Source: a virus. From it: a DNA stretch of 64,000 bases. A program made the translations under genes and the position numbers. Below the pieces are notes generated by a model that was not told the origin of the DNA, ran no database searches, and saw only the letters and a list, made by a program, of their open reading frames with translations. The stretch lies in the IMG/VR virus record IMGVR_UViG_3300047095_000811, positions 72,854 to 136,853 of that record, one strand, 5' to 3'. This document shows, in pieces, positions 1 through 64,000 of this stretch (positions within the stretch are counted from its first letter, which is position 1; every line of letters starts with the position of its first letter).

Positions 1-316
1 TCACGTTGTCCAGACCGAGGGACAGGACGATGTTGGAGTACTCTGCATCACCCGGCAGAACACGGATGAAGTAAGCCTCACCGCCTGCGCCCAGCCAGTT
101 GTACACGTTGTACATGGACTGGCCGGTGATCGGCATGTTGGGTTCGCCGAAGATGAACTTGGCTTCATCCTTGGTGGTGAGTCTTGTCAGAATGTTGTCA
201 GGGCCTTTCACGGCCTTGCCGCATGCGAAAAGAACCGTCGTACCCGCCGCAGTCTGGAAGACGAACGAGTTGTCGATGATTCTCGAATGCACTGACGGAT
301 GCAAATATTCAGGCAT
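1..316 (-). CDS. tail sheath protein, N-terminal part (runs off the window)
   Basis: Manual translation from ATG 316: MPEYLHPSVHSRIIDNSFVFQTAAGTTVLFACGKAVKGPDN...FIFGEPN...YNWLGAGGEAYFIRV, a typical contractile sheath N-terminus. AACA-N6-TA motif upstream at 395-406. Confidence 0.8.
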   Translation of the reverse strand, partial: MPEYLHPSVHSRIIDNSFVFQTAAGTTVLFACGKAVKGPDNILTRLTTKDEAKFIFGEPNMPITGQSMYNVYNWLGAGGEAYFIRVLPGDAEYSNIVLSLGLDNV

Positions 317-419
317 AGTTTCTTTCCTTAAGTGAGAAAGTGTGCATAGCTTCCGAAGCCCTTGCACAATGTCAAAGGTTTTGGGATAGCCTTCTAAGTA
401 GTTGTTTGGGAGGACCCTG

Positions 420-1118
420 TCAATATTTGAGGATCTTCTCTACCGGCGAGATGATCTGGTCCTTTTCGCCGCGAGACATGATGACTGCGGACTGCAACGA
501 CTTATTGATGTCTTCGAAGGAGATTGCGTTGAAGACGGAGGTGACGCGGGAGATCTCCTTGATCGAGATGAGCTTGAAATCCTTCGGCGAAACGCTCTTG
601 TCCTTCAAGGCGAGGCGGAGAGGCTTCGTCTCATCCTTGTCCCAGCGGACCAACTCGGACGTGATAGCTTCGATGACGACCGGCTGAGACGCTACACGGG
701 TGTCGTTCATCTGAGCGTTCTTGGAGAACAGGCCGATCAGCTCTTCCGGAGAATTCACGTTGATCTTTGCGGCGATCAAGTAGTTTAGGAACTTATTGAC
801 CGAATCGACCCGCTTGAAGTACGTGGTCGACTCGATGATTACGTCTTCCGGTTCGAACGTCACGTACTTCCCTTCGGAGTCGTCGGTGGCATTGAACGCG
901 TTGATTTTGATGACAACAGGAAGGTTGACCTGATAGTCTTTGTACTTGGCGAAAGAGGCGTCGTCCGAGACCCTCATCACGAAGAAGCCGAGAGTCTGGA
1001 TGTCGGTGTCGATCACCTCTGCCAGTTCATCCTCGAACATCTGCTTCGAGATGATCACTCGGATGTACTTCTTCGCGATCACCTTGTTGTCTTTCTGCTC
1101 TATGAAGGGAAACTTCAT
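420..1118 (-). CDS. phage RNA polymerase beta-prime C-terminal subunit (probably virion RNAP)
   Basis: C-terminal SIKEISRVTSVFNAISFEDINKSL...SPVEKIL resembles the beta-prime C-terminal conserved region. RBS AAGGA precedes ATG 1118 (the ORF track starts at 1181). Lies in the terminase operon. Confidence 0.7.
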   Translation of the reverse strand: MKFPFIEQKDNKVIAKKYIRVIISKQMFEDELAEVIDTDIQTLGFFVMRVSDDASFAKYKDYQVNLPVVIKINAFNATDDSEGKYVTFEPEDVIIESTTYFKRVDSVNKFLNYLIAAKINVNSPEELIGLFSKNAQMNDTRVASQPVVIEAITSELVRWDKDETKPLRLALKDKSVSPKDFKLISIKEISRVTSVFNAISFEDINKSLQSAVIMSRGEKDQIISPVEKILKY

Positions 1119-1182
1119 CTTGAATTCCTTACAGTGATCTAGGTAGATGTTCCCGTATGGCGTTAACCATACGGGAGACACA

Positions 1183-1782
1183 TCACACTTTCTTGAAGAT
1201 CTCGTAAGCCTTACCGCCGAGTACCGGAATCAGGCCGAGGCGGGAGTTGGTGCGCATGATCATGAAGGCGAACTTCACGAAGACGGCGTACTCCTTCGGG
1301 TTAGCGCAGTTCTTGGCGAACAGGTTCACCGTGTTGAACATGCAGATCATCTTCTCGCGGAACTCGGCGTCCTTGATAGAGTCGATGGTCTGCATCACCT
1401 TCTGGTAGTGGAGGCCGACGATCCGGTTGCGGCGGTACAGGGAGCGCATTTCGCGTTCGTCCGTCAGGCGCAGGGAATTTAGGCGCTTCACCCCGGAGAT
1501 GTCCACCATCTCCAGAATCTTCTCGGAGTTATTGATCAGATCGGCGTTCATCAAGACGTTCTTGGCTGCGGCAATCTGGTGGGGCTGGCTCTCGGGGTCG
1601 GCGATGTCGGCTTCTGCCTTCTTCGTCATCCCCTCAAGGTACATGTTCATCACATCGACGTAGCCCTTGCGGATGTCTTCCACGTCTTGCTTCAGCGCGG
1701 CCAGCTTGCCAGCCACGTCCTCTTGGAGGTCGAATTCTTCGCCCAACTCTTCAAGAGTCACTTCGTCCTTTTGTTCTTGCAT
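1183..1782 (-). CDS. hypothetical protein
   Basis: 199-aa ORF, translationally coupled to the upstream gene, genome-typical codon usage. Confidence 0.75.
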   Translation of the reverse strand: MQEQKDEVTLEELGEEFDLQEDVAGKLAALKQDVEDIRKGYVDVMNMYLEGMTKKAEADIADPESQPHQIAAAKNVLMNADLINNSEKILEMVDISGVKRLNSLRLTDEREMRSLYRRNRIVGLHYQKVMQTIDSIKDAEFREKMICMFNTVNLFAKNCANPKEYAVFVKFAFMIMRTNSRLGLIPVLGGKAYEIFKKV

Positions 1783-2528
1783 CAGTTCAGTCCTTTTAGT
1801 TTTTCGACGAGTTCGTCGCGGAACTCGGTTGTGATGTGAGGGAAGTCGTCGTGCTCGGGGAAGTCGCAGACGTAGCGATGGAAAGCCTCGCAGACGTCCA
1901 TCCCGTCAAAGATCTTGTGGATCGTGGAGACTTGGTCGTAGTTCAGCACCAGTCCGTTGATTTCCTCGGTGAGGTCAGCTCCGCTGGAGATGTACTCTGC
2001 GGCAATTTCTTGATAGAACGCGACGAGGCTGATGTATGTCGGAGAGATCTCCGGGACTTCTTCCTTCAGGCGTGGGAGCATGAAGTCTTTCTTCGTCTCT
2101 TTCTTGAACCGCTGGGCGAGATCTTTGCGCTGGGAGATTGCGGATGCAACCATCATGTCCAGAACGTTGCGGCGGCGGTTGAAGTAGAAGAAGTAGTAGA
2201 CGAAGCGCATGTCGGACTGCGAGTCTACAGAGACTGCGGAGGGTTCGATTACTCCTTCGTAGTCCTTGGTGAACTGTTCGTAGATCAGAGTCCACACGGT
2301 CTTCTTGAGCTCTTCGAGAGACTCGCGGTGGTCGTTTTCTTGGGCCACCACGATGGACATGTTGATCTTCTCCAGAATCGCTTCTAGGTAGTCGGTGCTC
2401 TGGGTCTCAAGCTGGAGGCTTTTATTGGCGAGGAACTCCTGAAGCCCCTCGTGCAGAAGGGCGTAGGACTCCTCCATGTAAGCCTCGGGCTCGATGGCGC
2501 TAGGGCTCAGGGAGTCGAGATTGCTCAT
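1782..2528 (-). CDS. hypothetical protein
   Basis: 248-aa ORF directly after the terminase. Confidence 0.75.
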   Translation of the reverse strand: MSNLDSLSPSAIEPEAYMEESYALLHEGLQEFLANKSLQLETQSTDYLEAILEKINMSIVVAQENDHRESLEELKKTVWTLIYEQFTKDYEGVIEPSAVSVDSQSDMRFVYYFFYFNRRRNVLDMMVASAISQRKDLAQRFKKETKKDFMLPRLKEEVPEISPTYISLVAFYQEIAAEYISSGADLTEEINGLVLNYDQVSTIHKIFDGMDVCEAFHRYVCDFPEHDDFPHITTEFRDELVEKLKGLN

Positions 2529-2530
2529 TT

Positions 2531-4591
2531 TTATTTCCGTAGAATGCTGAGAGTTGATGTATTAATCACCAGTTCGCGTTTACCGTTCTTGGGTGAGAAC
2601 TTGTCCTTGGCGTACTTCAATATGTCGATACCACGGTCGTGGAGGTCAATCATTTCTTGAAGAGAGAGACCGGACACGATCTCGGGTGCCTTCTGGACGC
2701 GGTTCAGGTCGGCGATCGAGCGCGGGACGCTCTTCCCTGAAGACACGACCTGCGCGTTTGCCGAAATCGACGAGCTGGTGCGAAGGAAGTGCGAGATCGA
2801 GTTACCGTAGGCGACTGCGTAGCGGACGAAGAGGTATGCGAAGAGAACGTCATCATGGCATCCCCGCTCGTGCTCCACCTTGCCCTTGGAGTCGTACACC
2901 AAGGTCTTGACCTCGTCGTACAGATCCTTGACGCCAAGCAGGTTCGGGTCCTCGTCGACGACCTGAACCAGCAGGTCGATCATCGCATCGCGGGACTGCT
3001 GCGTGGTGTTCACGCCGTACGTGATGTTGTCCTTCTTCGTCCGGTAGAGCTTATCCTTGTCCTTGTCCTTGATAGGGTAATCGTAGAAAAGGTTGTTAGG
3101 GATTCTCCGCACCAGATGGTCGACGAGCGACTTACCGTAGCTGTTCCGTTCGATCACTAGGACGGAGTCGGTCAGCAGGTTCTTTACCACCCACTCAAGC
3201 AGGGACGAGTAGTACGCGAGGTTGATCTTGTTGTTTCTGAAGATCGCACAGGGGTACATGTCGATCGGATCGACCACGACGAAGGCAGACGAGTCGTTGC
3301 CCGTGCCGCCAGAAGTATCGACGCCGATCAGGTAGCGTTTGCTCTTCTCAAGCGGGCGGTACACCTTGAGCGGGTACTTCTCAAACACCTTCCCGGTCAC
3401 CACGTCCGGGTCGTCGGTGACGGACATGAAGACCGTCTCGATCGGCTCCTCGACGAGGTGAGAGTAGATGACGTCCAGCTGCTCTTCAGAGAAGACCGAG
3501 TTATCGGAAGCCTTCGTCCATTCAAGGTCGATCTCTCGGCGGATGACCAGCTGGTCGTTGGTCAGGGCGCGACATTCTTTGTTGTACCAAGCGTCGTCCA
3601 ACCCAAGCTGCTGCCAAGTGAACTTGATGTACAAGAAGTCGTTGCTGGAGTTCGCGGTGATGTACGCTCTCGCATCCTCCTGATTCATGTCGTACAGCTC
3701 CTCGGTGAACTCGCAGGCCCCCATGATCATGGAGTGGCAGTATTCGCCCTCTGCGGAGTCGAGGTTGTTTGGCGTAGTCGTGATAATCTTGGAGAAGGGC
3801 TTGCCGTTATCCTTAGCGATCTCGGCGACCTTAGACTGCGCGGGGGCAGCAGATTTGTACACGACGCCGTTGTGGCGGAGGAAGGCAAACTCGTCCAGCC
3901 AGAGGATCGGGGTGGTCATACCGCGTCCCTGCTTGTCAGCAGCTTCGTGCGAATTCGGAGAGCCGGAGCACTTGATCGAGTTGTTGCGCTTGGCGTTGAT
4001 GATGGACTCGATGTTGTTCGTGTCCTCGTCATTGAAGATTGCTTCCTGCACGTAGTCTGGCAGCAGGCCGCGAATATCCTTCAGGCGCTTGAGGTTGTTG
4101 TTCGCGTCAGCCACGCTCTTGTTGGAGAACAGCATCTGCGAGTTGGTGGTGCCGAAGTCGTAGATCCAAGCGAGGATCGCAGCCACCGACATGGTCTTGC
4201 CCTTCTGCCGTGGCAGCAGAAGGATCGGATTGAAATTGTTCAGCACAGCCCAGACCACGGCAAGGTTGCCGCGATGGAGCTCAAACCGAAGGGCCTTACC
4301 CGGAGCCGGGATGCGGGCCACCTCTCTCAGGAAGTACCAAGGATTGCGGACGATCTCAGTGATGACCCTTGCTTTCTCGTCCCTGGTGATGCGCTTGTTG
4401 TGCGGATCGACATTCATCAGGCTCTTGTCGTACAGGCGCAGGAAGAACTTGTTGTTCGATACCCCCTGTTCCTTCAGGTGCTTAAAGAGCTTGACAAACG
4501 ATATGTTCTTCGTTGTCGTATGAATGGTGTAGTCGTCGTACACCACTTTGCCGAAGTAAGGATCAACCTCACTCCGCTTTTTGGCCGTCAT
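2531..4591 (-). CDS. terL: terminase large subunit
   Basis: Walker A LPRQKGKT, Walker B WLDEFAF, ITTTPN coupling motif, nuclease motifs IGVDTSGG and HDD. RBS GGAG before ATG 4591. Confidence 0.93.
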   Translation of the reverse strand: MTAKKRSEVDPYFGKVVYDDYTIHTTTKNISFVKLFKHLKEQGVSNNKFFLRLYDKSLMNVDPHNKRITRDEKARVITEIVRNPWYFLREVARIPAPGKALRFELHRGNLAVVWAVLNNFNPILLLPRQKGKTMSVAAILAWIYDFGTTNSQMLFSNKSVADANNNLKRLKDIRGLLPDYVQEAIFNDEDTNNIESIINAKRNNSIKCSGSPNSHEAADKQGRGMTTPILWLDEFAFLRHNGVVYKSAAPAQSKVAEIAKDNGKPFSKIITTTPNNLDSAEGEYCHSMIMGACEFTEELYDMNQEDARAYITANSSNDFLYIKFTWQQLGLDDAWYNKECRALTNDQLVIRREIDLEWTKASDNSVFSEEQLDVIYSHLVEEPIETVFMSVTDDPDVVTGKVFEKYPLKVYRPLEKSKRYLIGVDTSGGTGNDSSAFVVVDPIDMYPCAIFRNNKINLAYYSSLLEWVVKNLLTDSVLVIERNSYGKSLVDHLVRRIPNNLFYDYPIKDKDKDKLYRTKKDNITYGVNTTQQSRDAMIDLLVQVVDEDPNLLGVKDLYDEVKTLVYDSKGKVEHERGCHDDVLFAYLFVRYAVAYGNSISHFLRTSSSISANAQVVSSGKSVPRSIADLNRVQKAPEIVSGLSLQEMIDLHDRGIDILKYAKDKFSPKNGKRELVINTSTLSILRK

Positions 4592-4602
4592 GGTTACTCC
4601 GA

Positions 4603-4636
4603 AAAAAAAAGAGGACACTATCTAAGTGTCCTCTTT
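4603..4636 (-). promoter_or_regulatory. terminator-like hairpin containing a late promoter motif (GACA-cttaga-TA)
   Basis: Inverted repeat AGAGGACACT...AGTGTCCTCT followed by a T-run on the minus strand; motif at 4619-4630, just upstream of terL. Confidence 0.6.
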
Positions 4637-4647
4637 CTCGCAGAGGT

Positions 4648-4893
4648 TTACGCCTCTACGTGGAACATCCCGTCGCCTTGTGGGCAAAGGTCATCCAGTT
4701 CGTCGAGCTGAGAATCGAAGAATTCCTTGAAGGCTTTTTCGGCCTTCTGGACCATGCGCTTCACACCCGACATCGAGTCACGGCGCTTCTTCTTCGGCGC
4801 TTCAGTCTTGATACCCCAGTACTCCGGCATCTCCTGAAGCATCTCTTGCTGTTCGATCTCGTAAGTCGCCTTGGCTACCATCGATGCGTCCAT
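4648..4893 (-). CDS. hypothetical protein
   Basis: 81-aa ORF with GGAG RBS. Confidence 0.65.
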   Translation of the reverse strand: MDASMVAKATYEIEQQEMLQEMPEYWGIKTEAPKKKRRDSMSGVKRMVQKAEKAFKEFFDSQLDELDDLCPQGDGMFHVEA

Positions 4894-4907
4894 CTCTGGT
4901 CTCCTTC

Positions 4908-5102
4908 TCAGTGGCGAGTTTGATTCAGTTCGACTTCCAGATAGCTCTGGACGTCAGACATCTTCTCTTCGCCGTCGAAGACGAACTGTTGCCCCGCGAT
5001 CTCAACGATCACGCTGCTGCTTTCCGCCGGGAAAGTCATGGTGCCTTTGAGTGCCCCGATTTTGATCTTGGTGACCAAGTCTTTTTGTTGTACTGTTGCC
5101 AT
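4908..5102 (-). CDS. hypothetical protein
   Basis: 64-aa ORF with AAGGA RBS; AGATATTAT motif upstream at 5156-5164. Confidence 0.65.
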   Translation of the reverse strand: MATVQQKDLVTKIKIGALKGTMTFPAESSSVIVEIAGQQFVFDGEEKMSDVQSYLEVELNQTRH

Positions 5103-5190
5103 TTCAAGGATTCCTTTGCAAAGAAAGGTATCGATAACGCACCGATACCACGATAATAATATCTCCGAATCTGACGGGCAGTTACGGTAA

Positions 5191-5229
5191 AAGAAAAAAA
5201 GAACAGCGGATGCCGCAATGGCATCCGCT
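5191..5229 (-). terminator. intrinsic terminator
   Basis: AGCGGATGCC-gcaat-GGCATCCGCT hairpin with a T-tract on the minus strand, after the kinase gene. Confidence 0.75.
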
Positions 5230-5234
5230 TCTTG

Positions 5235-5855
5235 TTACACCGTCTCGGTGTGCTCTTGGTGGTAGTGATCGCGGATCACAGAAATCTTGGCAAGGTAGTC
5301 GACAATCGTTCTCGGATTGACGTACTTACCGTTCCCGTTCCGCCAGATCGCGTTAGCCATCTGGAGCACTTGGCGCTCCTTGGTGATGAAGTCGTCGTCG
5401 CGACCGATCCGAGCCATGCGGTCTTCCACGCTCAGCTCTTCGTAGTTGACGTCGAGGCCGATCGTCACGATGTTGTAACCAGAGGCAATGTGGTTGTTGC
5501 GCTGGTTCTTTTCCAGCAGATCCTGCAGACCCTCTTCGGCGAGGATGATGGTGGCAATCTTGCCGTCCACGAAGTCGGGGAGTGAACCGTACAGGTCCTT
5601 GAAGATGGATCCGGGATTGGTGCCGAGTACCCCGATCAGGTCGTCCTGCAGGTACCCGAAGGTTTGGCGCTGGATGAAGATGTAGGGGTCGCCTTGGCGC
5701 TCACCGGGGCGCATGGCGCGGGTGGAGAACTGCTGCAGCTTGTAGAACAGCTCCGGATAGTCAGAGATGAGGTTCTTTTCGAGGGTGCTCTTGCCAGAGC
5801 CGGAGACGCCGACGATCGCGAGGATGGTGGGCTTGAGAATCGAGAAGTGTTCCAT
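5235..5855 (-). CDS. guanylate kinase-like nucleoside monophosphate kinase
   Basis: P-loop GVSGSGKST and GMK signature STRAMRPGERQGDPYIF. Confidence 0.8.
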   Translation of the reverse strand: MEHFSILKPTILAIVGVSGSGKSTLEKNLISDYPELFYKLQQFSTRAMRPGERQGDPYIFIQRQTFGYLQDDLIGVLGTNPGSIFKDLYGSLPDFVDGKIATIILAEEGLQDLLEKNQRNNHIASGYNIVTIGLDVNYEELSVEDRMARIGRDDDFITKERQVLQMANAIWRNGNGKYVNPRTIVDYLAKISVIRDHYHQEHTETV

Positions 5856-5984
5856 CTGGGTTTCCTTTCACATTAGAGGACACATTCATTATATATCCTA
5901 AAACGCTGTTTAGCTTTATGACGAATCTGCAAATGCGTCCCTCATATATGATGCTTATGAGATTAAACCTATATGGGGTGTACA

Positions 5985-6248
5985 ATGAACAACTCGCAAA
6001 TCGTTTCGTTCGAAGTAACAGAAGGTGAACTTCTGGAGATCATGACGCGCTCGGCTTCTCAAGAGACTCTTAAGAGACTGAACCGTGTGCGCAGCCAGAT
6101 GGCCGATCTAGCCAGACAGGAAGCAGAACTTCTTGAGAGCCTTCAGAGAGACCGCCTCCGCTTGGATCAATTAGAGCGCCGCAACCAGCTGAATCGCGAC
6201 ATCACCAGGACAATTACGTATGATGCAATGGCACGTCGCCGCTTCTGA
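5985..6248 (+). CDS. hypothetical coiled-coil protein
   Basis: ORF from ATG 5985; ATATATGAT motif at 5944-5952. Confidence 0.65.
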   Translation: MNNSQIVSFEVTEGELLEIMTRSASQETLKRLNRVRSQMADLARQEAELLESLQRDRLRLDQLERRNQLNRDITRTITYDAMARRRF

Positions 6249-6306
6249 TGTAAGAAAAATCACCGGACATTACTATAGTACGGTGATTTTTTTTTGAGAG
6301 GTTATC

Positions 6307-6639
6307 ATGGGTACGCTAAGAGAACTTGGGTCGAAGCTCGACCATTCCATCAGAGAGGTGAACAGCCCTCACTGGTCTTTGACTAAGCTGGGCATGCTGT
6401 TCTTCCTTTTTCCGTCCATCACCGGCGTCTTCATCTACGACGCCATCATCAATAAGCGCATGGACTGGATGAACACCGCCATCTTCATCACTGGCATCGT
6501 GACTCCCCGTCTCATCAGCCAGATCCTTGCAGCTCGCTTCGGCTATCAAGGGAAAAACGGCGAGAAGCTGGACGGAGACAACTCCATTGACGCCAGCCCT
6601 AAAGATGAAGGCGTCGTCGAACAAGCTGAGAAGAAGTAA
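6307..6639 (+). CDS. small two-TM membrane protein (holin-like topology)
   Basis: Two hydrophobic segments, charged C-terminal tail, late promoter motif at 6266-6277. Holin role is inference only. Confidence 0.5.
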   Translation: MGTLRELGSKLDHSIREVNSPHWSLTKLGMLFFLFPSITGVFIYDAIINKRMDWMNTAIFITGIVTPRLISQILAARFGYQGKNGEKLDGDNSIDASPKDEGVVEQAEKK

Positions 6640-6641
6640 TT

Positions 6642-6671
6642 AAAACCCCCATACCCGCGAAGGGTATGGGG
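6642..6671. terminator. terminator hairpin between convergent genes
   Basis: CCCCATACCC-gcgaa-GGGTATGGGG. Confidence 0.7.
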
Positions 6672-6699
6672 ATCTAACGCTGAAGGTCACCAGAGGCGA

Positions 6700-7110
6700 T
6701 TACTTCTTGGCGACGGGCTTCTTGGTCGGCAGCTTCGGAGCGACCTTCTTGACCGGAGCAGCTTCAGCCTTGGCGGCGGGCTTGGCAGCAGCCTTGGCCG
6801 GAGCCTTCTTGGCCTTCTTCTCGGAGTCCAGAACGCGGACGGCCTTGGCGACCTTGAACTTCAGGGTGCTGTAGGCTTCGACGGCGACGGTCTCGCCGGT
6901 ACGGGGGTTGATGCGATCGCGAGCCGGGTTGTGAGCCCAACGGAAGGTGCCCAGCTTGGTGCGGACGCTTTCCTTCTCTTGGCAGACAGCCAGCAGGCCG
7001 GACAGGGTGGCTTCCACGTACTGTTCGGTTTCCTTCTTGTTGGCGGTCACACCGGCCTTGGCCAGCTCGGCTTGAACGGAGGCGATCAGATCGTCTTTGA
7101 TGGCAGACAT
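6700..7110 (-). CDS. HU/IHF-family DNA-binding protein with K/A/P-rich C-terminal tail
   Basis: HU arm motif LGTFRW...ARDRINPRTGETVAVEAYSTLKFK; histone H1-like tail. Confidence 0.88.
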   Translation of the reverse strand: MSAIKDDLIASVQAELAKAGVTANKKETEQYVEATLSGLLAVCQEKESVRTKLGTFRWAHNPARDRINPRTGETVAVEAYSTLKFKVAKAVRVLDSEKKAKKAPAKAAAKPAAKAEAAPVKKVAPKLPTKKPVAKK

Positions 7111-7351
7111 GCTTTTATCCTTTTTGGAAATTGATGAAACGGGTGAGTTGTGAAGTGGTGCCCGTTGCCCTTACGGTCTATTGGGCGACCACAGGCTACT
7201 ATTATGTTAGGCTTGCGCGGCATCGAAAAAGTCCGAACTAAGTACCGAAACTAGTTATGACCAATGAGATTGCGTGGCGCAAATCTGGTCTCATCAAGAA
7301 AAATGACGGAATGGCCGAAAATGGCCATTCCGCAGTTCACAAACATTCTTT

Positions 7352-7999
7352 TCAGTCCGCGAGCAGATGAGTCTCGATGATTTCCAGCAGGGTCTTCTTG
7401 CTGATGTTGCGTTCCGTCTCGATCTGCTTGACGATCTCGTCCGGCAGCGAGGCGGTCAGCGCCTTCAGGAACTTCAGCAGTTCTGCCTTGGTGTAGACGG
7501 CATACTGATCTGCAGTTAGAAGGTGGAGGCTGATGGAGTCGTCAGAGGTCTCGATGGTGTCCAGCAGACTTTCGGGGAGCTTGACTTCCTCTTCAGCCTG
7601 CTCTTCGGGAGCAGATTCCTCTTCAGAGGATTCCTCTTCGGAAGGAGCATCCTCTTCGGATTTTTCTTCCTCGGAAGGTTGCTCTTCCTCGGTCGATTCT
7701 TGCTGCTCCGGCTGCTCTACCACTTCGGTCTGAGACGCTGCTTCTTCAACAACGGTCTCTTCGACCTTTTCTTCGAACACTTCAGGAGCCTTTACTGCCT
7801 CGGTGTGATCGATGTTCTCGATGCCACCATCGGCGTAAACTACCTGCTTCACGATGACCTCGAAACCGTTCTCGGTCAGGAAGCGGTACTCACTCTTGGG
7901 AATGGTGACGTTGTGCAGAGGTCCAGTACGGCGGAAATACCCAACGAATTTGTTGTCAAGGATGTCCACCTTCAGGAATGTGATTTTCGAAAGATCCAT
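7352..7999 (-). CDS. hypothetical protein with Glu-rich linker
   Basis: 215-aa ORF with AAGGA RBS; terminator hairpin at about 7300-7332. Confidence 0.75.
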   Translation of the reverse strand: MDLSKITFLKVDILDNKFVGYFRRTGPLHNVTIPKSEYRFLTENGFEVIVKQVVYADGGIENIDHTEAVKAPEVFEEKVEETVVEEAASQTEVVEQPEQQESTEEEQPSEEEKSEEDAPSEEESSEEESAPEEQAEEEVKLPESLLDTIETSDDSISLHLLTADQYAVYTKAELLKFLKALTASLPDEIVKQIETERNISKKTLLEIIETHLLAD

Positions 8000-8072
8000 T
8001 TGTTTTCCTTTGGGTTAGAAACGATCTTACTGTGCGATGACAGTAAGATCGTTCCGTGAATCAAACCGTTGA

Positions 8073-8984
8073 TCAGTCTTCGCTGTCGTCGCCGGTGGAG
8101 TCGTCGCTTGCCAACTCGTCGATGCTGGACAGGAAGTCGTCCTCATCGAAGTTGTCGGGCAGGTCGCCGCCTTCGTCATCGTCACAACCTTCGTCGTCGA
8201 TGTCATCGTCATCTTCGACGCCGTCATCATCGGTGGGCAGGTCGTTGTTGTCGGTGATCGCGTTGTCCGCAGATTCGCCGAGCAGGTAGCTCAGATAAGC
8301 GGGACCATTCAGGGTCTCGCCGAGGTTGTCGGCGGTCTTCAGGGTGTCGTTCTGATGGGTACCGACGGGGTGATCGACGGTTGTCTCGATGCTGTTCTCT
8401 TCAGCACTGCCTTCTTTATCGTTGACTTCGTCAGCAACGTTGGATGCAGTGATCTTGCCAGCAATCAGGTCATCCAGTTCGATCGGAACGCCAGCAGCTT
8501 CAGCATGTTTGGTGGAAACGCTGCGGCGAAGAGTGTTGCCGCCAGTCAGAATCTCATCGAAGCTCGTCGGCATGTCATTGAACTGCACGGAGAGATCGGA
8601 GTTGATGGAATCGGCGCTATTACGAACCACAAAATCGTGGTTCAGCTGACCGGGGCCACCGGGAATCATCGCTTCGTTCAGGTCCTTGTCACCTTCGGAA
8701 GCATGGCCACCGTGGTTGTCCGGATCATACAGATCGGCGAGGTCGTCGTTGGTGATGCCAGCGATCTGGTCTTGGTTGAAGAATTGGTACTTGTCGAAGT
8801 CACCGACGCCGCCGAGTTCCTTGACGGAGTTCGGGTTAACCGGCAGGTCAGCGGTTTCGACGAGGAAGGCCATGTCGGAAACGTCGCAGATCGCTTCTTC
8901 CACGGAGAGGGTCTCTCTCAGGGACAGTTCGGCGAGTTCAGCTTCGCTGAGGACATCGATCTTCTCTTTCAAAAGTGTGCTCAT
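8073..8984 (-). CDS. highly acidic late protein (possible head/scaffold component)
   Basis: 303 aa, Asp-rich tail, late promoter motif at 9031-9042; function inferred. Confidence 0.6.
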   Translation of the reverse strand: MSTLLKEKIDVLSEAELAELSLRETLSVEEAICDVSDMAFLVETADLPVNPNSVKELGGVGDFDKYQFFNQDQIAGITNDDLADLYDPDNHGGHASEGDKDLNEAMIPGGPGQLNHDFVVRNSADSINSDLSVQFNDMPTSFDEILTGGNTLRRSVSTKHAEAAGVPIELDDLIAGKITASNVADEVNDKEGSAEENSIETTVDHPVGTHQNDTLKTADNLGETLNGPAYLSYLLGESADNAITDNNDLPTDDDGVEDDDDIDDEGCDDDEGGDLPDNFDEDDFLSSIDELASDDSTGDDSED

Positions 8985-9051
8985 GTTTGATTTCCTTGTG
9001 AACTTAAGGCGGGAGCCAATAGAGAAATTCTAAATTTCTGTTTGGCGAAAT

Positions 9052-10290
9052 TCAGTTTACGTTGGGTCTGCCAATGATCTCCTTGCGATAGTGTTTGATC
9101 GCATAGAGAACCAGCGGTACGACCCGGTAATCATCGACTGACTCCTCAGTGTCGTCGAGATCTTGGAGCAACTCGGAGAAGTTCTCCTTGTTGTAGTAGG
9201 CGTTGAGGTAGCGCACGACAAACGTCTGAAGCTTTCCGAGGTCCGTTGTGTCGTTTGCTTTGATTTTCGATATGAGCTCCGGAGAGAATGGAGAGATGAC
9301 GATGTCCTCGGGTCTCTCGACCGCGCCGCTCTCCAGAGGCGTGGCTAAATAATGGTTCGTCTTCGAGAACCAATCTTGAGAGTACCTGGATGCACCGCAC
9401 CCGACAACTACATACCGCGTCTCGGTGTTTGTAGAGTCGATATCGACTCCACTGGAAGGGGCCTTCTCGGCAAAGGAGTACAGAGACTTCTTGTAGCGAG
9501 AGGGCTTCACCTTCTTCAAGATGTCAAGGTCGAGGTACTTGAACCGTCTGTAGATCTTGAAGCTTTCCTCCAGCTTGTTATGGAGCACGAAGTAGTTCAG
9601 CATGACGTCGATGATCGGACGACCGAGCGGATCCGACTCACTGTCAACGTAGCAGCTGGTCTCCTTCGAGTAGTAGGTGTCGTCGTAACGCTCCAAGAGC
9701 GAGTCGTACACACCCTCCATCGCAAGGTAGAGATCGAAGTCGGTGCGCTTGATGATCGGGTTCGAGGTCTTGCCGATCAAGTTGTAGTCCACCGTGTATT
9801 CTTCGGCCACCTGTTCCTCGACGTCCTCGATGTTGAAGGACGAGAGTTTGAAGGTGATCTTGAAGTACTTCGAGTTGTTGTAATTGTCTTGTTCGACGTC
9901 TGTGACGATGAAGACCTTCCGCTCGTTCTGGTATTCGATCTCGAATACGTCGTCGGAGCTAGGGACGATTGTGTCCGGAAGGATGATCGCGGAGGACGAC
10001 ACGTTGCCCACGACGCCGAAGTCGGTGATCTCGGTGCCGAACGAGGCGTTCTCCACCTTGTAAATCGGCAGGTTGTCGATCTGGTCGAACTCGACTGGAG
10101 AGTCGGCTCCGATCACTTCGTTGATGTTCTCCAGCCCTCTGTCGTACGTGCTCTTGAGATGGTTCTTCGAGAAGTACGTGCAGAACGTCGGAGCGGAGTT
10201 CAGGAAGGTCGAGTAGTCCTTCGTCGCTTGCTCGATGTAGTGCCGGACGTTGGCGTTCGTGACCCTCGTGTTGGGTAGAATTCTTCCCAT
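9052..10290 (-). CDS. putative virion structural protein
   Basis: 412-aa ORF with late promoter motif at 10312-10323. Confidence 0.6.
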   Translation of the reverse strand: MGRILPNTRVTNANVRHYIEQATKDYSTFLNSAPTFCTYFSKNHLKSTYDRGLENINEVIGADSPVEFDQIDNLPIYKVENASFGTEITDFGVVGNVSSSAIILPDTIVPSSDDVFEIEYQNERKVFIVTDVEQDNYNNSKYFKITFKLSSFNIEDVEEQVAEEYTVDYNLIGKTSNPIIKRTDFDLYLAMEGVYDSLLERYDDTYYSKETSCYVDSESDPLGRPIIDVMLNYFVLHNKLEESFKIYRRFKYLDLDILKKVKPSRYKKSLYSFAEKAPSSGVDIDSTNTETRYVVVGCGASRYSQDWFSKTNHYLATPLESGAVERPEDIVISPFSPELISKIKANDTTDLGKLQTFVVRYLNAYYNKENFSELLQDLDDTEESVDDYRVVPLVLYAIKHYRKEIIGRPNVN

Positions 10291-10382
10291 GCAGGATCTC
10301 CTGATGATAGCTATTTTCTTGTTGAACGAACGAAGAAAAAGAAGCTCCCCATAGGCGCACGATGACGCCTATGGGTAAGCCT

Positions 10383-10529
10383 TCAGCCGTTCAGAATGAA
10401 GCGTTGGTCTTCACTCTTCTTCTCTTCATTCTCCTGCAAGAGGCCGTCCGCTTGTTCGTTCAGACCGTTTTTCTTCTCGGTCTGCATCAGGCCCTCGTTG
10501 AAGGGCATCTCCGGAACTTCGTTGCTCAT
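10383..10529 (-). CDS. 48-aa acidic peptide (not in the ORF track)
   Basis: MSNEVPEMPFNEGLMQTEKKNGLNEQADGLLQENEEKKSEDQRFILNG; ATGA overlap with the upstream stop, AAGGA RBS, followed by a hairpin. Confidence 0.6.
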   Translation of the reverse strand: MSNEVPEMPFNEGLMQTEKKNGLNEQADGLLQENEEKKSEDQRFILNG

Positions 10530-11014
10530 GATTTTTCCTTGATGTTCAGTATTTCTTCGCAGCGGTCAGAAAGCTTCCCAATCCTCACCAGCAGCACAGA
10601 TATGTCGTCGTACAGATCGACTCCGTGTCGGTAGAACGACTGGAACTCCTCGTAGATGAACTCGTTGGAGTTGTGGACGATGCTCTTTGCCTGCTGACTC
10701 TTGCTCTTGAAGGAGCTAAGCCATCCAGTGTAAGCTCCGGCCCACTTGTCGACGAAGAGGTTGATCTCGATGATGAGGTCGAGCACCTCTCTGATGACGG
10801 TTGCTTCCTCCTTGGAGAACGCTCTGGACGCGTCTACCCCGTGGAGCGACTTTCTCAGAGCTTCCACGTACGGGAAGCAGTTATTGATAAATTCGAGGAA
10901 GTTGATTGACCCCCTCGGATTCATGCCGCCGAAGCGGGTGGTCGAGTCCAAATAGATCGACCAAAGGAGAGACCTCGTTCGAGACCTCCCCTTCAACCAG
11001 TTCCAAAATTTCAT
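10526..11014 (-). CDS. hypothetical protein
   Basis: 162 aa, translationally coupled within the operon. Confidence 0.7.
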   Translation of the reverse strand: MKFWNWLKGRSRTRSLLWSIYLDSTTRFGGMNPRGSINFLEFINNCFPYVEALRKSLHGVDASRAFSKEEATVIREVLDLIIEINLFVDKWAGAYTGWLSSFKSKSQQAKSIVHNSNEFIYEEFQSFYRHGVDLYDDISVLLVRIGKLSDRCEEILNIKEKS

Positions 11015-11670
11015 TACTCTTCCTCAGTTACCTTTCTGGATGACGATGAACCCTTCCTCCTGCGTCCGGGCAGTGCTGCGGTGAGCATCATCAGGCTGTC
11101 GAAGTCCAGCTTCCGAAGCTTGTATTCGACGGCTCTGATGATTCTCAGCGGCAAGAAGACGAGTTCCTCTTTAGACCCGATGAAGATGTTGACGCCCTGT
11201 TGGACCTCTCCGGTCTTTGGGTCCTCGCTGACGGCAAAGGAGATCATGATCGCCTTGCCTTCTTCATTGGACACCTTCTCTTTGATCGACTTGAACTCTT
11301 CGTTCACGAAGCACTCGTATCCGTGATCGCTGTCTTCGACTTCGCCGAAGACTTCGTTGTCTCGCATCACGATCATGAAGTTCTTGAATGCTTCGCATAG
11401 GTCGACGATGGTCGTGCAAGAGAAAGCTATTTCGCTGCCCTTGACTTGTCTCTTCTTTTCCGGGTCGTAAGACTCGTATCCGAAGATCAAGTAAGAGCTG
11501 TAGTTGTATGTGTCGTACACGTTCCCGTTGTCGGAAGCGAACGAGTATGACGGCCCGAAGTCGGACGAGTCAGACTTGACTACAAACTTGAGCCGCAGGT
11601 TGGAGTACCGGAATAGTGGTACTGTTTTGGAGTGCCATGTCTTGTTTGATGCCATCGTAGTCCTTCCCAT
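11014..11670 (-). CDS. hypothetical protein
   Basis: 218-aa ORF in the helicase operon. Confidence 0.7.
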   Translation of the reverse strand: MGRTTMASNKTWHSKTVPLFRYSNLRLKFVVKSDSSDFGPSYSFASDNGNVYDTYNYSSYLIFGYESYDPEKKRQVKGSEIAFSCTTIVDLCEAFKNFMIVMRDNEVFGEVEDSDHGYECFVNEEFKSIKEKVSNEEGKAIMISFAVSEDPKTGEVQQGVNIFIGSKEELVFLPLRIIRAVEYKLRKLDFDSLMMLTAALPGRRRKGSSSSRKVTEEE

Positions 11671-11872
11671 TATTGCATTTGCCCGTAGCCAGATCCCAAG
11701 TCAGATTGGGAGCCGGGTCGTCTCCGGACACGTTGTAGCGATCGATGAAGCCGGTCAGCGTGTTGCCGACCGGATCATACGAAAGCGGGAAGATCTGCTC
11801 GCCTTCCTCTGTCTGGAAGGCGTACATCTCACGAGGAAGCCGGGGCTTACCGTCGCTATTCGTCATCTTCAT
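11570..11872 (-). CDS. hypothetical protein
   Basis: 100-aa ORF filling the gap after the helicase; overlaps the next gene by up to about 100 nt. Confidence 0.45.
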   Translation of the reverse strand: MKMTNSDGKPRLPREMYAFQTEEGEQIFPLSYDPVGNTLTGFIDRYNVSGDDPAPNLTWDLATGKCNNGKDYDGIKQDMALQNSTTIPVLQPAAQVCSQV

Positions 11873-13376
11873 CTACCTTTCTGGTCGGCTTGCCTACCAC
11901 GAATTTGGTGTACGAAACGGATACCGGGTCCATCACCTTGCGCTCCCGGTACATCATGTTGCGGCACTTCTTGAAGGTGAAGTCCGCTAGCTGGATGAAC
12001 ATGCGCTTCTTGTCACCTTCCTTGCGCAGACGACCTGCGATCTGCAGGAGGTGCGCTTCGGAGGTGATAGGAGTAACGTTGATGATCATCTCAAGACATG
12101 ATATATTTATGATTCCCGAGAAGGACTTGTCCGTCGTTATGATGAGATTCTTGTCGGTTTCTTTCATCCGCTCGTCCATGTCCTTGATGTCGCTGTTGAA
12201 GAAGCCGACTGTCAGGTCAGGGTACTGCTGGATGAGGTACTCGCCGATCGCCCTGCCAGCCTCGTTCGTCTTCACGATGACCGCGATCTTGTTCGTCTCG
12301 GCAGTGCGGTGTTTCAGCGCGTAGTTCACGGTGCGACGCAGCACTTCCTTGCAGAAGAAATCGAAGTATGGTAGGTCGGGGTGGGTGAGCATCTTCAGGT
12401 ACACCAGAGCATCGAAACCGTTCGGCTTGTTGATGCCTTTTTGGTGTTCTTTGGCGGCGTTCGAGTAGTACTGGACCTCCACGAAGTCGAACTTCTCCAC
12501 CTTGTCTTGGCGGTAAACGCACTCGTCTCCGGGCGTCATGTTCTGGAGGATGATCTGCTCGCCATAGATGCGGCGGGAGTCTGTCGCCGTCAGATACAGC
12601 GTCTTGTAGGACACGACGTGCATCTCAAGGTTGAAGATCGTTTGGAGCTTCAGATGCATCTCGTCGATGATCTTGACCGAGATCTTGAGCTCCTCGAAGA
12701 GCTTGGTCACCAGCTCCGCATCCCCGTTCTTGAAGATGCTGCTCAGGGTCGGAGCAGAGCAGATCATGAGCTTGTACTGGCTCTTGTTCTCGATGATCTT
12801 CTTGATCGAAGCCGACCCCTTGACGATGGCAACCTCGCTGGCGATGTCGATGTCTGAGAACTTGTCGAACTCCTCCAGCCAAGTAGTGATGGCTCTGTCG
12901 TCGGGACAGATGATGCCTGCCATCTGCTTCGAAGCGCAGATGTACGAGATGGTGACGAAAGTTTTTCCTTCGCCAGTGTCAACAAACATCGCTCTTCTGG
13001 GTTTGTCCTTGATGTCGGAGAAGTCGTTCTTTCCGTGAAGGAAATCCGAGAGGGTCAGCTGCAACTCGGATCTGGCGGAGACTCCCGGCTTGAGCGCGAT
13101 GTTGCACTTACCCCTAGGGATAAAGTACTCTGGTTCCTTGATGATTTCTTTCTCGTCTTCCTCAAGGTACTTCATCAGGTACTTGGGAGGGAAGTTGCGG
13201 GGAATCGCGTAGTACGACTCTCCATTGTAGTTTACCTGTGCGAGGGCGGTCCAAAGCTCCTCGTACCCGAACGTGATCTTCTTTGCGAAGACCGTGTTCT
13301 TTTTTACGAATTCGTCGAAGCTGTCTTCCTTGAACCCACGCACGAGAATCCTGTTACGGTGCAGCACTATCGCCAT
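11856..13376 (-). CDS. superfamily 2 (DExH, UvsW-like) helicase
   Basis: Motif I DTGEGKT, II IIDEMH, III LTAT, VI QIAGRLR; RBS GAGGAG before ATG 13376. Confidence 0.88.
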   Translation of the reverse strand: MAIVLHRNRILVRGFKEDSFDEFVKKNTVFAKKITFGYEELWTALAQVNYNGESYYAIPRNFPPKYLMKYLEEDEKEIIKEPEYFIPRGKCNIALKPGVSARSELQLTLSDFLHGKNDFSDIKDKPRRAMFVDTGEGKTFVTISYICASKQMAGIICPDDRAITTWLEEFDKFSDIDIASEVAIVKGSASIKKIIENKSQYKLMICSAPTLSSIFKNGDAELVTKLFEELKISVKIIDEMHLKLQTIFNLEMHVVSYKTLYLTATDSRRIYGEQIILQNMTPGDECVYRQDKVEKFDFVEVQYYSNAAKEHQKGINKPNGFDALVYLKMLTHPDLPYFDFFCKEVLRRTVNYALKHRTAETNKIAVIVKTNEAGRAIGEYLIQQYPDLTVGFFNSDIKDMDERMKETDKNLIITTDKSFSGIINISCLEMIINVTPITSEAHLLQIAGRLRKEGDKKRMFIQLADFTFKKCRNMMYRERKVMDPVSVSYTKFVVGKPTRKVDEDDE

Positions 13377-13435
13377 GATAGATACTCCTCTCGATGTGTT
13401 CACACTAAATTATTATTCGAGAGATGGCGATTTTG

Positions 13436-13475
13436 CAAAAAAGAACCCATGCCGCCTTGCGGGCAGCATGGGTTT
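13436..13475 (-). terminator. intrinsic terminator
   Basis: ACCCATGC...GCATGGGT stem with a T-run on the minus strand, after the deaminase. Confidence 0.65.
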
Positions 13476-13491
13476 AATGGGTTTTTCGCAA

Positions 13492-14049
13492 CTACTCTGT
13501 CATGCTGTCGAAGTGGTCTTCAAGATCCTCTTGGTCGATGATTTTCTGATCAGCTTCTTCGGAGACTCCGACTACCTGGATCAGGTCGATCCCGTGGTCG
13601 AGAAGCATGTCGTGGGACATACCGTTCTTAAACTCTTCGATGTAGTAGATGCGCTTCACCTTCGCCCTGATGAGCCTTGCGGCGCATCGGGTGCAGGGCG
13701 AATGGGTGATGTAGAGGGTGGCTCCCTCCAGCGACCTTCCGATCTCTGCGGCTCTCTGAAGCACTTCGTCTTCTGCGTGGAGCGTGGAGTCTTTGGTCTT
13801 CCCGTTGAGGTCAACCGTGTAGGGGTCTCTGGAGTCCACGTTGTGGTTGAAGCCATACCCGAGAACGTTACCGTTCCGGTCCACTGCCACGGCTCCGACT
13901 TGCTTGTCAGGAGCCGGAGAGCGGGACGCGATCTGCATCGCAACGTTCAGCCACACGCGCAGTGCGCTCGAAGGCTTTCTGTACCGGACGATCGGAGGGG
14001 CTTCCTGCAGATCTTCGTTTTCTTCAATTACGTGGTAGTCGTTTTCCAC
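13492..14049 (-). CDS. dCMP deaminase
   Basis: Zinc motifs HAE and SPCTRC, plus QVGAV and GFN. Confidence 0.88.
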   Translation of the reverse strand: MENDYHVIEENEDLQEAPPIVRYRKPSSALRVWLNVAMQIASRSPAPDKQVGAVAVDRNGNVLGYGFNHNVDSRDPYTVDLNGKTKDSTLHAEDEVLQRAAEIGRSLEGATLYITHSPCTRCAARLIRAKVKRIYYIEEFKNGMSHDMLLDHGIDLIQVVGVSEEADQKIIDQEDLEDHFDSMTE

Positions 14050-14072
14050 TGTGGCTCCTCTTCTCTTGGCCG

Positions 14073-15980
14073 TCAGTACAGGCCGTCGATGATGCTTTCT
14101 TCATCCTTGCTGAACATGTTGTTCTCCACAACGTAGTTCAGACGCTCGAAGGCGAGGGTGATCGCCGCCGATGGATGATTGACGAGCGCGTTGGTGAGTT
14201 TGAGGAACTTCAACTTCTCGGGGTTGTCAAAGTTCTTCGGGCGGTGTTGAATGTCGTCCACATCCCTGAGCAACTCGCGGAGGATCAGCTCGATGGTGAG
14301 GCTGCTGGCGCGGATGTTCGAACGTTCGAGAAGGCCGAGGAACTCAGGAAGGATGAGGTGATAATTGCCGGGGTCGGAAATCTTCACCTTCTTCTTGGGC
14401 TCCTCTTCAATCACTTCTTCGATGTTGAGACGGGCCTCGCTCTCCAGAAGGTGGATGATGTTCTTCAGGGGGGTGGAGAGCTCGCTGTTCTCGACGTTGA
14501 TCCGGAAGAGGTTCTCCTGACCGTCGTTCGAAACTTCGATGATGTTGTCTGCCTTGTACTTGGAAACCATGTCGGGGTTCTCAAGCACCACCAGCTCTTC
14601 TCCGTCGGCGAACTCGAACTCGACCTGACGGTCTCCGTCGAGCACCACCATGCGCTTGATGACCGTCTCCTCCTCATCGTTGACGATGATCTCGGTTACG
14701 TTCACCTTGAAGTGCTTCTTGCCGATCAGGTTGGAGCCGTCGATCTCGAAGTACTCGTACATCTTCTGAGGGAGCTTCACCTTCTCCGGGTTGATCTGGA
14801 GCAGGTGCTTCGAGGACAGCAGCATCTGGGTCAGCTGCTCGGTGAGGCTGAGCACGCTGCTGATGCCGATATGGAACGGGTTCACCTTCACCAGATCGCC
14901 GTAGCAGGTGTGGCATATGCCGTCTTCGGCGCAGCAGGTGATCGGAGTGCGGAGCCGGATCTTCTTGCCGACCATACTCTGGTCCCGACCGTCGATCTTG
15001 ACCAGCTTGCCCTTGACAGAGCGGTAGCGACCGTTGAGCCGCTTGAGCGCCGACTTGGACTCGATGACCATTTCGAGGTAGTTGTCGGACCCGCAGTCCT
15101 TGGTCTCAGACAGCTTCTGATTCAGCACCAGGAGCAGGAGCTTCCGCGACATGTAACCAGCGCGGCGCACTTGCAGCGAGTTGGTGATCAGCGCCTTGCG
15201 GGCACCCATCGCCGAGACGAAGTAGTCCATCTCGTTGCGGAACCCGTAGAAGAGGTTCGTGTCCACGCAGTGCGGGAAGATCGCAGATGAGGTCACCTCG
15301 GGCTTGTAGCCGACGTTGCAGAACACCTGCTGGAACTGTCCGATTGACACAGCCGACAGGAGGTTCTTGTAACAGTTGTACTCGTCATCCTTGATGATAG
15401 CTTCGAGCAGCTGGCGGTTTGCGTTCTTGACCTTCTCGTTGCCTTCGAAGTAGTCGACCTTGGAGCCGGTCTCCTCCCGCACCTTGGTCTTCAGCAGAGC
15501 TGCTACTTCCGGATTTCGCTGCATCATCTGCAGCATGTCGTAGATGTTGATGCTGTTGCCAGCGGACTGGTTGACCTCGAATGCCATGTCTGCCAGCTCT
15601 TCGAGGCAGCGGGCGATGATCGCCTTGAGACCAGTGAGGTCAGCGTCCTCGTCGGTCGCCATGCGGATGGTGTCCGTGAAGTACGAGGACACCATCTTCG
15701 CCGCATTGTCTTCTGCGGAACACAGAAGAAGATCGCCCTCGTCGAGATCCCGTTCCAGCACGTAGCGGGCCTTGATCGCGACGAGGGCGAGGACCAAGGC
15801 ACCGAACCGCTGGCTCAGTACCTTGCCCATGAACTTGAACTTCGTTTCCCGACGACGAATCGAGAAGTCGGCCTTCAGGAGAGCGATACACTCGTCCGTG
15901 AAGTTAATCGTCGCTTCCAGATCTTTCTGCTCGACGAAGTTCAGATTTAGAACTTTTTCCTTTTCGTTTTTTGCCACCAT
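14073..15980 (-). CDS. phage RNA polymerase beta-prime middle subunit (probably non-virion RNAP)
   Basis: Bridge helix ARKALI...AGYMSRKL, DCGS, Zn site RTPITC...ICHTCYG, trigger loop EQLTQMLLSSKH; in an operon with replication genes. Confidence 0.88.
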   Translation of the reverse strand: MVAKNEKEKVLNLNFVEQKDLEATINFTDECIALLKADFSIRRRETKFKFMGKVLSQRFGALVLALVAIKARYVLERDLDEGDLLLCSAEDNAAKMVSSYFTDTIRMATDEDADLTGLKAIIARCLEELADMAFEVNQSAGNSINIYDMLQMMQRNPEVAALLKTKVREETGSKVDYFEGNEKVKNANRQLLEAIIKDDEYNCYKNLLSAVSIGQFQQVFCNVGYKPEVTSSAIFPHCVDTNLFYGFRNEMDYFVSAMGARKALITNSLQVRRAGYMSRKLLLLVLNQKLSETKDCGSDNYLEMVIESKSALKRLNGRYRSVKGKLVKIDGRDQSMVGKKIRLRTPITCCAEDGICHTCYGDLVKVNPFHIGISSVLSLTEQLTQMLLSSKHLLQINPEKVKLPQKMYEYFEIDGSNLIGKKHFKVNVTEIIVNDEEETVIKRMVVLDGDRQVEFEFADGEELVVLENPDMVSKYKADNIIEVSNDGQENLFRINVENSELSTPLKNIIHLLESEARLNIEEVIEEEPKKKVKISDPGNYHLILPEFLGLLERSNIRASSLTIELILRELLRDVDDIQHRPKNFDNPEKLKFLKLTNALVNHPSAAITLAFERLNYVVENNMFSKDEESIIDGLY

Positions 15981-16107
15981 TTTTCCCCTTCTCGAACGAC
16001 AAATTGAACTTGAAACTGTGATGCTTGAGACTCAGGTTTAGTCTCTTGTCCGCCGCGTCGCCGAAGAGCGCGTTGGTAACGCCTGTGATTACTTCGCCTA
16101 TGATCAT
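15904..16107 (-). CDS. small basic protein with FKFNLSFEKG motif
   Basis: 67 aa; shares the motif with ORF 23052-23258; overlaps the RNAP start. Confidence 0.45.
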   Translation of the reverse strand: MIIGEVITGVTNALFGDAADKRLNLSLKHHSFKFNLSFEKGKNGGKKRKGKSSKSELRRAERSGSDD

Positions 16108-16249
16108 TCCTAGCCTCTCTTTGGGAGGTTAGGAAGCGCCGGAGAGTCCTGCAGCGGAGGCGTCACCAGCTCTGAACTGGATCTAGTCCCGCCCGGATTT
16201 TGCACCTCCTGTACGCACTACCTTCATTCCTCAATAAAAATGATGGAAA

Positions 16250-16282
16250 CATCCGCTACACCCTCGTGAGGTGTAGCGGATG
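16250..16282 (-). terminator. terminator hairpin
   Basis: CATCCGCTACACC...GGTGTAGCGGATG just after the stop of 16299-17345. Confidence 0.7.
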
Positions 16283-16298
16283 AACGCATCAGAAGATG

Positions 16299-17345
16299 TT
16301 ACTTCTTCTTCTTGGCCGGAGTGAAGGTCTCATTGCCTTCGTCGTCGGTGCCCCACTTGCCGTTGACGAAGTTGCCCTTGGCGTCGAACTGACCTTCGAC
16401 GAACTCGCCGTCATCGGTAGTCGTGCCCTTGGTCATGGTCTTGCCGTAGTACAGGTTCAGGCTGACCTTGGTGTGCGGGCTGACGAGGGTGTGGTACGGA
16501 GTAGCGACTTGCGCCAGCTCGGTGTTCGGGGCGTACACGCGAGCTTCCATTTCGCGGCGCTTGAACTTCGCCACGAACTTCACATCGTACTCGGCCAGAG
16601 TCTCTTCGAGGAAGGTCTCGAAAGCCTTGACGACTTGGATGGTGACGCTCTTGGTCGGAGGAGCGATGCCCAGCTCGACCAGCTTGTCGTGGAAGCGGCT
16701 GAACAGTTCGTCCTGCGGCATCCAGGAACCCGGCTTCAATTCCTTGCGCTCTTTCTCCTTCTTGGCGCCCCAAGCGGAGTTCTTGCCGGTCTTGGTCTGC
16801 TTGCCGGTCGGGACTTCGTCGTCGCCTTCGTCGTCAGCGGCGGGCTTCGCAGCCTTCTTGGCGGGAGCAGCGGCCTTGACCGGGGCCTTGGCGGCAGCCT
16901 TCACGGGAGCCTTGGCAGGGGCCTTCTTCGGAGCCGGAGCTTCTTCTTCGGCTTCTTCCTCTTCGCCGTCTTCTTCCGAGGATTCTTCTTCCTCTTCTTC
17001 TTCCGGCTCAGGGGCCTTCGGAGCGGCCTTCTTGGCAGGGGCCTTGGCGGCGGGCTTCACGACCTTCTTCGGAGCCGGAGCTTCTTCTTCGGCTTCTTCC
17101 TCTTCGCCGTCCTCGTCGCCTTCTTCCTCTTCTTCTTCCGGCTCAACGGCCTTCGGAGCGGCCTTCTTGGCCAGGACTTTCTTCACCGGCTTGGCCGGAG
17201 CTTCTTCTTCCTCGCCTTCGCCTTCACCGCCCTCGACTTGGGAGTCTTCCTCTTCGTCGTCGGCGGGCTTGCTCACCTTCTTGGAGGCGGTAGCGGGGGA
17301 AGCGCCGTTCTTCTTCTTGGCCAGCAGGTCTTTGATCGATGCCAT
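16299..17345 (-). CDS. protein with long E/K/A/P-rich disordered N-terminus and divergent HU-like C-terminal domain
   Basis: Alternating poly-Glu and KKAPAK blocks; C-terminal TKSVTIQVVKAFETFLEETLAE-DVKFVAKFKRREMEARVYAPN...VSPHTKVSL follows the HU helix-helix-beta-arm pattern. Confidence 0.65.
   Translation of the reverse strand: MASIKDLLAKKKNGASPATASKKVSKPADDEEEDSQVEGGEGEGEEEEAPAKPVKKVLAKKAAPKAVEPEEEEEEGDEDGEEEEAEEEAPAPKKVVKPAAKAPAKKAAPKAPEPEEEEEEESSEEDGEEEEAEEEAPAPKKAPAKAPVKAAAKAPVKAAAPAKKAAKPAADDEGDDEVPTGKQTKTGKNSAWGAKKEKERKELKPGSWMPQDELFSRFHDKLVELGIAPPTKSVTIQVVKAFETFLEETLAEYDVKFVAKFKRREMEARVYAPNTELAQVATPYHTLVSPHTKVSLNLYYGKTMTKGTTTDDGEFVEGQFDAKGNFVNGKWGTDDEGNETFTPAKKKK
16922..17111. repeat. 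intragenic 49-bp exact direct repeat, 141-bp period
   Basis: ccttcttcggagccggagcttcttcttcggcttcttcctcttcgccgtc at 16922-16970 and 17063-17111. Confidence 0.85.
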
Positions 17346-17610
17346 TTTTCAGTCCTTTCTAGTGACTTGGTACACAGGTAAATTTCCAATCGATTGGAGG
17401 CTCTTGTCAGGCTGACCCTTTTGAGTTAGTATCAGCCTGGAACCACGTAGATTATATCTACGCGATTTCAGGTTTGACGTTTACCGCAGGGTAGTCTAGC
17501 CAGATGTTGGATACGCTGAAACCACATGAATGCACCTTTCTCAATTAGTTACATCCAGAATCGGGTTCCAGCGCTTTCTTTCAAATACGTTCTAAGACGT
17601 TTTTGGTTCT

Positions 17611-18552
17611 CTATGCCAGCTTGATGAGCAGGTCAATGATGGCCCGCGTCATAGCGATGGAACGGTGATTCCACTTGAGTCTCTCCGAGATCGACACGTC
17701 GCTTAGGGAGCAGAACTGCTCCTCGTCTTTAGACTTGCCGTTGACGAAGAAGATCGAATTATAGCCGAAATCTCGATGCAGCGCACGGAGACTTTCGCGG
17801 TCGTTGAGGGAAAAGCCATTCGGAACAACGACCTCTCCAAAGAGGGTTCCGATGCCTGACGCCGCGATCTTGCCGGACGGCTCGGCGATGGTCGCCACAG
17901 TCTGGAAGTACGCCGGAACCTCACCGTGCTTCCCGACCACGCTCATGACGCGAGTCAGCAGCATGACCTTGTTCAGGAAGTCCTTCGCGTCCTTGGTTTT
18001 CACCGACTCGGGCTTCCCTTCTTCCGAAAGGATCTCGTGGTAGATGATACCGGCATCCACGAAGCTCTCGGGGTTGTAACGACCGATGTTTCGGTCGAAG
18101 TACCGAGCGGAGTAGACACCCGGCTCGTCTCCAAGCAGCGGAACACAGATACCGGAGTCCTCTGCCATGACGTAGGACGACAAGTGTGCTGCGGTCTGGG
18201 TGCTCTTCAGGACGGAGTTCGCGTAGAGGGTGCTCCCCGTCTCGTCCACTTCCGGTAGCGGAACCTTCGGCACGTCGAACTCCAGCAGCCCGTCCAGCAG
18301 CTCCTTCAGATGACCGCTGTTCTCGATGAATCCCTTGAATTCGAGCACCTTCCCGTAGTTGCCGGTGGCGAACCAGATTCGAGGATCGCGCTTCAGGGTG
18401 ATTGGCAGGTAGTCGAGGATGCGTCCCTTGATCGGCAGCAGGTATGCCATCACGCTCTCGATCTCACTCCGGAAGGAGCTGTAGTTTTCTTGCTGGCGCA
18501 GAACCGTCGTGCGGTGCCCGTCCAGATCGATGAGGTCAATCACTTCTTCCAT
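17611..18552 (-). CDS. rdgB: non-canonical purine NTP pyrophosphatase (RdgB/HAM1/ITPase)
   Basis: FATGNYGK, ETGSTLYANSVLK, AEDSG...PGVYSARY, FGYNSIF and NHR motifs; start MEEVID at 18552. Confidence 0.88.
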   Translation of the reverse strand: MEEVIDLIDLDGHRTTVLRQQENYSSFRSEIESVMAYLLPIKGRILDYLPITLKRDPRIWFATGNYGKVLEFKGFIENSGHLKELLDGLLEFDVPKVPLPEVDETGSTLYANSVLKSTQTAAHLSSYVMAEDSGICVPLLGDEPGVYSARYFDRNIGRYNPESFVDAGIIYHEILSEEGKPESVKTKDAKDFLNKVMLLTRVMSVVGKHGEVPAYFQTVATIAEPSGKIAASGIGTLFGEVVVPNGFSLNDRESLRALHRDFGYNSIFFVNGKSKDEEQFCSLSDVSISERLKWNHRSIAMTRAIIDLLIKLA

Positions 18553-18836
18553 GCTTCTTCCTTTTGCTTCATTTGCCGTAGTGGCTAAATCGTACCATCG
18601 ATACGTTCCTTTCAGTTTTCCTCTCAGTCGCAGTTGTATTCGGGAATATCTCTTTAGCACATCCCGAGGGGGACTTTAGGGGGTGATAGAGTACGAGATC
18701 ATCTTTAAATAAATAATGATACCGTAACCCAGATCATCCTCTAGGAGCACTGATATGATATATGAGTAATAGTGGATTTGCTTTGTAACTACTCATTAAT
18801 CATGAAACACTTTCATTTTTCTAGGGGATAACCACC

Positions 18837-21800
18837 ATGATGGTTTCAATGGAAAAGATCATCCCGAACAAGATCTACTTCTCGTCTTCTCTCCAGATCA
18901 ATGTGGAAAAGGAAGGGAAGTACATCCTTACTTCGACGGATCCAGAGGATCCACAAAGACTGAAGTCCTTGACGGACTCCATGAAATTCGTGCCTCAAGG
19001 GAAGATGTACCTGTACTTCCCAGAGATGCTGCTGAACCCGGCGACTCTCGCTTCGATCAGCTCCACCAAGGAACGCAACGACTTCTTCAAGGACATCGCA
19101 GAGATCAACCTCGGCCATCAGGCCACCAAGGTCATGAAGCTCTCCGATCTCTCTCAGGAGCAGAAGAGTGACAACCATCCGCTGGTCGTCAACGTCGGCG
19201 GGTACTTCTCCAAGCTGGACTCGTACATCTCGGTCCACAAGAAGACCCCTCAGCAGAAGTACGCTTACCTCAAGCTCGTACTGAAGAAGATCCTGGCAGA
19301 CACCGCGAGGGACATCCCGGAAGGCAAGAAGACGCTGGTCGTGGACATCCAAGGTAACAGCCCGAGAATCGACCCGGTGCTGTTCACCATCGTATACGGC
19401 CTGAAGAAGGACTTCGAGGGGTGCTCCGGTATCTTCTCCGGAGTGGACGTGATCTTGGTCGATCCCGACCACAACCTCTTCGTCAAACTGAATCTGACCG
19501 ACCGCAAGAAAGCCATCCAGTCGGTGAACCTGTCTGCGAAGATGGCTGCTCTCAGCAAGTCGTTCGATCCCAAGAAGGTCATCACCGACAAGGACGTCCA
19601 AGTCGGCGACACTGTGGTATCAGACGACGCCGAAGTGATCGGATCCACCGAAGAGACCCCGATCGACAAGACCGGAGAGGTCACCAATCAGGAAGCTGCC
19701 AAGGCTTCCGAACAGACCAAGGAAGAAGCAGACCACACTGACGTGGACGGCGTATCCCGAGTCGAAGACCTCGATCTCAGCGAGATCATGGCGACCGACA
19801 CCTCTGCCGAGTTCGACCGGCTCGAAAAGGAGAACGCCGAGTTTGTGGCAAAGTTCAAGCCGCAGCAGGACAAAGCCTTCGGCGACGTCCAGAAGAGGGA
19901 AGAAGACTTCGTTCTCCATGTGGAATCGGCAAAGGACGACGCGGTACTCAACCCGAGCATCAAGACCGCCAAGACGGTGGCCCTGACCAACTCCTACCAC
20001 AAGAACCTCTTCAGGAAGGATGTTGCCTCCCTCCTCCAGTCCCTCAATAACGACTCAGAATTCCCTGCCGTCGTGATCTCGCACGAGATGAAGGACTCTT
20101 CGGACCCGCTGAACCTGAAGGACGAGCTTTCCGTCGTCTTCATGGACAAGCAGGGTAAGAAGCACAACTTCACTGTTGACGTTCCCAAACTGTCCTCCGA
20201 CGGCTTCCTGTACATCAACGGCAATAAAAAGTTCATCGCCAAGCAGACGACGCTTTTGCCGCTCATCAAGGAAGCTCCCGACCGAGTCCAGATCACCACG
20301 TCGTACTCGAAGACCTTCTTGTACCGCAAGGGCGACAAGACTAACCCGATGATCGACAGGATCTTTAAGACTCTCATCGGTAAGTCGTACACCGGGGTGA
20401 AGCCCATGTACGGCAATTCCTTCGCGTCCAACATCAAGTACGGCGTCAGTATCCCCTACAACTACCTCTCGAAGCGTCTCTTCACGCTCAGCTTCGATCT
20501 GGGAGCGAAGGCTTCTCTGGACTTCCACTTCAGCCAGAAGCGGATCCGTTCGGTGATGGAGGATGCCGGGATGTCGATCCCGGAAGGGAAGCTGCCGGTT
20601 GCACTGCGGATGATGAACGGCAAGATTGATGCGGTCTACTTCGAGGATGCGTCCACCAGAAAGGTGGAGCAGGTCAGCGGCAAGACGGTCATGAAGACCT
20701 ATCAGAACCTGCAGGACCTGCTCGTCGAGACGATCAGGAACTACAAGAACACCGACGTCCTGAAGGCTTTCGAGGCCACCAATGCAGGCAAGGCGTACAG
20801 CTACACCGACATCAAGCTCGCCGGGACCAGCGTCCCTCTGGGCATCCTCGTCAGCTTCTACCAAGGTCTGCTTCCAGCTCTCGACGGGTACGGCATCAAG
20901 TACACCGTCTCCGCTGAGAAGCGCCGTGCTGCAGAGAACGAGACTCTCATCCAGTTCAAGGACATGAATGTGTACCTGAATCTGGAAGGGGATACTGCTA
21001 AGGAGCTCTTTGCCAACGGTCTGTACTTCCTGAATACCAAGGAGTTCTCCTACCGGGACGCTGAGCGTCGTGGGTCTGTGTTCATCGAGTACTTCGGAGA
21101 GGCAATCGGATCCCGCAACATCGCCAAGGCATACATCAACTTCGAGACCTCGATGATCGACCCGATCACGAAGGAGATCCTCATCGATCTGAAACTGCCA
21201 ACGGAGTTCGTCCCTCTGCTTTACAAGGCGAACGACATGCTGGCGGGGTACTCCCACAAGCGCAAGAACGACATGACGAACTTCCGGGTCAGAGACTCTG
21301 AGGTGCTGTCCGTGGCGATCTACGACGTACTCATGAAGTCCTTCAACGAGTACAAGCGCACCGTGAAGACCGGCGTGGTGACTCCGATCTCTGCGCCGAA
21401 GGACGCCGTGGTCAAGAAGGTGCAGGCTCTCCCGAACGTGGAGGACTATTCGGTTCTGTCTCCGTTCCTCGAAATGGAGCTGAAGTCCAAGACGACATTC
21501 AAAGGTCCGTCCGGCCTCAACAGCTCCGACGCCTACACCGCCGAGATTCGTTCTTACGATCCGTCGATGATCGGCCTGTTCGGCATCTTCTCCCCGGTCT
21601 CCGGGGAGATCGGCGTCAACCGCTCTCTGGTGCTGAACCCGAAGATCCGAAACAACCGTGGGTACCTCGACCATCCGGACGTGGACTCGATGAACATGGA
21701 CAACCTGTTCGCCTCCGGCGAGCTGCTGAACCTGTTCTCCGCGAACCACTCCGACCCGATGCGTACCGGCATGGCTACCACTCAGGGCAAGCACATCGTC

Positions 21801-22952
21801 TCGACGAAGGTGCAGCACAACTACCTGATCGGTACCGGTCTCGACAAGACCATCTCCCAGCTCATCGGGCAAGATTTTGCCTGGAAGGCGGCGGAGGACG
21901 GCGAGATCGTCAAGATCGACCAGCGGAACAAGCTCGTCTTCGTGAAGTACAAGACCGGGCAGACTACCGCGATCGACGTCAGCGACAAGCCCGCCAAGAA
22001 CTCTTCTTCCGGCTTCTGGATCAAGAACAAGCTCGAACTCATCGATGGCCTGAAGGTCGGCTCCAAGTTCAAAAAGGGTCAGACCCTAGCTACTAACCGC
22101 AGCTTCTTCCGGCAGGACATGGACGGATCCCACGGATTTGCCCCCGGAAGGCTCACGAAAGTGGCGATGATGTGCCTCCCAACCACTTACGAAGACTCCG
22201 CCCCTGTCATCGAAAAAGTGGCAAAGGAGATGGCTTCCGACATCATCACCGAGAAGCAGGTGGCGCTGAAAGAGAACTCCAAGATCATCAAGATCGCCAG
22301 CGAAGGCCAGAAGCTCAACGTCAACGACCCCCTCATCATCTTCGAGGAGATCGGCGACAGCGAGAAGGATGCCCTGAGCGCGATCGAGAAGGCGGCTAAA
22401 GCTGCCGAGGGAGACGAGGACTTGGAGCACCTCGGAAGAAACATCATCAAGTCGAAGTACTCCGGTACGATCACCAACGTCAAAGTCTACTACAACTGCG
22501 ACTTGGAGTCCGACGCGATCCACCCGACTCTGAAGGAGTACGTCAAGGGGTACATCTCCAAGGTGAAGTCCCGCTCCGACGCTCTGAAGGGTAACAAGGA
22601 GGACGACCTGATCGAGATGCCGTCCATCGAGCGCATCGACTCTGACAAGATCCTCGGCAACGAGATGTCTGGCGTCCTGATCGTGTTCTACATCGCACAC
22701 GAGGAGAAGATGGACGTTGGCAACAAGCTGGCATTCTTCTCAGCCTGTAAAGGGATCGTCTCGGAAGTCATTCCTGACGACTTGGCTCCTCTGACGGAGT
22801 ACCGAGAGGAAGAGCCTATCGAGGCGGTCGTCTCTCCGATGTCTTTGATCTCTCGTAACACTCCTGACCTTCCGCTCATGGGGTTCTCCAACAAGGTGAT
22901 CCTTGAGCTGAAGAAGCAGTGTATCGAAGAGCTCTTCGGCGACAAGAAGTAA
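18837..22952 (+). CDS. phage RNA polymerase beta subunit (probably virion RNAP)
   Basis: Beta motifs GFLYING, GEIGVNRSL, HSDPMRTGMATTQGKH, YEDS, GNKLAFFSACKGIV, VVSPMSLISR; late-type motif upstream. Confidence 0.9.
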   Translation: MMVSMEKIIPNKIYFSSSLQINVEKEGKYILTSTDPEDPQRLKSLTDSMKFVPQGKMYLYFPEMLLNPATLASISSTKERNDFFKDIAEINLGHQATKVMKLSDLSQEQKSDNHPLVVNVGGYFSKLDSYISVHKKTPQQKYAYLKLVLKKILADTARDIPEGKKTLVVDIQGNSPRIDPVLFTIVYGLKKDFEGCSGIFSGVDVILVDPDHNLFVKLNLTDRKKAIQSVNLSAKMAALSKSFDPKKVITDKDVQVGDTVVSDDAEVIGSTEETPIDKTGEVTNQEAAKASEQTKEEADHTDVDGVSRVEDLDLSEIMATDTSAEFDRLEKENAEFVAKFKPQQDKAFGDVQKREEDFVLHVESAKDDAVLNPSIKTAKTVALTNSYHKNLFRKDVASLLQSLNNDSEFPAVVISHEMKDSSDPLNLKDELSVVFMDKQGKKHNFTVDVPKLSSDGFLYINGNKKFIAKQTTLLPLIKEAPDRVQITTSYSKTFLYRKGDKTNPMIDRIFKTLIGKSYTGVKPMYGNSFASNIKYGVSIPYNYLSKRLFTLSFDLGAKASLDFHFSQKRIRSVMEDAGMSIPEGKLPVALRMMNGKIDAVYFEDASTRKVEQVSGKTVMKTYQNLQDLLVETIRNYKNTDVLKAFEATNAGKAYSYTDIKLAGTSVPLGILVSFYQGLLPALDGYGIKYTVSAEKRRAAENETLIQFKDMNVYLNLEGDTAKELFANGLYFLNTKEFSYRDAERRGSVFIEYFGEAIGSRNIAKAYINFETSMIDPITKEILIDLKLPTEFVPLLYKANDMLAGYSHKRKNDMTNFRVRDSEVLSVAIYDVLMKSFNEYKRTVKTGVVTPISAPKDAVVKKVQALPNVEDYSVLSPFLEMELKSKTTFKGPSGLNSSDAYTAEIRSYDPSMIGLFGIFSPVSGEIGVNRSLVLNPKIRNNRGYLDHPDVDSMNMDNLFASGELLNLFSANHSDPMRTGMATTQGKHIVSTKVQHNYLIGTGLDKTISQLIGQDFAWKAAEDGEIVKIDQRNKLVFVKYKTGQTTAIDVSDKPAKNSSSGFWIKNKLELIDGLKVGSKFKKGQTLATNRSFFRQDMDGSHGFAPGRLTKVAMMCLPTTYEDSAPVIEKVAKEMASDIITEKQVALKENSKIIKIASEGQKLNVNDPLIIFEEIGDSEKDALSAIEKAAKAAEGDEDLEHLGRNIIKSKYSGTITNVKVYYNCDLESDAIHPTLKEYVKGYISKVKSRSDALKGNKEDDLIEMPSIERIDSDKILGNEMSGVLIVFYIAHEEKMDVGNKLAFFSACKGIVSEVIPDDLAPLTEYREEEPIEAVVSPMSLISRNTPDLPLMGFSNKVILELKKQCIEELFGDKK

Positions 22953-22956
22953 CGAG

Positions 22957-23000
22957 GTGTGGGTAATGGTCGAAATGACCATTACCCACATCACATTTTT
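22957..23000 (+). terminator. intrinsic terminator
   Basis: TGTGGGTAATGGTC-gaaat-GACCATTACCCACA followed by T-runs. Confidence 0.8.
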
Positions 23001-23051
23001 CATTTTTAGTACTCCTGACTGCCACAACTCAGTGATAGAAAGGAGTCCACG

Positions 23052-23258
23052 ATGAACAGAAACAACATGCTCAAGGCGATGATGCTGACCGCGCTAGTGG
23101 TCAGAAGAAACCAAGCAGAGGACGATCTCTGCCAAGCAGTCGCCGGTACCAGAATCCAAATCGGAGGAAACAAAAGACAAGTTTCCGACGGCAACACATT
23201 CAAGTTCAATCTTCCTTTCGAGAAGGGAAGAAGGACGCCGAAATGCAAGAAAAATTAA
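23052..23258 (+). CDS. small basic protein with FKFNLPFEKG motif
   Basis: 68 aa, strong RBS AAGGAG, AACT-N6-TA motif at 23026-23037, terminator hairpin at 23263-23292. Confidence 0.7.
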   Translation: MNRNNMLKAMMLTALVVRRNQAEDDLCQAVAGTRIQIGGNKRQVSDGNTFKFNLPFEKGRRTPKCKKN

Positions 23259-23262
23259 TGAT

Positions 23263-23407
23263 AACCCCTACTGCCACATAGCAGTAGGGGTCTTTCATCG
23301 TTTCGAGGTTATCACACTTCCGGACGCTAATCTTGTCCTTACCAGTTCGGGGTCCACCTAGCATATCGGTTGCTAGTGCTACTACCTCCACCTGAATTGT
23401 GCCTCAG
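23263..23407 (-). ncRNA. candidate late small RNA, about 140 nt
   Basis: AACA-tatcta-TA at 23408-23419, internal hairpins CTAGCA/TGCTAG and GGAC/GTCC enclosed by GAGGT/ACCTC, ends at the terminator hairpin; no credible ORF. Confidence 0.4.
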
Positions 23408-23417
23408 TATAGATATG

Positions 23418-23966
23418 TTAGTATTTTCGGCTGTCGTAAGCCCACTGTAGCAGGGCCTGACGCTGTACGGGACGGCAAGTGGCATCCCCTTTCTTGCAGT
23501 TCTTGGTGAGCTGCGCCTTGTGCCTCACAAAAGACTTCCAGCGGGCGCACTGTTTTGCATCGACCTTCTCGTCGCGGCGTCCCATGTACGCCCGACAATA
23601 CCACTGGAACCATCCGCGAGGGTCGTCGCCCACGATCCACCCTTGCTTCCTCCAGTGCGACAGCGGCTTTCTGGATTTCACCTTGAAGTAGTTCAGCTCA
23701 GGATCAGCATCTCCGCCATCCTTCACCACCTTGGCACCACTGAACCAAGAAGAGGGGAACTCTCCGTGGCAATCGTTGAGGTACTTACCTTCGAAGACAC
23801 CGAGAGCCAGCATCTCTTTTGGAGTCAGCTCAGGGTCGAAGCCATATTTCTCCTTCAAGTCAGAGAGGTCGCCTTCCTTGACAGTCAGCTCATAAGAGTA
23901 ACCCTTCTGCATCTTGTCGCTAACCTTGACGGTCTTTCGTTTACCTTCAAGAAGAATGAATTTCAT
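23418..23966 (-). CDS. conserved hypothetical protein (DPRGWFQWYCR family)
   Basis: Motifs TPKEMLALGVFEGKY, DPRGWFQWYCRAYMGRR, RQALLQWAYD. Confidence 0.75.
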   Translation of the reverse strand: MKFILLEGKRKTVKVSDKMQKGYSYELTVKEGDLSDLKEKYGFDPELTPKEMLALGVFEGKYLNDCHGEFPSSWFSGAKVVKDGGDADPELNYFKVKSRKPLSHWRKQGWIVGDDPRGWFQWYCRAYMGRRDEKVDAKQCARWKSFVRHKAQLTKNCKKGDATCRPVQRQALLQWAYDSRKY

Positions 23967-24029
23967 GTTTTCCCCAAGAAAAAAGTACACACTAAGGAAA
24001 AGTTAGAGGGGCGCAGAGGCCCCTCCTCC

Positions 24030-24695
24030 TTACTTCCGATGACGGAAGGAAACCCGCTTGTCGAAGCCGTGCTGCACCAGCCGGTCTGTATCCGAGATCT
24101 TCACAGGCGGGTCCATGTCCGGAGACGGATAGATCACGTTGCCCATGAAGTAAGAAATCTCTTGGTACAGAGAGTTCTGATCGATGATCTTAGAGACCCC
24201 GAGCTCCGACAAGACAGGCATCTTGTTAGAGATTCGGAATTGAGTCTTCCGGTTCCCGTAATTGACTTGGATGCTACTCACCCGAAAGATGGGCTGCTTC
24301 AAGATACGGCTGAGTTCAACCAGCATTGGATGCGTCCCTCCGTCGAAGAAGCGCATGTCGAGCTCTCTCAGAAAGTACTTGGATCTTACGAATCTGATCG
24401 ACTCGTCAGTAGTGAGTACTCTCACTTCGTCTGGAAGACCGGAGCCGAACTCGGCCTGCTTGATCTTCATGAGATGAGGCTTCCCGCAGATCGACAGCAG
24501 CTCGGTCCGAGTCCTCGAATGGAAGTCGCTGTGGGTCGAGAGGGGGAAGTTTCCGTTCATCTCAATTTGGATGTCGCGATAGTCCGGTTCCTCCAGCTTG
24601 ATGAGCGCCGGTCGTTCGTAGACCACCTTCGGGTCGATCCCGTAGACGTTCGAAATGTGGTCGTAGTAGTCTCTGAATTTGGAGATGATTCTCAT
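24030..24695 (-). CDS. hypothetical protein
   Basis: 221 aa, begins MRIISKFRDYYD and ends HGFDKRVSFR. Confidence 0.75.
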   Translation of the reverse strand: MRIISKFRDYYDHISNVYGIDPKVVYERPALIKLEEPDYRDIQIEMNGNFPLSTHSDFHSRTRTELLSICGKPHLMKIKQAEFGSGLPDEVRVLTTDESIRFVRSKYFLRELDMRFFDGGTHPMLVELSRILKQPIFRVSSIQVNYGNRKTQFRISNKMPVLSELGVSKIIDQNSLYQEISYFMGNVIYPSPDMDPPVKISDTDRLVQHGFDKRVSFRHRK

Positions 24696-24934
24696 TGCTT
24701 CTTCCTCACAATCTTGTAGTCGTTCGGAGCGTACTTGTTGTACAGCTCATCGGCTTCCTCTTGTCCGACCAGCGCAGTGTACTTCTTCATCAAACCGCTG
24801 ATCTTGTCTGCGTGAGCTTGACCTCGACGCCATGTGCCGCCGTCATCGCTGTAGTTGTAGTACCAGTCATGCCGAGACAGGCTCTCTTCGAGTTCTTTCC
24901 TGACCAGCAGGACATCATCTTTCTCGTTGCTCAT
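24692..24934 (-). CDS. hypothetical protein
   Basis: 80 aa with HDWYYNYSDD motif; RBS before ATG 24934. Confidence 0.7.
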   Translation of the reverse strand: MSNEKDDVLLVRKELEESLSRHDWYYNYSDDGGTWRRGQAHADKISGLMKKYTALVGQEEADELYNKYAPNDYKIVRKKQ

Positions 24935-25340
24935 TTCTCTTCCTTTCAACATAGGACTTTAGGACTCCGTCCGTCGGTTCAAAGTCCATCTTTCCCTCTA
25001 CGAAAATCCGGTACGACTCTAGGGCATACCAGCCGATTCCATGCATCTTGCTCAGTTCGTCTATGCTTGACGGCGGATTGGCTACCCACTCCGCAGCTAG
25101 GCGGATTATCATTTTCGATCGCCGGTTCATCAATCCTAGCGACCTGATCGTCTCCACCATCTTCGGCAGGTCTTCTTCCTTCACACATTTGGGAGTAGGC
25201 CAATGTCGGAAGAACTCATCTACTACGCTCTTTACCTGCTCACCAGTGGTCCTGTTCAACAGGATGCTACTGATGACTACCCGCCAAGCATCGCCGTGAT
25301 AACTCTCTTGAACTAACTTGTATTCGGTATTGCGTCGCAT
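24915..25340 (-). CDS. MBD4-like HhH-GPD mismatch DNA glycosylase
   Basis: LVQE..DAW..ISSILLNRTTG, LGL..RR, HGIGWYALESYRIF and P-T-D (catalytic Asp position) parallel the MBD4 glycosylase domain. Confidence 0.85.
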   Translation of the reverse strand: MRRNTEYKLVQESYHGDAWRVVISSILLNRTTGEQVKSVVDEFFRHWPTPKCVKEEDLPKMVETIRSLGLMNRRSKMIIRLAAEWVANPPSSIDELSKMHGIGWYALESYRIFVEGKMDFEPTDGVLKSYVERKRNEQRER

Positions 25341-25453
25341 GGTTGTCCTCCTTACCATATGACACCGCATCTCTCGGCGTTATCCTTCCGCCACGCTAAT
25401 GATATATCAAGAAAAAAAGATTCGAGCGAACTCGAATCTTTTCTCCTGCATCC

Positions 25454-25591
25454 TTACCACTGGAACCACCACTGGCAGAAAGAGTATGTAAATGCCGAGA
25501 AGGTGACAATGGAAACACCGATCGTCATGCGGGTGTTGAAACGTTCGGTTTCAGCCTCGCGACGGGGGCTGTAAGAGTAGTGGACGTTCAT
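25454..25591 (-). CDS. 45-aa single-TM peptide (not in the ORF track)
   Basis: MNVHYSYSPRREAETERFNTRMTIGVSIVTFSAFTYSFCQWWFQW; GGAG RBS, AGATATAAT motif upstream, hairpin plus T-run downstream. Confidence 0.6.
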   Translation of the reverse strand: MNVHYSYSPRREAETERFNTRMTIGVSIVTFSAFTYSFCQWWFQW

Positions 25592-25694
25592 TTCGGTTCT
25601 CCAATTAGAAGGTTGATATCACAAGAATTATATCTGCCGGACTGGGTTGCAGATACGGGAACACAGAAATAGCTAACTTACAAGGAGAGCTGTA

Positions 25695-26054
25695 ATGGAA
25701 AAAATCATCATTCTTCTCATGCAATCTCGTACCCTTGTCCACACGTACCACCTGAAGGCGAAGAATCTTGCTCCTCATCTGGCACTCGACGAGCTGTACA
25801 ACGCGCTGACCGACCACATCGACGATCTCACCGAAGTGTATCAGGGCTTCGCGGAGCGTCTGCTCGATCTGAATTCCTATCCGGGTTTCACCGTAGACGA
25901 CGACCCTCTCGGCCAAGTGAGAGAGATCGCCAGTGCCATCGAATCGATGAGAAACCAAATCACCCCCAACTGTTCGACGATCCAGAACATGATCGACGAA
26001 GCACTTCAGACTCTGTACAAGACCAAGTACAAGCTGATGTTCCTGCCGATCTAA
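25695..26054 (+). CDS. ferritin/Dps-like four-helix protein
   Basis: HTYHL...HLALDELY...HIDDLTE metal-ligand pattern; late promoter motif at 25660-25671. Confidence 0.7.
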   Translation: MEKIIILLMQSRTLVHTYHLKAKNLAPHLALDELYNALTDHIDDLTEVYQGFAERLLDLNSYPGFTVDDDPLGQVREIASAIESMRNQITPNCSTIQNMIDEALQTLYKTKYKLMFLPI

Positions 26055-26092
26055 GAAAAAAAAAGAACCCTACCGCGATGGTAGGGTTCTTT
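26055..26092. terminator. bidirectional terminator
   Basis: A-run, GAACCCTACC-gcgat-GGTAGGGTTC, T-run, between convergent genes. Confidence 0.8.
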
Positions 26093-26107
26093 CACGCTCT
26101 ATAGGAG

Positions 26108-26446
26108 CTACGACGCCGCAAGCGCCTGTCGGTCGTTCTTGAGAACTTCCCGGAGCGCATTGGCGATGTCGGTCGGGCTGACTTGTTGGGCGGGGCGCGG
26201 TTCTTGAGTCTGCTCCCAAGGCATTCCACGAGTCAGATCCTCGTAAACCTTGTTGATGCCAGTCTCATTGACGAAAGCATACGCTTCGTCGACCGAATTA
26301 AATTGTCGCGGTTCCACCGTCCCATCTTCCTTCTTCATCTTTACCACCGTCCAGGTTGCGAAAACCACGAAGTGATTCTTCATGAATTCGATTACCCAGT
26401 GACCGTTTTGATGGTCGAAGGTGATGCGGAAAGCGCGATTCTTCAT
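26108..26446 (-). CDS. hypothetical protein
   Basis: 112 aa, AAGGAG RBS, ATATATAAT motif upstream. Confidence 0.7.
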   Translation of the reverse strand: MKNRAFRITFDHQNGHWVIEFMKNHFVVFATWTVVKMKKEDGTVEPRQFNSVDEAYAFVNETGINKVYEDLTRGMPWEQTQEPRPAQQVSPTDIANALREVLKNDRQALAAS

Positions 26447-26567
26447 TTGAAACTCCTTGCAAAGATACGGTAATCCGGATGGCTACCACGAAAATTATAT
26501 ATCACTGTTGGGAGCTTACTTCCGGTACGGCAACAACACCTTAGACCTCATAATAAAAGGAAGAACC

Positions 26568-27119
26568 ATGCATAAAGAGCGGACGTTCTCCGAGACTTCA
26601 CTTGAGCTAGCCGACGAGCTCATGAAAGAGCTCGGAGTCAAAGACAAGGACGTGCGGCTCATCGATCAGGCGATTGATGAGTGGCAGAACGAGAAGAACT
26701 ACACGAAGATATCCCTGACATACTACGGAGAGCCGAAGGCTCAGGCCCGTCCGAGGTCTTCCAGTCAGCACGGCGGGTTCTTCTATGATCCGAGTAAGAG
26801 CCTCAAGCAATGGGTGCTCTCTCAGATCGTGGCGCAGCTCCCGCCCAATTTCAAGCCCATCGATCGATCCATCGAGGTCACGCTGCGCTTCTACCGGACT
26901 ATGCCAAAGGGCGGATCCAAGAAGGACAAGATCCTGATGGAGCTCGGAGTCATCCAGCCTTGCGGTCGTCCCGACATCGACAACTTCATCAAACTCGTTC
27001 AAGACGCGCTGAACAAGACGCTGTATACGGACGACTCCAACATAGTCACGCTGTACGCCGAGAAGTTCTATTCCTGCAAGCCCAGAGTGGAACTTGACAT
27101 CAAATTCCGTAAAGCCTAA
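26568..27119 (+). CDS. rusA: RusA-family Holliday junction resolvase
   Basis: PKAQARPR and PDIDNFIKLVQDALN..LYTDDSNIV catalytic motif. Confidence 0.88.
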   Translation: MHKERTFSETSLELADELMKELGVKDKDVRLIDQAIDEWQNEKNYTKISLTYYGEPKAQARPRSSSQHGGFFYDPSKSLKQWVLSQIVAQLPPNFKPIDRSIEVTLRFYRTMPKGGSKKDKILMELGVIQPCGRPDIDNFIKLVQDALNKTLYTDDSNIVTLYAEKFYSCKPRVELDIKFRKA

Positions 27120-27132
27120 GAAACAACTTGTT

Positions 27133-27215
27133 AGTGTGGGACAGTTGTTCTGCACTTGCATCATGCTTTGTCCTTTCTTTTCCCCTAACCCTTTGCCGGG
27201 TTAGGGGTCTTTTTA
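27133..27215 (+). ncRNA. candidate late small RNA, about 80 nt
   Basis: AACA-acttgt-TA at 27122-27133, GGACA...TGTCC stem, then terminator CCCCTAACCC-tttgcc-GGGTTAGGGG-TCTTTTT. Confidence 0.35.
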
Positions 27216-27257
27216 CTTCGAAGGACATCTGTATAGACCAAATAATCGGAGCTAGAA

Positions 27258-28676
27258 ATGCCGACCAACAACGTATACATTCGAGATCTTCCTTACGAGT
27301 TCTTGAAGTCAAAGGGAGATGCTTTCCTAGATTCCGCAAGCCTGACGAATCACGAGAGCATCTTCATAGGAACAAAGGCAAGTGCGCCGCTGATGGCAGC
27401 TCCCAAGACGAAGGAGGAGATTCCAGACGTCGTGCTGAAAAGCCTCAGAGAGCTGATCGTCAGAAAGTACACCGACAACACTTCATTCACGAAGGTGGAA
27501 GAAGACACTCTGCTGATGTCGTACTACTACCTGCAGTCCAAGGCCATCCTCGCCAACGACTTCAAGAAGGAAAAGAAGAAGCTCCATCCGGTGACAAACA
27601 AGGCATCGAACTTCAAGACCGGAGAGCCACCACTGATGCTTCGCCGGGTGCTGGAGAACCCTCTGGTGAAGAAGCTTCGGAAAGGGTACACCGCTTCGCC
27701 AGACAAGAGCAGCCTCAAGCTCCGCCCGGAGAAGACGGGAAAATCCGTCAAGGATATCATCAAGTCCAGCAAGTTCTACCAAGAGACGGCGAGCTCTCTG
27801 GTGTACGACGACGTCCAATACGCCGCGCACGTCATGAATGAGGCGATCAGGAACGCTGGAGTCCAAGGGAGCTTCCCCGCGTGGGTTTACGAGATTCCAT
27901 CTGGTAGCGCCCAGCAATCGACGGAGTACAAGTTCAAGTACGAAAACGTCGCAGAGATGGTGAAGTTGGTCCGCAGTTTGATCGAAGACAAGTACAACTT
28001 CGGCTTCCAGACGATGACTCAGGGGAATATCGACACCGCTGAGATCCTGAAGGAGTCGATGCTCGCTAGACTTCGGAGTCCAAGCGCCGACCCGGCGTAC
28101 GTCTTCCTGAAGTTCGAGACCACCGGAAACGACCCGATCGGCGGGACGTACAACTTCAGAGTGCAGGACTTCTCGTCTGACAGGTATTTCTTGGCGGGGG
28201 TGCTGAACTACTCCTCTCTTGAGATCGACCTGAACCCTCGTCTGAGCCAGGACACGGTTAATTCCACCCTGAGATTCTCGCCGAGAGCCGGTGACGCGTC
28301 TGTCTGCGTCCTTCTAGGCAAGGACAGAACTCCATTCCGCATTTCAGGAATGGATAAGAAGCTCTTCAACATCGACACGTTCACCGTCGATGAGGCAATG
28401 AACACTTGGACGATCGACTTCGACGGTGCTGATGATAACTTCGTCTTCCAAGTCGAGTCGAACGGCAGCATCGTCACACCGACTTCCGCCCGCCTGCTCT
28501 CCGACTCAAGGATCGAACTGCGCTTCAGGACTGCTGTTAGCGGGAAGCTGTTCATTCTCTCTTGCGCTAAGAACTGGCCGAACGACGCGATGCTAGTGGT
28601 CACTGAGGAGAATGTCGAACGGATCCTTGCAACCACGAATTTCCACAAGAAGGTGTACAGGAAATGGATACAGTAG
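27258..28676 (+). CDS. putative virion structural protein
   Basis: 472 aa, GACA-N6-TA motif at 27224-27235, beta-rich C-terminus. Confidence 0.6.
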   Translation: MPTNNVYIRDLPYEFLKSKGDAFLDSASLTNHESIFIGTKASAPLMAAPKTKEEIPDVVLKSLRELIVRKYTDNTSFTKVEEDTLLMSYYYLQSKAILANDFKKEKKKLHPVTNKASNFKTGEPPLMLRRVLENPLVKKLRKGYTASPDKSSLKLRPEKTGKSVKDIIKSSKFYQETASSLVYDDVQYAAHVMNEAIRNAGVQGSFPAWVYEIPSGSAQQSTEYKFKYENVAEMVKLVRSLIEDKYNFGFQTMTQGNIDTAEILKESMLARLRSPSADPAYVFLKFETTGNDPIGGTYNFRVQDFSSDRYFLAGVLNYSSLEIDLNPRLSQDTVNSTLRFSPRAGDASVCVLLGKDRTPFRISGMDKKLFNIDTFTVDEAMNTWTIDFDGADDNFVFQVESNGSIVTPTSARLLSDSRIELRFRTAVSGKLFILSCAKNWPNDAMLVVTEENVERILATTNFHKKVYRKWIQ

Positions 28677-28930
28677 TCACTGTGGCGAAGATGAAGGCAG
28701 ATATCGCAAAGAGCGTAGCCAAGAACCTCGCCGTCAACTCAATAGAAGCTCTCGGGTCAATTCTAGAGGGTAAGAAAGACTCCGGTCTGGATGCCAAACT
28801 TGAGAAGAGATACGCCGCGATGCGGCTCAAGCTCTTCCTCAAGTACACGATGATCGACTACGAAGTTCTCGCATCCAGAGTGCAGCGGAACGACGTCTAC
28901 GCCGAGCTCATGGAAGGATCCAAGCTATGA
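28664..28930 (+). CDS. hypothetical protein
   Basis: 88 aa, overlaps both neighbours. Confidence 0.7.
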   Translation: MDTVVTVAKMKADIAKSVAKNLAVNSIEALGSILEGKKDSGLDAKLEKRYAAMRLKLFLKYTMIDYEVLASRVQRNDVYAELMEGSKL

Positions 28931-30006
28931 TCAGAAACTGTCTCGGTCTGACCGTTGACGACCTCAAGAACGACCTCTTCGGAAGGCTGGACTCTTGGAC
29001 GCTGGACTGGCTGCTGGACCAAGAGTGCGGCGGTGGCGGAGCTGGCGAAGCGGCCCTCGCGAAGTACGACGCCTTCTCCGTCTACACCGCGAAGCAAGGT
29101 CTCAATTACCTCAACAACCTCGACAAGAACGACGGGTCCGTCAGCGGAGCGGACCCGTTCGGCTTCCTTCGGGACAACATGGGGAACTACCTGAAGGACT
29201 TCGGCGACCGGGAGTGCTCTGGGCAGAACGTCGCCATAGACGACCTAGTGTCTCAATACAAGCCGGACCCCTACGTCTCGATGTACCCGGACACCCTATC
29301 CGACTCCAAGAAGGCGCTGCTCTTGGACCAGCTGCGAAAGTCTAACTTCAACGCCGCTGTCACCAACGGCCTCAACCCTACAGCAGACAACAACTCGCCG
29401 TACATGATCCTCGACGACTCTGAGCGCGGCGACGACATGATGCTGATAAAGACAGGGAACCTGTTCGGTCCTTCCATTCTCAGCAAGATCCCGGTGTCGG
29501 TAATCGAGAATTTCGACCCAGACAAGATGATCTACACGAAGTGCTTCAGGACGCTTTTTGCTCTTGAGAACTACTTCGTGCCGGACAATCCGAAGTCGAA
29601 GCCCATCGTCACCGAAGGGAAGCTCCGTAGCATCCGAAGGCTTCACGAAGATGTGATTCTGCCGATCTACCGTTTCTACTACGGAAATGAAGACGACTCC
29701 ACTTGCAAGCTTCGGATCCACGGCGGGCTGATGTCTATGGAGACTGCGGTCTCTAGGATGGGGGCGTCTCTGGCGACAAGACACGTCTACGGTCAGTCTG
29801 CTAACTTCAGTCTCGTGTCAATCTCGAACGACAAGGTGCTCGAAGATCTGAGGTCCGGAGCCATCGGCGTAGACTTCGGCGTGGCGGCTCTGGTGAACGG
29901 CATCTACATCACGCTGCCTTACACTTACGAGAACTACGAGGTTCGGAACGTGATTCTGTCCTCCCCGAACTTCGATTCCGATGATATCCGTGCGCAATTC
30001 TTATGA
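28927..30006 (+). CDS. putative virion protein with degenerate peptidase M15-like C-terminal domain
   Basis: LHEDVILPI...IHGG...TRHVYGQSANF resembles the M15 motif SxHxxGxAxD with the Asp replaced by Asn. Confidence 0.5.
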   Translation: MIRNCLGLTVDDLKNDLFGRLDSWTLDWLLDQECGGGGAGEAALAKYDAFSVYTAKQGLNYLNNLDKNDGSVSGADPFGFLRDNMGNYLKDFGDRECSGQNVAIDDLVSQYKPDPYVSMYPDTLSDSKKALLLDQLRKSNFNAAVTNGLNPTADNNSPYMILDDSERGDDMMLIKTGNLFGPSILSKIPVSVIENFDPDKMIYTKCFRTLFALENYFVPDNPKSKPIVTEGKLRSIRRLHEDVILPIYRFYYGNEDDSTCKLRIHGGLMSMETAVSRMGASLATRHVYGQSANFSLVSISNDKVLEDLRSGAIGVDFGVAALVNGIYITLPYTYENYEVRNVILSSPNFDSDDIRAQFL

Positions 30007-30085
30007 ATTGGCAAGGAAGTTTCGTGGCTACACTCGGGGTAGCCATGCAACACCGGAATAGTCTCATCATCTTAGCGAAACTCCA

Positions 30086-30709
30086 ATGACCACCAACAAC
30101 ATCACCCCGGACGACATTTTGTCGGACGCGGACAACAGACGTTTGTCCGAGATGATGGCAATCAAGAAGCACGTCTACGCCTTCATCAATAAGAAAGAAC
30201 TGCTCAAGTTCATCCTCCACATCATCGACTCCACCGAAGTGGTGACGTTCGAGCGCAAGCACGACCGCCGCTTCCTGAATCTGATGAACCTCTCGATGGC
30301 GCTCCAGCTCGACGTCAAGAAGGCAACCGAGAAGTACGAGGTCTCCGACCTCAAGGATCCGAAGAAGAACGGCAGCCGAGAAACAACGATGACCGCTCGC
30401 GCCAATTTCCTACGCGAGTTGATCGTTGTACCGTTCACCGACCTGATGGGCAACATGCTGAGCACCATCATCGACAAGGAGCCGGACGAGGACTACCAGT
30501 ACTCCGAGTGGATCTTCAACATCCTCCCGGAGAACTACAAAGAACTTCGCAATTCTGTCAGCAGCTTCATCGAGCTGGAGGACGGAGACAAAGAAAAGAT
30601 CAAGAACGACCTGAAGTTCATGTACGGCATGTGCTCCGCGTTCGTCTTCCCTCCCGAGGAAGTTGACCTCAACGAGGACACCGGCTTCACCCTCGAATTT
30701 CTGCTGTAA
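30086..30709 (+). CDS. hypothetical protein
   Basis: 207 aa; AACA-ccggaa-TA at 30049-30060. Confidence 0.7.
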   Translation: MTTNNITPDDILSDADNRRLSEMMAIKKHVYAFINKKELLKFILHIIDSTEVVTFERKHDRRFLNLMNLSMALQLDVKKATEKYEVSDLKDPKKNGSRETTMTARANFLRELIVVPFTDLMGNMLSTIIDKEPDEDYQYSEWIFNILPENYKELRNSVSSFIELEDGDKEKIKNDLKFMYGMCSAFVFPPEEVDLNEDTGFTLEFLL

Positions 30710-30794
30710 AGACATGACGTATGAGACTCGTTCTCATACGTCATTACTTTTTTTGCAAATATATTATCACCATGTGAGATTCTCGGAGAAATAA

Positions 30795-31166
30795 ATGATA
30801 CCAATAATGAAGCCGCTTACAGTGATATCGATGGATATCGAAAGGGAAGAGTCCCCGATCACCTTCATCGACCACTTCGCGTCTGTCGGCGGGTTGCAGC
30901 CTGTCTACTCTCGATCTTCTACGACGACGATGAAAATCGTGACTCCTTCCTTAGACGATCCGTCCGTTTACCATGCCGATTTTTTCGTTGTGGCGAACCC
31001 TCGCCTCCAAAGGCACCCAGTCAGTCTCGGAAACCCGACCAGCGAGCACGACGAGAAGGTGCAACAACTCAATACTTTCCTGGAGATTCTTCAATTCGCT
31101 AGGACAAACCCAGTTGCAAGAGAGAAGTTGGAGGACCTGTTCAAGCTCCGACAGCTTCTCGGATGA
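30795..31166 (+). CDS. hypothetical protein
   Basis: 123 aa; ATATATTAT at 30759-30767; first gene of the sbcD-dnaB operon. Confidence 0.7.
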   Translation: MIPIMKPLTVISMDIEREESPITFIDHFASVGGLQPVYSRSSTTTMKIVTPSLDDPSVYHADFFVVANPRLQRHPVSLGNPTSEHDEKVQQLNTFLEILQFARTNPVAREKLEDLFKLRQLLG

Positions 31167-31178
31167 TTCGAGGAAAAT

Positions 31179-32330
31179 ATGTCAACTTTCATCTCTATCT
31201 CAGACGTCCATCACGGCGCAAAGTCCCACGAGAGCATGCGGGAAGAGTTCTACGCCGAGGGTGGATTCTTCGACGTTCTCGATGCCACCCTACCGGAAGA
31301 AGATTTCATCGGGGTGGCCGTTACCGGGGACTGGTTCGACAAGAAACTGGACATGAACGACCCGAGAGCAAAGCTCGGAGTCTCCGTCATGGTGGATATC
31401 CTGAACCGCTGCATCCAGTACGACAAGCACCTCGTCGTGATCCGTGGAACCTACTCCCACGACCTCAACCAGCTGAATGTGTTTGAGGAGTTCGGCGCTC
31501 TCTACGAGAAGTTCCACCTCGTCAACACGGTGCGAGAGATCAAGTTCGGTCCTCTGAGAACTCTCTGCATCCCGGAGGAGTACCCGCAAGACAGCGACGA
31601 GTACTACGCCGACTGGTTCTCCAAGAAATACGATCTGATACTCGGCCACGGCTTCTTCGATTTCAACTGCTTCGACAGCAACGACGCCGAGCGCAACATC
31701 CCGCAGATGCCGGTATTCGAGGCAGACGTGATCTGCAAGCTGGCACCGCTCACGATCTTCGGCCACGATCATACCCACAAGGACTACAAGAACAAGATCT
31801 TCTACAACGGATCTTTCTCTCGGCTCTGCCACAATGAAGAGACTCCCAAGGGGTTCATCTACGCAGAGTGGGACAGGAAGAACCCGTCAGTACACCTCAT
31901 GGAGAACGCGCTTGCTCCGAGGTACATCACCGTCGTACTCGACGTCATCGTGAAGCGAGCAAAGATTGACGTCAACTTCGAGGAACTGGTGAAGCTCATC
32001 GAACGCACCAAGGTAAAAGCAAACGCATACGACCTGAAAGTGAAGGTCACGGACTACTTCACCAAAGAGCACAAGGTCACCGTCGAGCTGGTCAAGAACC
32101 ACTTCTTGAACCAGCCTGGGTATCGGATAGAATCCGGTCGGCTGAACGTCCTGAGAGATTCGGAAAACGTGATAGAAGACTCCGACGAAGGAGAGGGTGA
32201 TACTACGTATGACTTCCTCTTCGAGCCCACCAATATTGTCGACAAGGTTCTCAAGTTCATCGAAGTGAAGCACGAGGGGCAGTACAACCTGACGCGGGAC
32301 CAAGTGGCTCAGTCGATTTCACCCGTCTAA
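31179..32330 (+). CDS. sbcD: SbcD/Mre11-like metallophosphoesterase nuclease
   Basis: Motifs SDVH, GDWFD, GTYSHD, GH, FGHDH, YNGS. Confidence 0.88.
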   Translation: MSTFISISDVHHGAKSHESMREEFYAEGGFFDVLDATLPEEDFIGVAVTGDWFDKKLDMNDPRAKLGVSVMVDILNRCIQYDKHLVVIRGTYSHDLNQLNVFEEFGALYEKFHLVNTVREIKFGPLRTLCIPEEYPQDSDEYYADWFSKKYDLILGHGFFDFNCFDSNDAERNIPQMPVFEADVICKLAPLTIFGHDHTHKDYKNKIFYNGSFSRLCHNEETPKGFIYAEWDRKNPSVHLMENALAPRYITVVLDVIVKRAKIDVNFEELVKLIERTKVKANAYDLKVKVTDYFTKEHKVTVELVKNHFLNQPGYRIESGRLNVLRDSENVIEDSDEGEGDTTYDFLFEPTNIVDKVLKFIEVKHEGQYNLTRDQVAQSISPV

Positions 32331-32346
32331 GGACGAAAGGAGTGCA

Positions 32347-34002
32347 ATGAAAAAAAGAGAAAGAAGCGGAAGCAAGAAAGCCTCCAACCGGGTAAAGATG
32401 GAGCTGAAGACGTCGCTGATGAAGAATCTGCTGGCGTACCTGCTCGGAGAGACCAAGTCGAGGAACTTCGTCAAGAAGCTCAACATCTTCTTCCAGCTAG
32501 TCGACGAGACGGTGTATCTCAGCGATGCAGATATGGAGATGCCGTACGCTGCAGTGCGACGCGTTCTGAAGACGATCCTCGAAGACAACGTAGACGACCA
32601 AGAACTCATCATGGACCGTCTGCTCTCGATGCCGAAGTACGAGGAAGAGATGCCTGACCTGATCGAGGAGATTAGCGGCATCGACATGAACGAGGACCTC
32701 GTCGTTTATATCGAGAACGAGTTCATTGACCGTCTCAACTACGTCACTGCTATCCCGGTCATATCTCAGCTCAAGCTGGCGATATCTCAGTTTGACAAGC
32801 AGGAGTATGAGTCCTATAACGAGATCATCCAAGAGATCCGTGGCTATACCTCCATCTTCAACAAGGCGGTGAACCTTCGTTCGTCGGCTTCTCTGACTTA
32901 TCCAGAGATCGACTTCAACAGTGAGCAGTTCGAAGTTATTCTCGAAAAGGTCTACAAAAACCTCACGAACGAGAAGAAGTACTTGATGACAGGAGTCAAG
33001 GAGCTAAACAAGATGCTGCAGGGCGGCTTCCAACCCGGTCGCGTCTACGTGTTCATGGCTGTGTCTGGCGGTTGGAAGTCTGGCCTGCTGCTGAACGCGT
33101 TCATTTGGGCTGCGCGGTACAACCGGAACCTCCGGTGCAGGGATCAGGCCAAGAAGCCGATGTTCCTCTATCTGACGCAGGAGAACGATTCCGAAGAGAC
33201 GCTCGACCGCATGTTCAGCTACATGAACTGTGTCAAAGACAGCAAGTACACCCCGCTCGACCAGATCAAGGAGGCGTTCATCGAAGAGGGGATCGTGGAC
33301 CCCGGACACCACGGCTTCAAGATCCACTACTTTCGAAAGAACGAGATCTGCGCTAACGACATTGAGAACCTCGTCCACGACATCGAGGCCGACGGAGAGT
33401 ACGAGGTCAAGTTGATCGTTCACGATTACCTGAAGCGTCTGCGTCCGAACGTGGCAGCCAATGACATCCGGGTCGATCTCGGCTCCGCCACGAACGATCT
33501 GTCCGAATTGGCGAAGCTGCTGAAGATCCCGATCGTCACCGCCAACCAGCTCAACAAGGAGGCATACACCGTTCTCATGCAGCAGGGCAACAACGAGAAC
33601 AAGAATGACCTCGGCAAGAAGGCGTCCCTGACGATGCAATCGGAGTCTCAGCTCATCACCGAGAACGCCGACTGCGTCATTGCGATCAACAAGGAGTACC
33701 AGCGGGCCACCGACAAGTGGTTCCTGACCTTCACCGATCTCAAGAACCGGGCATCTAAGACCAACCGTTCGTACGCCAACAGGTACTTCGCAATACCCTT
33801 CGTAGAGGGGAACTCGATGCGCCTAATGGAAGATCTGAACACGGATGATAATTACGCCTTGCAATCCATCTCGGATGGTCTGGCGGATTTCGACCCGAAC
33901 GGCCACAACGACGACACCGAACCGGAAAACCGCCCCAAGACTCAGCGCAAGGGGCAGCACAAGAAGGTTCTGGCTGACGACGCATTTGAGGACGAAGACT
34001 GA
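32347..34002 (+). CDS. DnaB-like replicative helicase
   Basis: TGVKELNKMLQGG, Walker A-like SGGWKS, VHDYL, TANQLN, KNR motifs. Confidence 0.88.
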   Translation: MKKRERSGSKKASNRVKMELKTSLMKNLLAYLLGETKSRNFVKKLNIFFQLVDETVYLSDADMEMPYAAVRRVLKTILEDNVDDQELIMDRLLSMPKYEEEMPDLIEEISGIDMNEDLVVYIENEFIDRLNYVTAIPVISQLKLAISQFDKQEYESYNEIIQEIRGYTSIFNKAVNLRSSASLTYPEIDFNSEQFEVILEKVYKNLTNEKKYLMTGVKELNKMLQGGFQPGRVYVFMAVSGGWKSGLLLNAFIWAARYNRNLRCRDQAKKPMFLYLTQENDSEETLDRMFSYMNCVKDSKYTPLDQIKEAFIEEGIVDPGHHGFKIHYFRKNEICANDIENLVHDIEADGEYEVKLIVHDYLKRLRPNVAANDIRVDLGSATNDLSELAKLLKIPIVTANQLNKEAYTVLMQQGNNENKNDLGKKASLTMQSESQLITENADCVIAINKEYQRATDKWFLTFTDLKNRASKTNRSYANRYFAIPFVEGNSMRLMEDLNTDDNYALQSISDGLADFDPNGHNDDTEPENRPKTQRKGQHKKVLADDAFEDED

Positions 34003-34007
34003 CATCA

Positions 34008-34043
34008 GTCCGGATGGGTAAAACCATCCGGACTTTTTTTTTT
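34008..34043 (+). terminator. intrinsic terminator
   Basis: GTCCGGATGG-gtaaaa-CCATCCGGAC followed by a long T-run. Confidence 0.85.
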
Positions 34044-34052
34044 GGAGGAATC

Positions 34053-34307
34053 ATGGAATACGTTGCTTCCGTATTCGACAAGCTGGAGAACATCCCGCAC
34101 GTAGTCCGAGTCCAGTGCGACAGCGAGGATCTGACCGATGTCATTCTGGCGGTGTACACCAAGCTGATAGGGCAAGAAGAGCCTCTCACCAAAGGTGAAG
34201 TAGAAGCCCAGGAAGACCTCTTCGCAGACTACGTGGTGATCTCCATCTTCAGAGAAGCTGGTGAGAACCTGATCCCCGACCTCGAACAAGAAGGAGAAGA
34301 CGAATGA
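34053..34307 (+). CDS. hypothetical acidic protein
   Basis: RBS GGAGG before ATG 34053. Confidence 0.7.
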   Translation: MEYVASVFDKLENIPHVVRVQCDSEDLTDVILAVYTKLIGQEEPLTKGEVEAQEDLFADYVVISIFREAGENLIPDLEQEGEDE

Positions 34308-34780
34308 ACTACCAAGAATTCATCAACGAAGTGAAGAAATTCGAGCTGCTGAAGTACGGCGAGGACATGGAGCACAAGTTCCAGTATCCGGTTGCCATCC
34401 GGGCTGCGCCCAGCGTTGAGGCGCTGCTCGACGCTCTGGAGGAGTACGTCTTCCCCGTCTTCAACCAATTCGACGTGGCGAAGCGCGAACAGTTCGCTCT
34501 CCTCAAGCAACTCCTGCAAGAGAACAACTGCGGATACACCGCAAAGGCACCGTCGTACCTCAACGGATTCGGCACGGGTAGCTCGATCATGAGCAACATG
34601 CCAGCGCACATCGTCCGGAACGTCTCGAACAACAACGGCTACTCGCAACACTTGCGAGAACCAGTGAACATCGAGTTCGACAACATGTCTTCGAGCAGCA
34701 ATTCGGTCATGATCAACTGCCCGGAACTCCAAATGATCATGGTGGATTCCATCGTGATGAACCTCCTGCAATTTGTTTGA
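34304..34780 (+). CDS. hypothetical protein
   Basis: 158 aa, ATGA-coupled to the upstream gene. Confidence 0.7.
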   Translation: MNYQEFINEVKKFELLKYGEDMEHKFQYPVAIRAAPSVEALLDALEEYVFPVFNQFDVAKREQFALLKQLLQENNCGYTAKAPSYLNGFGTGSSIMSNMPAHIVRNVSNNNGYSQHLREPVNIEFDNMSSSSNSVMINCPELQMIMVDSIVMNLLQFV

Positions 34781-34821
34781 CAAAGCAACACCAGATTAGC
34801 TTATTGATCTGGAAGGTTCTC

Positions 34822-35796
34822 ATGAGTATTTCACTGATATCCGCTTTCCTGCTTTTCGCATCGGGCCTCTCGATCACGATAGCAGGGGCGTTCTTCTCCG
34901 TGAAGGGCGTAGTCATGCTCATCCCGGACCCAGAAATCTACTACGGTCTGCTGGTGTTGGCCATCGCTTTCGAGGGGGCCAAGATCACTGCGTCGACGTT
35001 CCTCTTCCACGAGTACCGAGACTCTCAGTATCCTACCGCCTTGAAGGTGATCCTCAGCGCGGCAGTCGCTGCTCTTGTCTTGCTTTCTTCCATCGCAACC
35101 TACTCCCACCTGAACGCCTCGATATCCAAGTCGATGAGCACCGTGACTTCCAACAGCGCGGAGCGAACTCGGCTGACCGAGGACCGGGATCAGCTGCAGC
35201 AGACCATCCGGAACATAGAAACCCAGATGAACTCTCTGCCGCCAAACACCGGGGCGAATGCTAGAATCCGAATGATGAAGGCGTTCGAAGGAGAGAAGGC
35301 CGAGGCGAAGGCGAGATTGGACTCGGTGTCCGAGAAGATCCAGCAGCTCGACCAGAAGAACGTGGAAGAGGACAAGTTCCTATTCCTCAATTCCCTCTCT
35401 GCCCTGACCGGCCTGAACCGAGACAAGCTCTACACCGTGATCGTGCTGTCAATCGTCGCTCTGATCGACCCGCTTGCGATCACCTTGATCCTCAGCGGCT
35501 CGTTCATCGTGGCGAACATCCGAAAGGAAAAAGACGTCATCGCCGAGCAGCAGAAAGAGATAGAGATTCTCAAGGAAGAGGAGCAGGCTCTTGAGGAGAC
35601 TCTGGAGGAAACGACCGAGCAGCTGATCGAGAGGATCGAGGAATCGATCGAGGAACACGGCGGAAACATCACAAAGGAAGACGTCGAAGCTCTCCTCAAG
35701 ATCGAGCAGAGTGCCGACTCCATCCCGGCCCGTTCTCGCAAGAAACTCATCAAGATCCGCGATTTTCTGAAGGGTTCCAATGACAATCCAAAGTAA
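34822..35796 (+). CDS. membrane protein, three N-terminal TM helices, coiled coil, then a further TM
   Basis: Hydrophobicity pattern, DPLAI motif; late promoter motif at 34787-34798. Confidence 0.7.
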   Translation: MSISLISAFLLFASGLSITIAGAFFSVKGVVMLIPDPEIYYGLLVLAIAFEGAKITASTFLFHEYRDSQYPTALKVILSAAVAALVLLSSIATYSHLNASISKSMSTVTSNSAERTRLTEDRDQLQQTIRNIETQMNSLPPNTGANARIRMMKAFEGEKAEAKARLDSVSEKIQQLDQKNVEEDKFLFLNSLSALTGLNRDKLYTVIVLSIVALIDPLAITLILSGSFIVANIRKEKDVIAEQQKEIEILKEEEQALEETLEETTEQLIERIEESIEEHGGNITKEDVEALLKIEQSADSIPARSRKKLIKIRDFLKGSNDNPK

Positions 35797-36382
35797 ATTC
35801 TACCCGGTAAACCAGCTGGACCAAAGGAAGACGAACCGCTTCATCGTGCTTTCGCATGTGTCGAACTTCGTCCTGAAGACCCACGCTTTCCCGCCGGACC
35901 TCAGAAACAAGACGAACTACCACTGCCTCCCGGACCTGCGAGAGTACTACCGCGAGAAGGTCGAGATGCGGCAGATGCCGTTCCACTACCACGTCTGCCG
36001 ACTCAAGGGAGAGTGGGAAGCCTTCGGCACAGCCCCGGAGCACTACCGCTCTCCGATCATCGACAAGGCGGCTGAGAACTACTACATCGAGGATAAGTTC
36101 AAGGACGCGATCATCATCTGCGTCCAAGACAACTTCGCCTTGAACACCCCGGACGAGCGGATGCACCAGCTGATCTCCTCGACGCTGATCGCTCCGATGC
36201 TGAAGCAGTTCAGGGTGAACTTCAGGGACTCGGTCTTCTGGTGGGACGAGATCTTCAACTGGGACAAGTACCAGTACGACCGGAAGAACAACCCTCTGGA
36301 CTGGTCTTACCCTTGGGAGGTGAACAGGATGCTCTATTTCGATCGAGTCATCTTCAACCTCGAATCCATCAAGTACTTCTGA
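35780..36382 (+). CDS. protein with degenerate amidase_2-like fold
   Basis: FIVLSH...PFHYHV..GEW...AIIICV pattern recalls N-acetylmuramoyl-L-alanine amidases; next to a baseplate gene. Confidence 0.45.
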   Translation: MTIQSKFYPVNQLDQRKTNRFIVLSHVSNFVLKTHAFPPDLRNKTNYHCLPDLREYYREKVEMRQMPFHYHVCRLKGEWEAFGTAPEHYRSPIIDKAAENYYIEDKFKDAIIICVQDNFALNTPDERMHQLISSTLIAPMLKQFRVNFRDSVFWWDEIFNWDKYQYDRKNNPLDWSYPWEVNRMLYFDRVIFNLESIKYF

Positions 36383-36392
36383 GAGGCTAATT

Positions 36393-36836
36393 ATGGCACT
36401 GTCATTCGCCTCCTACGACTCGGCGGAGTTTCCGACGATCGAGGAGTCCATAGCCAGCTCGAAGACCAACCCCTTTCTGCTGAACAACTTCTCCGACAAG
36501 CTCGTTGCGCTTGTCGAGGGCCAGAACACGATCGTCTACGAGCCGTACAACGTGCTCCAGTCCTTCGTGTGGATGCTGGATGACTTCCTAGTCACCTATC
36601 CGATGCCCCCGGACGAGCACTACATGCCGGAGAAGACTGCGAAGAGGCTCTACGACTCGCACGACTTCTGGTACATCTGCATGCTGGTCAACAACGTCTC
36701 GAACGTCAAGGACTACAGGTTCGAGACGTACAAGGTGCTGCCTGCCGAGAGCCTGTACCACGTCGAGACTTTCCTCGACCGAGCCAAGGGCGAGCTGAGA
36801 GTCTACACTCCGGAAACGGACACGGTCTTCAAGTAA
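36393..36836 (+). CDS. baseplate wedge protein (T4 gp53-like, LysM-type)
   Basis: PEKTAKRLYDSHDFWYICMLVNNV matches the gp53 pattern PExxAxxxYgxxxxxWxilxxN. Confidence 0.7.
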   Translation: MALSFASYDSAEFPTIEESIASSKTNPFLLNNFSDKLVALVEGQNTIVYEPYNVLQSFVWMLDDFLVTYPMPPDEHYMPEKTAKRLYDSHDFWYICMLVNNVSNVKDYRFETYKVLPAESLYHVETFLDRAKGELRVYTPETDTVFK

Positions 36837-36873
36837 AAAAAAACGGAACTAGCAAATCGCTAGTTCCGTTTTT
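36834..36873. terminator. bidirectional terminator
   Basis: A-run, CGGAACTAGC-aaatc-GCTAGTTCCG, T-run. Confidence 0.85.
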
Positions 36874-36877
36874 ACTG

Positions 36878-37141
36878 TCACTTCTTCCTGTCAGGATAAT
36901 GCTTGTTGAGGTAAGTCTGTGAGACAACCCTCAGCGCAATGTACCAGACGATGACTTGCACCAACAGATCCCACCAAGGAGTCATCTCTCCTTCGCCGAA
37001 GAACTGGATCAGCAGGTTCAGCATGAAGAGGACGCCGATCCCGTGCTTCGTCAGGAAGGAAACCGGCATCACCACTTGGAGGACGGGATCTTCCCGCATT
37101 CTCTTTAGGACCTGCGGATTGTACTTGGGCTTACTTCTCAT
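36878..37141 (-). CDS. small two-TM membrane protein
   Basis: 87 aa, two hydrophobic segments, overlaps the sbcC end. Confidence 0.65.
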   Translation of the reverse strand: MRSKPKYNPQVLKRMREDPVLQVVMPVSFLTKHGIGVLFMLNLLIQFFGEGEMTPWWDLLVQVIVWYIALRVVSQTYLNKHYPDRKK

Positions 37142-39881
37142 TCTTTCTCCTGAAGTCCGCTACGACCGTCTTGTTGAACATCGTCGTCTCGTCGCTGGTG
37201 TCGAAGTTCGCCCCCTTGAGGAGGACGACCCCGATCTCCGCGCTGGCGAAAGCCTCGTTGTGTGTGATCACGAAGCATTGCTCGCAGGCCAGAGCGTCCA
37301 GCTGTTTTTCGAGGATGTCAAGGAACTTGTAGCGATTGGTGGTATCGAGTTCCGCGTCAACTTCGTCGAGGTAGACGAGGTTGTACTTGGTGTCAGATTG
37401 TCTGATCGCCCTGCTGGTGATCCCCAACGACAGAGAGCACTTGACCAGCGCGGTCTCGCCTTGGCTGCACTCAGTGATATCCTTGGCGTACGGGAACCCG
37501 TTCTTGTAAACCGGGATGCTGAAGTCGGTGTCGGACACGTTGAAGTCGATGGCAAAGCCGTCGCCGAGCGCCAGCGTCAGGAGCCGGTTCGTCTCTTCCT
37601 TGATGCCGTCGAGGTAGGAACCGAGGATGTGGAGGGGAATGCCGGTCTTGATGTCGAGCGCGTCTTTGACGACTTTCAGAACTTCCCGGCTGTCCATCAG
37701 ATTCGCCTTCCGCTCCTCGTATTCCTCGATTCTGGCCAGTTTGGTGGAGTAGGTTGCCACCTCCTTGGTCAGCTCAGTCACGCTCTCGTCGAGGGTCTCC
37801 TTCTCCCCTTCCAGATCTTTCACCTTCTGCTCGGCGGTCGAGATGCGCTCGATGTTTTCGAGGTTGTTCTCGTAGATCTTGTTGAGGGCCTTGAGATCCT
37901 TCTCGATCGCGGCGACTTCGGCGAGAATACTCTGCAGGGTTTCGATCAGGTCTTTGGCGGATTCCTTCTTCTCCAGCGACTCCTTGGCGTCCGCCAGTCC
38001 CTCCTTCACCTCGGCCTCTTTCGGAGTGATCCGGGTGATCTCGTCGTTTGCCTTAGAGATCCGGTCGTTGATTTCCCCGACGAACGATTCCACATCGCTC
38101 ATGGACTCAATCTTCGACGCGGTGTTCTCGATTGCAGCTTTCTTGTCCTCGATCTTCTTGGCCAGATTGACCTTGCGCACGACGGGGGACATATCGAAGA
38201 GGCTTTGGACTTCCTCTGCGGTCATGTCGTACACCGCCATCCCGATGTCTCGGTTGTGCTCTTTGAAGACTTCAGCAAGTTTGGTCTTGGCCAGAACCGA
38301 AGGACTCATCTCGACGAACATGTAAACGCCAGACTGGAACAGCTGGGCCTTCGTCCTTATGGCTTTGAGACATGCGATTCTTGTCTGGATTTTCTGGAGG
38401 GCAATCTCGGCCTTCTCGATCGTCTCCTTCTTCTCGGTCAACTCGTCGGCTTTCTCCTTGTGGGAGAGGCCGATCTTGTAGACCTCGCAGGTCTTGCTCC
38501 GGCAGAGCGAAGCGACGTCGATGGTGGTCTTGGAGGCGATGCGCTCGTCTTCGGCAGAGCGAAGCTCACGCTTCAGCTTGGAGATCTCGGCTTCCTTCTT
38601 CTCGGCGAGGAGCTCGTCCGATTCGATGCGCTCCTTGAGGGACTGCTCCGACGCCGTGAACATCAGCTCGATGTACTCCTCGTCGAAGTCTGCAACGAGG
38701 CGCTTGCCCTCAACGATGTCCATCGCCAGACGCTGGGCCTGGGCGCTGTCGGAAGTGGCGTCCTCGACGACGATGCCGTCGATGATCCCGACGCCCTTGA
38801 TCTCCTTGAACTGCTTCTCGACTTCCTTCAGTTCTCCTCTGTACTTCGATAGCAGTTCCTTCAGCTCGTCGACCGACGTGGTGGAGCTCTTCGAGTACTT
38901 CTTCAGCTCGATCTGAGCGGCATTGCGGTTGTTTGTCGCTGCGACCCTCGCCCCTTGGAGGCGTTCGAGTTCGAGAGTCAGCTCGTTCACCCGCTTAGTG
39001 AGATCCTTGATCTCGGAGTTCAGGCTTCCGATCTTCTTGGCGATCGTCGCCTTGTCGTACTCCCTCAGCTTCGGATAGTCGGAGTAGACCTCTTCGAGTT
39101 CGCCCTGCTTCTCGGCGAGCTCCTTGGTCTTCGCTTCCCGCTCCGCAAGCTCTTCGGCGAACTCGGCCACCGCCTTCTTAGCGGTCTCCACCTCTCGCTG
39201 CGTCGAGATGATCTCGGCGGCAAGCTTGGCGACGTTCTGGCTGGTCTTCTTGAGAGTCTTCCCGATGACGTCGATGCGGGACTTGACTTCTTCCTTGTCC
39301 TCCAGCTTCGACATCTCGTCGGTGATGTACTTGATCTCCTTATTGGAGAGATTCAGCTTGTCGTTGACGACCTTGTATGCGTTGATGTACATGTCGATCG
39401 AGGGGGTGAACTTCCCCAAGAACTGCTTGCGGGCGCTGGCCTGCAGGTCGATGAAGTTCTTGCTATTGGATCCGATCTTGACGATCTTGAAGAACTCCGC
39501 GTTCACCCCGAGCTCTTCCTCCACGATGGCGATGAACGTGCGGATGCCGCCAGACTCGTTCAGGGACTCGTCGTTCTTGTAGATGAAGGACTTGTTCTTC
39601 CCCTTGCCGTAGTAGTGCTCGATGCGATACAGGTCGCCGCCCTTGCGGATGTGGATCTCCTTATATCCCTCGTGGTCGTCGAGGATCAGGCTGTCCCGGC
39701 TATCGAAGGACTCCATGAACGGATGGAGGGTAGACATGATGGTCGACTTGCCCGACCCGTTCGCGCCTAGGAAGAGGATGATGCGCTTCTCACACTTCGT
39801 GAAGTCGATCTCGATCTCTTTGCGTCCCATCCCTGCCATGATTCCTTTGAAGTTTTTCAACTTCAGGTACTCGATTATCAT
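37131..39881 (-). CDS. sbcC: SbcC/Rad50-like ATPase
   Basis: Walker A GANGSGKST, long coiled coil with central Cys pair CRSKTC, signature SQGE, Walker B YLDEVD, ITH. Confidence 0.92.
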   Translation of the reverse strand: MIIEYLKLKNFKGIMAGMGRKEIEIDFTKCEKRIILFLGANGSGKSTIMSTLHPFMESFDSRDSLILDDHEGYKEIHIRKGGDLYRIEHYYGKGKNKSFIYKNDESLNESGGIRTFIAIVEEELGVNAEFFKIVKIGSNSKNFIDLQASARKQFLGKFTPSIDMYINAYKVVNDKLNLSNKEIKYITDEMSKLEDKEEVKSRIDVIGKTLKKTSQNVAKLAAEIISTQREVETAKKAVAEFAEELAEREAKTKELAEKQGELEEVYSDYPKLREYDKATIAKKIGSLNSEIKDLTKRVNELTLELERLQGARVAATNNRNAAQIELKKYSKSSTTSVDELKELLSKYRGELKEVEKQFKEIKGVGIIDGIVVEDATSDSAQAQRLAMDIVEGKRLVADFDEEYIELMFTASEQSLKERIESDELLAEKKEAEISKLKRELRSAEDERIASKTTIDVASLCRSKTCEVYKIGLSHKEKADELTEKKETIEKAEIALQKIQTRIACLKAIRTKAQLFQSGVYMFVEMSPSVLAKTKLAEVFKEHNRDIGMAVYDMTAEEVQSLFDMSPVVRKVNLAKKIEDKKAAIENTASKIESMSDVESFVGEINDRISKANDEITRITPKEAEVKEGLADAKESLEKKESAKDLIETLQSILAEVAAIEKDLKALNKIYENNLENIERISTAEQKVKDLEGEKETLDESVTELTKEVATYSTKLARIEEYEERKANLMDSREVLKVVKDALDIKTGIPLHILGSYLDGIKEETNRLLTLALGDGFAIDFNVSDTDFSIPVYKNGFPYAKDITECSQGETALVKCSLSLGITSRAIRQSDTKYNLVYLDEVDAELDTTNRYKFLDILEKQLDALACEQCFVITHNEAFASAEIGVVLLKGANFDTSDETTMFNKTVVADFRRKNEK

Positions 39882-39982
39882 GCTTGGTTCCTTTCTTCTT
39901 GAACACGCATATCATATATGTCATATTTTTCTGTTGCACAGATAAAAATCTCCATACGGCGCTAACCGTATGGAGATCCGTA

Positions 39983-40855
39983 TCACTGCAGTGCGGGGTT
40001 CACAGTGTAGCGACTGACCGGGGCCGGGAAGTCGGTGTCCAGCCGGAACTTCGTCACAAAGTTCAGCAGGTTGTTTGCCGTAGTGCCGGTGCTCAGGGAT
40101 CCGGTGGTAATCCGGTTGAAGACCCAAGAGATGTGCGACAGGTCTCGCAGGTTCCCAAGCACATGCTCCGAAATCACGCTCTGTTCGGCGACGATGAACT
40201 TGAAGAAGAGCATGTACGCCTTCAGCTTCGACTCGATGGCGCTCACGTCGTGGCTGGCGTGAAAAGCTCTCACCCCGTCCGGGACGTTTCTGCCAGCTGC
40301 CGAGATGAACTCGTGCAGGAGGTAAGCCTTGTACAGGGAGGTGATGTCGTCGGCGGTTCTGAGCTTGAGGAAGAGATTGTGCATCTTGTCAAAGCACATG
40401 TTCTCACCGAGGGCGTTCCTCTCCCCGTACATCACGTACCCGAGCAGGACATCCCGGAAGATCGTTCCACGGTACTCGATGGCCAGCTCCCCGGAATCAG
40501 AGAGGGAGAGGAGGTCGCTCGCCAAGAAGTTTCCAGCTAGCTGGGAATTCAGGAAGCGATCCTCGAAGTGTATGACGAAGTCGCTGGGGATGAGTCGGAA
40601 GTACCAGTTCAGATCCACCAGATTTCTGTGTTCCGTGCCGAAGCAGTCCAAGAGCTGTTCGACTTCTGAGTGGTGGACCGAAGCGCCTATCACGTCGTAT
40701 CCGATGGAGCGGACTGCCTCTCGGATGTAGATCCTAGCGATAGAGGGCATGCGCCCTGCCATAGCACCGTAGTAGTTCTCTAGGTTTGTCTTTGTGTCGA
40801 AGAGCCCGTAGAATGGCTCCATGTCCGACATGAATTCTTCGAGAGTTCTTGCCAT
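39983..40855 (-). CDS. hypothetical protein (late operon)
   Basis: 290 aa, downstream of 40863-42365. Confidence 0.7.
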   Translation of the reverse strand: MARTLEEFMSDMEPFYGLFDTKTNLENYYGAMAGRMPSIARIYIREAVRSIGYDVIGASVHHSEVEQLLDCFGTEHRNLVDLNWYFRLIPSDFVIHFEDRFLNSQLAGNFLASDLLSLSDSGELAIEYRGTIFRDVLLGYVMYGERNALGENMCFDKMHNLFLKLRTADDITSLYKAYLLHEFISAAGRNVPDGVRAFHASHDVSAIESKLKAYMLFFKFIVAEQSVISEHVLGNLRDLSHISWVFNRITTGSLSTGTTANNLLNFVTKFRLDTDFPAPVSRYTVNPALQ

Positions 40856-40862
40856 ATTTTCC

Positions 40863-42365
40863 TCAAGCCATCAGGCTGTAAGCAGTTTCCGAGAGATCTT
40901 CGATGTTCGCCAAGTTATTGGTCACGAGATCCTCGTTCAGGTCGTGGACGTACTTAAGATCGGCGGTCGCCTCGGACTCGAACTCACCGTACTTGGAGAA
41001 ATCCACCGACAGCTCGGACATGTTACCCTGCAGCTTCCGGGCCAGCCTGTAGGTTTCTAGGTTAGTCCCGATAGAGCTGGTGAGCATGTTGTCGTCTCTG
41101 AAGCCGTAGGTCGCCAGAGTCCGGGAGTGCTCGTCTGCCGGGATGTTGCCCGTCTTGACGTAGATCGGAGAGTTCATGTCTCCGTTCAGGGAGCCCCGGT
41201 ACGACTTGGTGAGGTCGTAGGTGTTCCGGTTCATCAGAGCGTATCTCTCGTCGGCGAGATACTTCTCCTTCTTCTTCGCACAGCACTTGCAAGAGTTGTC
41301 GGACGCGTTCGGGTTGTACCCGCCGTACATCGTGGCGTTTGCGGTATTGAGACCCTTCACCCCGAAGACCGACGAGATGAACGGGTCGTAGTTCCCAAAC
41401 TTGTTTAAGCTCTGTGCGGTGCTACAGGCGGTATACGACTTACTCGAAGAGAAGGCGTTCCGCATGGAGTCGGAGAGAGCGGTGTTGACCAGAGACGGCA
41501 CTCCGAGCTGCTGGAGGAAGCCGCCGAGTTTCGGGTTCAGGCCGGACAGCATGGCATTCGCCTGACCAGTCAGACCGTTGACGAAACCCCCGGCTTGCGA
41601 GGCCAGACCGTTGATGCCACCCTGCACGGCGTTGATCGCGTTCAGAGCGCCGCCCACCCCACCCTGCACGGCGTTGACGACCGCCATAGTCCCGCTGAGA
41701 GGATTGACGTTGTCTAGGCCCTCGAAGCTTCCTCCGAGCATGTTGGTCAAGCCGGTCTCCAGAAGGGCGAGAGCGTCGTCGCTCTGACATTCGAGCATCT
41801 TCGCCAGAGACGAGATAGGGTCGTCGGGAAGAGGGATGTCGAAGTCGAAGTCTGTCAGCTTGTCCATCAAGTTCTCAGGGCTGAAGTTGCTCAGCGCGGT
41901 GAGCGCGCTGTCGATCATGTTCGAGAGACCAGTGCTGATCTTGTTGAACATGTTCTTTATGTCCGTTGCGTCCGGGAGGCTGATCTTGAGGTTCAGGTCA
42001 GGCATCCGAAAGTCCAGATTCTTCAGCTTCTCGACGCTGTTGAGGCCGAGAGAGGTCAGCTTGTCGGTCAGAGCAGAGATGGTGTCCAGCACTCCTGCAG
42101 CCGCGATGGCTGCGTTGAATCCGGCGTTCACGCAGCCGTCCAGAACCTTGATTGCGCTCCCTACGTCTCTCAGTGCCCCGTTGATCTGGTTGTTGGACGA
42201 GTTGATGAGCATCTTGAGGTTATTCAGTTCCGGCCCACCGCAGGCAAGGTTCCGGGACACGTAGTCCTCGACCATGTAGCCTTGAGGGTAGACCCTTGGA
42301 ATGTCGCCAGCTTGGATTCTATCGAAGGGCTTGACGATCGAGTTCCTTATGTCAAATACATTCAT
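40863..42365 (-). CDS. putative virion protein
   Basis: 500 aa, Gly/Asn/Ala-rich helical region; late promoter motif at 42397-42408. Confidence 0.6.
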   Translation of the reverse strand: MNVFDIRNSIVKPFDRIQAGDIPRVYPQGYMVEDYVSRNLACGGPELNNLKMLINSSNNQINGALRDVGSAIKVLDGCVNAGFNAAIAAAGVLDTISALTDKLTSLGLNSVEKLKNLDFRMPDLNLKISLPDATDIKNMFNKISTGLSNMIDSALTALSNFSPENLMDKLTDFDFDIPLPDDPISSLAKMLECQSDDALALLETGLTNMLGGSFEGLDNVNPLSGTMAVVNAVQGGVGGALNAINAVQGGINGLASQAGGFVNGLTGQANAMLSGLNPKLGGFLQQLGVPSLVNTALSDSMRNAFSSSKSYTACSTAQSLNKFGNYDPFISSVFGVKGLNTANATMYGGYNPNASDNSCKCCAKKKEKYLADERYALMNRNTYDLTKSYRGSLNGDMNSPIYVKTGNIPADEHSRTLATYGFRDDNMLTSSIGTNLETYRLARKLQGNMSELSVDFSKYGEFESEATADLKYVHDLNEDLVTNNLANIEDLSETAYSLMA

Positions 42366-42396
42366 GATTTTCCTTCCAGGAAATCCTTTTGCAAAT

Positions 42397-42432
42397 TATT
42401 TCAATGTTCTTTGAGAATTTAACAGGTAGATA
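42397..42432. promoter_or_regulatory. back-to-back late promoter motifs (AACA-N6-TA on both strands)
   Basis: Minus strand AACA-ttgaaa-TA (42397-42408) and plus strand AACA-ggtaga-TA (42421-42432). Confidence 0.75.
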
Positions 42433-42465
42433 ATCACCATTTTAGGTTTCTAGAAGGAAAACGTC

Positions 42466-45400
42466 ATGGCTGTGTTCCTAAAGAACGTGGCGAAGTCCTT
42501 GTTGACTAATACCCTCCCGGAGGGTACCACGAGGCTCTTCCCCGGAACCGCAGAAGTCATGTCCCGCTTTAAGCAGGACGTGGACAAGTCTGAGGGTATC
42601 GTAGACGAACTACGAGAGAAAGCATCAAAGTTCAGCCAAGCCGCAAACTTCGCTGGATTCAAGCGGATCCACAAGACCGCGTTCAAGCAGCTCTCCACCG
42701 GCAAGTTCGGCATCTCCAAGGAGGAAGCCGACTCCGACATGATGAAGAGCATGGGCTTCGACATGGAGGGGATGGACCTCTCCGGAGACTTTGACTTCGA
42801 CGCTGCAAACGGTGCAGGCGGCGATTCTTCGTCTTCCGCCGAGTCCTCGACCAGCCCGGATGGCTCGGTCACTGAGATTACCAACAAGAACTATTACACT
42901 AACATCAACAAAGGCAGCTCCGACAACGGAGAAGTCGTTAGTGCGATCGCTTCCGGGGCAATCACCGGATTGGGCGGTCTAGCCGCAATCGGCGGCATTT
43001 TGTCTGAGATCAACAAGAACATCGGTCTGCTCGACGCCTTCCAGAAGGAAAAGACGTCGATGTACTACGACCTTTCACTGGAGGCTTCTAAAGCTCTGGT
43101 GGCGGCGCAGGAGAAGCAGAGCGCCGACTCCGCGAAGATGTACCAGTACTTCGCGGACTTGCAAGATCAAAAAACTTTGAAGGCTGCTCAAGAGCAAACC
43201 GGGATCGACATGGGCTCCATGCTCGACCCCTCCAGACTGCTCGGGAAGATCAACGATAGCTTCTTCACCAGCGACATGGTGCTCGGCGGTCTCGGAAACG
43301 AGATTGGGAAGATCGCCAAGGATCCGATCGGATTCCTCGCGTCAGCTGCTCTTTTCGGGTCTGCGTTCGGTGGCGGTCGCGGTCTAGTTGGGGAGATGTT
43401 TGGTTCGCAGATCGATAAGGTCGAGCGGATGGCAAAGAACCTTCCGTACTTGGCCCAGAACAAGCTCGAAAGCTGGTCTGCCGGTCGCGACTACGGTAAG
43501 AGTGGTTTCTCCATCGAGAACATTCTTGCCTCGATTGGCGACAACCTGAAGCTGGACATCGCTAACCCGAAGCTCAAGCTGAATCAGGATGCCGACGGAG
43601 CGACCTCGTTCGACACCGTGACCAGACGCTCCATCATCACCGAGATCCCAGGATACCTGTCTAAGATCTTGATGACGCTACAGCAGTTGACTGACATCAC
43701 CAGCCGTGCGCACAACCTCCAGCCGGACTCCAAAATCGGTCACACCGTCTACGACAGGGAGACCGGGAAGTTCGAGGGAGAACACAAGTACAAGAGCGCG
43801 ATCGCTTCAAGATTCCGCAAGATCAATCGCGGTGAGACTTCCGAGGGCTTTGGCACTAACTTGAAGCAGGCGATGACCGCCTCCGGCGTCAAGGGCCACG
43901 ACGCTCGTCGCCTGCAGGCCAGCTTGCTCGGTCTCGCCAACTCCAACTTCGCCGGGATGACGGACCTGAAGGACTCCAAGTCCGTCAAGGAAATGCTCGG
44001 TCGGATGTGGGATCAGGAGATCAAGAAGCGCAAGGGTCAGACCAACGAAGAGTACGAGGACTTCAAGAAGCGCACGATCGCCAAGCGGATCAGCAAGATC
44101 TCTCCGCATCTGGATTCCGTCATCGGGACCATGAATGCGTCTGGCAAGTCGGACGACATTCTGGCTGCTGACTTGGCTACTCGCAAGGCGGCGCTGGACA
44201 AGATCCGCGTTGAGAAGGGCGAGGCGCAGTACAAGGCGGAACACGCCAAGTTCCTTGAGTACAAGAAGCGCGTCGAGAAGCTGAAGGCTTCCGGCGACCT
44301 CGGAACCCACTACTCCAACAACCTCGAAGACTCCTTCATCCGCCACGGAGCGGACACGTACCAAGCCGTCGTGGACGAAGGCAAGCGCATGTCCGGGAAG
44401 ACTTCCGGTATGGTTGCCGCTCTGAACGGAGACATCACCGAAGTCAAGGGTAAGAAGGACTACACTGTCAAGAATAAGGATGCTGACAAGCTCCGTAAGA
44501 TGGCAGAGCAGTTCCGAGACAGAGCCAAGGCTTCTAGAGCTGCGTCCGGCTCCGATTCCGGCTTCTTCGACTCCATCGTCGACAAGATCGGCGGCGTCGG
44601 CACCAAGGTCTACGAGAAGATCGGCAAGGCCGGTGACAGCATCGCCAAGAGCGTGAAGTCCGGCATCACCAGCGTCTTCGGTCTAGACAAGAAGGAGACC
44701 AAAGGCAAGAGCCTGCTGGAGACCATGTCGTTTGCGTTCGACCAGAAGGCGCTTCTGCCGTTTAAGCGGATGCTCATCGGGAAGTCAGAGGGAGACGCGA
44801 CCAAGATGTCGTTCCTCGACACCGTCAAGCTTCGCTGGGACACCAGCATCTTGACGCCAATGAAGAAGGCGATGCTTGGAGAGGGAGCCACCGCTGAAGA
44901 GGCTCAGAAGACATCTTTCTTCGAGTCGCTGAACAAGGGCATGAACCGCACCGTTCTGATGCCGCTCAAGACGTGGCTCATCGGAGACGAGAAGGCCGCA
45001 AAGAGAGTTGGCTTCTTCAAGGCCATCGAGATCTCTTGGAATAAGAATGTCATGCTCCCGGTGAAAACCTGGATGATGGGCGGCGACAAGAAGTCTGCCC
45101 GCAAGATGACATTCCTCCAAGTCGTCGGCGACAAGCTTGAGAAATCGGTGTTCCTCCCGCTCCGCACGAGCCTGCTCGGCGGGAACGAGAAGAAGGCCAA
45201 GAATCTGTCGATGTGGGGAGCGATCTCCCACAGCTTCGACCGCAACATCACTCACCCGCTGAAGAAGCTCATGCTTCCTGACGCGGACGTCCGCACTCTC
45301 CGCAAGACGTCATTCCTGACCGCGATGCGTACCTCCTTCGACCAGAAGGTGCTGCAGCCGATCAAGGGGTGGCTGTTCGGCGAGGAGGGCAAGAAGAAGT

Positions 45401-48400
45401 CATTCTTCAAGAACTTCTCCGAATGGATGGGTCCGAGGATCAACAAGATCCTCTTCGGCGACAAGGCCAAGGACAACACCCTGTGGGGCAACATCAAGAA
45501 CACCCTGAAGGGAGTCGGCACGTTCATCTCCGACAAGGTATTCAAGCCCCTCAAGGGATGGTTCCTTGACGAGCTCATGCCCTCCATGAAGGACATGTTC
45601 AAGGAAGTCGGAGCAGAGGTCAAGCGTTTCTTCGGGAAGGCCAAGGACTTCTTCACCAAGGATCTCGTGAAAGGTGCCAAGGGCATCATGAAGGAGATCT
45701 TGGGCGATGACATGATCAAGACGATCCGCGAGAAGGTCGTGGATCCGTTCAAGAATGCGATCGCTAAGCTCGGCGAAACGCTGGGCGGCTTCTTCAAGTT
45801 CTTCCTGAGACTGCCAGTGAACCTCTTCAAGGGTATTGCTGACTCGATCAAGCTGAACCGCATGAAGCGCGGCGAGGGCAACTTCTCCGACGACGAGCGA
45901 AACCGCCTCGAAGCACTGGACAAGAAGGGTTCCACCTTCGACTTCATGGCTGGCGTCCGCAAGAAGGCTGAAGACACCAAGAAGGCGGTTGACGACGCGT
46001 TGACTCCTCCGGCTGATGTTGGTCAACGCTTCAAGAAAGCCGGGGAACAGGTCTCCGAGGGCTTCGAAGAAGGGATCGTTGACGGCACCAAGACCATCTG
46101 GGAGAAAGTCAAGGACATGGGCACTGGCGTGTTGGACAAGGTGAAAGCCGTGTTCGACATTCACTCTCCGTCCCGCAAGATGAGAGAGCTCGGCGAACAC
46201 GTCGTCGAGGGCTTCATCGAGGGCCTGAAGAGGAAGGAACAAGAGGCTCTGGCGATCATCGACCGTCTGAGCAACTCCCTCCAGAATCGTAAGCTCGAAC
46301 TGTCCGGAGAGATCACTGCCAAGGTGGACGAGGGCGCTGAGAAGGGTGGCCGCTTCGGCGAGATCATCAAACAGCTCCACGCCAACGTCACCGAGACGAA
46401 GAAGACCACGTCGATCCTCGACAAGATCCACGACTTCATGAAGGGCAACCTATCCGAAGTCGACAAGACCACCAAGAAGATCCTCTACGCCATGAAGAAC
46501 GGCGGCAAGGGTGCTGGCGAAATCGACCTGTACTCCAGTCCGCTGAGCTGGATGGGCAACAAGCTCGACAGTCTGCTCTCGACCGGCCTGAAGACCATCA
46601 AGGGATTCGTGGACGGCGCAGCGAACGTGCTGAAGAGCTTTTCCGACCTGCCCAAGAAGGTGCTTGGGATGTTCGGCGATCTGGCGAAGTCTGCCATGAG
46701 CGTCGTGACCAACCTGCTCCCGAACATCGGCGATCTGGCGGCAAGCGCCATGAAGACGCTGAGCAACCTTGCGAAGAATGCTGGCGACACGTTCGTCAAC
46801 ATGACCGACAAGGTACTCCAAGCCGGTCTCAAGCTGGCCGGACAGATCGGCAATGCGATCAAGCCTTTGACCGATGCGTTCGTCGACGTAACCTCAACTC
46901 TGATCAGCGGCCTGAAGCCTGCTGTTACGAGTCTGACGACTGCGCTAACTAGCGCCGTGCAGGGTCTGGCTACTTTTGCTGGCAAGCTTCTGGACTTTGC
47001 GGGTCAGCTCGGGAACAAGGTTCTCGACTTCTCCGCCAAGCACCTCGGCATCTCTATCGGCAAGGGCCGGACCGGCGGAGGTCTCATGGACCCCAACGCC
47101 ATCGTCAAGGTGTCGCTGGTGAATAGCTTCGTCGGCGGGTCTGCTGCGAATCCGATGTACGTACACGTTGTAGACGGTAAGGTTCAGGTTTACAGGAAGG
47201 AAAAGCCTTCCGTGAAGATGACCGACAACATCGAGGACGTGACTGCCGCAGCCGACAAGCTCAAAGGTAAGAAGGACGCCGAGAAGAAAGAAGACAAGAA
47301 GGACGATACTCTCGATAAGCTGAAGGATGTCGCTGGCACCGTTGCGGGTGCTGCTGCTCCGGGGCTGATTGGGAAGGCAGCTACTACTGTCGGTGCCAAG
47401 GTCGCTGCGGCCAAGGCTGGCGCGAGTAGTATCCTTGGTAAGATCGTCGATCGCGGCGATTACACCAAGGCAAAGGCAATCGACAAGTTCCGTACTGCGG
47501 ATAAGATCAACGTTCGTTCCGACGAATGGAAGAATCTGAGCAAGGCCGACAGATCGAAGATTCTGAGCGAACGGAAGGCAGCTGCGAAGGCAGGGGAGAC
47601 CCTGAAGTCGAGCCGCACTGTCAGGATCAACGAGGGTCTGAAGAAGGCCGGAGGTAAGGTCACCGGAGCCATCGACAAGGTTGGCAAGGGTGCTTCTTGG
47701 ATTGGAGACAAAATCTCAGGTGCAGGGAAGGCCGTCACCAAAGCTACGACCGGCAAGTTCGGGACTGGCGGTGCAGGGAACCTGATCTCCAAGGCGACTT
47801 CTGGCGCTGTCGACAAGATCGGCGGGCTGGCAAAGACTAGCATCGAGAAGGTTGGTTCTTCGAGAATCGGTCAGGCAGTGGGCGGCGCTCTGGAGAAAGT
47901 TCCGGGCGGAGCTATCGCCAAGACTGTCGGTGGCGCTGCCGGGAAACTTGGCGGTGCTGCTGCGTCCATGACCGGGAAAGCCTTTGGTGGCGTGGTTGGC
48001 ACTGGCGTGAAAGCCATTGGCAGCACCGTTGCCAATGTCGGCGTCCGGATGCCTACGGCTATCGCTGGCGGTGCCATGAACATGGCGGGCAAAGCCGTCA
48101 GCGGCGTTGCTGGCATGGCAGGCAAGATGGCGGGCTCGGTCATGAAGATCGGTGCCAAGGGTCTCACGATCGGCGGCGTAGTCGGCGGTCTGGGCGAAGT
48201 CATCTCCGACACCATCTTCGAGAAGGGTGGCCACGCTCACAAGATCTTCACGAACTCCTTCAAGACGCTCGGCGGTGCATCCACCGGTGCTATGATCGGC
48301 AGTATGATCCTTCCGGGGGTCGGCACGCTGATCGGCGGCGTCATTGGTGCTGCTGCGTCCGGTCTGACGGATGCTCTGGCGGGCGTCAAGGACTGGCTGG

Positions 48401-50823
48401 AGGACACCTTCAAAGACGAGATCCAGAATGCGACCGGCTTCTTCCTTGAATTCCCGGAGAAGCTGAGCGGTTGGATCGAGAAGCTGCCGGAGAAGGTTGA
48501 CAAGTTCGCGGAAGAGATTCCCAATAAGATCATGGCGTTCTTCTCGACTCCGACGACCTCGGAGCTCGACCCGACGACTGGCCTACCGAAGGAAGAGAAA
48601 CCCTCTATCCTCTGGAAGATGGTCAAGGCGCTCGGGAACGCTGGCATGAGTCTCGTTGCTCAGGCACCTAAGCTGGCGATCACCCTCGGGGAGTCTCTGA
48701 CTAAGGTTCTGGTGGCGGGCATCATCACTGCCGGTGGGTTCATGTTGAAGGGCTTCGCTCGTTTCGGCAACATGATCCAGAACGCTTTCGAAGATAACGT
48801 CTACTTGCCGCTCAAGGGCAGCGTCCAGAAGCAGCTCATCAAGTTGGGCGACTTCGTCAGCGGCGTGTTCGAGGACGGCTTCGGCGGTTCCATCAACCGC
48901 GTCAGACAGTCTCTCGCCGACATGAAGATCAGCATCTTCGGCAAGGAATTCGCACCGTTCAGCTTCCTCGCGGTCTCCGACCAAGAGAAGGCAGACATGG
49001 CGGCGAAGGCCAAGGCGAGAGAAGAATCGACTAACCAGAAGCTCAAGGCCGTCGACACCGAGCAAGACCAGTACAAGCTCGCTAGAGACAAGCGCCAGCA
49101 GGCCAGCCTGCAGGCCATCGACGACGGTACGAAGGGCGCGATTGCCACAAGCAACAAGCTCGTCGGAGGTCTCGGTGATGCCCTCCGCTCCGCCACAGGG
49201 GCTAACGCCGCTGCCGAGTGGGGTAAGGGTCTGGGCAAGGGAGACCGAAACCAGAACCGCTACGCTCAGGCGATGGAAGCCGCGAAGGGCGACGAGAAGA
49301 AGGCCAAGGAAGAGTACGCCAAGAAGTTCCTGATCTCCGAAGAGGAGGCGGCTACAGCCAAGGCGAAGAACGACGGCAGCTACGAAAGATTGGTTGCCGA
49401 ACGCACCGCAAGTGTGGACAAGGACGCGAACTGGAGTCAGGGCAAGACCTCGTACGGAGCAGCGAAATCTGCTGCAAACGAGGAACGCTACAAGACTTGG
49501 CTGCAGTCTCAGGGTCTCAAGGACAACGAGCAGTCGCGTAACAAGTTCGATCTACTCGTCCAGTCGGAGCAATCCGGCAGAGTGATCATGGCCAGCGGCA
49601 AGGCTTTCGGTAAGCCAGAAGTGGAAGACGCCATCACGAAGGCGGCTAACGCGTACGGCATCCCGAGAGACCTGATGGTCAAGATGGCGCTGATCGAGTC
49701 GAACATGAATCCTTCGGCAAGCCGTGGCCCGAACGGCGCGAAGGGTCTGTACCAGTTCGTGCCCGACACCGCAGCTGCCTACGGGATCAAGGGTCGCGAG
49801 TTGGATCCGTATGCCAATGCTGAAGCGGCAGCTCGTCTGTTCCGCGACAACATGAAGCAGATGACCAACAAGGGCATCCCCATCACCCCGACCACCATGT
49901 ACCTTGCTCACCAGCAGGGTGCGGGCGGTCTCGGCGCTATCTGGTACTCGGCCAAGTCTGGCATGGGCATTAGCAGCAAAGAGATCGCGGGGAACATGGC
50001 GAACAACGACCCGCTCGGCGAGAGCAAGTACAGGGATCCGAAATTGTTCCTCGCTGCTTGGGAGAAGAAGCTTGGAGAAGGCAACCAGCTGGCGAGCATG
50101 TTCGGGGTCTCCCCGGATGTCGTCGCTGGCGTCAAGCTGAACTCCAACATTGCGGCAATGAGCGGAGGCAGTCCTGCTTCCACCGCTATGGCTGCAGTGG
50201 CTTCGGCTCCTGCGCCGAAGGTCGCTCCTGCGGCTACCGCCATGACTGCTCTGGCTGCGGCTCCGTCCGTTGCGCCTCAGACTAAGGCGTCTCCTGCTGC
50301 TACCGCTAACACGGTTTCCGACAAGGTGATGACTGCAGCTACGACCCCAACGGTCTCCGCTGCGCCATCCACTGCGAAGGGCAACGTCATGGGCGGTATT
50401 GCGGTGGCGACGGCTGCAGGTCTGGCCGGAACTGCGGCGAGAGAGTCTGTCCAAGACCGTCAGCTCAACACGAGCTCGATTCAGGCTGCTATGGCTCCGA
50501 CTGGCGGCGTGGATCCGGCTCTGGCGGAACTGCGTCAGCAGACTACTCTCCTTGCCGCGATTGCGGGCAACACCAAGGAACTCGGTGGGATGTCGAACAG
50601 CATCGTGTCTGCGGTGAACAATGTGACGAACAACAATGGCGCGGCCACGAAGGTGGCCGAGAACGTCGAGAGATCTAACACGTTCGTCAATAATGCTAGG
50701 AAGACGGACATCTTCGGAAATCTGACCAACAGAGGTGACGCTGGAGTGCTGAGGCCCTCGGTCGATGCTCTTCGCATTGCCTCTGGTGGGAATATCCCGA
50801 ACATGAGCCCGATCACTGTCTGA
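42466..50823 (+). CDS. tape measure protein with lytic transglycosylase (SLT) domain
   Basis: 2785 aa, helical repeats, FDIHSPSRKM TMP motif, Gly-rich hydrophobic segment, SLT motifs IESNMNP, GAKGLYQF, DPYAN at about 49620-50070. Confidence 0.88.
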   Translation: MAVFLKNVAKSLLTNTLPEGTTRLFPGTAEVMSRFKQDVDKSEGIVDELREKASKFSQAANFAGFKRIHKTAFKQLSTGKFGISKEEADSDMMKSMGFDMEGMDLSGDFDFDAANGAGGDSSSSAESSTSPDGSVTEITNKNYYTNINKGSSDNGEVVSAIASGAITGLGGLAAIGGILSEINKNIGLLDAFQKEKTSMYYDLSLEASKALVAAQEKQSADSAKMYQYFADLQDQKTLKAAQEQTGIDMGSMLDPSRLLGKINDSFFTSDMVLGGLGNEIGKIAKDPIGFLASAALFGSAFGGGRGLVGEMFGSQIDKVERMAKNLPYLAQNKLESWSAGRDYGKSGFSIENILASIGDNLKLDIANPKLKLNQDADGATSFDTVTRRSIITEIPGYLSKILMTLQQLTDITSRAHNLQPDSKIGHTVYDRETGKFEGEHKYKSAIASRFRKINRGETSEGFGTNLKQAMTASGVKGHDARRLQASLLGLANSNFAGMTDLKDSKSVKEMLGRMWDQEIKKRKGQTNEEYEDFKKRTIAKRISKISPHLDSVIGTMNASGKSDDILAADLATRKAALDKIRVEKGEAQYKAEHAKFLEYKKRVEKLKASGDLGTHYSNNLEDSFIRHGADTYQAVVDEGKRMSGKTSGMVAALNGDITEVKGKKDYTVKNKDADKLRKMAEQFRDRAKASRAASGSDSGFFDSIVDKIGGVGTKVYEKIGKAGDSIAKSVKSGITSVFGLDKKETKGKSLLETMSFAFDQKALLPFKRMLIGKSEGDATKMSFLDTVKLRWDTSILTPMKKAMLGEGATAEEAQKTSFFESLNKGMNRTVLMPLKTWLIGDEKAAKRVGFFKAIEISWNKNVMLPVKTWMMGGDKKSARKMTFLQVVGDKLEKSVFLPLRTSLLGGNEKKAKNLSMWGAISHSFDRNITHPLKKLMLPDADVRTLRKTSFLTAMRTSFDQKVLQPIKGWLFGEEGKKKSFFKNFSEWMGPRINKILFGDKAKDNTLWGNIKNTLKGVGTFISDKVFKPLKGWFLDELMPSMKDMFKEVGAEVKRFFGKAKDFFTKDLVKGAKGIMKEILGDDMIKTIREKVVDPFKNAIAKLGETLGGFFKFFLRLPVNLFKGIADSIKLNRMKRGEGNFSDDERNRLEALDKKGSTFDFMAGVRKKAEDTKKAVDDALTPPADVGQRFKKAGEQVSEGFEEGIVDGTKTIWEKVKDMGTGVLDKVKAVFDIHSPSRKMRELGEHVVEGFIEGLKRKEQEALAIIDRLSNSLQNRKLELSGEITAKVDEGAEKGGRFGEIIKQLHANVTETKKTTSILDKIHDFMKGNLSEVDKTTKKILYAMKNGGKGAGEIDLYSSPLSWMGNKLDSLLSTGLKTIKGFVDGAANVLKSFSDLPKKVLGMFGDLAKSAMSVVTNLLPNIGDLAASAMKTLSNLAKNAGDTFVNMTDKVLQAGLKLAGQIGNAIKPLTDAFVDVTSTLISGLKPAVTSLTTALTSAVQGLATFAGKLLDFAGQLGNKVLDFSAKHLGISIGKGRTGGGLMDPNAIVKVSLVNSFVGGSAANPMYVHVVDGKVQVYRKEKPSVKMTDNIEDVTAAADKLKGKKDAEKKEDKKDDTLDKLKDVAGTVAGAAAPGLIGKAATTVGAKVAAAKAGASSILGKIVDRGDYTKAKAIDKFRTADKINVRSDEWKNLSKADRSKILSERKAAAKAGETLKSSRTVRINEGLKKAGGKVTGAIDKVGKGASWIGDKISGAGKAVTKATTGKFGTGGAGNLISKATSGAVDKIGGLAKTSIEKVGSSRIGQAVGGALEKVPGGAIAKTVGGAAGKLGGAAASMTGKAFGGVVGTGVKAIGSTVANVGVRMPTAIAGGAMNMAGKAVSGVAGMAGKMAGSVMKIGAKGLTIGGVVGGLGEVISDTIFEKGGHAHKIFTNSFKTLGGASTGAMIGSMILPGVGTLIGGVIGAAASGLTDALAGVKDWLEDTFKDEIQNATGFFLEFPEKLSGWIEKLPEKVDKFAEEIPNKIMAFFSTPTTSELDPTTGLPKEEKPSILWKMVKALGNAGMSLVAQAPKLAITLGESLTKVLVAGIITAGGFMLKGFARFGNMIQNAFEDNVYLPLKGSVQKQLIKLGDFVSGVFEDGFGGSINRVRQSLADMKISIFGKEFAPFSFLAVSDQEKADMAAKAKAREESTNQKLKAVDTEQDQYKLARDKRQQASLQAIDDGTKGAIATSNKLVGGLGDALRSATGANAAAEWGKGLGKGDRNQNRYAQAMEAAKGDEKKAKEEYAKKFLISEEEAATAKAKNDGSYERLVAERTASVDKDANWSQGKTSYGAAKSAANEERYKTWLQSQGLKDNEQSRNKFDLLVQSEQSGRVIMASGKAFGKPEVEDAITKAANAYGIPRDLMVKMALIESNMNPSASRGPNGAKGLYQFVPDTAAAYGIKGRELDPYANAEAAARLFRDNMKQMTNKGIPITPTTMYLAHQQGAGGLGAIWYSAKSGMGISSKEIAGNMANNDPLGESKYRDPKLFLAAWEKKLGEGNQLASMFGVSPDVVAGVKLNSNIAAMSGGSPASTAMAAVASAPAPKVAPAATAMTALAAAPSVAPQTKASPAATANTVSDKVMTAATTPTVSAAPSTAKGNVMGGIAVATAAGLAGTAARESVQDRQLNTSSIQAAMAPTGGVDPALAELRQQTTLLAAIAGNTKELGGMSNSIVSAVNNVTNNNGAATKVAENVERSNTFVNNARKTDIFGNLTNRGDAGVLRPSVDALRIASGGNIPNMSPITV

Positions 50824-50917
50824 TGAAGTCGGTAACGATTAATTAGACAGGTATTCACGGATGGCCCTACAGGTGAAAAGCCTGTAGGGCCTCCTCATTT
50901 CTTCGCATGGTGACCAA

Positions 50918-52327
50918 ATGGCCGACGAAAACAATCCGTATTCTCAATTCTACCAGCCGGGGTTCGGTACCATCATCGGTCGGCCCCTTGCTTTCAATCC
51001 TCGGTGCGATCCTCACCAGAGGATCTTCCAAGAGACGCTGCTGCAGAACAACACAATCATCCGCGTCACCCCCGGAGTCTATCACTTCGAGAAGGACAAG
51101 CTGGAGGCGGCTGATCTGATCCTCAAGGATCATTCCAAGCAGGTCGACGAGATCAAGAAGTCCAGAAGAACCACTGCGGCAGAAGAGCTCGACCAGCTCA
51201 ACGCCCAGACCCAGCAGATTCTCATCAAGGAAGGTATCGACATGCGATACCTGACCTTCAAGCCAGCGTTCGCCGAGTTCTTGACCGCCTACCAGCTTCT
51301 GGTGAACCGGGCAGGCACCTCTCTGACCGGGCGGTCCAATGCCAGCACGATGACGAAGTTCACGACTAACATCATGGACTTCATGCTGCACAACGACGCC
51401 AAGCAAAGCTCCAAGTACCGTGGGTTCAACCTGTGGGTGGAGAAGTCTACGTCTATCTCCGAGACGGTGTCTAACTCCTTCTCGGACTCCGTCTTCCAGG
51501 GTCTGACCGACAAGATCGGCAACGCCGCGAGAGAGTTCCAGGTTCTGACGGGGATGAACTTCGGCACCTTCAACGAGTCGAACAACGTCGAGGTGACGAC
51601 TCAGAACAACATCGGGTCCAACGAGGCTTCCACGGTTGGCCGTCTGGTCCAGACTGCCGCGACGACTGCCTCCGGCGCGAAGGTCGTCCTTCCGCAGATC
51701 TGGAATGACAGCAAGTTCGACCGCAGCTACAACGTGTCGTTCCGTTTCATGTCCCCGTACGGCGACGACCGATCCGTCTTTGTGAACGTCATCCTGCCGT
51801 TCCTCTTCATCTTGGCCTGCGCACTTCCGACTCAGGACGGTCCTTCCGGCATGAAGTTCCCTTTCCTGCTACAGATGGACTGCCCCGGCTACTTCAGCTG
51901 CCCTATGGGCGTGATCAGCAACCTGAGCTTCACCAAGGGCGGCTCCGATGCGCTCTTCAATCGCTCCGGACTCCCTCTGATCATCGAGGGTACCTTCAGC
52001 GTGATGGATCTGTACAGCTCTCTGTCTCTGCCCATCAACGATTCTCAGTTTGTGACTAACCTCGGAACTGCTGCGTTCATCAACAACTTGGTTGGTGCGT
52101 CGCTGTATCAGGCGATCGACACCGGCATCAAGGACAACCTGCAGAACTATGTCAAGGGCGGTCTCTTGAAAATGGTCAGTCCGTTCAATTCTCTAGACGC
52201 CAAACAGCTAGACCTGATGCGTTACGCTGGCATTGCCACCGACCAGACGACTCCGCTAGGATCTACCGTCGCCAACAAGATCGGTCAGGCCGTGAACAAC
52301 GTGATGGGAATGCTATCGAAGTACTGA
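50918..52327 (+). CDS. putative baseplate hub / tail-tube initiator-type protein
   Basis: 469 aa immediately after the TMP, beta-rich tube-like C-terminal half; role inferred from synteny. Confidence 0.55.
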   Translation: MADENNPYSQFYQPGFGTIIGRPLAFNPRCDPHQRIFQETLLQNNTIIRVTPGVYHFEKDKLEAADLILKDHSKQVDEIKKSRRTTAAEELDQLNAQTQQILIKEGIDMRYLTFKPAFAEFLTAYQLLVNRAGTSLTGRSNASTMTKFTTNIMDFMLHNDAKQSSKYRGFNLWVEKSTSISETVSNSFSDSVFQGLTDKIGNAAREFQVLTGMNFGTFNESNNVEVTTQNNIGSNEASTVGRLVQTAATTASGAKVVLPQIWNDSKFDRSYNVSFRFMSPYGDDRSVFVNVILPFLFILACALPTQDGPSGMKFPFLLQMDCPGYFSCPMGVISNLSFTKGGSDALFNRSGLPLIIEGTFSVMDLYSSLSLPINDSQFVTNLGTAAFINNLVGASLYQAIDTGIKDNLQNYVKGGLLKMVSPFNSLDAKQLDLMRYAGIATDQTTPLGSTVANKIGQAVNNVMGMLSKY

Positions 52328-52382
52328 CCGCCACGGAACAGCAGTTTAGTAGAATCGTCATCCTTTCCAGAAGGAATTCAAA

Positions 52383-53177
52383 ATGTCCGAAAAGATCATT
52401 GGCTACGTATTTCACGAAGCCGCAATGAACGAGGGCGAGATCCGTTCCATGCAGCGCCAGCGCAACGGCGTAGTCCGCATGGTGGCCGTCCTCCAAGAAG
52501 CCAACCTGCCCAACCGAAACGGTCGTGTCTACCCGAAGGCTGTCATCGAGAAGGCTCTCCAAGCTCCCTTCGTGAAGGAAAAGCTCGGCACGAACTCTTT
52601 GCTCGGCGAGTCCAACCACCCGGCGAACGCAGACATGCAGCGCCAGATGTCCATCGACCTGAACAACGTGTCCCACGTCATCAAGAAGGTCTGGTGGGAT
52701 CCGCAGGACAGCAACCTGCTGCTCGGCGAGGTGGAGACCGCCTCCACCGAGACCGGCAAGAACTTCGCCGGTCTGATCTCCGAGAACGGCATGCAGGCTT
52801 CCTTCTCCATGCGTGGCCTCGGCGACGTGGTTAAGGCAGGTGGCAAGGTTACTGTCAAGGATCCTCTCCGTATCGTGACCTACGACAGCGTTCATTTCCC
52901 TTCCCACCAGAAGGCGTACATGCGCAACGTGGTGAACGAGTCCGCAGTGCCGGTCGGCATCGACGCACTGGCGAAGTACGCCGCCGAGAACTCCAAGGAC
53001 TTCGCGCAGCTGAACGAGAACGTCCTGTGCATCGCCCAAGACAAGCTCGACTTCAAGCTCGAAGAGGGCGGCAAGCTCGTCATCATCGACCGCGAGATCC
53101 AGCGTCCGGCTGCAGTGGTGCTGATCGAGTCGAAGCTGGAGAAGGAAGTAACTTCCGCTCTCCGTCGTCTGTTCTAA
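52383..53177 (+). CDS. prohead maturation protease (T4 gp21-like)
   Basis: NRNGRVYP, GESNHP, SHVI, FSMRGLG, TYDSVHFPS motifs; late promoter motif at 52337-52348. Confidence 0.9.
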   Translation: MSEKIIGYVFHEAAMNEGEIRSMQRQRNGVVRMVAVLQEANLPNRNGRVYPKAVIEKALQAPFVKEKLGTNSLLGESNHPANADMQRQMSIDLNNVSHVIKKVWWDPQDSNLLLGEVETASTETGKNFAGLISENGMQASFSMRGLGDVVKAGGKVTVKDPLRIVTYDSVHFPSHQKAYMRNVVNESAVPVGIDALAKYAAENSKDFAQLNENVLCIAQDKLDFKLEEGGKLVIIDREIQRPAAVVLIESKLEKEVTSALRRLF

Positions 53178-53221
53178 GAAAAGAAACCCCCTATGGCGTA
53201 ATTGCCATAGGGGTTCTTTTT
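53178..53221. terminator. bidirectional terminator
   Basis: ACCCCTATGGC-gtaatt-GCCATAGGGGT with A- and T-runs. Confidence 0.85.
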
Positions 53222-53594
53222 ACCCTTTGAGGGTCACGCCGAGCTCTTTCGCTCTGGCTCTGATCATGGGGATCACTTCGCCTTCCATCGACTTGTACAA
53301 GTCGATCATGTCGTCGTCACTGTGAGCGAGATTGTGGATCCCGGTCGTGCCGACTCTGGACTTGAAGTCCGCGATGGAGGCTTTGTAGTTGTCTAGGACT
53401 TGCTGGAGATCTTCTTGCTTGTCCATGTGCTGGAGGGCCTTCTTGACGATGGCGATGCCAGCGTCTTTCCCGATCTTGTGGCCGAAACTCCGGAAGAGCG
53501 AGAACGGCCAGAAATCGAGACGGAAAGCCTTGAAGGCGATGTTGTCTTCCGAGAGGAAGAAGTTCTTGTAATCGTGGACGGACGTTGCCATCAT
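53220..53594 (-). CDS. hypothetical late protein
   Basis: 124 aa, coupled to the upstream gene. Confidence 0.7.
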   Translation of the reverse strand: MMATSVHDYKNFFLSEDNIAFKAFRLDFWPFSLFRSFGHKIGKDAGIAIVKKALQHMDKQEDLQQVLDNYKASIADFKSRVGTTGIHNLAHSDDDMIDLYKSMEGEVIPMIRARAKELGVTLKG

Positions 53595-54061
53595 TTCACC
53601 TTCAGCATCTTGTCCTTCGCTTCCATGCGAAGGTGCTTCAACTTCGTGACGTGGTGGTCAACGATAGACTTCTGGTCGTCCTTGATGAAGTGAGCGGCCA
53701 GCAAGCCAGCGCCCAGCCCAATCAGAGCACCAGTCCCTTCGTGACCGCGATCTGCAGCCAGTGCGCCGACCAGCGCGCCGCCCTGCATGTAAGCTCCGAC
53801 TCGTTCGCCGCTGCGCTTGTTCTCGGTGTACCCGCAGTCTTCCAGAGCGTCCTCGATATCCTGGGTGAGGATTTCAATTTCGGTACGGTTCTTTGCGGTT
53901 CCAAGGCGAAGCTCGAAGCGGCGAGCTAGATCGTCGCCCTGACCGTTCATCACCTTACGGAAGTACGGATTGTCCTGACTATGGGAGTACTCGTTCAGAG
54001 CCTCCGCATCGGTCACTTCTCCGCTGAGGAAGAAGCCGACCAAATCTTGCACTCTTGACAT
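53591..54061 (-). CDS. hypothetical late protein with glycine-zipper segment
   Basis: GGALVGALA...GALIGLGAGLLA; late promoter motif at 54091-54102. Confidence 0.7.
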   Translation of the reverse strand: MSRVQDLVGFFLSGEVTDAEALNEYSHSQDNPYFRKVMNGQGDDLARRFELRLGTAKNRTEIEILTQDIEDALEDCGYTENKRSGERVGAYMQGGALVGALAADRGHEGTGALIGLGAGLLAAHFIKDDQKSIVDHHVTKLKHLRMEAKDKMLKVK

Positions 54062-54477
54062 GATTTACCTTTGGTGGTGGATCTACAGACTAATGCAGTG
54101 TTCTTGTCGCACTTGAACAGTTTGTCGAGAACTTTCACCAAAGTTTCGGGTTTGAACGGCTTGATGATGTAGCCGTTCACCCCGAGTTTCACCATCTCTT
54201 CGATGCGCTTCTTCTCGCACTCGGCGGTCAGCATGACCACAGGAGTCCTTTCCATGCCGGGAGTCTGCCGCACCTTGGCGACTAGGTCTCCCCCTGTCAT
54301 GTTCGGCATGTTCCAGTCGCTGATGACTAGATCGTACTTGCTGAGCTGGAGAGATTCGAACGCTTCCCTCCCGCAGCTAGCCTCGGAGACGGTGCATCCG
54401 TACTCCTTGACGATGGCCGAAACGATGCGCCTCATCGTGGACATGTCGTCCACGACCAATACTCTTTTGCTCTTCAA
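54013..54477 (-). CDS. cheY: CheY-like single-domain response regulator
   Basis: VLVVDD, SDWNMP (phospho-Asp), MLTAE and YIIKPF; TTG start with GAGGT RBS. Confidence 0.88.
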   Translation of the reverse strand: MKSKRVLVVDDMSTMRRIVSAIVKEYGCTVSEASCGREAFESLQLSKYDLVISDWNMPNMTGGDLVAKVRQTPGMERTPVVMLTAECEKKRIEEMVKLGVNGYIIKPFKPETLVKVLDKLFKCDKNTALVCRSTTKGKSCQECKIWSASSSAEK

Positions 54478-54483
54478 GGCATC

Positions 54484-55752
54484 TTACCTCTTTTTCACTT
54501 TTTTCTTGATGGTGAATCCGCTCTTGGGAGAGGGAACCGCCGCTGTGGTTGTCTTCTTCTCTTCGGCGAAATCCATGATCTCCACCTTGGTGCGAAGCGG
54601 CTTGGAGAAATCGACTTTCTCAATCGGAATCTCGTTGTCCGGACCCGGTCTCACCCAGTTCTCGAACTCCTCGTCGGTCATCGGCTTGCTCATCTCCGGA
54701 TCGGAGAAAGACACCATGTCGATGGGAATGTCATTGCAGTGATCGAAATTGCATCCCGGCGGCGGGAGATCCTCGCTGGTTGCCTCTCGGATCTCATGAA
54801 AAGGGAACGCTCCACCACCGGGAACGACCGTCACTTTCTCTTCCAGAGCCCCAGCTTTTTCAGCAGATCCTTGTACATCTTCTTCCTGAACTGCTTCAGC
54901 GTCTTCGGTGTCGCCTTCTTCATTTTCGGTTCTCGCTAGGATTCTGTCGAGCGCGTCTTGGAGTTTCTTCTTGTCCTCATCGGTGGGCTCCGAGTCAGAC
55001 TTCAGGCCGAGCCTCTTCATCTCGCAAGGGCAGTGGGGGTCATTGCCCACTTTTCCGATGCAGGCGCACATGCTGAGCTTACCGGACTCAAGACCGGCGA
55101 TGACTTCCTTCACTTCGGAGTGAGCTGGGTGATCGGGATCGTTCAAGACTTGCTGTACCGGAACGGGCTGGTTGATAGATGGGATCAGTTCGTTCTTGAC
55201 CCATTCCCGACCCTCGTCCATCGCTGCCTTTCCTTCCGGGGTAGATTCGATTTCTGCGATGAACTCCGACAGGGGAGTCCCGGCTGCTTCCTTCTCCTCC
55301 GATCCCCACAGTTCGTTCAGGGGTTCGTAGTACTCCCCGACCAGCATGAGGCTTCCTTTCATGGTAGGGAGCTTGAACGTGCTGAAGTCTTCCGGCACCG
55401 AGCAGGAGAGGGTGATGTGCGGATTGTAGATCGGATAGTCGTAAGTTGCCCCGAGCTCTGCCATCAGGGCAACGTGGCGCTGAATGAGAGAAGGACAACG
55501 GAGTTTCATCACCAAACAACGGCATCCGGGGATGTGACTGTCGAACAAGGCGTATCCGTCGTGGAACGCCATGTGGAACAGGTCCGGGTTGGGCGAGAAC
55601 TGCTCCGAGTGGTCCTTGCGGGAGTACAGGAGGGTGACATGGAATTCCTCTTGGGAGCATGGGATACCATTGTCCTTGAGGAAACGTACCAACCTGTCCG
55701 CGCTAACAGGAGCCAGATTGTAACCGGCGTATGTGCCTTTGGCGTTTTGCAT
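54484..55752 (-). CDS. Acb1-like (T4 gp57B) 2H phosphoesterase fused to a Cys-motif/acidic C-terminal region
   Basis: N-terminal 150 aa: GTYAG, FHVTLLYSR, LGATYDYPIYNPHITLS, EYYEPLNELW, matching the Acb1 pattern with two HxT motifs. Confidence 0.82.
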   Translation of the reverse strand: MQNAKGTYAGYNLAPVSADRLVRFLKDNGIPCSQEEFHVTLLYSRKDHSEQFSPNPDLFHMAFHDGYALFDSHIPGCRCLVMKLRCPSLIQRHVALMAELGATYDYPIYNPHITLSCSVPEDFSTFKLPTMKGSLMLVGEYYEPLNELWGSEEKEAAGTPLSEFIAEIESTPEGKAAMDEGREWVKNELIPSINQPVPVQQVLNDPDHPAHSEVKEVIAGLESGKLSMCACIGKVGNDPHCPCEMKRLGLKSDSEPTDEDKKKLQDALDRILARTENEEGDTEDAEAVQEEDVQGSAEKAGALEEKVTVVPGGGAFPFHEIREATSEDLPPPGCNFDHCNDIPIDMVSFSDPEMSKPMTDEEFENWVRPGPDNEIPIEKVDFSKPLRTKVEIMDFAEEKKTTTAAVPSPKSGFTIKKKVKKR

Positions 55753-55771
55753 TTGCGTAAAACCTCAAATT

Positions 55772-55783
55772 GTGATATATTAT
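55772..55783. promoter_or_regulatory. overlapping divergent early-type promoter motifs
   Basis: ATATATTAT on the plus strand (55775-55783) and variant ATATATCAC on the minus strand (55772-55780). Confidence 0.55.
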
Positions 55784-55822
55784 TAGAGAGTTCCGACATC
55801 AGAAACTCTTACAGGAGATGGT

Positions 55823-56992
55823 ATGGAGAAGAACTTTGAATCGAGAGACGACGACGTGAACTTCACCATCGTCGTCAACTGGAGGGAGCGCGGCTTCGGC
55901 TGCGCCAAGAACTGCTCTTACTGCAACTGGCGATCTAGCCCGCTGCTCCCGAACGGAGCGCAGAGCGAGGAAGATATCGTCAAGTTCATCAGGCAGTGCA
56001 AGAAGAGCTTCGTCACGATCAGCGGAGGCGGAGACCCTCTCTACAAGTTCGAGGAGAACCGAGACAAGCTTGAGAAGATGGCATCGATCATCCGACGAGA
56101 GGGCTTCAAGGTCAGGCTCATCACCAGAGAGGTAGAGCACATCCCGAGCCTGAAGGGGATCATCGACTGCTTCTCCGTGTCTCTGGACGCGGAAGTCATG
56201 GCTAAGGTGATCGAAATGCGAGAGAAACTCGACGAATTCGACGTAGAGTACTCGTTGGTACTGCCTCCCCTTCCTACCGAGGAAATCGTCAAGCTCAAGC
56301 CCCAGTACTACAAGATGCGCCGGGTGCTGGCTAGGACTCTCGTGCTCCGGGAGAACCTGAACTCGGTGTACCCGCTGGACTTCAAGAAGCTTTCTTTCGG
56401 AAACAGCGCGATCGTCTTCGTCCCGAAGAAGCTGTGCCTCTCAAGCCGCTACCTGTCGAAGATCGACTGCTCCGGGCATGACATCGTTCAGGACAACGAA
56501 GGTCTGGCGTATTTCATGATGCACGACCCGAACCTGATCCTCTTCGGCGGATTCGTGAAGCACCTCGTCGACCCGAAGGTCCACATGGAGTACGGAGACA
56601 TCGATGTCATCGCGACGAACGCCTACTCGGTGGCCTTCCTTGAGAGCGACTTCGGGTACAAATTCAAGAAAGTGTCTCCTGAAGGAGCCTACCCCGCGTA
56701 CTACATCGGGAAGTCGGAAAGAGCCGGTAAGGACATTCAGCTGATCCTCATGCGCCATAAGCTGGATGCCATGAACTTCATTGAAAGCGCCCAGTACGAC
56801 GTCGACCGACTGGCATACTGCAACGGAGACTTCCTGCTCGACACCGAGGAGAAGTTCGAAGCCATCAAGAAGAAAGTAGCAACGCTGCAGCACGACAAGA
56901 GAGACATGTCTCTCTTCAACAAAGACCGCCCTTTGATCGAGCAGAAGCACAAGCTGAAGCTCATGAAGAAGGGTTTCAAGATCAACGAGTGA
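55823..56992 (+). CDS. radical SAM domain fused to nucleotidyltransferase domain
   Basis: CAKNCSYC and ISGGGDPL (radical SAM); LFGGFVKHL...GDIDV...DIQLI...YDVDRLAY (CCA-adding/poly(A) polymerase head-like). Confidence 0.8.
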   Translation: MEKNFESRDDDVNFTIVVNWRERGFGCAKNCSYCNWRSSPLLPNGAQSEEDIVKFIRQCKKSFVTISGGGDPLYKFEENRDKLEKMASIIRREGFKVRLITREVEHIPSLKGIIDCFSVSLDAEVMAKVIEMREKLDEFDVEYSLVLPPLPTEEIVKLKPQYYKMRRVLARTLVLRENLNSVYPLDFKKLSFGNSAIVFVPKKLCLSSRYLSKIDCSGHDIVQDNEGLAYFMMHDPNLILFGGFVKHLVDPKVHMEYGDIDVIATNAYSVAFLESDFGYKFKKVSPEGAYPAYYIGKSERAGKDIQLILMRHKLDAMNFIESAQYDVDRLAYCNGDFLLDTEEKFEAIKKKVATLQHDKRDMSLFNKDRPLIEQKHKLKLMKKGFKINE

Positions 56993-57006
56993 CGAAAGGA
57001 AGAAGC

Positions 57007-57720
57007 ATGAACACGACTATCTACACCACCGCCGAGGCAATGGAAACTCTCGAAGCTATCAAGGGCCTGAGCTGGAGCGACCGAACTGGCGAGCACTCTG
57101 ATCTGGCAAGCAAGCAGGGCTACACCCTGAAGCAAGACCTTAACTTGTCGGTCCTGCCCGACGGCGCTTCCATCGGCCTGTCGATCAACACCAAGCTGAT
57201 CGACTACTACGTCAGCCACGTAGAGTTCCCGGCAAACCTCCGTGGCTGCATCTTCGAGGGTGCTCCGAACCTTCCTCCGAAGTACGTGGAAAACATCGAG
57301 TACTGGAGTCACGAGGTCAAGACCCCGGAGGACACGAATACGGTCTACTTCCAGAACCCCGACAACGCCTACATGGTGCAGCTGGTCGAGGACGAAGAGG
57401 GGGAGAACCACGTTCCCGAACGCTTCGTCAGCGAGGGCATCGTCGTCCACATCAAGGAGCTCAAGGATCTGATCGACACTCACGGACTCCAGCCGGAGCA
57501 ATTCATCGAGATCGGCCTCCCTGTAGATCGGGAAGTCTTCGGAAACGAGGACGGCGACACGTCGCTCTATGACACTGGTCATGAGTACAAGGTGGACGTC
57601 GCAGAGGGCATCGAGGTGATCTACCTAAAGGTCGATGACGTTCTGAAGTCTCCAGATCCCAATAACATCTACATCGACGTGCTCCGCCATGAGATGCTCG
57701 ATTACGGGTATTATTACTGA
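57007..57720 (+). CDS. hypothetical acidic protein
   Basis: 237 aa directly after the rSAM-NTase gene, AAGGA RBS. Confidence 0.75.
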   Translation: MNTTIYTTAEAMETLEAIKGLSWSDRTGEHSDLASKQGYTLKQDLNLSVLPDGASIGLSINTKLIDYYVSHVEFPANLRGCIFEGAPNLPPKYVENIEYWSHEVKTPEDTNTVYFQNPDNAYMVQLVEDEEGENHVPERFVSEGIVVHIKELKDLIDTHGLQPEQFIEIGLPVDREVFGNEDGDTSLYDTGHEYKVDVAEGIEVIYLKVDDVLKSPDPNNIYIDVLRHEMLDYGYYY

Positions 57721-57825
57721 TATAGATAAATCGGTAGTACTGAGGTAAATCGTTATAGGGAGAGATAAATTCTCTCCCTATTTCTTTAAAATATCAATAG
57801 TAATAATACTCACGAGGGGCTAGTA

Positions 57826-58062
57826 ATGGTAGGCGTAACTGGTGACAACCAGCAATTCAATAAAGTTGCTGGGAAGTGGTACGGCGTGTATGTCGATGGC
57901 GACGGGTATGTAGCCGGGAAGTGCAAGACTGCCAATTCCGTTTCGGCGGTTTACAAGTTCGAAGACGGAACCTCTGCCGAGGTTTCCGATAGTAAAGTGT
58001 ACGTCGGTCCTGAAGACAAGGCCATCGACGTCTGGTTCGCTCTAAAGCGCAAGTTCGGTTAA
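57826..58062 (+). CDS. hypothetical protein
   Basis: 78 aa, GAGG RBS. Confidence 0.65.
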   Translation: MVGVTGDNQQFNKVAGKWYGVYVDGDGYVAGKCKTANSVSAVYKFEDGTSAEVSDSKVYVGPEDKAIDVWFALKRKFG

Positions 58063-58078
58063 GAAGAAAGGAAACAAA

Positions 58079-58510
58079 ATGGGACTGTTCAGTTGGCTGT
58101 TCGGTAAGAAGAAAGCGCAGCAACCCTCCAAACAGGAGATCGAGAAGGTCATGCCTGCTCCGAAGCCTGTAGTCCGTACCGTAGAGCGGGCACCTCAGCG
58201 TCAATCCGCTCCGACCCACATCCCGAGTCGTCCGACGCCATCGAAGCCGGTTCAGGTTCAGCGGACCCATGATGCTCGTCGTCGCCGTGACGATGACGAC
58301 GATACATCTGCGTTCTCCATTCAGAACCAGATACTCTTCTCGGCGGCGTCGGACGACACTCCCTCCCGCTCTTCGAGCTACCACGGTTCATCTAGCAGCT
58401 GCCACTCCAGCAGCTACAGTGACCACTCGTCGTCGCATCACTCCTCTTCCCACGACTCTTCCTCTTCTTCCTGCGATTCGAGCTCCAGCAGCTCGTGCGG
58501 ATGCGATTGA
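58079..58510 (+). CDS. hypothetical protein with Ser/His-rich tail
   Basis: Begins MGLFSWLFGKKK, Pro-rich middle, ends SSSSSSCGCD. Confidence 0.7.
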   Translation: MGLFSWLFGKKKAQQPSKQEIEKVMPAPKPVVRTVERAPQRQSAPTHIPSRPTPSKPVQVQRTHDARRRRDDDDDTSAFSIQNQILFSAASDDTPSRSSSYHGSSSSCHSSSYSDHSSSHHSSSHDSSSSSCDSSSSSSCGCD

Positions 58511-58518
58511 GGTCAAAC

Positions 58519-58971
58519 ATGGGAAAGAAAGACCAGCGCACGATAGACGATCTGTATGAGGTCATGGAAGCGATCCTGAAAGAGCAGCAGATGATCAAGA
58601 AGCTCCTTGAGAGCAACCATGCTCCAGCAACTCAGGCGCAGACGTCTCAAAGAGTGTTCCCGAAAGGGAAGTACAAGGGGAAGACGCCAGCTCAGGTTCT
58701 GGACATCGAGCCGAGCTACATCGAGTTCATCTACAAGACGTACATCCTCCAGCAGAACGCTCATTCCGCTGACTGGAGCATGGTGACCGAAGATCACTAC
58801 AACGCTGCCCTCTCTCGTGGAGCCGGTGGAAGGACTCCGGGTTCCGGGATGACCACCGGCGCTCCGGCAAGGGCGACCGTGATGGACGAAGAAGACGCTC
58901 CCCCTCCGAGCAAGAAGAAGAAGCCTGTTCCGAAGCCTCCAGAGTTTCTGGGCGACGACATCCCCTTCTGA
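58519..58971 (+). CDS. protein with FPKGKYKG small domain and SSB-like DDIPF C-terminus
   Basis: FPKGKYKGKTPAQVLDIEPSYIEFI; terminal GDDIPF. Confidence 0.7.
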   Translation: MGKKDQRTIDDLYEVMEAILKEQQMIKKLLESNHAPATQAQTSQRVFPKGKYKGKTPAQVLDIEPSYIEFIYKTYILQQNAHSADWSMVTEDHYNAALSRGAGGRTPGSGMTTGAPARATVMDEEDAPPPSKKKKPVPKPPEFLGDDIPF

Positions 58972-58975
58972 CAAG

Positions 58976-59008
58976 CGACGAGTGACTCCGGTCACTCGTT
59001 TTTTTTTT
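58976..59008 (+). terminator. intrinsic terminator
   Basis: ACGAGTGAC-tccg-GTCACTCGT followed by a T-run. Confidence 0.85.
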
Positions 59009-59076
59009 CCGTGATAACGTCAGGCTTCGACATATATGATTAGGGTGTAGTAACTTTCGTAACACTGGAGGAATTT

Positions 59077-59343
59077 ATGGAAAGTGTCAACAAGACCTGG
59101 GACGACGTCGCAGTCGGCTCGATGGTCCGACTGAAGAAGGATCTGTACTACGTCAACACCGACAAGTTGGCCGAGTACAGTCTCGTGACAAAGAAAGAGA
59201 TCGACGATGCGACCGACCTCGCTCATCCAGAAGGTAGCGTGTTCATCTTCGGAGAAGGCTCCGTCCTCTCCGGCGAGTCCGGCGAGATCGAGGTCAGCGG
59301 GGATTTCGAGTCCGACGTCTATGAGGTCGTCGTCGTAAGCTAG
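59077..59343 (+). CDS. hypothetical acidic protein
   Basis: 88 aa, GGAGG RBS, ATATATGAT at 59032-59040. Confidence 0.7.
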   Translation: MESVNKTWDDVAVGSMVRLKKDLYYVNTDKLAEYSLVTKKEIDDATDLAHPEGSVFIFGEGSVLSGESGEIEVSGDFESDVYEVVVVS

Positions 59344-59352
59344 GGGCAGAAA

Positions 59353-60474
59353 ATGGTATCACTGTTATTGATAGTAGCTTTCCCGCTGTGCTGGCCCTTC
59401 ATCGCAAAGATGATCTGGGGTCGTAGCCTCAACTGGCAGGAGATGGCGATCAACGTTGCGGTCGCTGTCGCTCTGGCAGGAGGAACCTATTGGGCTGGTC
59501 TAGCTTACCAAACTATGGACCGGGAGGTATGGAACGGCGAAGTAGTCTCGAAGACAAGGGAAGAAGTCTCTTGCAGCCACTCGTACTCCTGCAACTGCAA
59601 GCAGGTGTGCTCCGGCTCTGGCAAGGACCGCTCCTGTTCTACGTCGTGCGATACGTGTTATGAGCACATCAACGACTACGACTGGGTGCTGAAGACGAAC
59701 GTCAAGGAGGACATCGACATCGACCGCGTCGACCGTCAGGGGGTCCACATGCCGCCACGCTTTGCAGCTGCAAAGGCGGGCGATCCGGTTGCGGTGACGA
59801 AGATGTTCACCAACTACGTCAAAGCCGTTCCGGAATCGCTCTTCAACGTGGACAAGGGGATGCAGCACGAGGCCAGCTTTGCTGGTATGCTCCCTGAGTA
59901 TCCTCTCAGCGTGTATGACTACCACTACCTGAATCGGGCGATATCGGTCGGTGTGCCGGTGCCTGACATCCAGCAGTGGAATATTGATATAGCCAATACG
60001 CTGAAGAAGCTCGGCCCATCCAAGCAGGCCAACTTGATCGTGCTCTTCGTCAAGTCCAGCGACCCCAACTACGTCTATGCTCTTCAGAAGCACTGGCTTG
60101 GCGGGAAGAAGAACGACGTCGTAGTCATGCTCGGCTCGACCGAGTACCCCAAGCTCGACTGGGTGCGGGTGATGTCGTGGACTGACGAAGAGATCTTCAA
60201 GGTCACTCTCAGGGACTCCTTGCAAGACCTTGAGTTCATCAACCGTGAGAGGATGATCCCGATCATCTCTGACACAACCGTCAAGCTTTTCAAGAGAAAG
60301 CACATGAGGGACTTCGAGTACCTCAAGACGGAAATCGAACCTCCGACGTGGGTCATGGCACTAGCCGTGGCTCTCGGCGTCATCAGCAGTCTGCTGCTGT
60401 CGATGCACTTCGCAGGCAAACTAGACGGGCTCTTCCGTCGCAAGCGTTTCACACCTCGTAACTACTACCGCTGA
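59353..60474 (+). CDS. membrane protein with Cys-rich extracytoplasmic domain
   Basis: Two N-terminal TMs, CSHSYSCNC...CDTCYEH, WLGGKKNDVVV, C-terminal TM. Confidence 0.75.
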   Translation: MVSLLLIVAFPLCWPFIAKMIWGRSLNWQEMAINVAVAVALAGGTYWAGLAYQTMDREVWNGEVVSKTREEVSCSHSYSCNCKQVCSGSGKDRSCSTSCDTCYEHINDYDWVLKTNVKEDIDIDRVDRQGVHMPPRFAAAKAGDPVAVTKMFTNYVKAVPESLFNVDKGMQHEASFAGMLPEYPLSVYDYHYLNRAISVGVPVPDIQQWNIDIANTLKKLGPSKQANLIVLFVKSSDPNYVYALQKHWLGGKKNDVVVMLGSTEYPKLDWVRVMSWTDEEIFKVTLRDSLQDLEFINRERMIPIISDTTVKLFKRKHMRDFEYLKTEIEPPTWVMALAVALGVISSLLLSMHFAGKLDGLFRRKRFTPRNYYR

Positions 60475-60494
60475 GCGGTAAAGGAACCAAAGCA

Positions 60495-61067
60495 ATGAAC
60501 AAGACCATCGCAATCATCGGCGGGATCATCCTCGTCCTCTTCCTCGGCATCGCCGCAATCTGTGGCGTCAGCTACATCTCCGCCAGCAACAGCGGCAACC
60601 GCATGGAGCAGCAGCTCAAGGCGGAGTGGGAGAACAACAAGAACATTCTGGCGTCGTACAGCCAGAAGATCGTCGAAGCTTCTCAGGTCCCCGACATGAT
60701 GAAGGACGACCTGAAGGCTGTAGTCAATGACGCCATCCAAGCCCGCTACGGCAAGGACGGCTCGAAGGCCATGTTCCAGATGATCCACGAGCAGAACCCC
60801 AATCTGGATCCTGCTCTGTACCGCAAGCTGCAGCAGCTGATCGAGAGCGGTCGCGACGAGTTCAAGAACTCTCAGACCCGCTTCATCGATGTGAAGCGCA
60901 ACTACGAGACTCAGCTCGGCTACTTCTGGGGTGGCATGTGGCTCCGCATGGCTGGCTATCCGAAGATCAATCTGGCCGACTACAAGATCGTCACCACCGA
61001 CGCAACTGAAGAAGCCTTCCGCACTGGTCGCGACAAGCCGATCCAGCTGCGTCCGGCAAAGCAGTAA
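60495..61067 (+). CDS. LemA-like membrane-anchored protein
   Basis: N-terminal TM, helical bundle, IESGRDEF...KRNYE; paired with the upstream membrane protein. Confidence 0.6.
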   Translation: MNKTIAIIGGIILVLFLGIAAICGVSYISASNSGNRMEQQLKAEWENNKNILASYSQKIVEASQVPDMMKDDLKAVVNDAIQARYGKDGSKAMFQMIHEQNPNLDPALYRKLQQLIESGRDEFKNSQTRFIDVKRNYETQLGYFWGGMWLRMAGYPKINLADYKIVTTDATEEAFRTGRDKPIQLRPAKQ

Positions 61068-61079
61068 CCGCTAACGAGA

Positions 61080-61113
61080 ACGGCATGGGAACCCCCCATG
61101 CCGTTTCTTTTTT
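61080..61113 (+). terminator. intrinsic terminator
   Basis: ACGGCATGGG-aaccc-CCCATGCCGT followed by a T-run. Confidence 0.8.
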
Positions 61114-61125
61114 GGGAGAATAAGA

Positions 61126-61782
61126 ATGACAAGCAAGACGAGAGGGAGGATACCCTCGATCCAGTATGTGAAAGGAACTACTTGGGGAACCATCGCTGAT
61201 CACCCGGAGTTCAGGCAGATGTGGGCCTTCCTCCACGCCCACGGGGAACGGTTCATCTTCGATCGCAAGCTCGACACGTCGATGGGCAAGAAAGAAATGC
61301 ATGGCAAGTGCATCATGGAAGCCCATGTCAACCGATTAGTCTGGCAGGAGAAGGCACCCGACAGTCTCAAAGAGCGCATGCTGAAGATGTACGCCGAAGG
61401 TCTCAGCTCGGTGTCTCCTACCTGCCTCCATGCCTGGAACGTATTGCATTCTACACGCCATGCCAAGGTCTTCGACCGAACATGGGAAGTGGACGCAGAC
61501 ATCGAAGAGAAGGATGTCTGGTATCAGGGTGTGCTGTTCGACGAGGAACTATTCGAGTGGGTGCGCTTCAAGCAGCGGGCAGAAGGATTCCAGAGCACGG
61601 CTCCCTATCTTACCGAGGGGTGCTGCGTCCTGACCTACAAGCCACTGCTGGACGGCACGTTCGCAGATTACCCCATGAGGGACGAGGACTACGAGGCTTC
61701 ATTCGAGTCTCTTGTCAAATTCATCGACGCGTCCATGCGCGTCGGAGAGATCCAATACGCAAATAGGAACAGAAACAAATGA
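61126..61782 (+). CDS. hypothetical protein
   Basis: 218 aa with HAWN..FDRTW motif. Confidence 0.7.
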   Translation: MTSKTRGRIPSIQYVKGTTWGTIADHPEFRQMWAFLHAHGERFIFDRKLDTSMGKKEMHGKCIMEAHVNRLVWQEKAPDSLKERMLKMYAEGLSSVSPTCLHAWNVLHSTRHAKVFDRTWEVDADIEEKDVWYQGVLFDEELFEWVRFKQRAEGFQSTAPYLTEGCCVLTYKPLLDGTFADYPMRDEDYEASFESLVKFIDASMRVGEIQYANRNRNK

Positions 61783-62030
61783 TCGAATTCGACATCAACC
61801 AACTCTTCACCGTCAAGCACGGTATGCCGTGGATCCTCTCCGCGATCACCGTGTACATGAGCATCCTCGTCGGGAACCAGAACAAGAAAGCTTGGGCAAT
61901 CGGCCTAGGCAACCAGTGCCTCTGGCTTCTTTGGATCGTCGTGGATCAGGCTTGGGGTCTCATCCCCATGAACCTCATCCTGTCGGTGACCTACTTCCGC
62001 AATCACATCAAGTGGAACAAGCAGCAATGA
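61779..62030 (+). CDS. small multi-TM membrane protein
   Basis: 83 aa, three hydrophobic segments, Trp-rich. Confidence 0.7.
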   Translation: MIEFDINQLFTVKHGMPWILSAITVYMSILVGNQNKKAWAIGLGNQCLWLLWIVVDQAWGLIPMNLILSVTYFRNHIKWNKQQ

Positions 62031-62257
62031 CAACGCTATACAAGAGAAGCCTCCGCCATCGGCCACCCATGACTGGCGGGTTATGGCTCACCATCGTCTC
62101 GGCTGTCTATCTGGCCGTTGGTATCTTCAACTTCGCAATGCCCTTCATGGCAATCGAGTTCATCCAAGCGGTCTACTGCTTGGTGCTCGCCTTACCGCTG
62201 TTCGTGCCGCCTCTGGCCCGAGCCTTCAACGTCAAGTGTCTCATAGGAGAGAAGTGA
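62027..62257 (+). CDS. small two-TM membrane protein
   Basis: Starts MTTLYKRS at an ATGA overlap; two hydrophobic segments. Confidence 0.65.
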   Translation: MTTLYKRSLRHRPPMTGGLWLTIVSAVYLAVGIFNFAMPFMAIEFIQAVYCLVLALPLFVPPLARAFNVKCLIGEK

Positions 62258-62259
62258 TC

Positions 62260-62967
62260 ATGAGCAACCACGAATGGATCCGTCCGTCCAAGCGGCTCCC
62301 GAAGCCCTACGAAGAGGTCCGCATCCTGTACGAGGGCGTGTCCCGCATCGCCCGCCTCGGCCACGACTCGAAGTCCTTCCAGCTGGCCTCCTTCAAGTGC
62401 GACAACAAGTACCAGTACTTGATTCCGGTGGAGCGCGTTGATTACTGGATGGTGTTGCCCTTCCCCGAACCTCCGGTGGAACCCAAAGAAGTCGATGCTA
62501 GTTCTCCGTGCAAGGGAGAGTCCTTCATGGAGTTCGTCCACGACGCCCTGACCTCTGTGTACGACGATCTCTCCAAGGCTTACTACCTCATAATCGCGGC
62601 CCTTCCCGATGATGTATGCGAGGACGTAAAGGTCGGAAACCGGCAGGATATCGAGCGAACTTCGCGTCTGGTGGACCCGATGCTGGACCCGATCGGCAAG
62701 ATCGGCGGCATCATGCAGTTCGTCGAGAAGAACCTGAAGACCGCTGAGCTGTCCGTCGACGACTGGGCTGAGCTGCACCGTCTCAGGGAAGAGATCAAGG
62801 GTCCGGAGGGATACGCAACGTGGAAGGACGCCGCAGTGGACGAGAAGGTCAAGCGCATCAAGCTTGAGAAGATCATGGAAGGCGTCAACGAGAGACTCGA
62901 TTCCCTCGTCAACGTCGCTCGCCAATCCAAGAAAGTCGAAGGAACCAAGAAAGGAACCGAGCAATGA
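62260..62967 (+). CDS. hypothetical protein (N-terminal WI...RLP...WMxLP domain)
   Basis: Starts MSNHEWIRPSKRLP after an AGGAG RBS; DUF551-like pattern. Confidence 0.7.
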   Translation: MSNHEWIRPSKRLPKPYEEVRILYEGVSRIARLGHDSKSFQLASFKCDNKYQYLIPVERVDYWMVLPFPEPPVEPKEVDASSPCKGESFMEFVHDALTSVYDDLSKAYYLIIAALPDDVCEDVKVGNRQDIERTSRLVDPMLDPIGKIGGIMQFVEKNLKTAELSVDDWAELHRLREEIKGPEGYATWKDAAVDEKVKRIKLEKIMEGVNERLDSLVNVARQSKKVEGTKKGTEQ

Positions 62968-63509
62968 GCCACTACACATCCAAGGAGTTCGCCGAGAAGC
63001 CGATCTCCGAGATCTTATCCCTACTGTCCAGCCAGAAGATCGTCTCCTTCGACTACAAGACGGGATGGGGCGACTACGAGGGCAACATGGAGTTCGACGA
63101 GCTGGAGATCACCTTCGAGGACGGCACTGTCATCTCCGAGATCGAAGGCTACAACAACATCTTCGAGACTCTATCCTACGACAAGCTCTCCTTAGCCCAC
63201 AAGGTCCAAACTTCGGCAGACTTCGCAGGGTGGTACCTCTACCAGCTGGTCGACGAAGACAGTATCGTGATCTTCAAGCGTGGCGGTCGCAACATGTTCG
63301 AAGAGTACAAGCAACTGTACCCCAACCACGATTCCGTCAACGACTGGTCCCCGGAATACCTGACGGAAGAGGCAGTCCAGCCGCTCCGGCTGCACGACGA
63401 CAGACTGCAGCAGCTGAGGGACGCGGGATACCCGGACGCGGCAGAAGAGATACTGCACCTCCGTCAGCTAGCAGGAGTCGTCGGACTGATACGAGCACGG
63501 AGACAGTGA
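62964..63509 (+). CDS. hypothetical protein
   Basis: 181 aa, ATGA-coupled to the upstream gene. Confidence 0.7.
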   Translation: MSHYTSKEFAEKPISEILSLLSSQKIVSFDYKTGWGDYEGNMEFDELEITFEDGTVISEIEGYNNIFETLSYDKLSLAHKVQTSADFAGWYLYQLVDEDSIVIFKRGGRNMFEEYKQLYPNHDSVNDWSPEYLTEEAVQPLRLHDDRLQQLRDAGYPDAAEEILHLRQLAGVVGLIRARRQ

Positions 63510-63627
63510 AGAACTAGGAGTACGACTGGGCTCCACGGGGTCTAAACCGGAGGCGGATGCACGGAGTGACGACAAGTACTTTGTCAGAAGCTTCCGGTCT
63601 AAACTTAAGGATTAAAGAAAGGAGTTG

Positions 63628-64000
63628 ATGATAGTGGGCAAGAAGAAAAGTAATATGGGACGTAAACCTATCCGTGTCGGGGAGAAGCACAGATTGCCCT
63701 CGGGCACGATGGTTCGGGTCCGGAGGGTCGAGGCGGTGTCGAACCCGAACTTCGTCTACGCACGGATAGTTGGCAAGGCACTGCCCGTACTGAAGGGAAT
63801 ACACTCGGACGACCTGAGAGTCTTCCGCGACGACCTGACGGCATCGGTGTTGGGCAGGATGAAAGACTGCCCAACGATGACGTGGGAGGAAGCTAGGAAG
63901 ACTCCTCCTAAAGAGGTCGGAATCGATCTCCACAGACAACGAGAATCCTTGCAGCCGCCGCCGACTAAGTGCCATTGGGTGTCGTTAAAGCAAGAGTGGA
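63628..64000 (+). CDS. hypothetical protein, partial (runs off the window)
   Basis: AAGGAG RBS, ATG 63628, frame open to the window end (MIVGKKKSNMGRKPIRVGE...). Confidence 0.55.
   Translation, partial: MIVGKKKSNMGRKPIRVGEKHRLPSGTMVRVRRVEAVSNPNFVYARIVGKALPVLKGIHSDDLRVFRDDLTASVLGRMKDCPTMTWEEARKTPPKEVGIDLHRQRESLQPPPTKCHWVSLKQEW

Follow-up and report, generated by a model that had tools for sequence, protein, structure and literature searches.

An AR9-type AACA-N6-TA signal, very probably a late promoter, upstream of virion genes in a GC-rich jumbo phage

In an uncultured jumbo phage from lake water (55% G+C), the motif AACA-N6-TA, mostly followed by G, is a real gene-oriented signal upstream of virion genes. 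Sequence comparisons indicate that it is very probably the late promoter of a jumbo phage of the AR9/PBS1/phiR1-37 clade, and by analogy with this known kind of system it is most likely recognised by the RNA polymerase (RNAP) that the phage itself encodes. The contig comprises 136,853 bp and is 52% complete; the window, the whole stretch of DNA analysed here, covers 64,000 nt of it (record positions 72,854-136,853). Features of the window are listed in Table 1.

The preliminary description had given the motif as [A/G]ACA-N6-TA. Its enrichment over shuffled controls was confirmed for the A form: AACA-N6-TA occurs 21 times in the window (9.05±2.99 in shuffled sequence) and AACA-N6-TAG 14 times (3.11±2.14), and 0 of 100 shuffles reached either count. 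The degenerate RACA form is only marginal (37 vs 24.77±5.44, a count matched or exceeded in 3 of 100 shuffles). GACA accounts for 16 copies in the window, which is just the remainder of the RACA expectation, and this class is not enriched. Contig counts are given below as total / intergenic / intergenic and oriented toward a start codon within 160 nt, where intergenic DNA (11.7% of the contig) was defined by our own crude codon-bias gene calls instead of a curated annotation. For AACA-N6-TA they are 42 / 38 / 31, as opposed to 27 / 2 / 1 for N5 and 16 / 1 / 0 for N7; all spacings from N2 to N5 and N7 to N10 yield 1-8 intergenic copies. Longest-ORF gene calls give 42 / 33 / 26, and at least three of the "intergenic" copies (25258, 31063, 54091) lie in ORFs omitted by the gene caller. 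Among 45,046 dyads (4-mer, gap of 0-10, 2-mer) the motif ranks 8th by intergenic excess (binomial p 5.5e-32), preceded only by six A/T-run dyads and ATATAT. A start codon follows within 60 nt in 23 of the 42 copies and lies in the opposite direction in 4; the distance to the start codon has a median of 42 nt and a range of 17-152, and G occupies +2 in 26 of the 38 intergenic copies.

Sixteen of the 17 sites listed in the preliminary description are exact RACA-N6-TA with the coordinates and strands reported there, and the 17th, 18806-18817(+), is AACA-N6-TT as described. Two orphan copies, 23408(-) and 27122(+), and three AACT variants were likewise found in place. Six exact copies had been overlooked: 1140(-), 5899(-), 25258(+), 26498(-), 31063(+) and 39924(-). 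The variant forms fared unevenly. G at the first position does not hold generally (GACA-N6-TA, 27 / 9 / 6), and only three GACA-N6-TAG sites look functional; two of these are located inside terminator hairpins and may be incidental parts of terminators. The proposed TT variant has no statistical backing: AACA-N6-TT occurs seven times in intergenic DNA of the contig, in no case with a start codon on the same strand within 160 nt. AACT-N6-TAG gives 6 / 5 / 5 (N5, 10 / 1 / 0; N7, 3 / 0 / 0), and AACG-N6-TAG is not enriched (6 found, 4.28 expected).

Table 1. Motif sites, associated hairpins and selected genes in the window.
Feature	Position	Strand	Context
Late promoter-like AACA-N6-TAG	395..406	-	79 nt 5' of tail sheath start ATG 316; phrog_19666
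Late promoter-like AACA-N6-TAG	1140..1151	-	22 nt 5' of virion structural protein gene 420-1118
GACA-N6-TAG variant	4619..4630	-	28 nt 5' of terminase ATG 4591
Hairpin	around 4619..4630		terminator-like, then U9; -26.7 kcal/mol, z -7.1
Early-type motif, 1 mismatch	5149..5164	-	5' of 64-aa ORF 4908-5102
Early-type motif, exact	5881..5896	-	26 nt 5' of kinase-like gene 5235-5855
Late promoter-like AACA-N6-TAG	5899..5910	-	44 nt 5' of guanylate-kinase-like gene 5235-5855; tandem with early motif
Early-type motif, 1 mismatch	5944..5959	+	5' of ORF 5973-6248
GACA-N6-TAG variant	6266..6277	+	30 nt 5' of gene 6307-6639
Hairpin	6266..6277 in loop		terminator-like, then U9; -15.6 kcal/mol, z -4.7
Late promoter-like AACA-N6-TAG	7197..7208	-	87 nt 5' of HU-like DNA-binding protein gene 6700-7110
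Late promoter-like AACA-N6-TAG	9031..9042	-	47 nt 5' of gene 8073-8984
Late promoter-like AACA-N6-TAG	10312..10323	-	22 nt 5' of virion structural protein gene 9052-10290
dCMP deaminase gene	13492..14049	-	position of phiR1-37 g103
AR9 non-virion RNAP beta'C homologue gene	14073..15980	-	7S00 chain D, E 7.1e-52; 635 aa vs 631 aa
Early-type motif, 1 mismatch	17444..17459	-	99 nt 5' of gene 16299-17345
Late promoter-like AACA-N6-TAG	17497..17508	-	152 nt 5' of gene 16299-17345, early-like motif between; probably also serves the RNAP beta'C and dCMP deaminase genes further downstream
Early-type motif, exact	18748..18763	-	5' of Ham1-like NTP pyrophosphatase gene 17611-18660
AACT-N6-TA variant, A at +2	18787..18798	+	weak candidate; 38 nt 5' of virion-RNAP beta ATG 18837
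AACA-N6-TT ("TT variant")	18806..18817	+	variant class without support
Virion-RNAP beta-like subunit gene	18837..22952	+	1371 aa; matches phiR1-37 g099
AACT-N6-TAG variant	23026..23037	+	15 nt 5' of weak 68-aa ORF 23052-23258
AACA-N6-TA ("orphan")	23408..23419	-	17 nt 5' of 61-aa ORF 23206-23391 with Shine-Dalgarno sequence
AACT-N6-TAG variant	23993..24004	-	5' of gene 23418-23990; T-run and Shine-Dalgarno sequence after
AACA-N6-TA, no G at +2	25258..25269	+	antisense within HhH-GPD ORF 24915-25370(-); probably chance or antisense start
Early-type motif, exact	25392..25407	-	5' of HhH-GPD glycosylase-like ORF 24915-25370
Early-type motif, 1 mismatch	25620..25635	-	5' of 45-aa ORF 25454-25591
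Late promoter-like AACA-N6-TAG	25660..25671	+	24 nt 5' of DUF5856 gene 25695-26054
Early-type motif, exact	26487..26502	-	41 nt 5' of gene 26108-26446
AACA-N6-TA, ambiguous	26498..26509	-	overlaps early motif 26487-26502; 52 nt 5' of gene 26108-26446
Late promoter-like AACA-N6-TAG	26532..26543	+	25 nt 5' of ATG 26568, RusA-like resolvase gene
AACA-N6-TAG ("orphan")	27122..27133	+	terminator-like hairpin 27182-27207 ~50 nt 3'; product a leader or candidate short RNA
GACA-N6-TAG variant	27224..27235	+	23 nt 5' of gene 27258-28676 (472 aa)
Late promoter-like AACA-N6-TAG	30049..30060	+	26 nt 5' of gene 30086-30709, codon bias strong
Early-type motif, 1 mismatch	30759..30774	+	5' of ORF 30795-31166 and SbcD-like gene
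AACA-N6-TA	31063..31074	+	in ORF 30795-31166, 105 nt 5' of SbcD-like gene; internal promoter candidate
Late promoter-like AACA-N6-TAG	34787..34798	+	24 nt 5' of ATG 34822; at head of operon with baseplate-wedge-like gene 36393-36836
Early-type motif, exact	39904..39919	-	23 nt 5' of SbcC-like gene
AACA-N6-TA	39924..39935	-	43 nt 5' of SbcC-like gene 37131-39881; tandem with early motif
Late promoter-like AACA-N6-TA	42397..42408	-	32 nt 5' of gene 40863-42365 (500 aa); divergent pair with 42421
Late promoter-like AACA-N6-TA	42421..42432	+	34 nt 5' of 2785-aa tail / tape-measure-like gene; divergent pair with 42397
AACG-N6-TAG, candidate only	50834..50846	+	72 nt 5' of virion structural gene 50918-52327
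Late promoter-like AACA-N6-TAG	52337..52348	+	35 nt 5' of head maturation protease gene
Late promoter-like AACA-N6-TAG	54091..54102	-	30 nt 5' of gene 53591-54061; in 3' end of CheY-like ORF
Early-type motif, 1 mismatch	55775..55790	+	33 nt 5' of gene 55823-56992
Early-type motif, exact	59032..59047	+	30 nt 5' of gene 59077-59343

The motif is linked to virion genes. Of 15 genes with a structural or packaging label from PHROG, 14 have the late motif or one of its variants as the nearest promoter-like motif upstream, and the remaining one has the early motif. The terminase gene, genes 50918-52327 and 60495-61067 and the virion-RNAP beta gene have no exact copy, and the motif is also found 5' of replication- and repair-type genes (SbcC/SbcD-like and RusA-like) and of HU-like and kinase-like genes. 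Several of these also carry a second motif detected on the contig, ATATATnAT-N4-GTG, which we propose marks early promoters. The late motif thus does not cleanly assign genes to the late class, as had been suggested.

The phage belongs, by sequence, to the AR9/PBS1/phiR1-37 clade and is a relative of Yersinia phage phiR1-37 and Bacillus phage AR9. The contig shares 47 reciprocal best hits with phiR1-37, and gene order in the window tracks phiR1-37 g099-g103. Reciprocal best hits are listed for g099 (the 1371-aa RNAP subunit, 39.4% identity, 100% coverage), g100, g102 (the beta'C homologue, 33.5% identity) and g103; none with phiR1-37 is listed for the gene in the g101 position, 16299-17345, whose correspondence to this structural gene is based on synteny only. 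Two sets of multisubunit RNAP genes are present. Besides the beta'C homologue, a 494-aa contig protein matches betaN of the AR9 non-virion RNAP (7S00 chain c, E 3.3e-84). In this protein pocket residue R363 is conserved and K375 is replaced by R, as in phiR1-37; the roles of the betaN pocket residues are described in PMC9209446. The AR9 promoter-specificity subunit, a homologue of which the preliminary description had suggested seeking, did not turn up on the 52%-complete contig: tblastn with gp226 and phiR1-37 g245 found no homologue, phrog_25005 gave only a 13.8-bit match inside another gene, and a 6-sequence HMM run against all 1,333 six-frame ORFs reached a best E of 6.7. Scans of IMG/VR and metagenomes for gp226-type subunits returned AT-rich relatives only.

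Could the signal be something other than a phage promoter? Intergenic DNA is AT-richer (48% G+C vs 55% overall) and the RACA form is marginal in the window, which would suit an artefact of chance or composition. This reading has virtually no probability left. Both sets of controls refute it: the same letters drop from 38 intergenic copies at N6 to 1-8 at other spacings, and none of the 100 shuffles reaches the AACA count. The directional bias of 23 vs 4 also opposes it. Promoters for the host RNAP, recognised via sigma-70 or a phage-encoded sigma factor, are hardly more credible, and nothing specific speaks for them. Sigma-70-like matches occur at chance frequency (8 vs 8.4±2.9 expected in 20 kb) and not at gene heads, the motif lacks a -35/-10 architecture, and the phage itself encodes two sets of multisubunit RNAP. 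An element that acts on RNA (a processing site or leader element), or that binds another phage factor, would also be oriented and placed at a fixed short distance from start codons, and several copies indeed lie beside or within hairpins. Such a role is nevertheless quite unlikely, because word and spacing are identical to those of the AR9 promoter, which was mapped with dRNA-seq and primer extension and also by transcription in vitro (PMC5312081; PMC5449584), the motif-to-start distance varies from 17 to 152 nt, the divergent back-to-back copies at 42397 and 42421 fit promoters, and inspection by eye revealed no common secondary structure around the sites. The RNA-library contigs matched to 20 kb of the sequence are short and may be DNA.

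The late promoter reading leaves room for two kinds of template, and the motif itself does not imply uracil. That the same promoter and polymerase operate on ordinary thymine DNA, AACA being read without a uracil requirement, is a serious possibility that we place somewhat below even. In AR9, a single V206G change makes gp226 accept thymine, as described in PMC9209446, and the gp226 homologue, site of the uracil-selecting valine, was not found on the fragment. On the other side, phiR1-37, the nearest characterised relative, is described as having deoxyuridine DNA (PMC7598289; PMC10303552), ThyA, ThyX and dUTPase were not found on the 136.8 kb, half the genome, and the dCMP deaminase gene occupies the same syntenic place as g103. 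Orthologues of g196 and g207, two of six proteins listed as exclusive to uracil-DNA phages (PMC10303552, Table 3), are present as well; however, both are probably structural proteins and may therefore mark lineage, not DNA chemistry. Altogether, uracil DNA in this phage has a roughly even or slightly better chance.

We infer that the late motif marks transcription starts. By analogy with AR9, it would be read by a phage-encoded multisubunit non-virion RNAP carrying a gp226-type, sigma-like subunit, and the complex would bind, at positions -11 to -8 of the template strand, the complement of AACA, possibly in a uracil-dependent manner. RNA would begin at the A of TA, and leaders of 17-150 nt (median 42) would precede virion, packaging and some replication genes. 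ATATATnAT-N4-GTG would provide early promoters for an injected virion polymerase, and expression of the genes that carry both motifs would continue through the whole infection.

In AR9, late promoters have been defined by dRNA-seq and in-vitro transcription (PMC5312081; PMC5449584; PMC7598289) and by primer extension (PMC5312081; PMC5449584), with the mapped motif AACA-(6N)-T-A/G (PMC5312081; PMC5449584). Applied to the AR9 genome as a positive control, our spacing test recovers these known promoters (AACA-N6-TA, 274 / 80 / 64; other spacings, 18-45 intergenic), and in phiR1-37 it detects AACA-N6-TAG (69 / 57 / 50; other spacings, 0-6 intergenic). Conservation of the motif at orthologous genes is modest for phiR1-37 (table 11/8/8/20, one-sided p 0.044) and not significant for AR9 (31 pairs, p 0.36). 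Motif identity, kinship, the betaN and beta'C homologues, the AR9 control and the 14 of 15 genes jointly support, at the level of sequence, the earlier suggestion that this GC-rich phage uses AR9 late-promoter logic. The consensus and its 6-nt spacer are identical to those of the AR9 late promoter, and the genes with both late and early motifs resemble the "continuously expressed" class of AR9.

The sites that the preliminary description had read as an AR9-type late promoter, [A/G]ACA-N6-TA, are all present in the window. In this degenerate form the word is only marginally enriched, with 37 copies versus 24.77±5.44 in shuffled sequences and at least 37 copies in 3 of 100 shuffles, whereas its AACA form stands out strongly: AACA-N6-TA occurs 21 times (9.05±2.99 in shuffles) and AACA-N6-TAG 14 times (3.11±2.14), and none of 100 shuffles reached either number. 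Within a linear IMG/VR virus contig of 136,853 bp (CheckV completeness 52%), the window spans bases 72,854-136,853. A simple codon-bias caller predicted 132 genes for the whole contig and left 11.7% of the sequence intergenic. On this contig AACA-N6-TA has 42 copies, 38 of them intergenic and 31 intergenic and pointing at a start codon within 160 nt (42/38/31; triplets below follow this order). The respective counts are 27/2/1 for AACA-N5-TA and 16/1/0 for AACA-N7-TA, spacers from N2 to N10 other than N6 yield 1-8 intergenic copies each, and longest-ORF gene calls, used instead, give 42/33/26 for AACA-N6-TA. When 45,046 dyads (a 4-mer, a gap of 0-10 nt, and a 2-mer) were ranked by intergenic excess, AACA-N6-TA came eighth (p 5.5e-32), preceded only by six A/T-run dyads and ATATAT. 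A start codon lies at most 60 nt downstream on the same strand for 23 of the 42 copies, versus 4 of 42 in the opposite direction, and the distance between motif and start has a median of 42 nt (range 17-152). Of the 38 intergenic copies, 26 have G directly after TA (+2), and the form with G at +1, AACA-N6-TG, is not enriched on the contig (54/6/2). In AR9, which served as positive control, the same spacing test retrieved the known promoters with no input but the sequence, with 274/80/64 for AACA-N6-TA and 18-45 intergenic copies at other spacings.

Each gene was followed upstream on its own strand to the first promoter-like motif, and gene classes were taken from PHROG labels. Among the 15 structural and packaging genes, an exact late motif was met first for 12, a late variant for two, and an early-type motif only for one; none had late and early motifs together and none lacked a motif. 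The 19 genes for DNA, RNA, or nucleotide metabolism divide into nine with an exact late motif, none with a variant, four with late and early motifs, four with an early-type motif only, and two with neither. Thus, the late motif heads almost all virion operons, as had been proposed, yet it also occurs elsewhere and is not confined to virion genes. Six exact copies in the window had been overlooked (1140, 5899, 25258, 26498, 31063, and 39924). The copy at 25258, which lies antisense within an ORF and is without the G, therefore probably reflects chance; the one at 26498 overlaps an early-type motif.

This early-type motif, ATATATnAT-N4-GTG, has 14 exact and 10 one-mismatch copies on the contig, all of which are intergenic and gene-oriented, most of them 13-100 nt before a start codon. 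The AR9 early promoter, used by the virion RNAP, is described in passages of PMC5312081 as AAATATATATTAT-(6N)-G(+1). In both, a conserved G follows an AT-rich block at a distance of 7 nt, although the AT block is shorter in the lake phage and an extra conserved GT precedes the presumed +1 G. By this resemblance, ATATATnAT-N4-GTG is a predicted AR9/phiKZ-type early promoter for a virion RNAP. It is followed by small genes of unknown function and by genes for a Ham1-like pyrophosphatase, a glycosylase-like protein, NAD salvage, and DNA polymerase. The glycosylase-like ORF belongs to the HhH-GPD type (endonuclease III/MutY-like) and would be notable if the phage has uracil DNA. The NAD salvage genes encode nicotinamide phosphoribosyltransferase and PRPP synthetase, and five tRNA genes (Glu, Ser, Tyr, Ala, and Asn) cluster near them. 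Early and late motifs stand in tandem before a kinase-like gene (5881/5899), an SbcC-like gene (39904/39924), and the operon 17345→11856, among whose genes are those for RNAP beta'C and dCMP deaminase; these genes match the "continuously expressed" class of AR9. Together, the two motifs offer a testable map by which about 130 genes, most of them of unknown function, can be assigned to an early, a late, or a combined class.

The variants fared unevenly. The GACA-N6-TA class (27/9/6) slightly exceeds its spacing controls, which have 0 (N5) and 1 (N7) gene-oriented copies. GACA-N6-TAG occurs three times, each copy intergenic and gene-oriented, and these are exactly the three GACA-N6-TAG sites proposed before. 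Two of them, at 4619 and 6266, lie inside strong hairpins (-26.7 kcal/mol, z -7.1, and -15.6 kcal/mol, z -4.7, respectively), each followed by nine U, and may thus be terminators in which the word occurs by coincidence, or else composite terminator-promoter elements. AACT-N6-TAG (6/5/5, versus 10/1/0 with N5 and 3/0/0 with N7) makes the suggested AACT variants at 23026 and 23993 credible, whereas the one at 18787, with A at +2, is weaker. The "TT variant" at 18806 finds no such backing, as AACA-N6-TT amounts to 36/7/0 on the contig, and AACG-N6-TAG was rejected as a variant class (6 copies versus 4.28 expected). One of two copies regarded as orphans, at 23408, lies 17 nt ahead of a 61-aa ORF with a Shine-Dalgarno sequence. 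The other, AACA-N6-TAG at 27122(+), is followed about 50 nt on by a strong terminator-like hairpin with a T-run (27182-27207), after which comes a second promoter-like site at 27224; the stretch in between may be a candidate short RNA or leader.

Coordinates of motif sites, RNA elements, and genes in the window or on the whole contig
Feature	Coordinates	Strand	Remark
GACA-N6-TAG site	window 4619	-	
GACA-N6-TAG site	window 6266	+	
GACA-N6-TAG site	window 27224	+	
Terminator-like hairpin with U9	window 4596-4645	-	GACA-N6-TAG in stem or loop; directly before terminase gene
Terminator-like hairpin with U9	window 6252-6300	+	GACA-N6-TAG in stem or loop; directly before gene 6307-6639
Candidate short RNA or leader	window 27122-27215	+	
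Early-type motif	window 5149-5164	-	
Early-type motif	window 5881-5896	-	
Early-type motif	window 17444-17459	-	
Early-type motif	window 18748-18763	-	
Early-type motif	window 25392-25407	-	
Early-type motif	window 25620-25635	-	
Early-type motif	window 26487-26502	-	
Early-type motif	window 39904-39919	-	
Early-type motif	window 5944-5959	+	
Early-type motif	window 30759-30774	+	
Early-type motif	window 55775-55790	+	
Early-type motif	window 59032-59047	+	
RNAP subunit, 1371 aa	window 18837-22952		
RNAP beta'C homologue	window 14073-15980		
RNAP betaN homologue	contig 42147-43631		
Orthologues of phiR1-37 g207 and g196 (in that order)	contig 30836-33427 and 37932-40640	-	
HhH-GPD glycosylase-like ORF	window 24915-25370	-	behind early-type motif
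Nicotinamide phosphoribosyltransferase and PRPP synthetase	contig 15027-17805, 21314-22482	-	behind early-type motif
CheY-like receiver ORF	window 54013-54477	-	
422-aa protein, Acb1 family match	window 54484-55752	-	beside CheY-like ORF
GGDEF and EAL protein	contig 23845-25266	-	
Adenylosuccinate-synthetase-like gene	contig 1817-3004	-	divergent

The phage carrying these motifs is a GC-rich, freshwater, new member of the AR9/phiR1-37 clade. Its G+C content is 55%, versus 28% in AR9 and 32.5% in phiR1-37, and the window was recovered almost whole from two lake-water metagenome DNA runs. Sequence searches against PHROG, Pfam, and PDB recognized a jumbo-phage gene set with virion and packaging genes (tail sheath, major head protein, portal-like protein, prohead protease, terminase, and a 2785-aa tail protein), replication genes (split DNA polymerase, SbcCD-like proteins, and a DnaB-like helicase), nucleotide genes (ribonucleotide reductase and dCMP deaminase), and several split multisubunit RNA polymerase genes. 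A megablast search of the RNAP gene against phages gave no match. At the protein level, the 1371-aa RNAP subunit shares 39.4% identity over its full length with phiR1-37 g099, and its next best matches are from Listeria, Staphylococcus, and Bacillus (AR9/PBS1) jumbo phages (31-34%). Reciprocal best hits with phiR1-37 number 47. The order of phiR1-37 g099-g103 (RNAP, Ham1-like pyrophosphatase, structural protein, RNAP, and dCMP deaminase) is preserved, with reciprocal best hits for four of the five genes and none for that at the g101 position, and the gene order of the g194-g196 block is kept as well. Three other predicted proteins of this phage were observed in passing: a CheY-like response-regulator receiver, whose ORF the gene caller overlooked (PF00072, E 7.6e-29); beside it a 422-aa protein that resembles the anti-CBASS Acb1 family over its first 150 aa (PF23474, E 4.8e-23); and a protein with the c-di-GMP turnover domains GGDEF and EAL (E 3.4e-45 and 2.6e-63).

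Parts of a putative non-virion RNAP of the AR9 type are encoded on the contig. The split subunit betaN has a 494-aa homologue (AR9 structure 7S00 chain c, E 3.3e-84), and beta'C has one of 635 aa compared with 631 aa in AR9 (7S00 chain D, E 7.1e-52). AR9 gp270 has a weak match (E 1.4e-8) in a beta'N-like protein of 521 aa, and no betaC was identified on the 52%-complete contig. According to passages of PMC9209446, the pocket for the uracil at -10 is formed in part by R363 and K375 of AR9 betaN; the lake phage keeps R363 and has R in place of K375, a substitution also seen in phiR1-37, whose DNA contains uracil. For the specificity subunit (gp226 in AR9, with the uracil-selecting valine; g245 in phiR1-37), this 52%-complete contig has no detectable homologue: both proteins as tblastn queries found no match on it, and PDB sequence searches with two proteins of unknown function, of 472 and 500 aa, gave no matches either. 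The 500-aa protein, of which relatives were sought for footprinting, matched none in IMG/VR. A hit of phrog_25005 within the 1371-aa RNAP gene, in its N-terminal part (13.8 bits, E 0.0012), was rejected because a 6-sequence HMM did not reproduce it. Scans for gp226 with one alignment retrieved four loci in IMG/VR and seven in metagenomes, all of 24-38% G+C, and thus none of these AT-rich loci represents the missing half of the genome. In phiR1-37 and AR9, the gene of the gp226-type subunit has GroEL and primase as neighbors. Both are also absent from the contig fragment, so the specificity subunit is probably encoded in the other half of the genome.

Recognition by the host was considered and rejected: sites resembling the sigma-70 form TTGACA-N16-18-TATAAT number 8 in window 22001-42000, versus 8.4±2.9 expected, and none lies at an operon head. 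In RNA libraries, only 6-13% of the sampled words of the stretch are present; contigs from four of these libraries on window 25001-45000 (151-561 nt, of low depth, and possibly derived from DNA) show no pile-ups of ends. The shared word and spacer, the RNAP homologues, and the link to virion genes agree with the AR9-like logic assumed in the preliminary description. The sites are most likely AR9-type late promoters in a GC-rich phage.

A wider reading, which we advance tentatively and with slightly more doubt than belief, is that the lake phage has deoxyuridine DNA and that its polymerase reads AACA-N6-TAG through uracils in the template strand. If so, uracil genomes and uracil-gated promoters, known from a few AT-rich phages that infect Bacillus, Staphylococcus, Listeria, and Yersinia, would reach GC-rich environmental hosts as well, and the shared TAG extension would supply the phiR1-37 late consensus missed by the transcriptome study of that phage. 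In favor of this reading, the closest relative, phiR1-37, has deoxyuridine DNA, a dCMP deaminase is present and syntenic with that of phiR1-37, and ThyA, ThyX, and dUTPase (PF00303, PF02511, and PF00692) have no matches on 136.8 kb, which is half of the genome. Moreover, according to Table 3 of PMC10303552, six phiR1-37 proteins (g196, g207, g234, g244, and g278/g282) are confined to uracil-DNA phages, and two of the six have orthologues in the lake phage, g207 with 36% identity over 870 aa and g196 with 31% over 855 aa. Both, however, are probably structural proteins that mark the lineage. On the 52%-complete contig, an orthologue of g244 is absent, and g234 and g278/g282 are not among the 47 reciprocal best hits. 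A different base modification was also considered for the adenylosuccinate-synthetase-like gene, but PurA models score above the PurZ model and all remain below their cut-offs; thus, there is no case for PurZ or a diaminopurine genome.

Among known systems, phiKZ belongs to the same broad family and has split multisubunit RNAPs with a fifth, sigma-like subunit. Phages of the phiKZ type use thymine in their DNA and build a phage nucleus. The phiKZ late promoters, read by a non-virion RNAP with gp68, follow a different word, TATG, as described in passages of PMC7598289. The late promoter of AR9/PBS1, 5'-A(-11)ACA-(6N)-T-A/G(+1), has AACA at -11 to -8, T at -1, and the transcription start as last base, and dRNA-seq identified it at 94 of the 118 starts that were not early, as reported in passages of PMC5312081. 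Passages of PMC5449584 and PMC9209446 add that the purified non-virion RNAP, composed of the five subunits gp270, gp154, gp105, gp089, and gp226, reads it on the template strand, with uracils needed at -11 and -10 and gp226 for binding. The lake phage has the identical tetranucleotide, 6-nt spacer, and TA, both phages favor A/T at -3 and -2, and the lake phage encodes homologues of gp105 (betaN) and gp154 (beta'C); the motif lies ahead of virion genes and, at some replication genes, forms a tandem with an early promoter. The two phages differ in that G at +2 is strong in the lake phage and near background in AR9, and that G at +1 is not enriched in the former. The AR9 promoter code would hold at 55% G+C, where it is far clearer than in the AT-rich relatives.

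The closest sequenced relative is phiR1-37, a phage of Yersinia, whereas the lake phage is known from lake water. In the phiR1-37 genome (NC_016163.1), AACA-N6-TAG amounts to 69/57/50, versus 0-6 intergenic copies at other spacings. As position +2 is G in 50 of 57 copies in phiR1-37, 18 of 26 gene-oriented copies in the lake phage, and 12 of 64 in AR9, the TAG extension is common to the lake phage and phiR1-37. At orthologous genes of these two phages the motif tends to be kept, if modestly (47 pairs, contingency table 11/8/8/20, one-sided p 0.044); the same comparison for 31 pairs of AR9 orthologues gave p 0.36. According to PMC5312081, no late consensus emerged from the transcriptome study of phiR1-37, and PMC4848604 mentions that new conserved sequences were not observed; text searches of articles found no published report of a late consensus. 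The count in the present analysis, as the basis of this motif, points to AACA-N6-TAG as a candidate late promoter of phiR1-37, so far unreported. Phage phiR1-37 is cultivable and has uracil DNA. Its motif and the early-type motif of the lake phage are the most useful by-products of our analysis. Protein identity between the two phages is only 24-41% in eight pairs compared, but they share the synteny of g099-g103 and g194-g196, the word AACA-N6-TAG, and R at betaN position 375.

Follow-up and report, generated by a model that had tools for sequence, protein, structure and literature searches.

A stand-alone MBD4-type DNA glycosylase in a GC-rich relative of phage phiR1-37: a possible U:G repair enzyme of a uracil genome

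The Yersinia jumbo phage phiR1-37 has dU-DNA, and two of its proteins, g103 (Dcd, G4KK42) and g100 (Dtt, G4KK39), were shown experimentally to be a dCTP deaminase and a dTTP pyrophosphatase, respectively (PMC12697855). Two further genes, g207 and g196, are listed as exclusive to U-DNA phages (PMC10303552, Table 3). For AR9 of the same lineage, the early promoter consensus has been established (PMC5312081), and its nvRNAP requires U, not T, at the template positions -11 and -10. Such phages face a paradox: uracil excision must be disabled, whereby cytosine deamination becomes invisible and mutagenic. The substrates of the glycosylase MBD4 are T, U and 5-FU, "particularly when opposite a guanine", whereas single strands are not processed. 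The same source (PMC3479182) names the residues of base recognition, catalysis (D560) and orphan-guanine contact, the guanine being read via main-chain carbonyls of the Arg468 finger and Leu506.

The stretch of DNA analyzed here (64,000 nucleotides, hereafter the window) belongs to a 137-kb contig, which is about 52% of the genome; gene absences given for the contig cover that part. The features discussed are listed in Table 1.

Table 1. Features of the window, with positions counted from its first nucleotide.
Feature	Position	Strand	Remark
Cytidine/deoxycytidylate-family deaminase	13492..14049	-	syntenic homologue of phiR1-37 g103 (Dcd, dCTP deaminase)
Multisubunit RNA polymerase beta'-like subunit	14073..15980	-	phiR1-37 g102 homologue
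GACA-N6-TA site	16039..16050	-	59 nt upstream of the beta' gene; among the few well-placed GACA examples
Ham1-family NTP pyrophosphatase with N-terminal extension	17611..18660	-	syntenic homologue of phiR1-37 g100 (Dtt)
Early-type promoter ATATATCAT-N6-G	18748..18763	-	upstream of the Dtt gene
Virion RNAP beta-like subunit, 1371 aa	18837..22952	+	phiR1-37 g099 homologue; 40% identity, E 0
orf190	23418..23990	-	same strand as the glycosylase; 57% identical homologue in relative G001
orf221	24030..24695	-	belongs to phrog_4243 (unknown function); homologue with 29% identity in relative G001
orf86	24692..24952	-	38-nt overlap with the glycosylase 3' end, same strand; no family match
Stand-alone MBD4-type HhH-GPD DNA glycosylase	24915..25340	-	141 aa; Pfam, PDB and fold matches
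Shine-Dalgarno AAGGAGG	25347..25353	-	6 nt before the ATG at 25340; read from sequence
Early (virion RNAP) promoter ATATATCAT-N6-G, AR9/phiR1-37 type	25392..25407	-	motif match; own to the glycosylase
Terminator-like hairpin GATTCGAG-TTCG-CTCGAATC, then T7	25412..25438	-	just upstream of the glycosylase promoter; read from sequence
RusA resolvase	26457..27119	+	far edge of the variable island carrying the glycosylase
Late AR9-type motif AACA-N6-TA	42421..42432	+	precedes the 2785-aa tape-measure gene by 34 nt

The initial annotation had pointed to a stand-alone protein close to the MBD4 glycosylase domain, which was confirmed at the levels of both sequence and fold. The reading frame is open from 25370 (24915-25370, minus strand, 151 aa), whereby translation probably begins at the ATG at 25340, as in the public gene call P0001 of the same length (141 aa). 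The Pfam profile HhH-GPD (PF00730) matched it at 1.3e-8 (35.6 bits, cut-off 26.2). Its best 15 PDB sequence matches were MBD4 glycosylase domains in 15 of 15 cases, with E from 5.7e-16 to 1.1e-14, and Foldseek, run with the AlphaFold model (pLDDT 92.0, pTM 0.83), placed MBD4 structures at all ranks from 1 to 16 (TM 0.75-0.87, rmsd 1.6-2.1 Å). The protein has a compact HhH-GPD fold of ~140 residues without the [4Fe-4S] cluster domain (one cysteine in 141 aa), and Pfam found no methyl-CpG-binding domain, HhH-GPD being its single match. It is a member of the MBD4 catalytic-domain family and, by its architecture, not an MBD4 orthologue.

Residue equivalences with MBD4 were counted along the aligned string. 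The catalytic D560 of the human enzyme corresponds to D134 (151-aa numbering), which aligns with the Asp of the MBD4 "PEDH" in the PDB sequence alignment and does not vary among the 24 aligned homologues. In the same alignment, LVQ 447-449 corresponds to L19, V20 and Q21, L466/R468/G471 to L38/R40/G43, L506 to L78 and Y540 to Y115. Kept are, accordingly, the essential base-recognition Gln449 and Tyr540, the pocket residues Leu466 and Gly471, and, in both the PDB and the homologue alignments, the Arg468 finger and Leu506. The two pocket positions following the catalytic Asp (561-562) are different, with Gly-Val replacing the His-Lys of MBD4. The aligned catalytic and recognition residues are also retained in the homologue P0002, which is 78% identical. 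Since the orphan-guanine contacts are main-chain, G specificity cannot be proven by sequence.

The gene has its own promoter of the early type, with a predicted transcript start at the G at 25392 and a leader of 52 nt. The hairpin just upstream of this promoter was not among the sites of a consensus scan. The glycosylase, orf86 and orf190 have no PHROGs family, and neither the PDB sequence search nor the protein atlas gave a function for orf190 and orf221. No tRNAs were found in the window. The glycosylase lies inside a variable island without a counterpart in the complete GC-rich relative G006, and its GC3 is 0.585 compared to a genome mean of 0.753 (sd 0.069), a low value which suggests a recent acquisition.

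Glycosylases are known as antiviral weapons, and early expression, as predicted from the promoter, would also suit host takeover. The enzyme might then attack host or competitor-phage DNA (e.g., by thymine-type excision from T-DNA), act in counter-defence, or be an inactive remnant, for which the altered positions 561-562 could speak. We give such a non-repair role a low probability: the mismatch-recognition and catalytic residues are all kept, and the presence of the same residues in P0002 fits gene conservation. Moreover, there is no route for the glycosylase to attack a normal T:A pair because MBD4-type enzymes read the orphan guanine by main-chain contacts.

Promoters of the AR9 type, as proposed in the initial annotation, occur far above chance. 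The early motif ATATAT[ACT]AT-N6-G has 6 occurrences in the window, where 0.04 would be expected (6 reached in 0 of 100 shuffles), and 18 times in the whole contig, and the annotated promoters of phiR1-37 are of the same early type. The late motif AACA-N6-TA occurred 21 times in the window, with 9.05 ± 2.99 expected and 21 reached in none of 100 shuffles; within 150 nt upstream of the 132 called genes, it was present in 26 sense versus 9 antisense cases. It is also located at orthologous late genes in phiR1-37. The analysis provides the phiR1-37 group with a consensus for its late promoters. The GACA variant, proposed at the same time to place C in the template where AR9 needs U, is not above chance overall: its 16 occurrences compare with 14.98 ± 3.79 expected and were reached in 47 of 100 shuffles, and upstream of genes (7 sense, 2 antisense) there was a weak positional bias only. 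The valine V206 of the AR9 promoter-reading subunit gp226, which excludes the thymine methyl, is conserved in all 15 homologues found, among them those of G006 and other GC-rich contigs. No gp226 homologue was found in the 137-kb contig.

The deaminase assumed by the initial annotation is a real gene, situated on the minus strand (Pfam dCMP_cyt_deam_1, 1.8e-20); the plus frame of the same interval had no Pfam match. Its alignment with phiR1-37 g103 (34% identity, E 3e-20) includes the HAE and PCxxC zinc motifs. The identity to dCMP deaminases of Gordonia phages is equally near (37%), and members of the family are widespread among ordinary T-DNA phages (420 records), so that the orthology to phiR1-37 Dcd is suggested by synteny and not by similarity. 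A Ham1-type gene, missing from the initial annotation, is found in the same region. It matches phiR1-37 g100 with 31% identity over 267 aa (E 2e-20) and the Ham1p_like profile at 5.6e-22, has 39 invariant columns across 4 homologues and, in a search of 50,697 phage records, gave a long match from phiR1-37 only. A dTTP pyrophosphatase activity of this Dtt homologue is predicted, its specificity possibly differing from that of the characterized enzyme because the identity is only 31%.

The best matches of the beta' subunit come from phiR1-37, Staphylococcus S6-like phages and AR9/PBS1. Dcd, beta', x, Dtt and vRNAP-beta follow one another as g103-g099 do in phiR1-37, and the contig also encodes counterparts of g207 (36% identity, E 0) and g196 (31%, 7e-128). 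The phage is a syntenic relative of phiR1-37 and, as a GC-rich representative of the phiR1-37/AR9 lineage, brings a GC-rich branch of this lineage to light. In this phage, dT is most likely replaced by dU through Dcd and Dtt, judging from gene content and order.

The presence of thymidylate synthase and dUTPase genes, named in the initial annotation as evidence against a uracil genome, was checked in the contig and three complete relatives, and ThyA, ThyX and dUTPase are absent from all of them. There were no matches at E<=1 to any of the three in the 137-kb contig, in phiR1-37 or in G001, and none to ThyA and dUTPase in G006. A single ThyX match in G006 was rejected: it scored 13.4 bits with a cut-off of 24.8 and falls in a shadow frame (GC3 0.58 versus 0.83 for the opposite-strand ORF). 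A PurA-like gene (genome 1817-3010) was considered as PurZ, i.e., as a sign of a 2-aminoadenine genome, and likewise discarded: its match to E. coli PurA (85.6 bits) is stronger than that to the PurZ-type chains of PhiVC8 (38 bits), and it scores 66.5 with the NCBIfam PurZ model, whose cut-off is 300.

The initial annotation had offered the repair of deaminated 5-methylcytosine as an alternative. Here the enzyme would process T:G or modified-U:G pairs that arise when 5-methylcytosine, or a cytosine modified in another way, is deaminated in the phage DNA; Xp12-like phages probably use it in this manner. Among cultured phages, these 5mC phages do have the nearest homologues of the glycosylase (32-33% identity, E about 4e-16), and in Xp12 and Donnerlittchen the homologue heads a cluster of hydrolase, ThyA-like, dCMP deaminase and DHFR genes; Xp12 DNA contains 5mC (PMC7653180). 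Against this alternative, neither a ThyA-like gene nor a C5 methyltransferase is present in the 137-kb contig, ThyA is lacking in G006, G001 and phiR1-37, the phage has Dcd and Dtt, the pair of the dU pathway, and a quick tree separates the Xp12 clade from the contig's glycosylase. This explanation is disfavored and has a very low probability.

An MBD4-type glycosylase is encoded by both GC-rich members of the lineage for which sufficient sequence was available, the contig and the complete 263-kb G006 (156 aa, 34% identity, E 4e-17), and had no match at E<=1 in both complete AT-rich relatives. AR9, PBS1, the S6-like phages and phiR1-37 were not among the 16 phage records matching the glycosylase, and neither was the dU roseophage DSS3_VP1 (47.5% GC over 50 kb). 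The suggestion that the glycosylase explains the high GC content gained a correlation of 2 versus 2 genomes, which are not phylogenetically independent, and has a counter-example in DSS3_VP1, which lacks a homologue at its GC of 47.5%. Searches of IMG/VR with single-protein queries or a small alignment gave no close relatives of the glycosylase or beta'. In this quick tree, which left 94 of its 158 inner branches open, the glycosylases of the contig and G006 were not sisters and shared one weakly supported group of 27 rows.

The family as a whole is large, with 2224 representative clusters matching at E<=1e-3, of which 743 also pass E<=1e-10; this would also agree with an ordinary accessory G:T/G:U mismatch glycosylase, either in a T-DNA phage or in one where dU is irrelevant to the presence of the gene. 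Homologues occur in replication/repair modules, beside DnaB, ATP-dependent ligase and Fpg/Nei at the metagenome locus L044 and beside RNR and topoisomerase II at L050. A general link of stand-alone MBD4-like genes with ThyA, Dcd or Dtt was sought and not seen: all 20 metagenome loci lacked such genes in the 10 kb on either side. The variable island and the low GC3 point in the same direction. On the other side, the lineage's glycosylases are confined to the two GC-rich members as compared to the two complete AT-rich ones, the gene is wired to the phage's own early promoter, and a G-specific uracil glycosylase in a dU genome would necessarily act on deaminated cytosine. We consider an accessory repair gene of this kind unlikely, without being far-fetched.

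The best reading, with a probability of roughly one half, is that the glycosylase is a U:G-specific repair enzyme of a uracil genome. The initial annotation had speculated that the phage has uracil DNA and brings along its own glycosylase for U:G; the synteny with phiR1-37, the Dcd and Dtt homologues and the absence of ThyA, ThyX and dUTPase from the contig and three complete relatives strengthened this idea, with dU in virion DNA and U:G specificity remaining predictions. The dCTP deaminase and the dTTP pyrophosphatase would together put dU in the place of dT. A general uracil glycosylase would destroy such a genome, and deamination-derived uracil could be told from the legitimate one by its partner base only. 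Transcribed early from a virion-RNAP promoter, the enzyme would be an active, monofunctional glycosylase of the MBD4 type, flipping out uracil (probably thymine too) only opposite guanine. It would thereby begin base-excision repair at U:G, spare the U:A pairs and limit the C-to-U(T) drift, which might be weightier in a genome with 55% GC. Pfam scans of the called proteins revealed neither an AP endonuclease nor a ligase, so that repair started by the glycosylase would depend on host enzymes. If true, the phage would regain the ability to repair deaminated cytosine although general uracil excision has to stay blocked in the infected cell. The paradox of the U-DNA phages would then have a simple answer, open to testing, in a uracil glycosylase that is specific for the partner base. 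More tentatively, a clade of GC-rich uracil-DNA jumbo phages might exist, in which an MBD4-type partner-base reader restores deamination repair and lets the U-genome stay GC-rich. Being small and possibly able to tell U:G from U:A, the enzyme could also serve in the handling of dU-containing DNA.

Among known mismatch-specific prokaryotic T/U glycosylases, the proposed function resembles that of the Methanothermobacter Mig, or "G-T mismatch repair enzyme" (PDB 1KEA, 221 residues), although the sequence match is weak (E 1.9e-5), confined to residues 24-117 and only at Foldseek rank 23. E. coli Mug has this activity as well and belongs to another superfamily. The glycosylase domain of MBD4/MED1 (PDB 4DK9, 6VJW, 1NGN) has the same HhH-GPD fold without an iron-sulfur domain, and the mammalian enzyme is about 30% identical over about 125 residues, with identical Gln, Tyr, catalytic Asp, Arg finger and orphan-G Leu. 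The phage protein differs from it by the lack of the methyl-CpG-binding domain and the long linker, by Gly-Val for His-Lys, and by being phage-encoded under a phage RNAP promoter. The Xp12-type phages (Bradleyvirinae) also possess stand-alone MBD4-type glycosylases (Xp12 gp61, Donnerlittchen gp33; 32% identity, 87% of the query), there in genomes with wholesale pyrimidine replacement, where the modified base is 5mC and the expected substrate T:G. Their gene neighborhood is absent in the contig, with no PF00303 match at E<=1 and unrelated genes beside the glycosylase.

With phiR1-37, the contig has in common the order at the RNAP genes, the Dcd, Dtt, g196 and g207 homologues, the early promoter type, the late AACA-N6-TA motif and no ThyA, ThyX or dUTPase found. 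They differ in GC content (55.0% in the contig, 32.5% in phiR1-37), in their proteins, which are only about 25-48% identical, and in the MBD4-type glycosylase, which phiR1-37 does not have; dU is proven for phiR1-37 only. The closest relative found is the uncultured IMG/VR contig G006 (263,413 bp with terminal repeats, 55.2% GC), with identities of 76% for the major capsid protein, 61% for Dcd and a median of 46% over 144 ORF matches. Both have the order Dcd, beta', Dtt, vRNAP-beta, and both encode an MBD4-type glycosylase, which in G006 lies at another locus (about 200 kb) and carries QVG where the contig's enzyme has the GIG hairpin.

The glycosylase ORF runs on the minus strand from 25370 to 24915 (151 aa). 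Because an AAGGAGG lies 6 nt ahead of the ATG at 25340, and this ATG agrees with the public 141-aa gene call P0001, the gene is likely 24915-25340, as placed in the initial annotation. The MBD4-like identity proposed there was also upheld. The sole Pfam match was HhH-GPD (1.3e-8, 35.6 bits; cut-off 26.2), and the best 15 matches of the PDB sequence search (5.7e-16 to 1.1e-14) were without exception glycosylase domains of MBD4, followed by the archaeal G-T mismatch enzyme 1KEA (1.9e-5). With the AlphaFold model predicted from 24 homologues (pLDDT 92.0, pTM 0.83), the top 16 Foldseek matches were MBD4 structures (TM 0.75-0.87, rmsd 1.6-2.1 Å), pointing to a predicted MBD4-type fold.

The window is the final 64 kb of a 136,853-bp IMG/VR contig with a GC content of 55.0% and a CheckV completeness of 52%. 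Its RNA polymerase beta' subunit matched that of phiR1-37 best (33% identity, 8e-95), then those of the Staphylococcus S6-like phages and AR9/PBS1, and 72 of the 760 simple ORFs of the contig (50 aa or longer, counting shadow frames) matched phiR1-37 and/or G001, a complete IMG/VR relative of 249 kb and 35.3% GC. The order of the block from the deaminase to the virion RNA polymerase (vRNAP) beta gene mirrors phiR1-37 g103-g099. In that phage, g103 (G4KK42) is experimentally a dCTP-specific deaminase (Dcd) and g100 (G4KK39) a dTTP pyrophosphatase (Dtt), which jointly account for the dU-DNA (PMC12697855). The Dtt homologue, missed in the initial annotation, has 39 invariant columns across four homologues and also an early promoter (predicted start 18748); at its low identity to the characterised enzyme (31%), the dTTP activity is a predicted one. 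The deaminase family is frequent in T-DNA phages (420 records). The contig also encodes, outside the window, homologues of g207 and g196; Table 3 of PMC10303552 has both among the proteins restricted to U-DNA phages. A homologue of g083 is the 2785-aa tape-measure-like protein at 42466-50823(+), whose SLT transglycosylase domain is located around residue 2400.

Features around the glycosylase gene and in the predicted dU-pathway block (window coordinates unless marked genome)
Feature	Position	Strand	Remark
Hairpin with T7 run	25438-25412	-	upstream of promoter motif
Early promoter motif ATATATCAT	25407-25399	-	N6 spacer to G at 25392
orf86, orf221, orf190	downstream of glycosylase	-	same strand; functions not assigned
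Deaminase (Dcd homologue)	13492-14049		34% identity to g103, 3e-20
beta'	14073-15980		block member after deaminase
ORF between beta' and Ham1-type gene	16299-17345		
Ham1-type protein (Dtt homologue)	17611-18660		31% identity to g100 over 267 residues, 2e-20; Pfam Ham1p_like 5.6e-22
vRNAP beta	18837-22952		last gene of block
g207 homologue	genome 30836-33427		outside window
g196 homologue	genome 37932-40646		outside window

Thymidylate synthase and dUTPase had been named in the initial annotation as evidence against uracil DNA; no match to ThyA, ThyX or dUTPase was obtained at E<=1 in the contig (52% complete), phiR1-37 or G001. Cytosine methylation had been considered as well, and at the same 52% completeness the contig contained neither a C5 methyltransferase nor a UDG. 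Since half of its genome is missing, a complete close relative was sought with homologues of gp226, the AR9 promoter subunit, yielding the uncultured G006, a 100% complete genome of 263,413 bp with terminal repeats and 55.2% GC. Its identity to the contig was 76% for the capsid, 61% for Dcd and 37% for Dtt (median of the 144 ORF matches, 46%), and the gene order around the RNAP genes was identical. Complete G006 gave no match to ThyA or dUTPase. Its lone ThyX match (13.4 bits, cut-off 24.8) was read as a shadow frame because of its GC3 of 0.58 versus 0.83 in the opposite ORF. Outside the window, the contig encodes a divergent adenylosuccinate-synthetase-like protein (1817-3010(-), contig numbering; 397 aa), which fell short of the curated cut-offs for PurA as well as PurZ, resembled phage PurZ less than it did E. 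coli PurA, and had no homologue in phiR1-37 or G001. A 488-aa GGDEF-EAL protein (23845-25311(-), same numbering, also outside the window) resembles c-di-GMP phosphodiesterases; class II RNR (NrdJ), RtcB RNA ligase and NAMPT/NAPRTase-like genes lie in the same contig half.

The AR9-like promoters of the initial annotation were recovered in excess: the early motif occurred 6 times in the window versus 0.04 expected, and the late AR9 motif AACA-N6-TA 21 times versus 9.05 ± 2.99. The GACA variant was dropped, its 16 occurrences (14.98 expected) being reached or exceeded in 47 of 100 shuffles and so not above chance. Across the contig, 13 of the 18 early motifs were intergenic in our own gene set, and 16 had G at +1. 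The late motif reached 1.31 per kb upstream of genes versus 0.15 per kb genome-wide (26 sense, 9 antisense), with no such enrichment of the control motifs CACA and TACA. It recurred upstream of orthologous phiR1-37 and G001 genes, lying within 120 nt in 12 (contig), 14 (phiR1-37) and 16 (G001) of 31 ortholog triples. Many late or structural genes carry it 20-65 nt upstream, for example at 395-406(-), 9031-9042(-), 42421-42432(+) and 52337-52348(+). According to the AR9 transcriptome paper, a late-promoter consensus had not been found in phiR1-37 (PMC5312081); it is visible here because the contig background is GC-rich. The non-virion RNAP of AR9 reads 3'-UUGU-5' in the template strand and does not accept T at positions -11 and -10 (PMC5449584), the thymine methyl clashing with the Val206 side chain of gp226 (PMC9209446). 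No gp226 homologue was found in the contig (52% complete). The valine was kept in 15/15 IMG/VR homologues, including those of GC-rich contigs at 56.0%, 54.5% (two), 54.7%, 54.8% and 50-51% (two). A GC-rich AR9/phiR1-37-type branch (L066-L072, 50-56% GC) exists in IMG/VR, with the gp226 valine in all members, one of which is the complete G006.

The glycosylase promoter agrees with the AR9 early, virion-RNAP consensus AAATATATATTAT-(6N)-G (PMC5312081) and with promoters annotated in phiR1-37. The gene shares a variable island (23000-26450), flanked by the conserved genes for vRNAP beta and RusA, with orf190, orf221, orf86, a DUF5856/Dps-like gene and orf112. The island has no counterpart in G006, the closest relative, and single homologues of its genes are dispersed elsewhere in G001 and phiR1-37. 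Since G006 lacks the island and the glycosylase gene has a low GC3 (0.585 vs a genome mean of 0.753, sd 0.069), the gene appears to have been gained later and brought under an early promoter of the phage itself. Another early promoter (start 55790) belongs to a 389-aa radical-SAM gene (55823-56992(+)), for which no match was seen in G006, G001 or phiR1-37; it diverges from an adjoining gene (54484-55752(-)) whose 422-aa product carries an Acb1 (anti-CBASS) domain at its N-terminus.

The glycosylase family comprised 2224 clusters at E<=1e-3, 743 at E<=1e-10 and only 3 at E<=1e-30, mixing stand-alone proteins of ~125-170 aa and long proteins with the domain at the C-terminus. Cultured-phage matches were confined to 16 records (Xanthomonas 9, Stenotrophomonas 2, Janthinobacterium 2, Aeropyrum virus 2, cyanophage 1), with AR9, PBS1, S6-like phages, phiR1-37 and DSS3_VP1 not among them. 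In Xp12 (L033 8917-11995) and Donnerlittchen (L040 5917-8960), the MBD4-type gene, which records of such phages label 'hypothetical protein' or 'endonuclease III', stands at the front of a cluster, presumably for 5mC synthesis, that continues with genes for a hydrolase, a ThyA-like protein, dCMP deaminase and DHFR; 5mC is present in Xp12 DNA (PMC7653180). No neighbours of this type occurred within ±10 kb in 20 metagenome loci. At two metagenome loci the context was a replication/repair module. One of the two, on metagenome contig L044 (9971-13026), is a possible phage base-excision-repair cassette, in which the MBD4-type gene shares 3 kb with genes for an ATP-dependent DNA ligase and an Fpg/Nei glycosylase. 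No homologue was detected at E<=1 in the complete AT-rich phiR1-37 and G001, nor in the recovered parts of seven fragmentary relatives (4-37% complete). The complete, GC-rich G006 encodes one (156 aa, 34% identical) at a different locus; a quick tree supported neither a shared nor a separate origin of the two. The correlation of glycosylase and GC in the phiR1-37-like lineage is 2 against 2 genomes, and DSS3_VP1, a dU phage with 47.5% GC (first 50 kb), is without a homologue. None of the papers listed in full-text searches of the open-access literature appeared to describe an MBD4-type glycosylase of a phage.

Going beyond sequence, fold and gene order, we infer that the virion RNAP would transcribe Dtt and the glycosylase early after infection. 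Dtt and Dcd would tilt the nucleotide pool towards dUTP at the expense of dTTP, and replication would therefore yield U:A pairs. General uracil excision would have to stay off in such a genome, and cytosine deamination, spontaneous or enzymatic, would produce U:G. The MBD4-type enzyme may recognise the orphan guanine via its Arg finger loop, take the flipped-out uracil into its Gln/Tyr pocket and use the Asp to cleave the bond, with host AP endonuclease, polymerase and ligase completing the repair. MBD4 itself excises T, U and 5-FU, chiefly where the partner base is G, and is inactive on single strands; its pocket comprises residues 447-449, 560-562, Leu466, Gly471 and Tyr540, Gln449 being essential and Asp560 catalytic. 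Arg468 occupies the gap of the flipped-out base; its main-chain carbonyl and that of Leu506 hold the orphan guanine at N1 and N2 (PMC3479182). When the human MBD4 chain was counted along the PDB-search alignment, the counterparts in the 151-aa ORF (and its numbering) were L19-V20-Q21, L38, R40, G43, L78, Y115 and D134, all identical, with D134 invariant in 24/24 aligned homologues. The only difference from MBD4 among the key residues is the replacement of the pocket residues His561-Lys562 by Gly-Val in the phage glycosylase.
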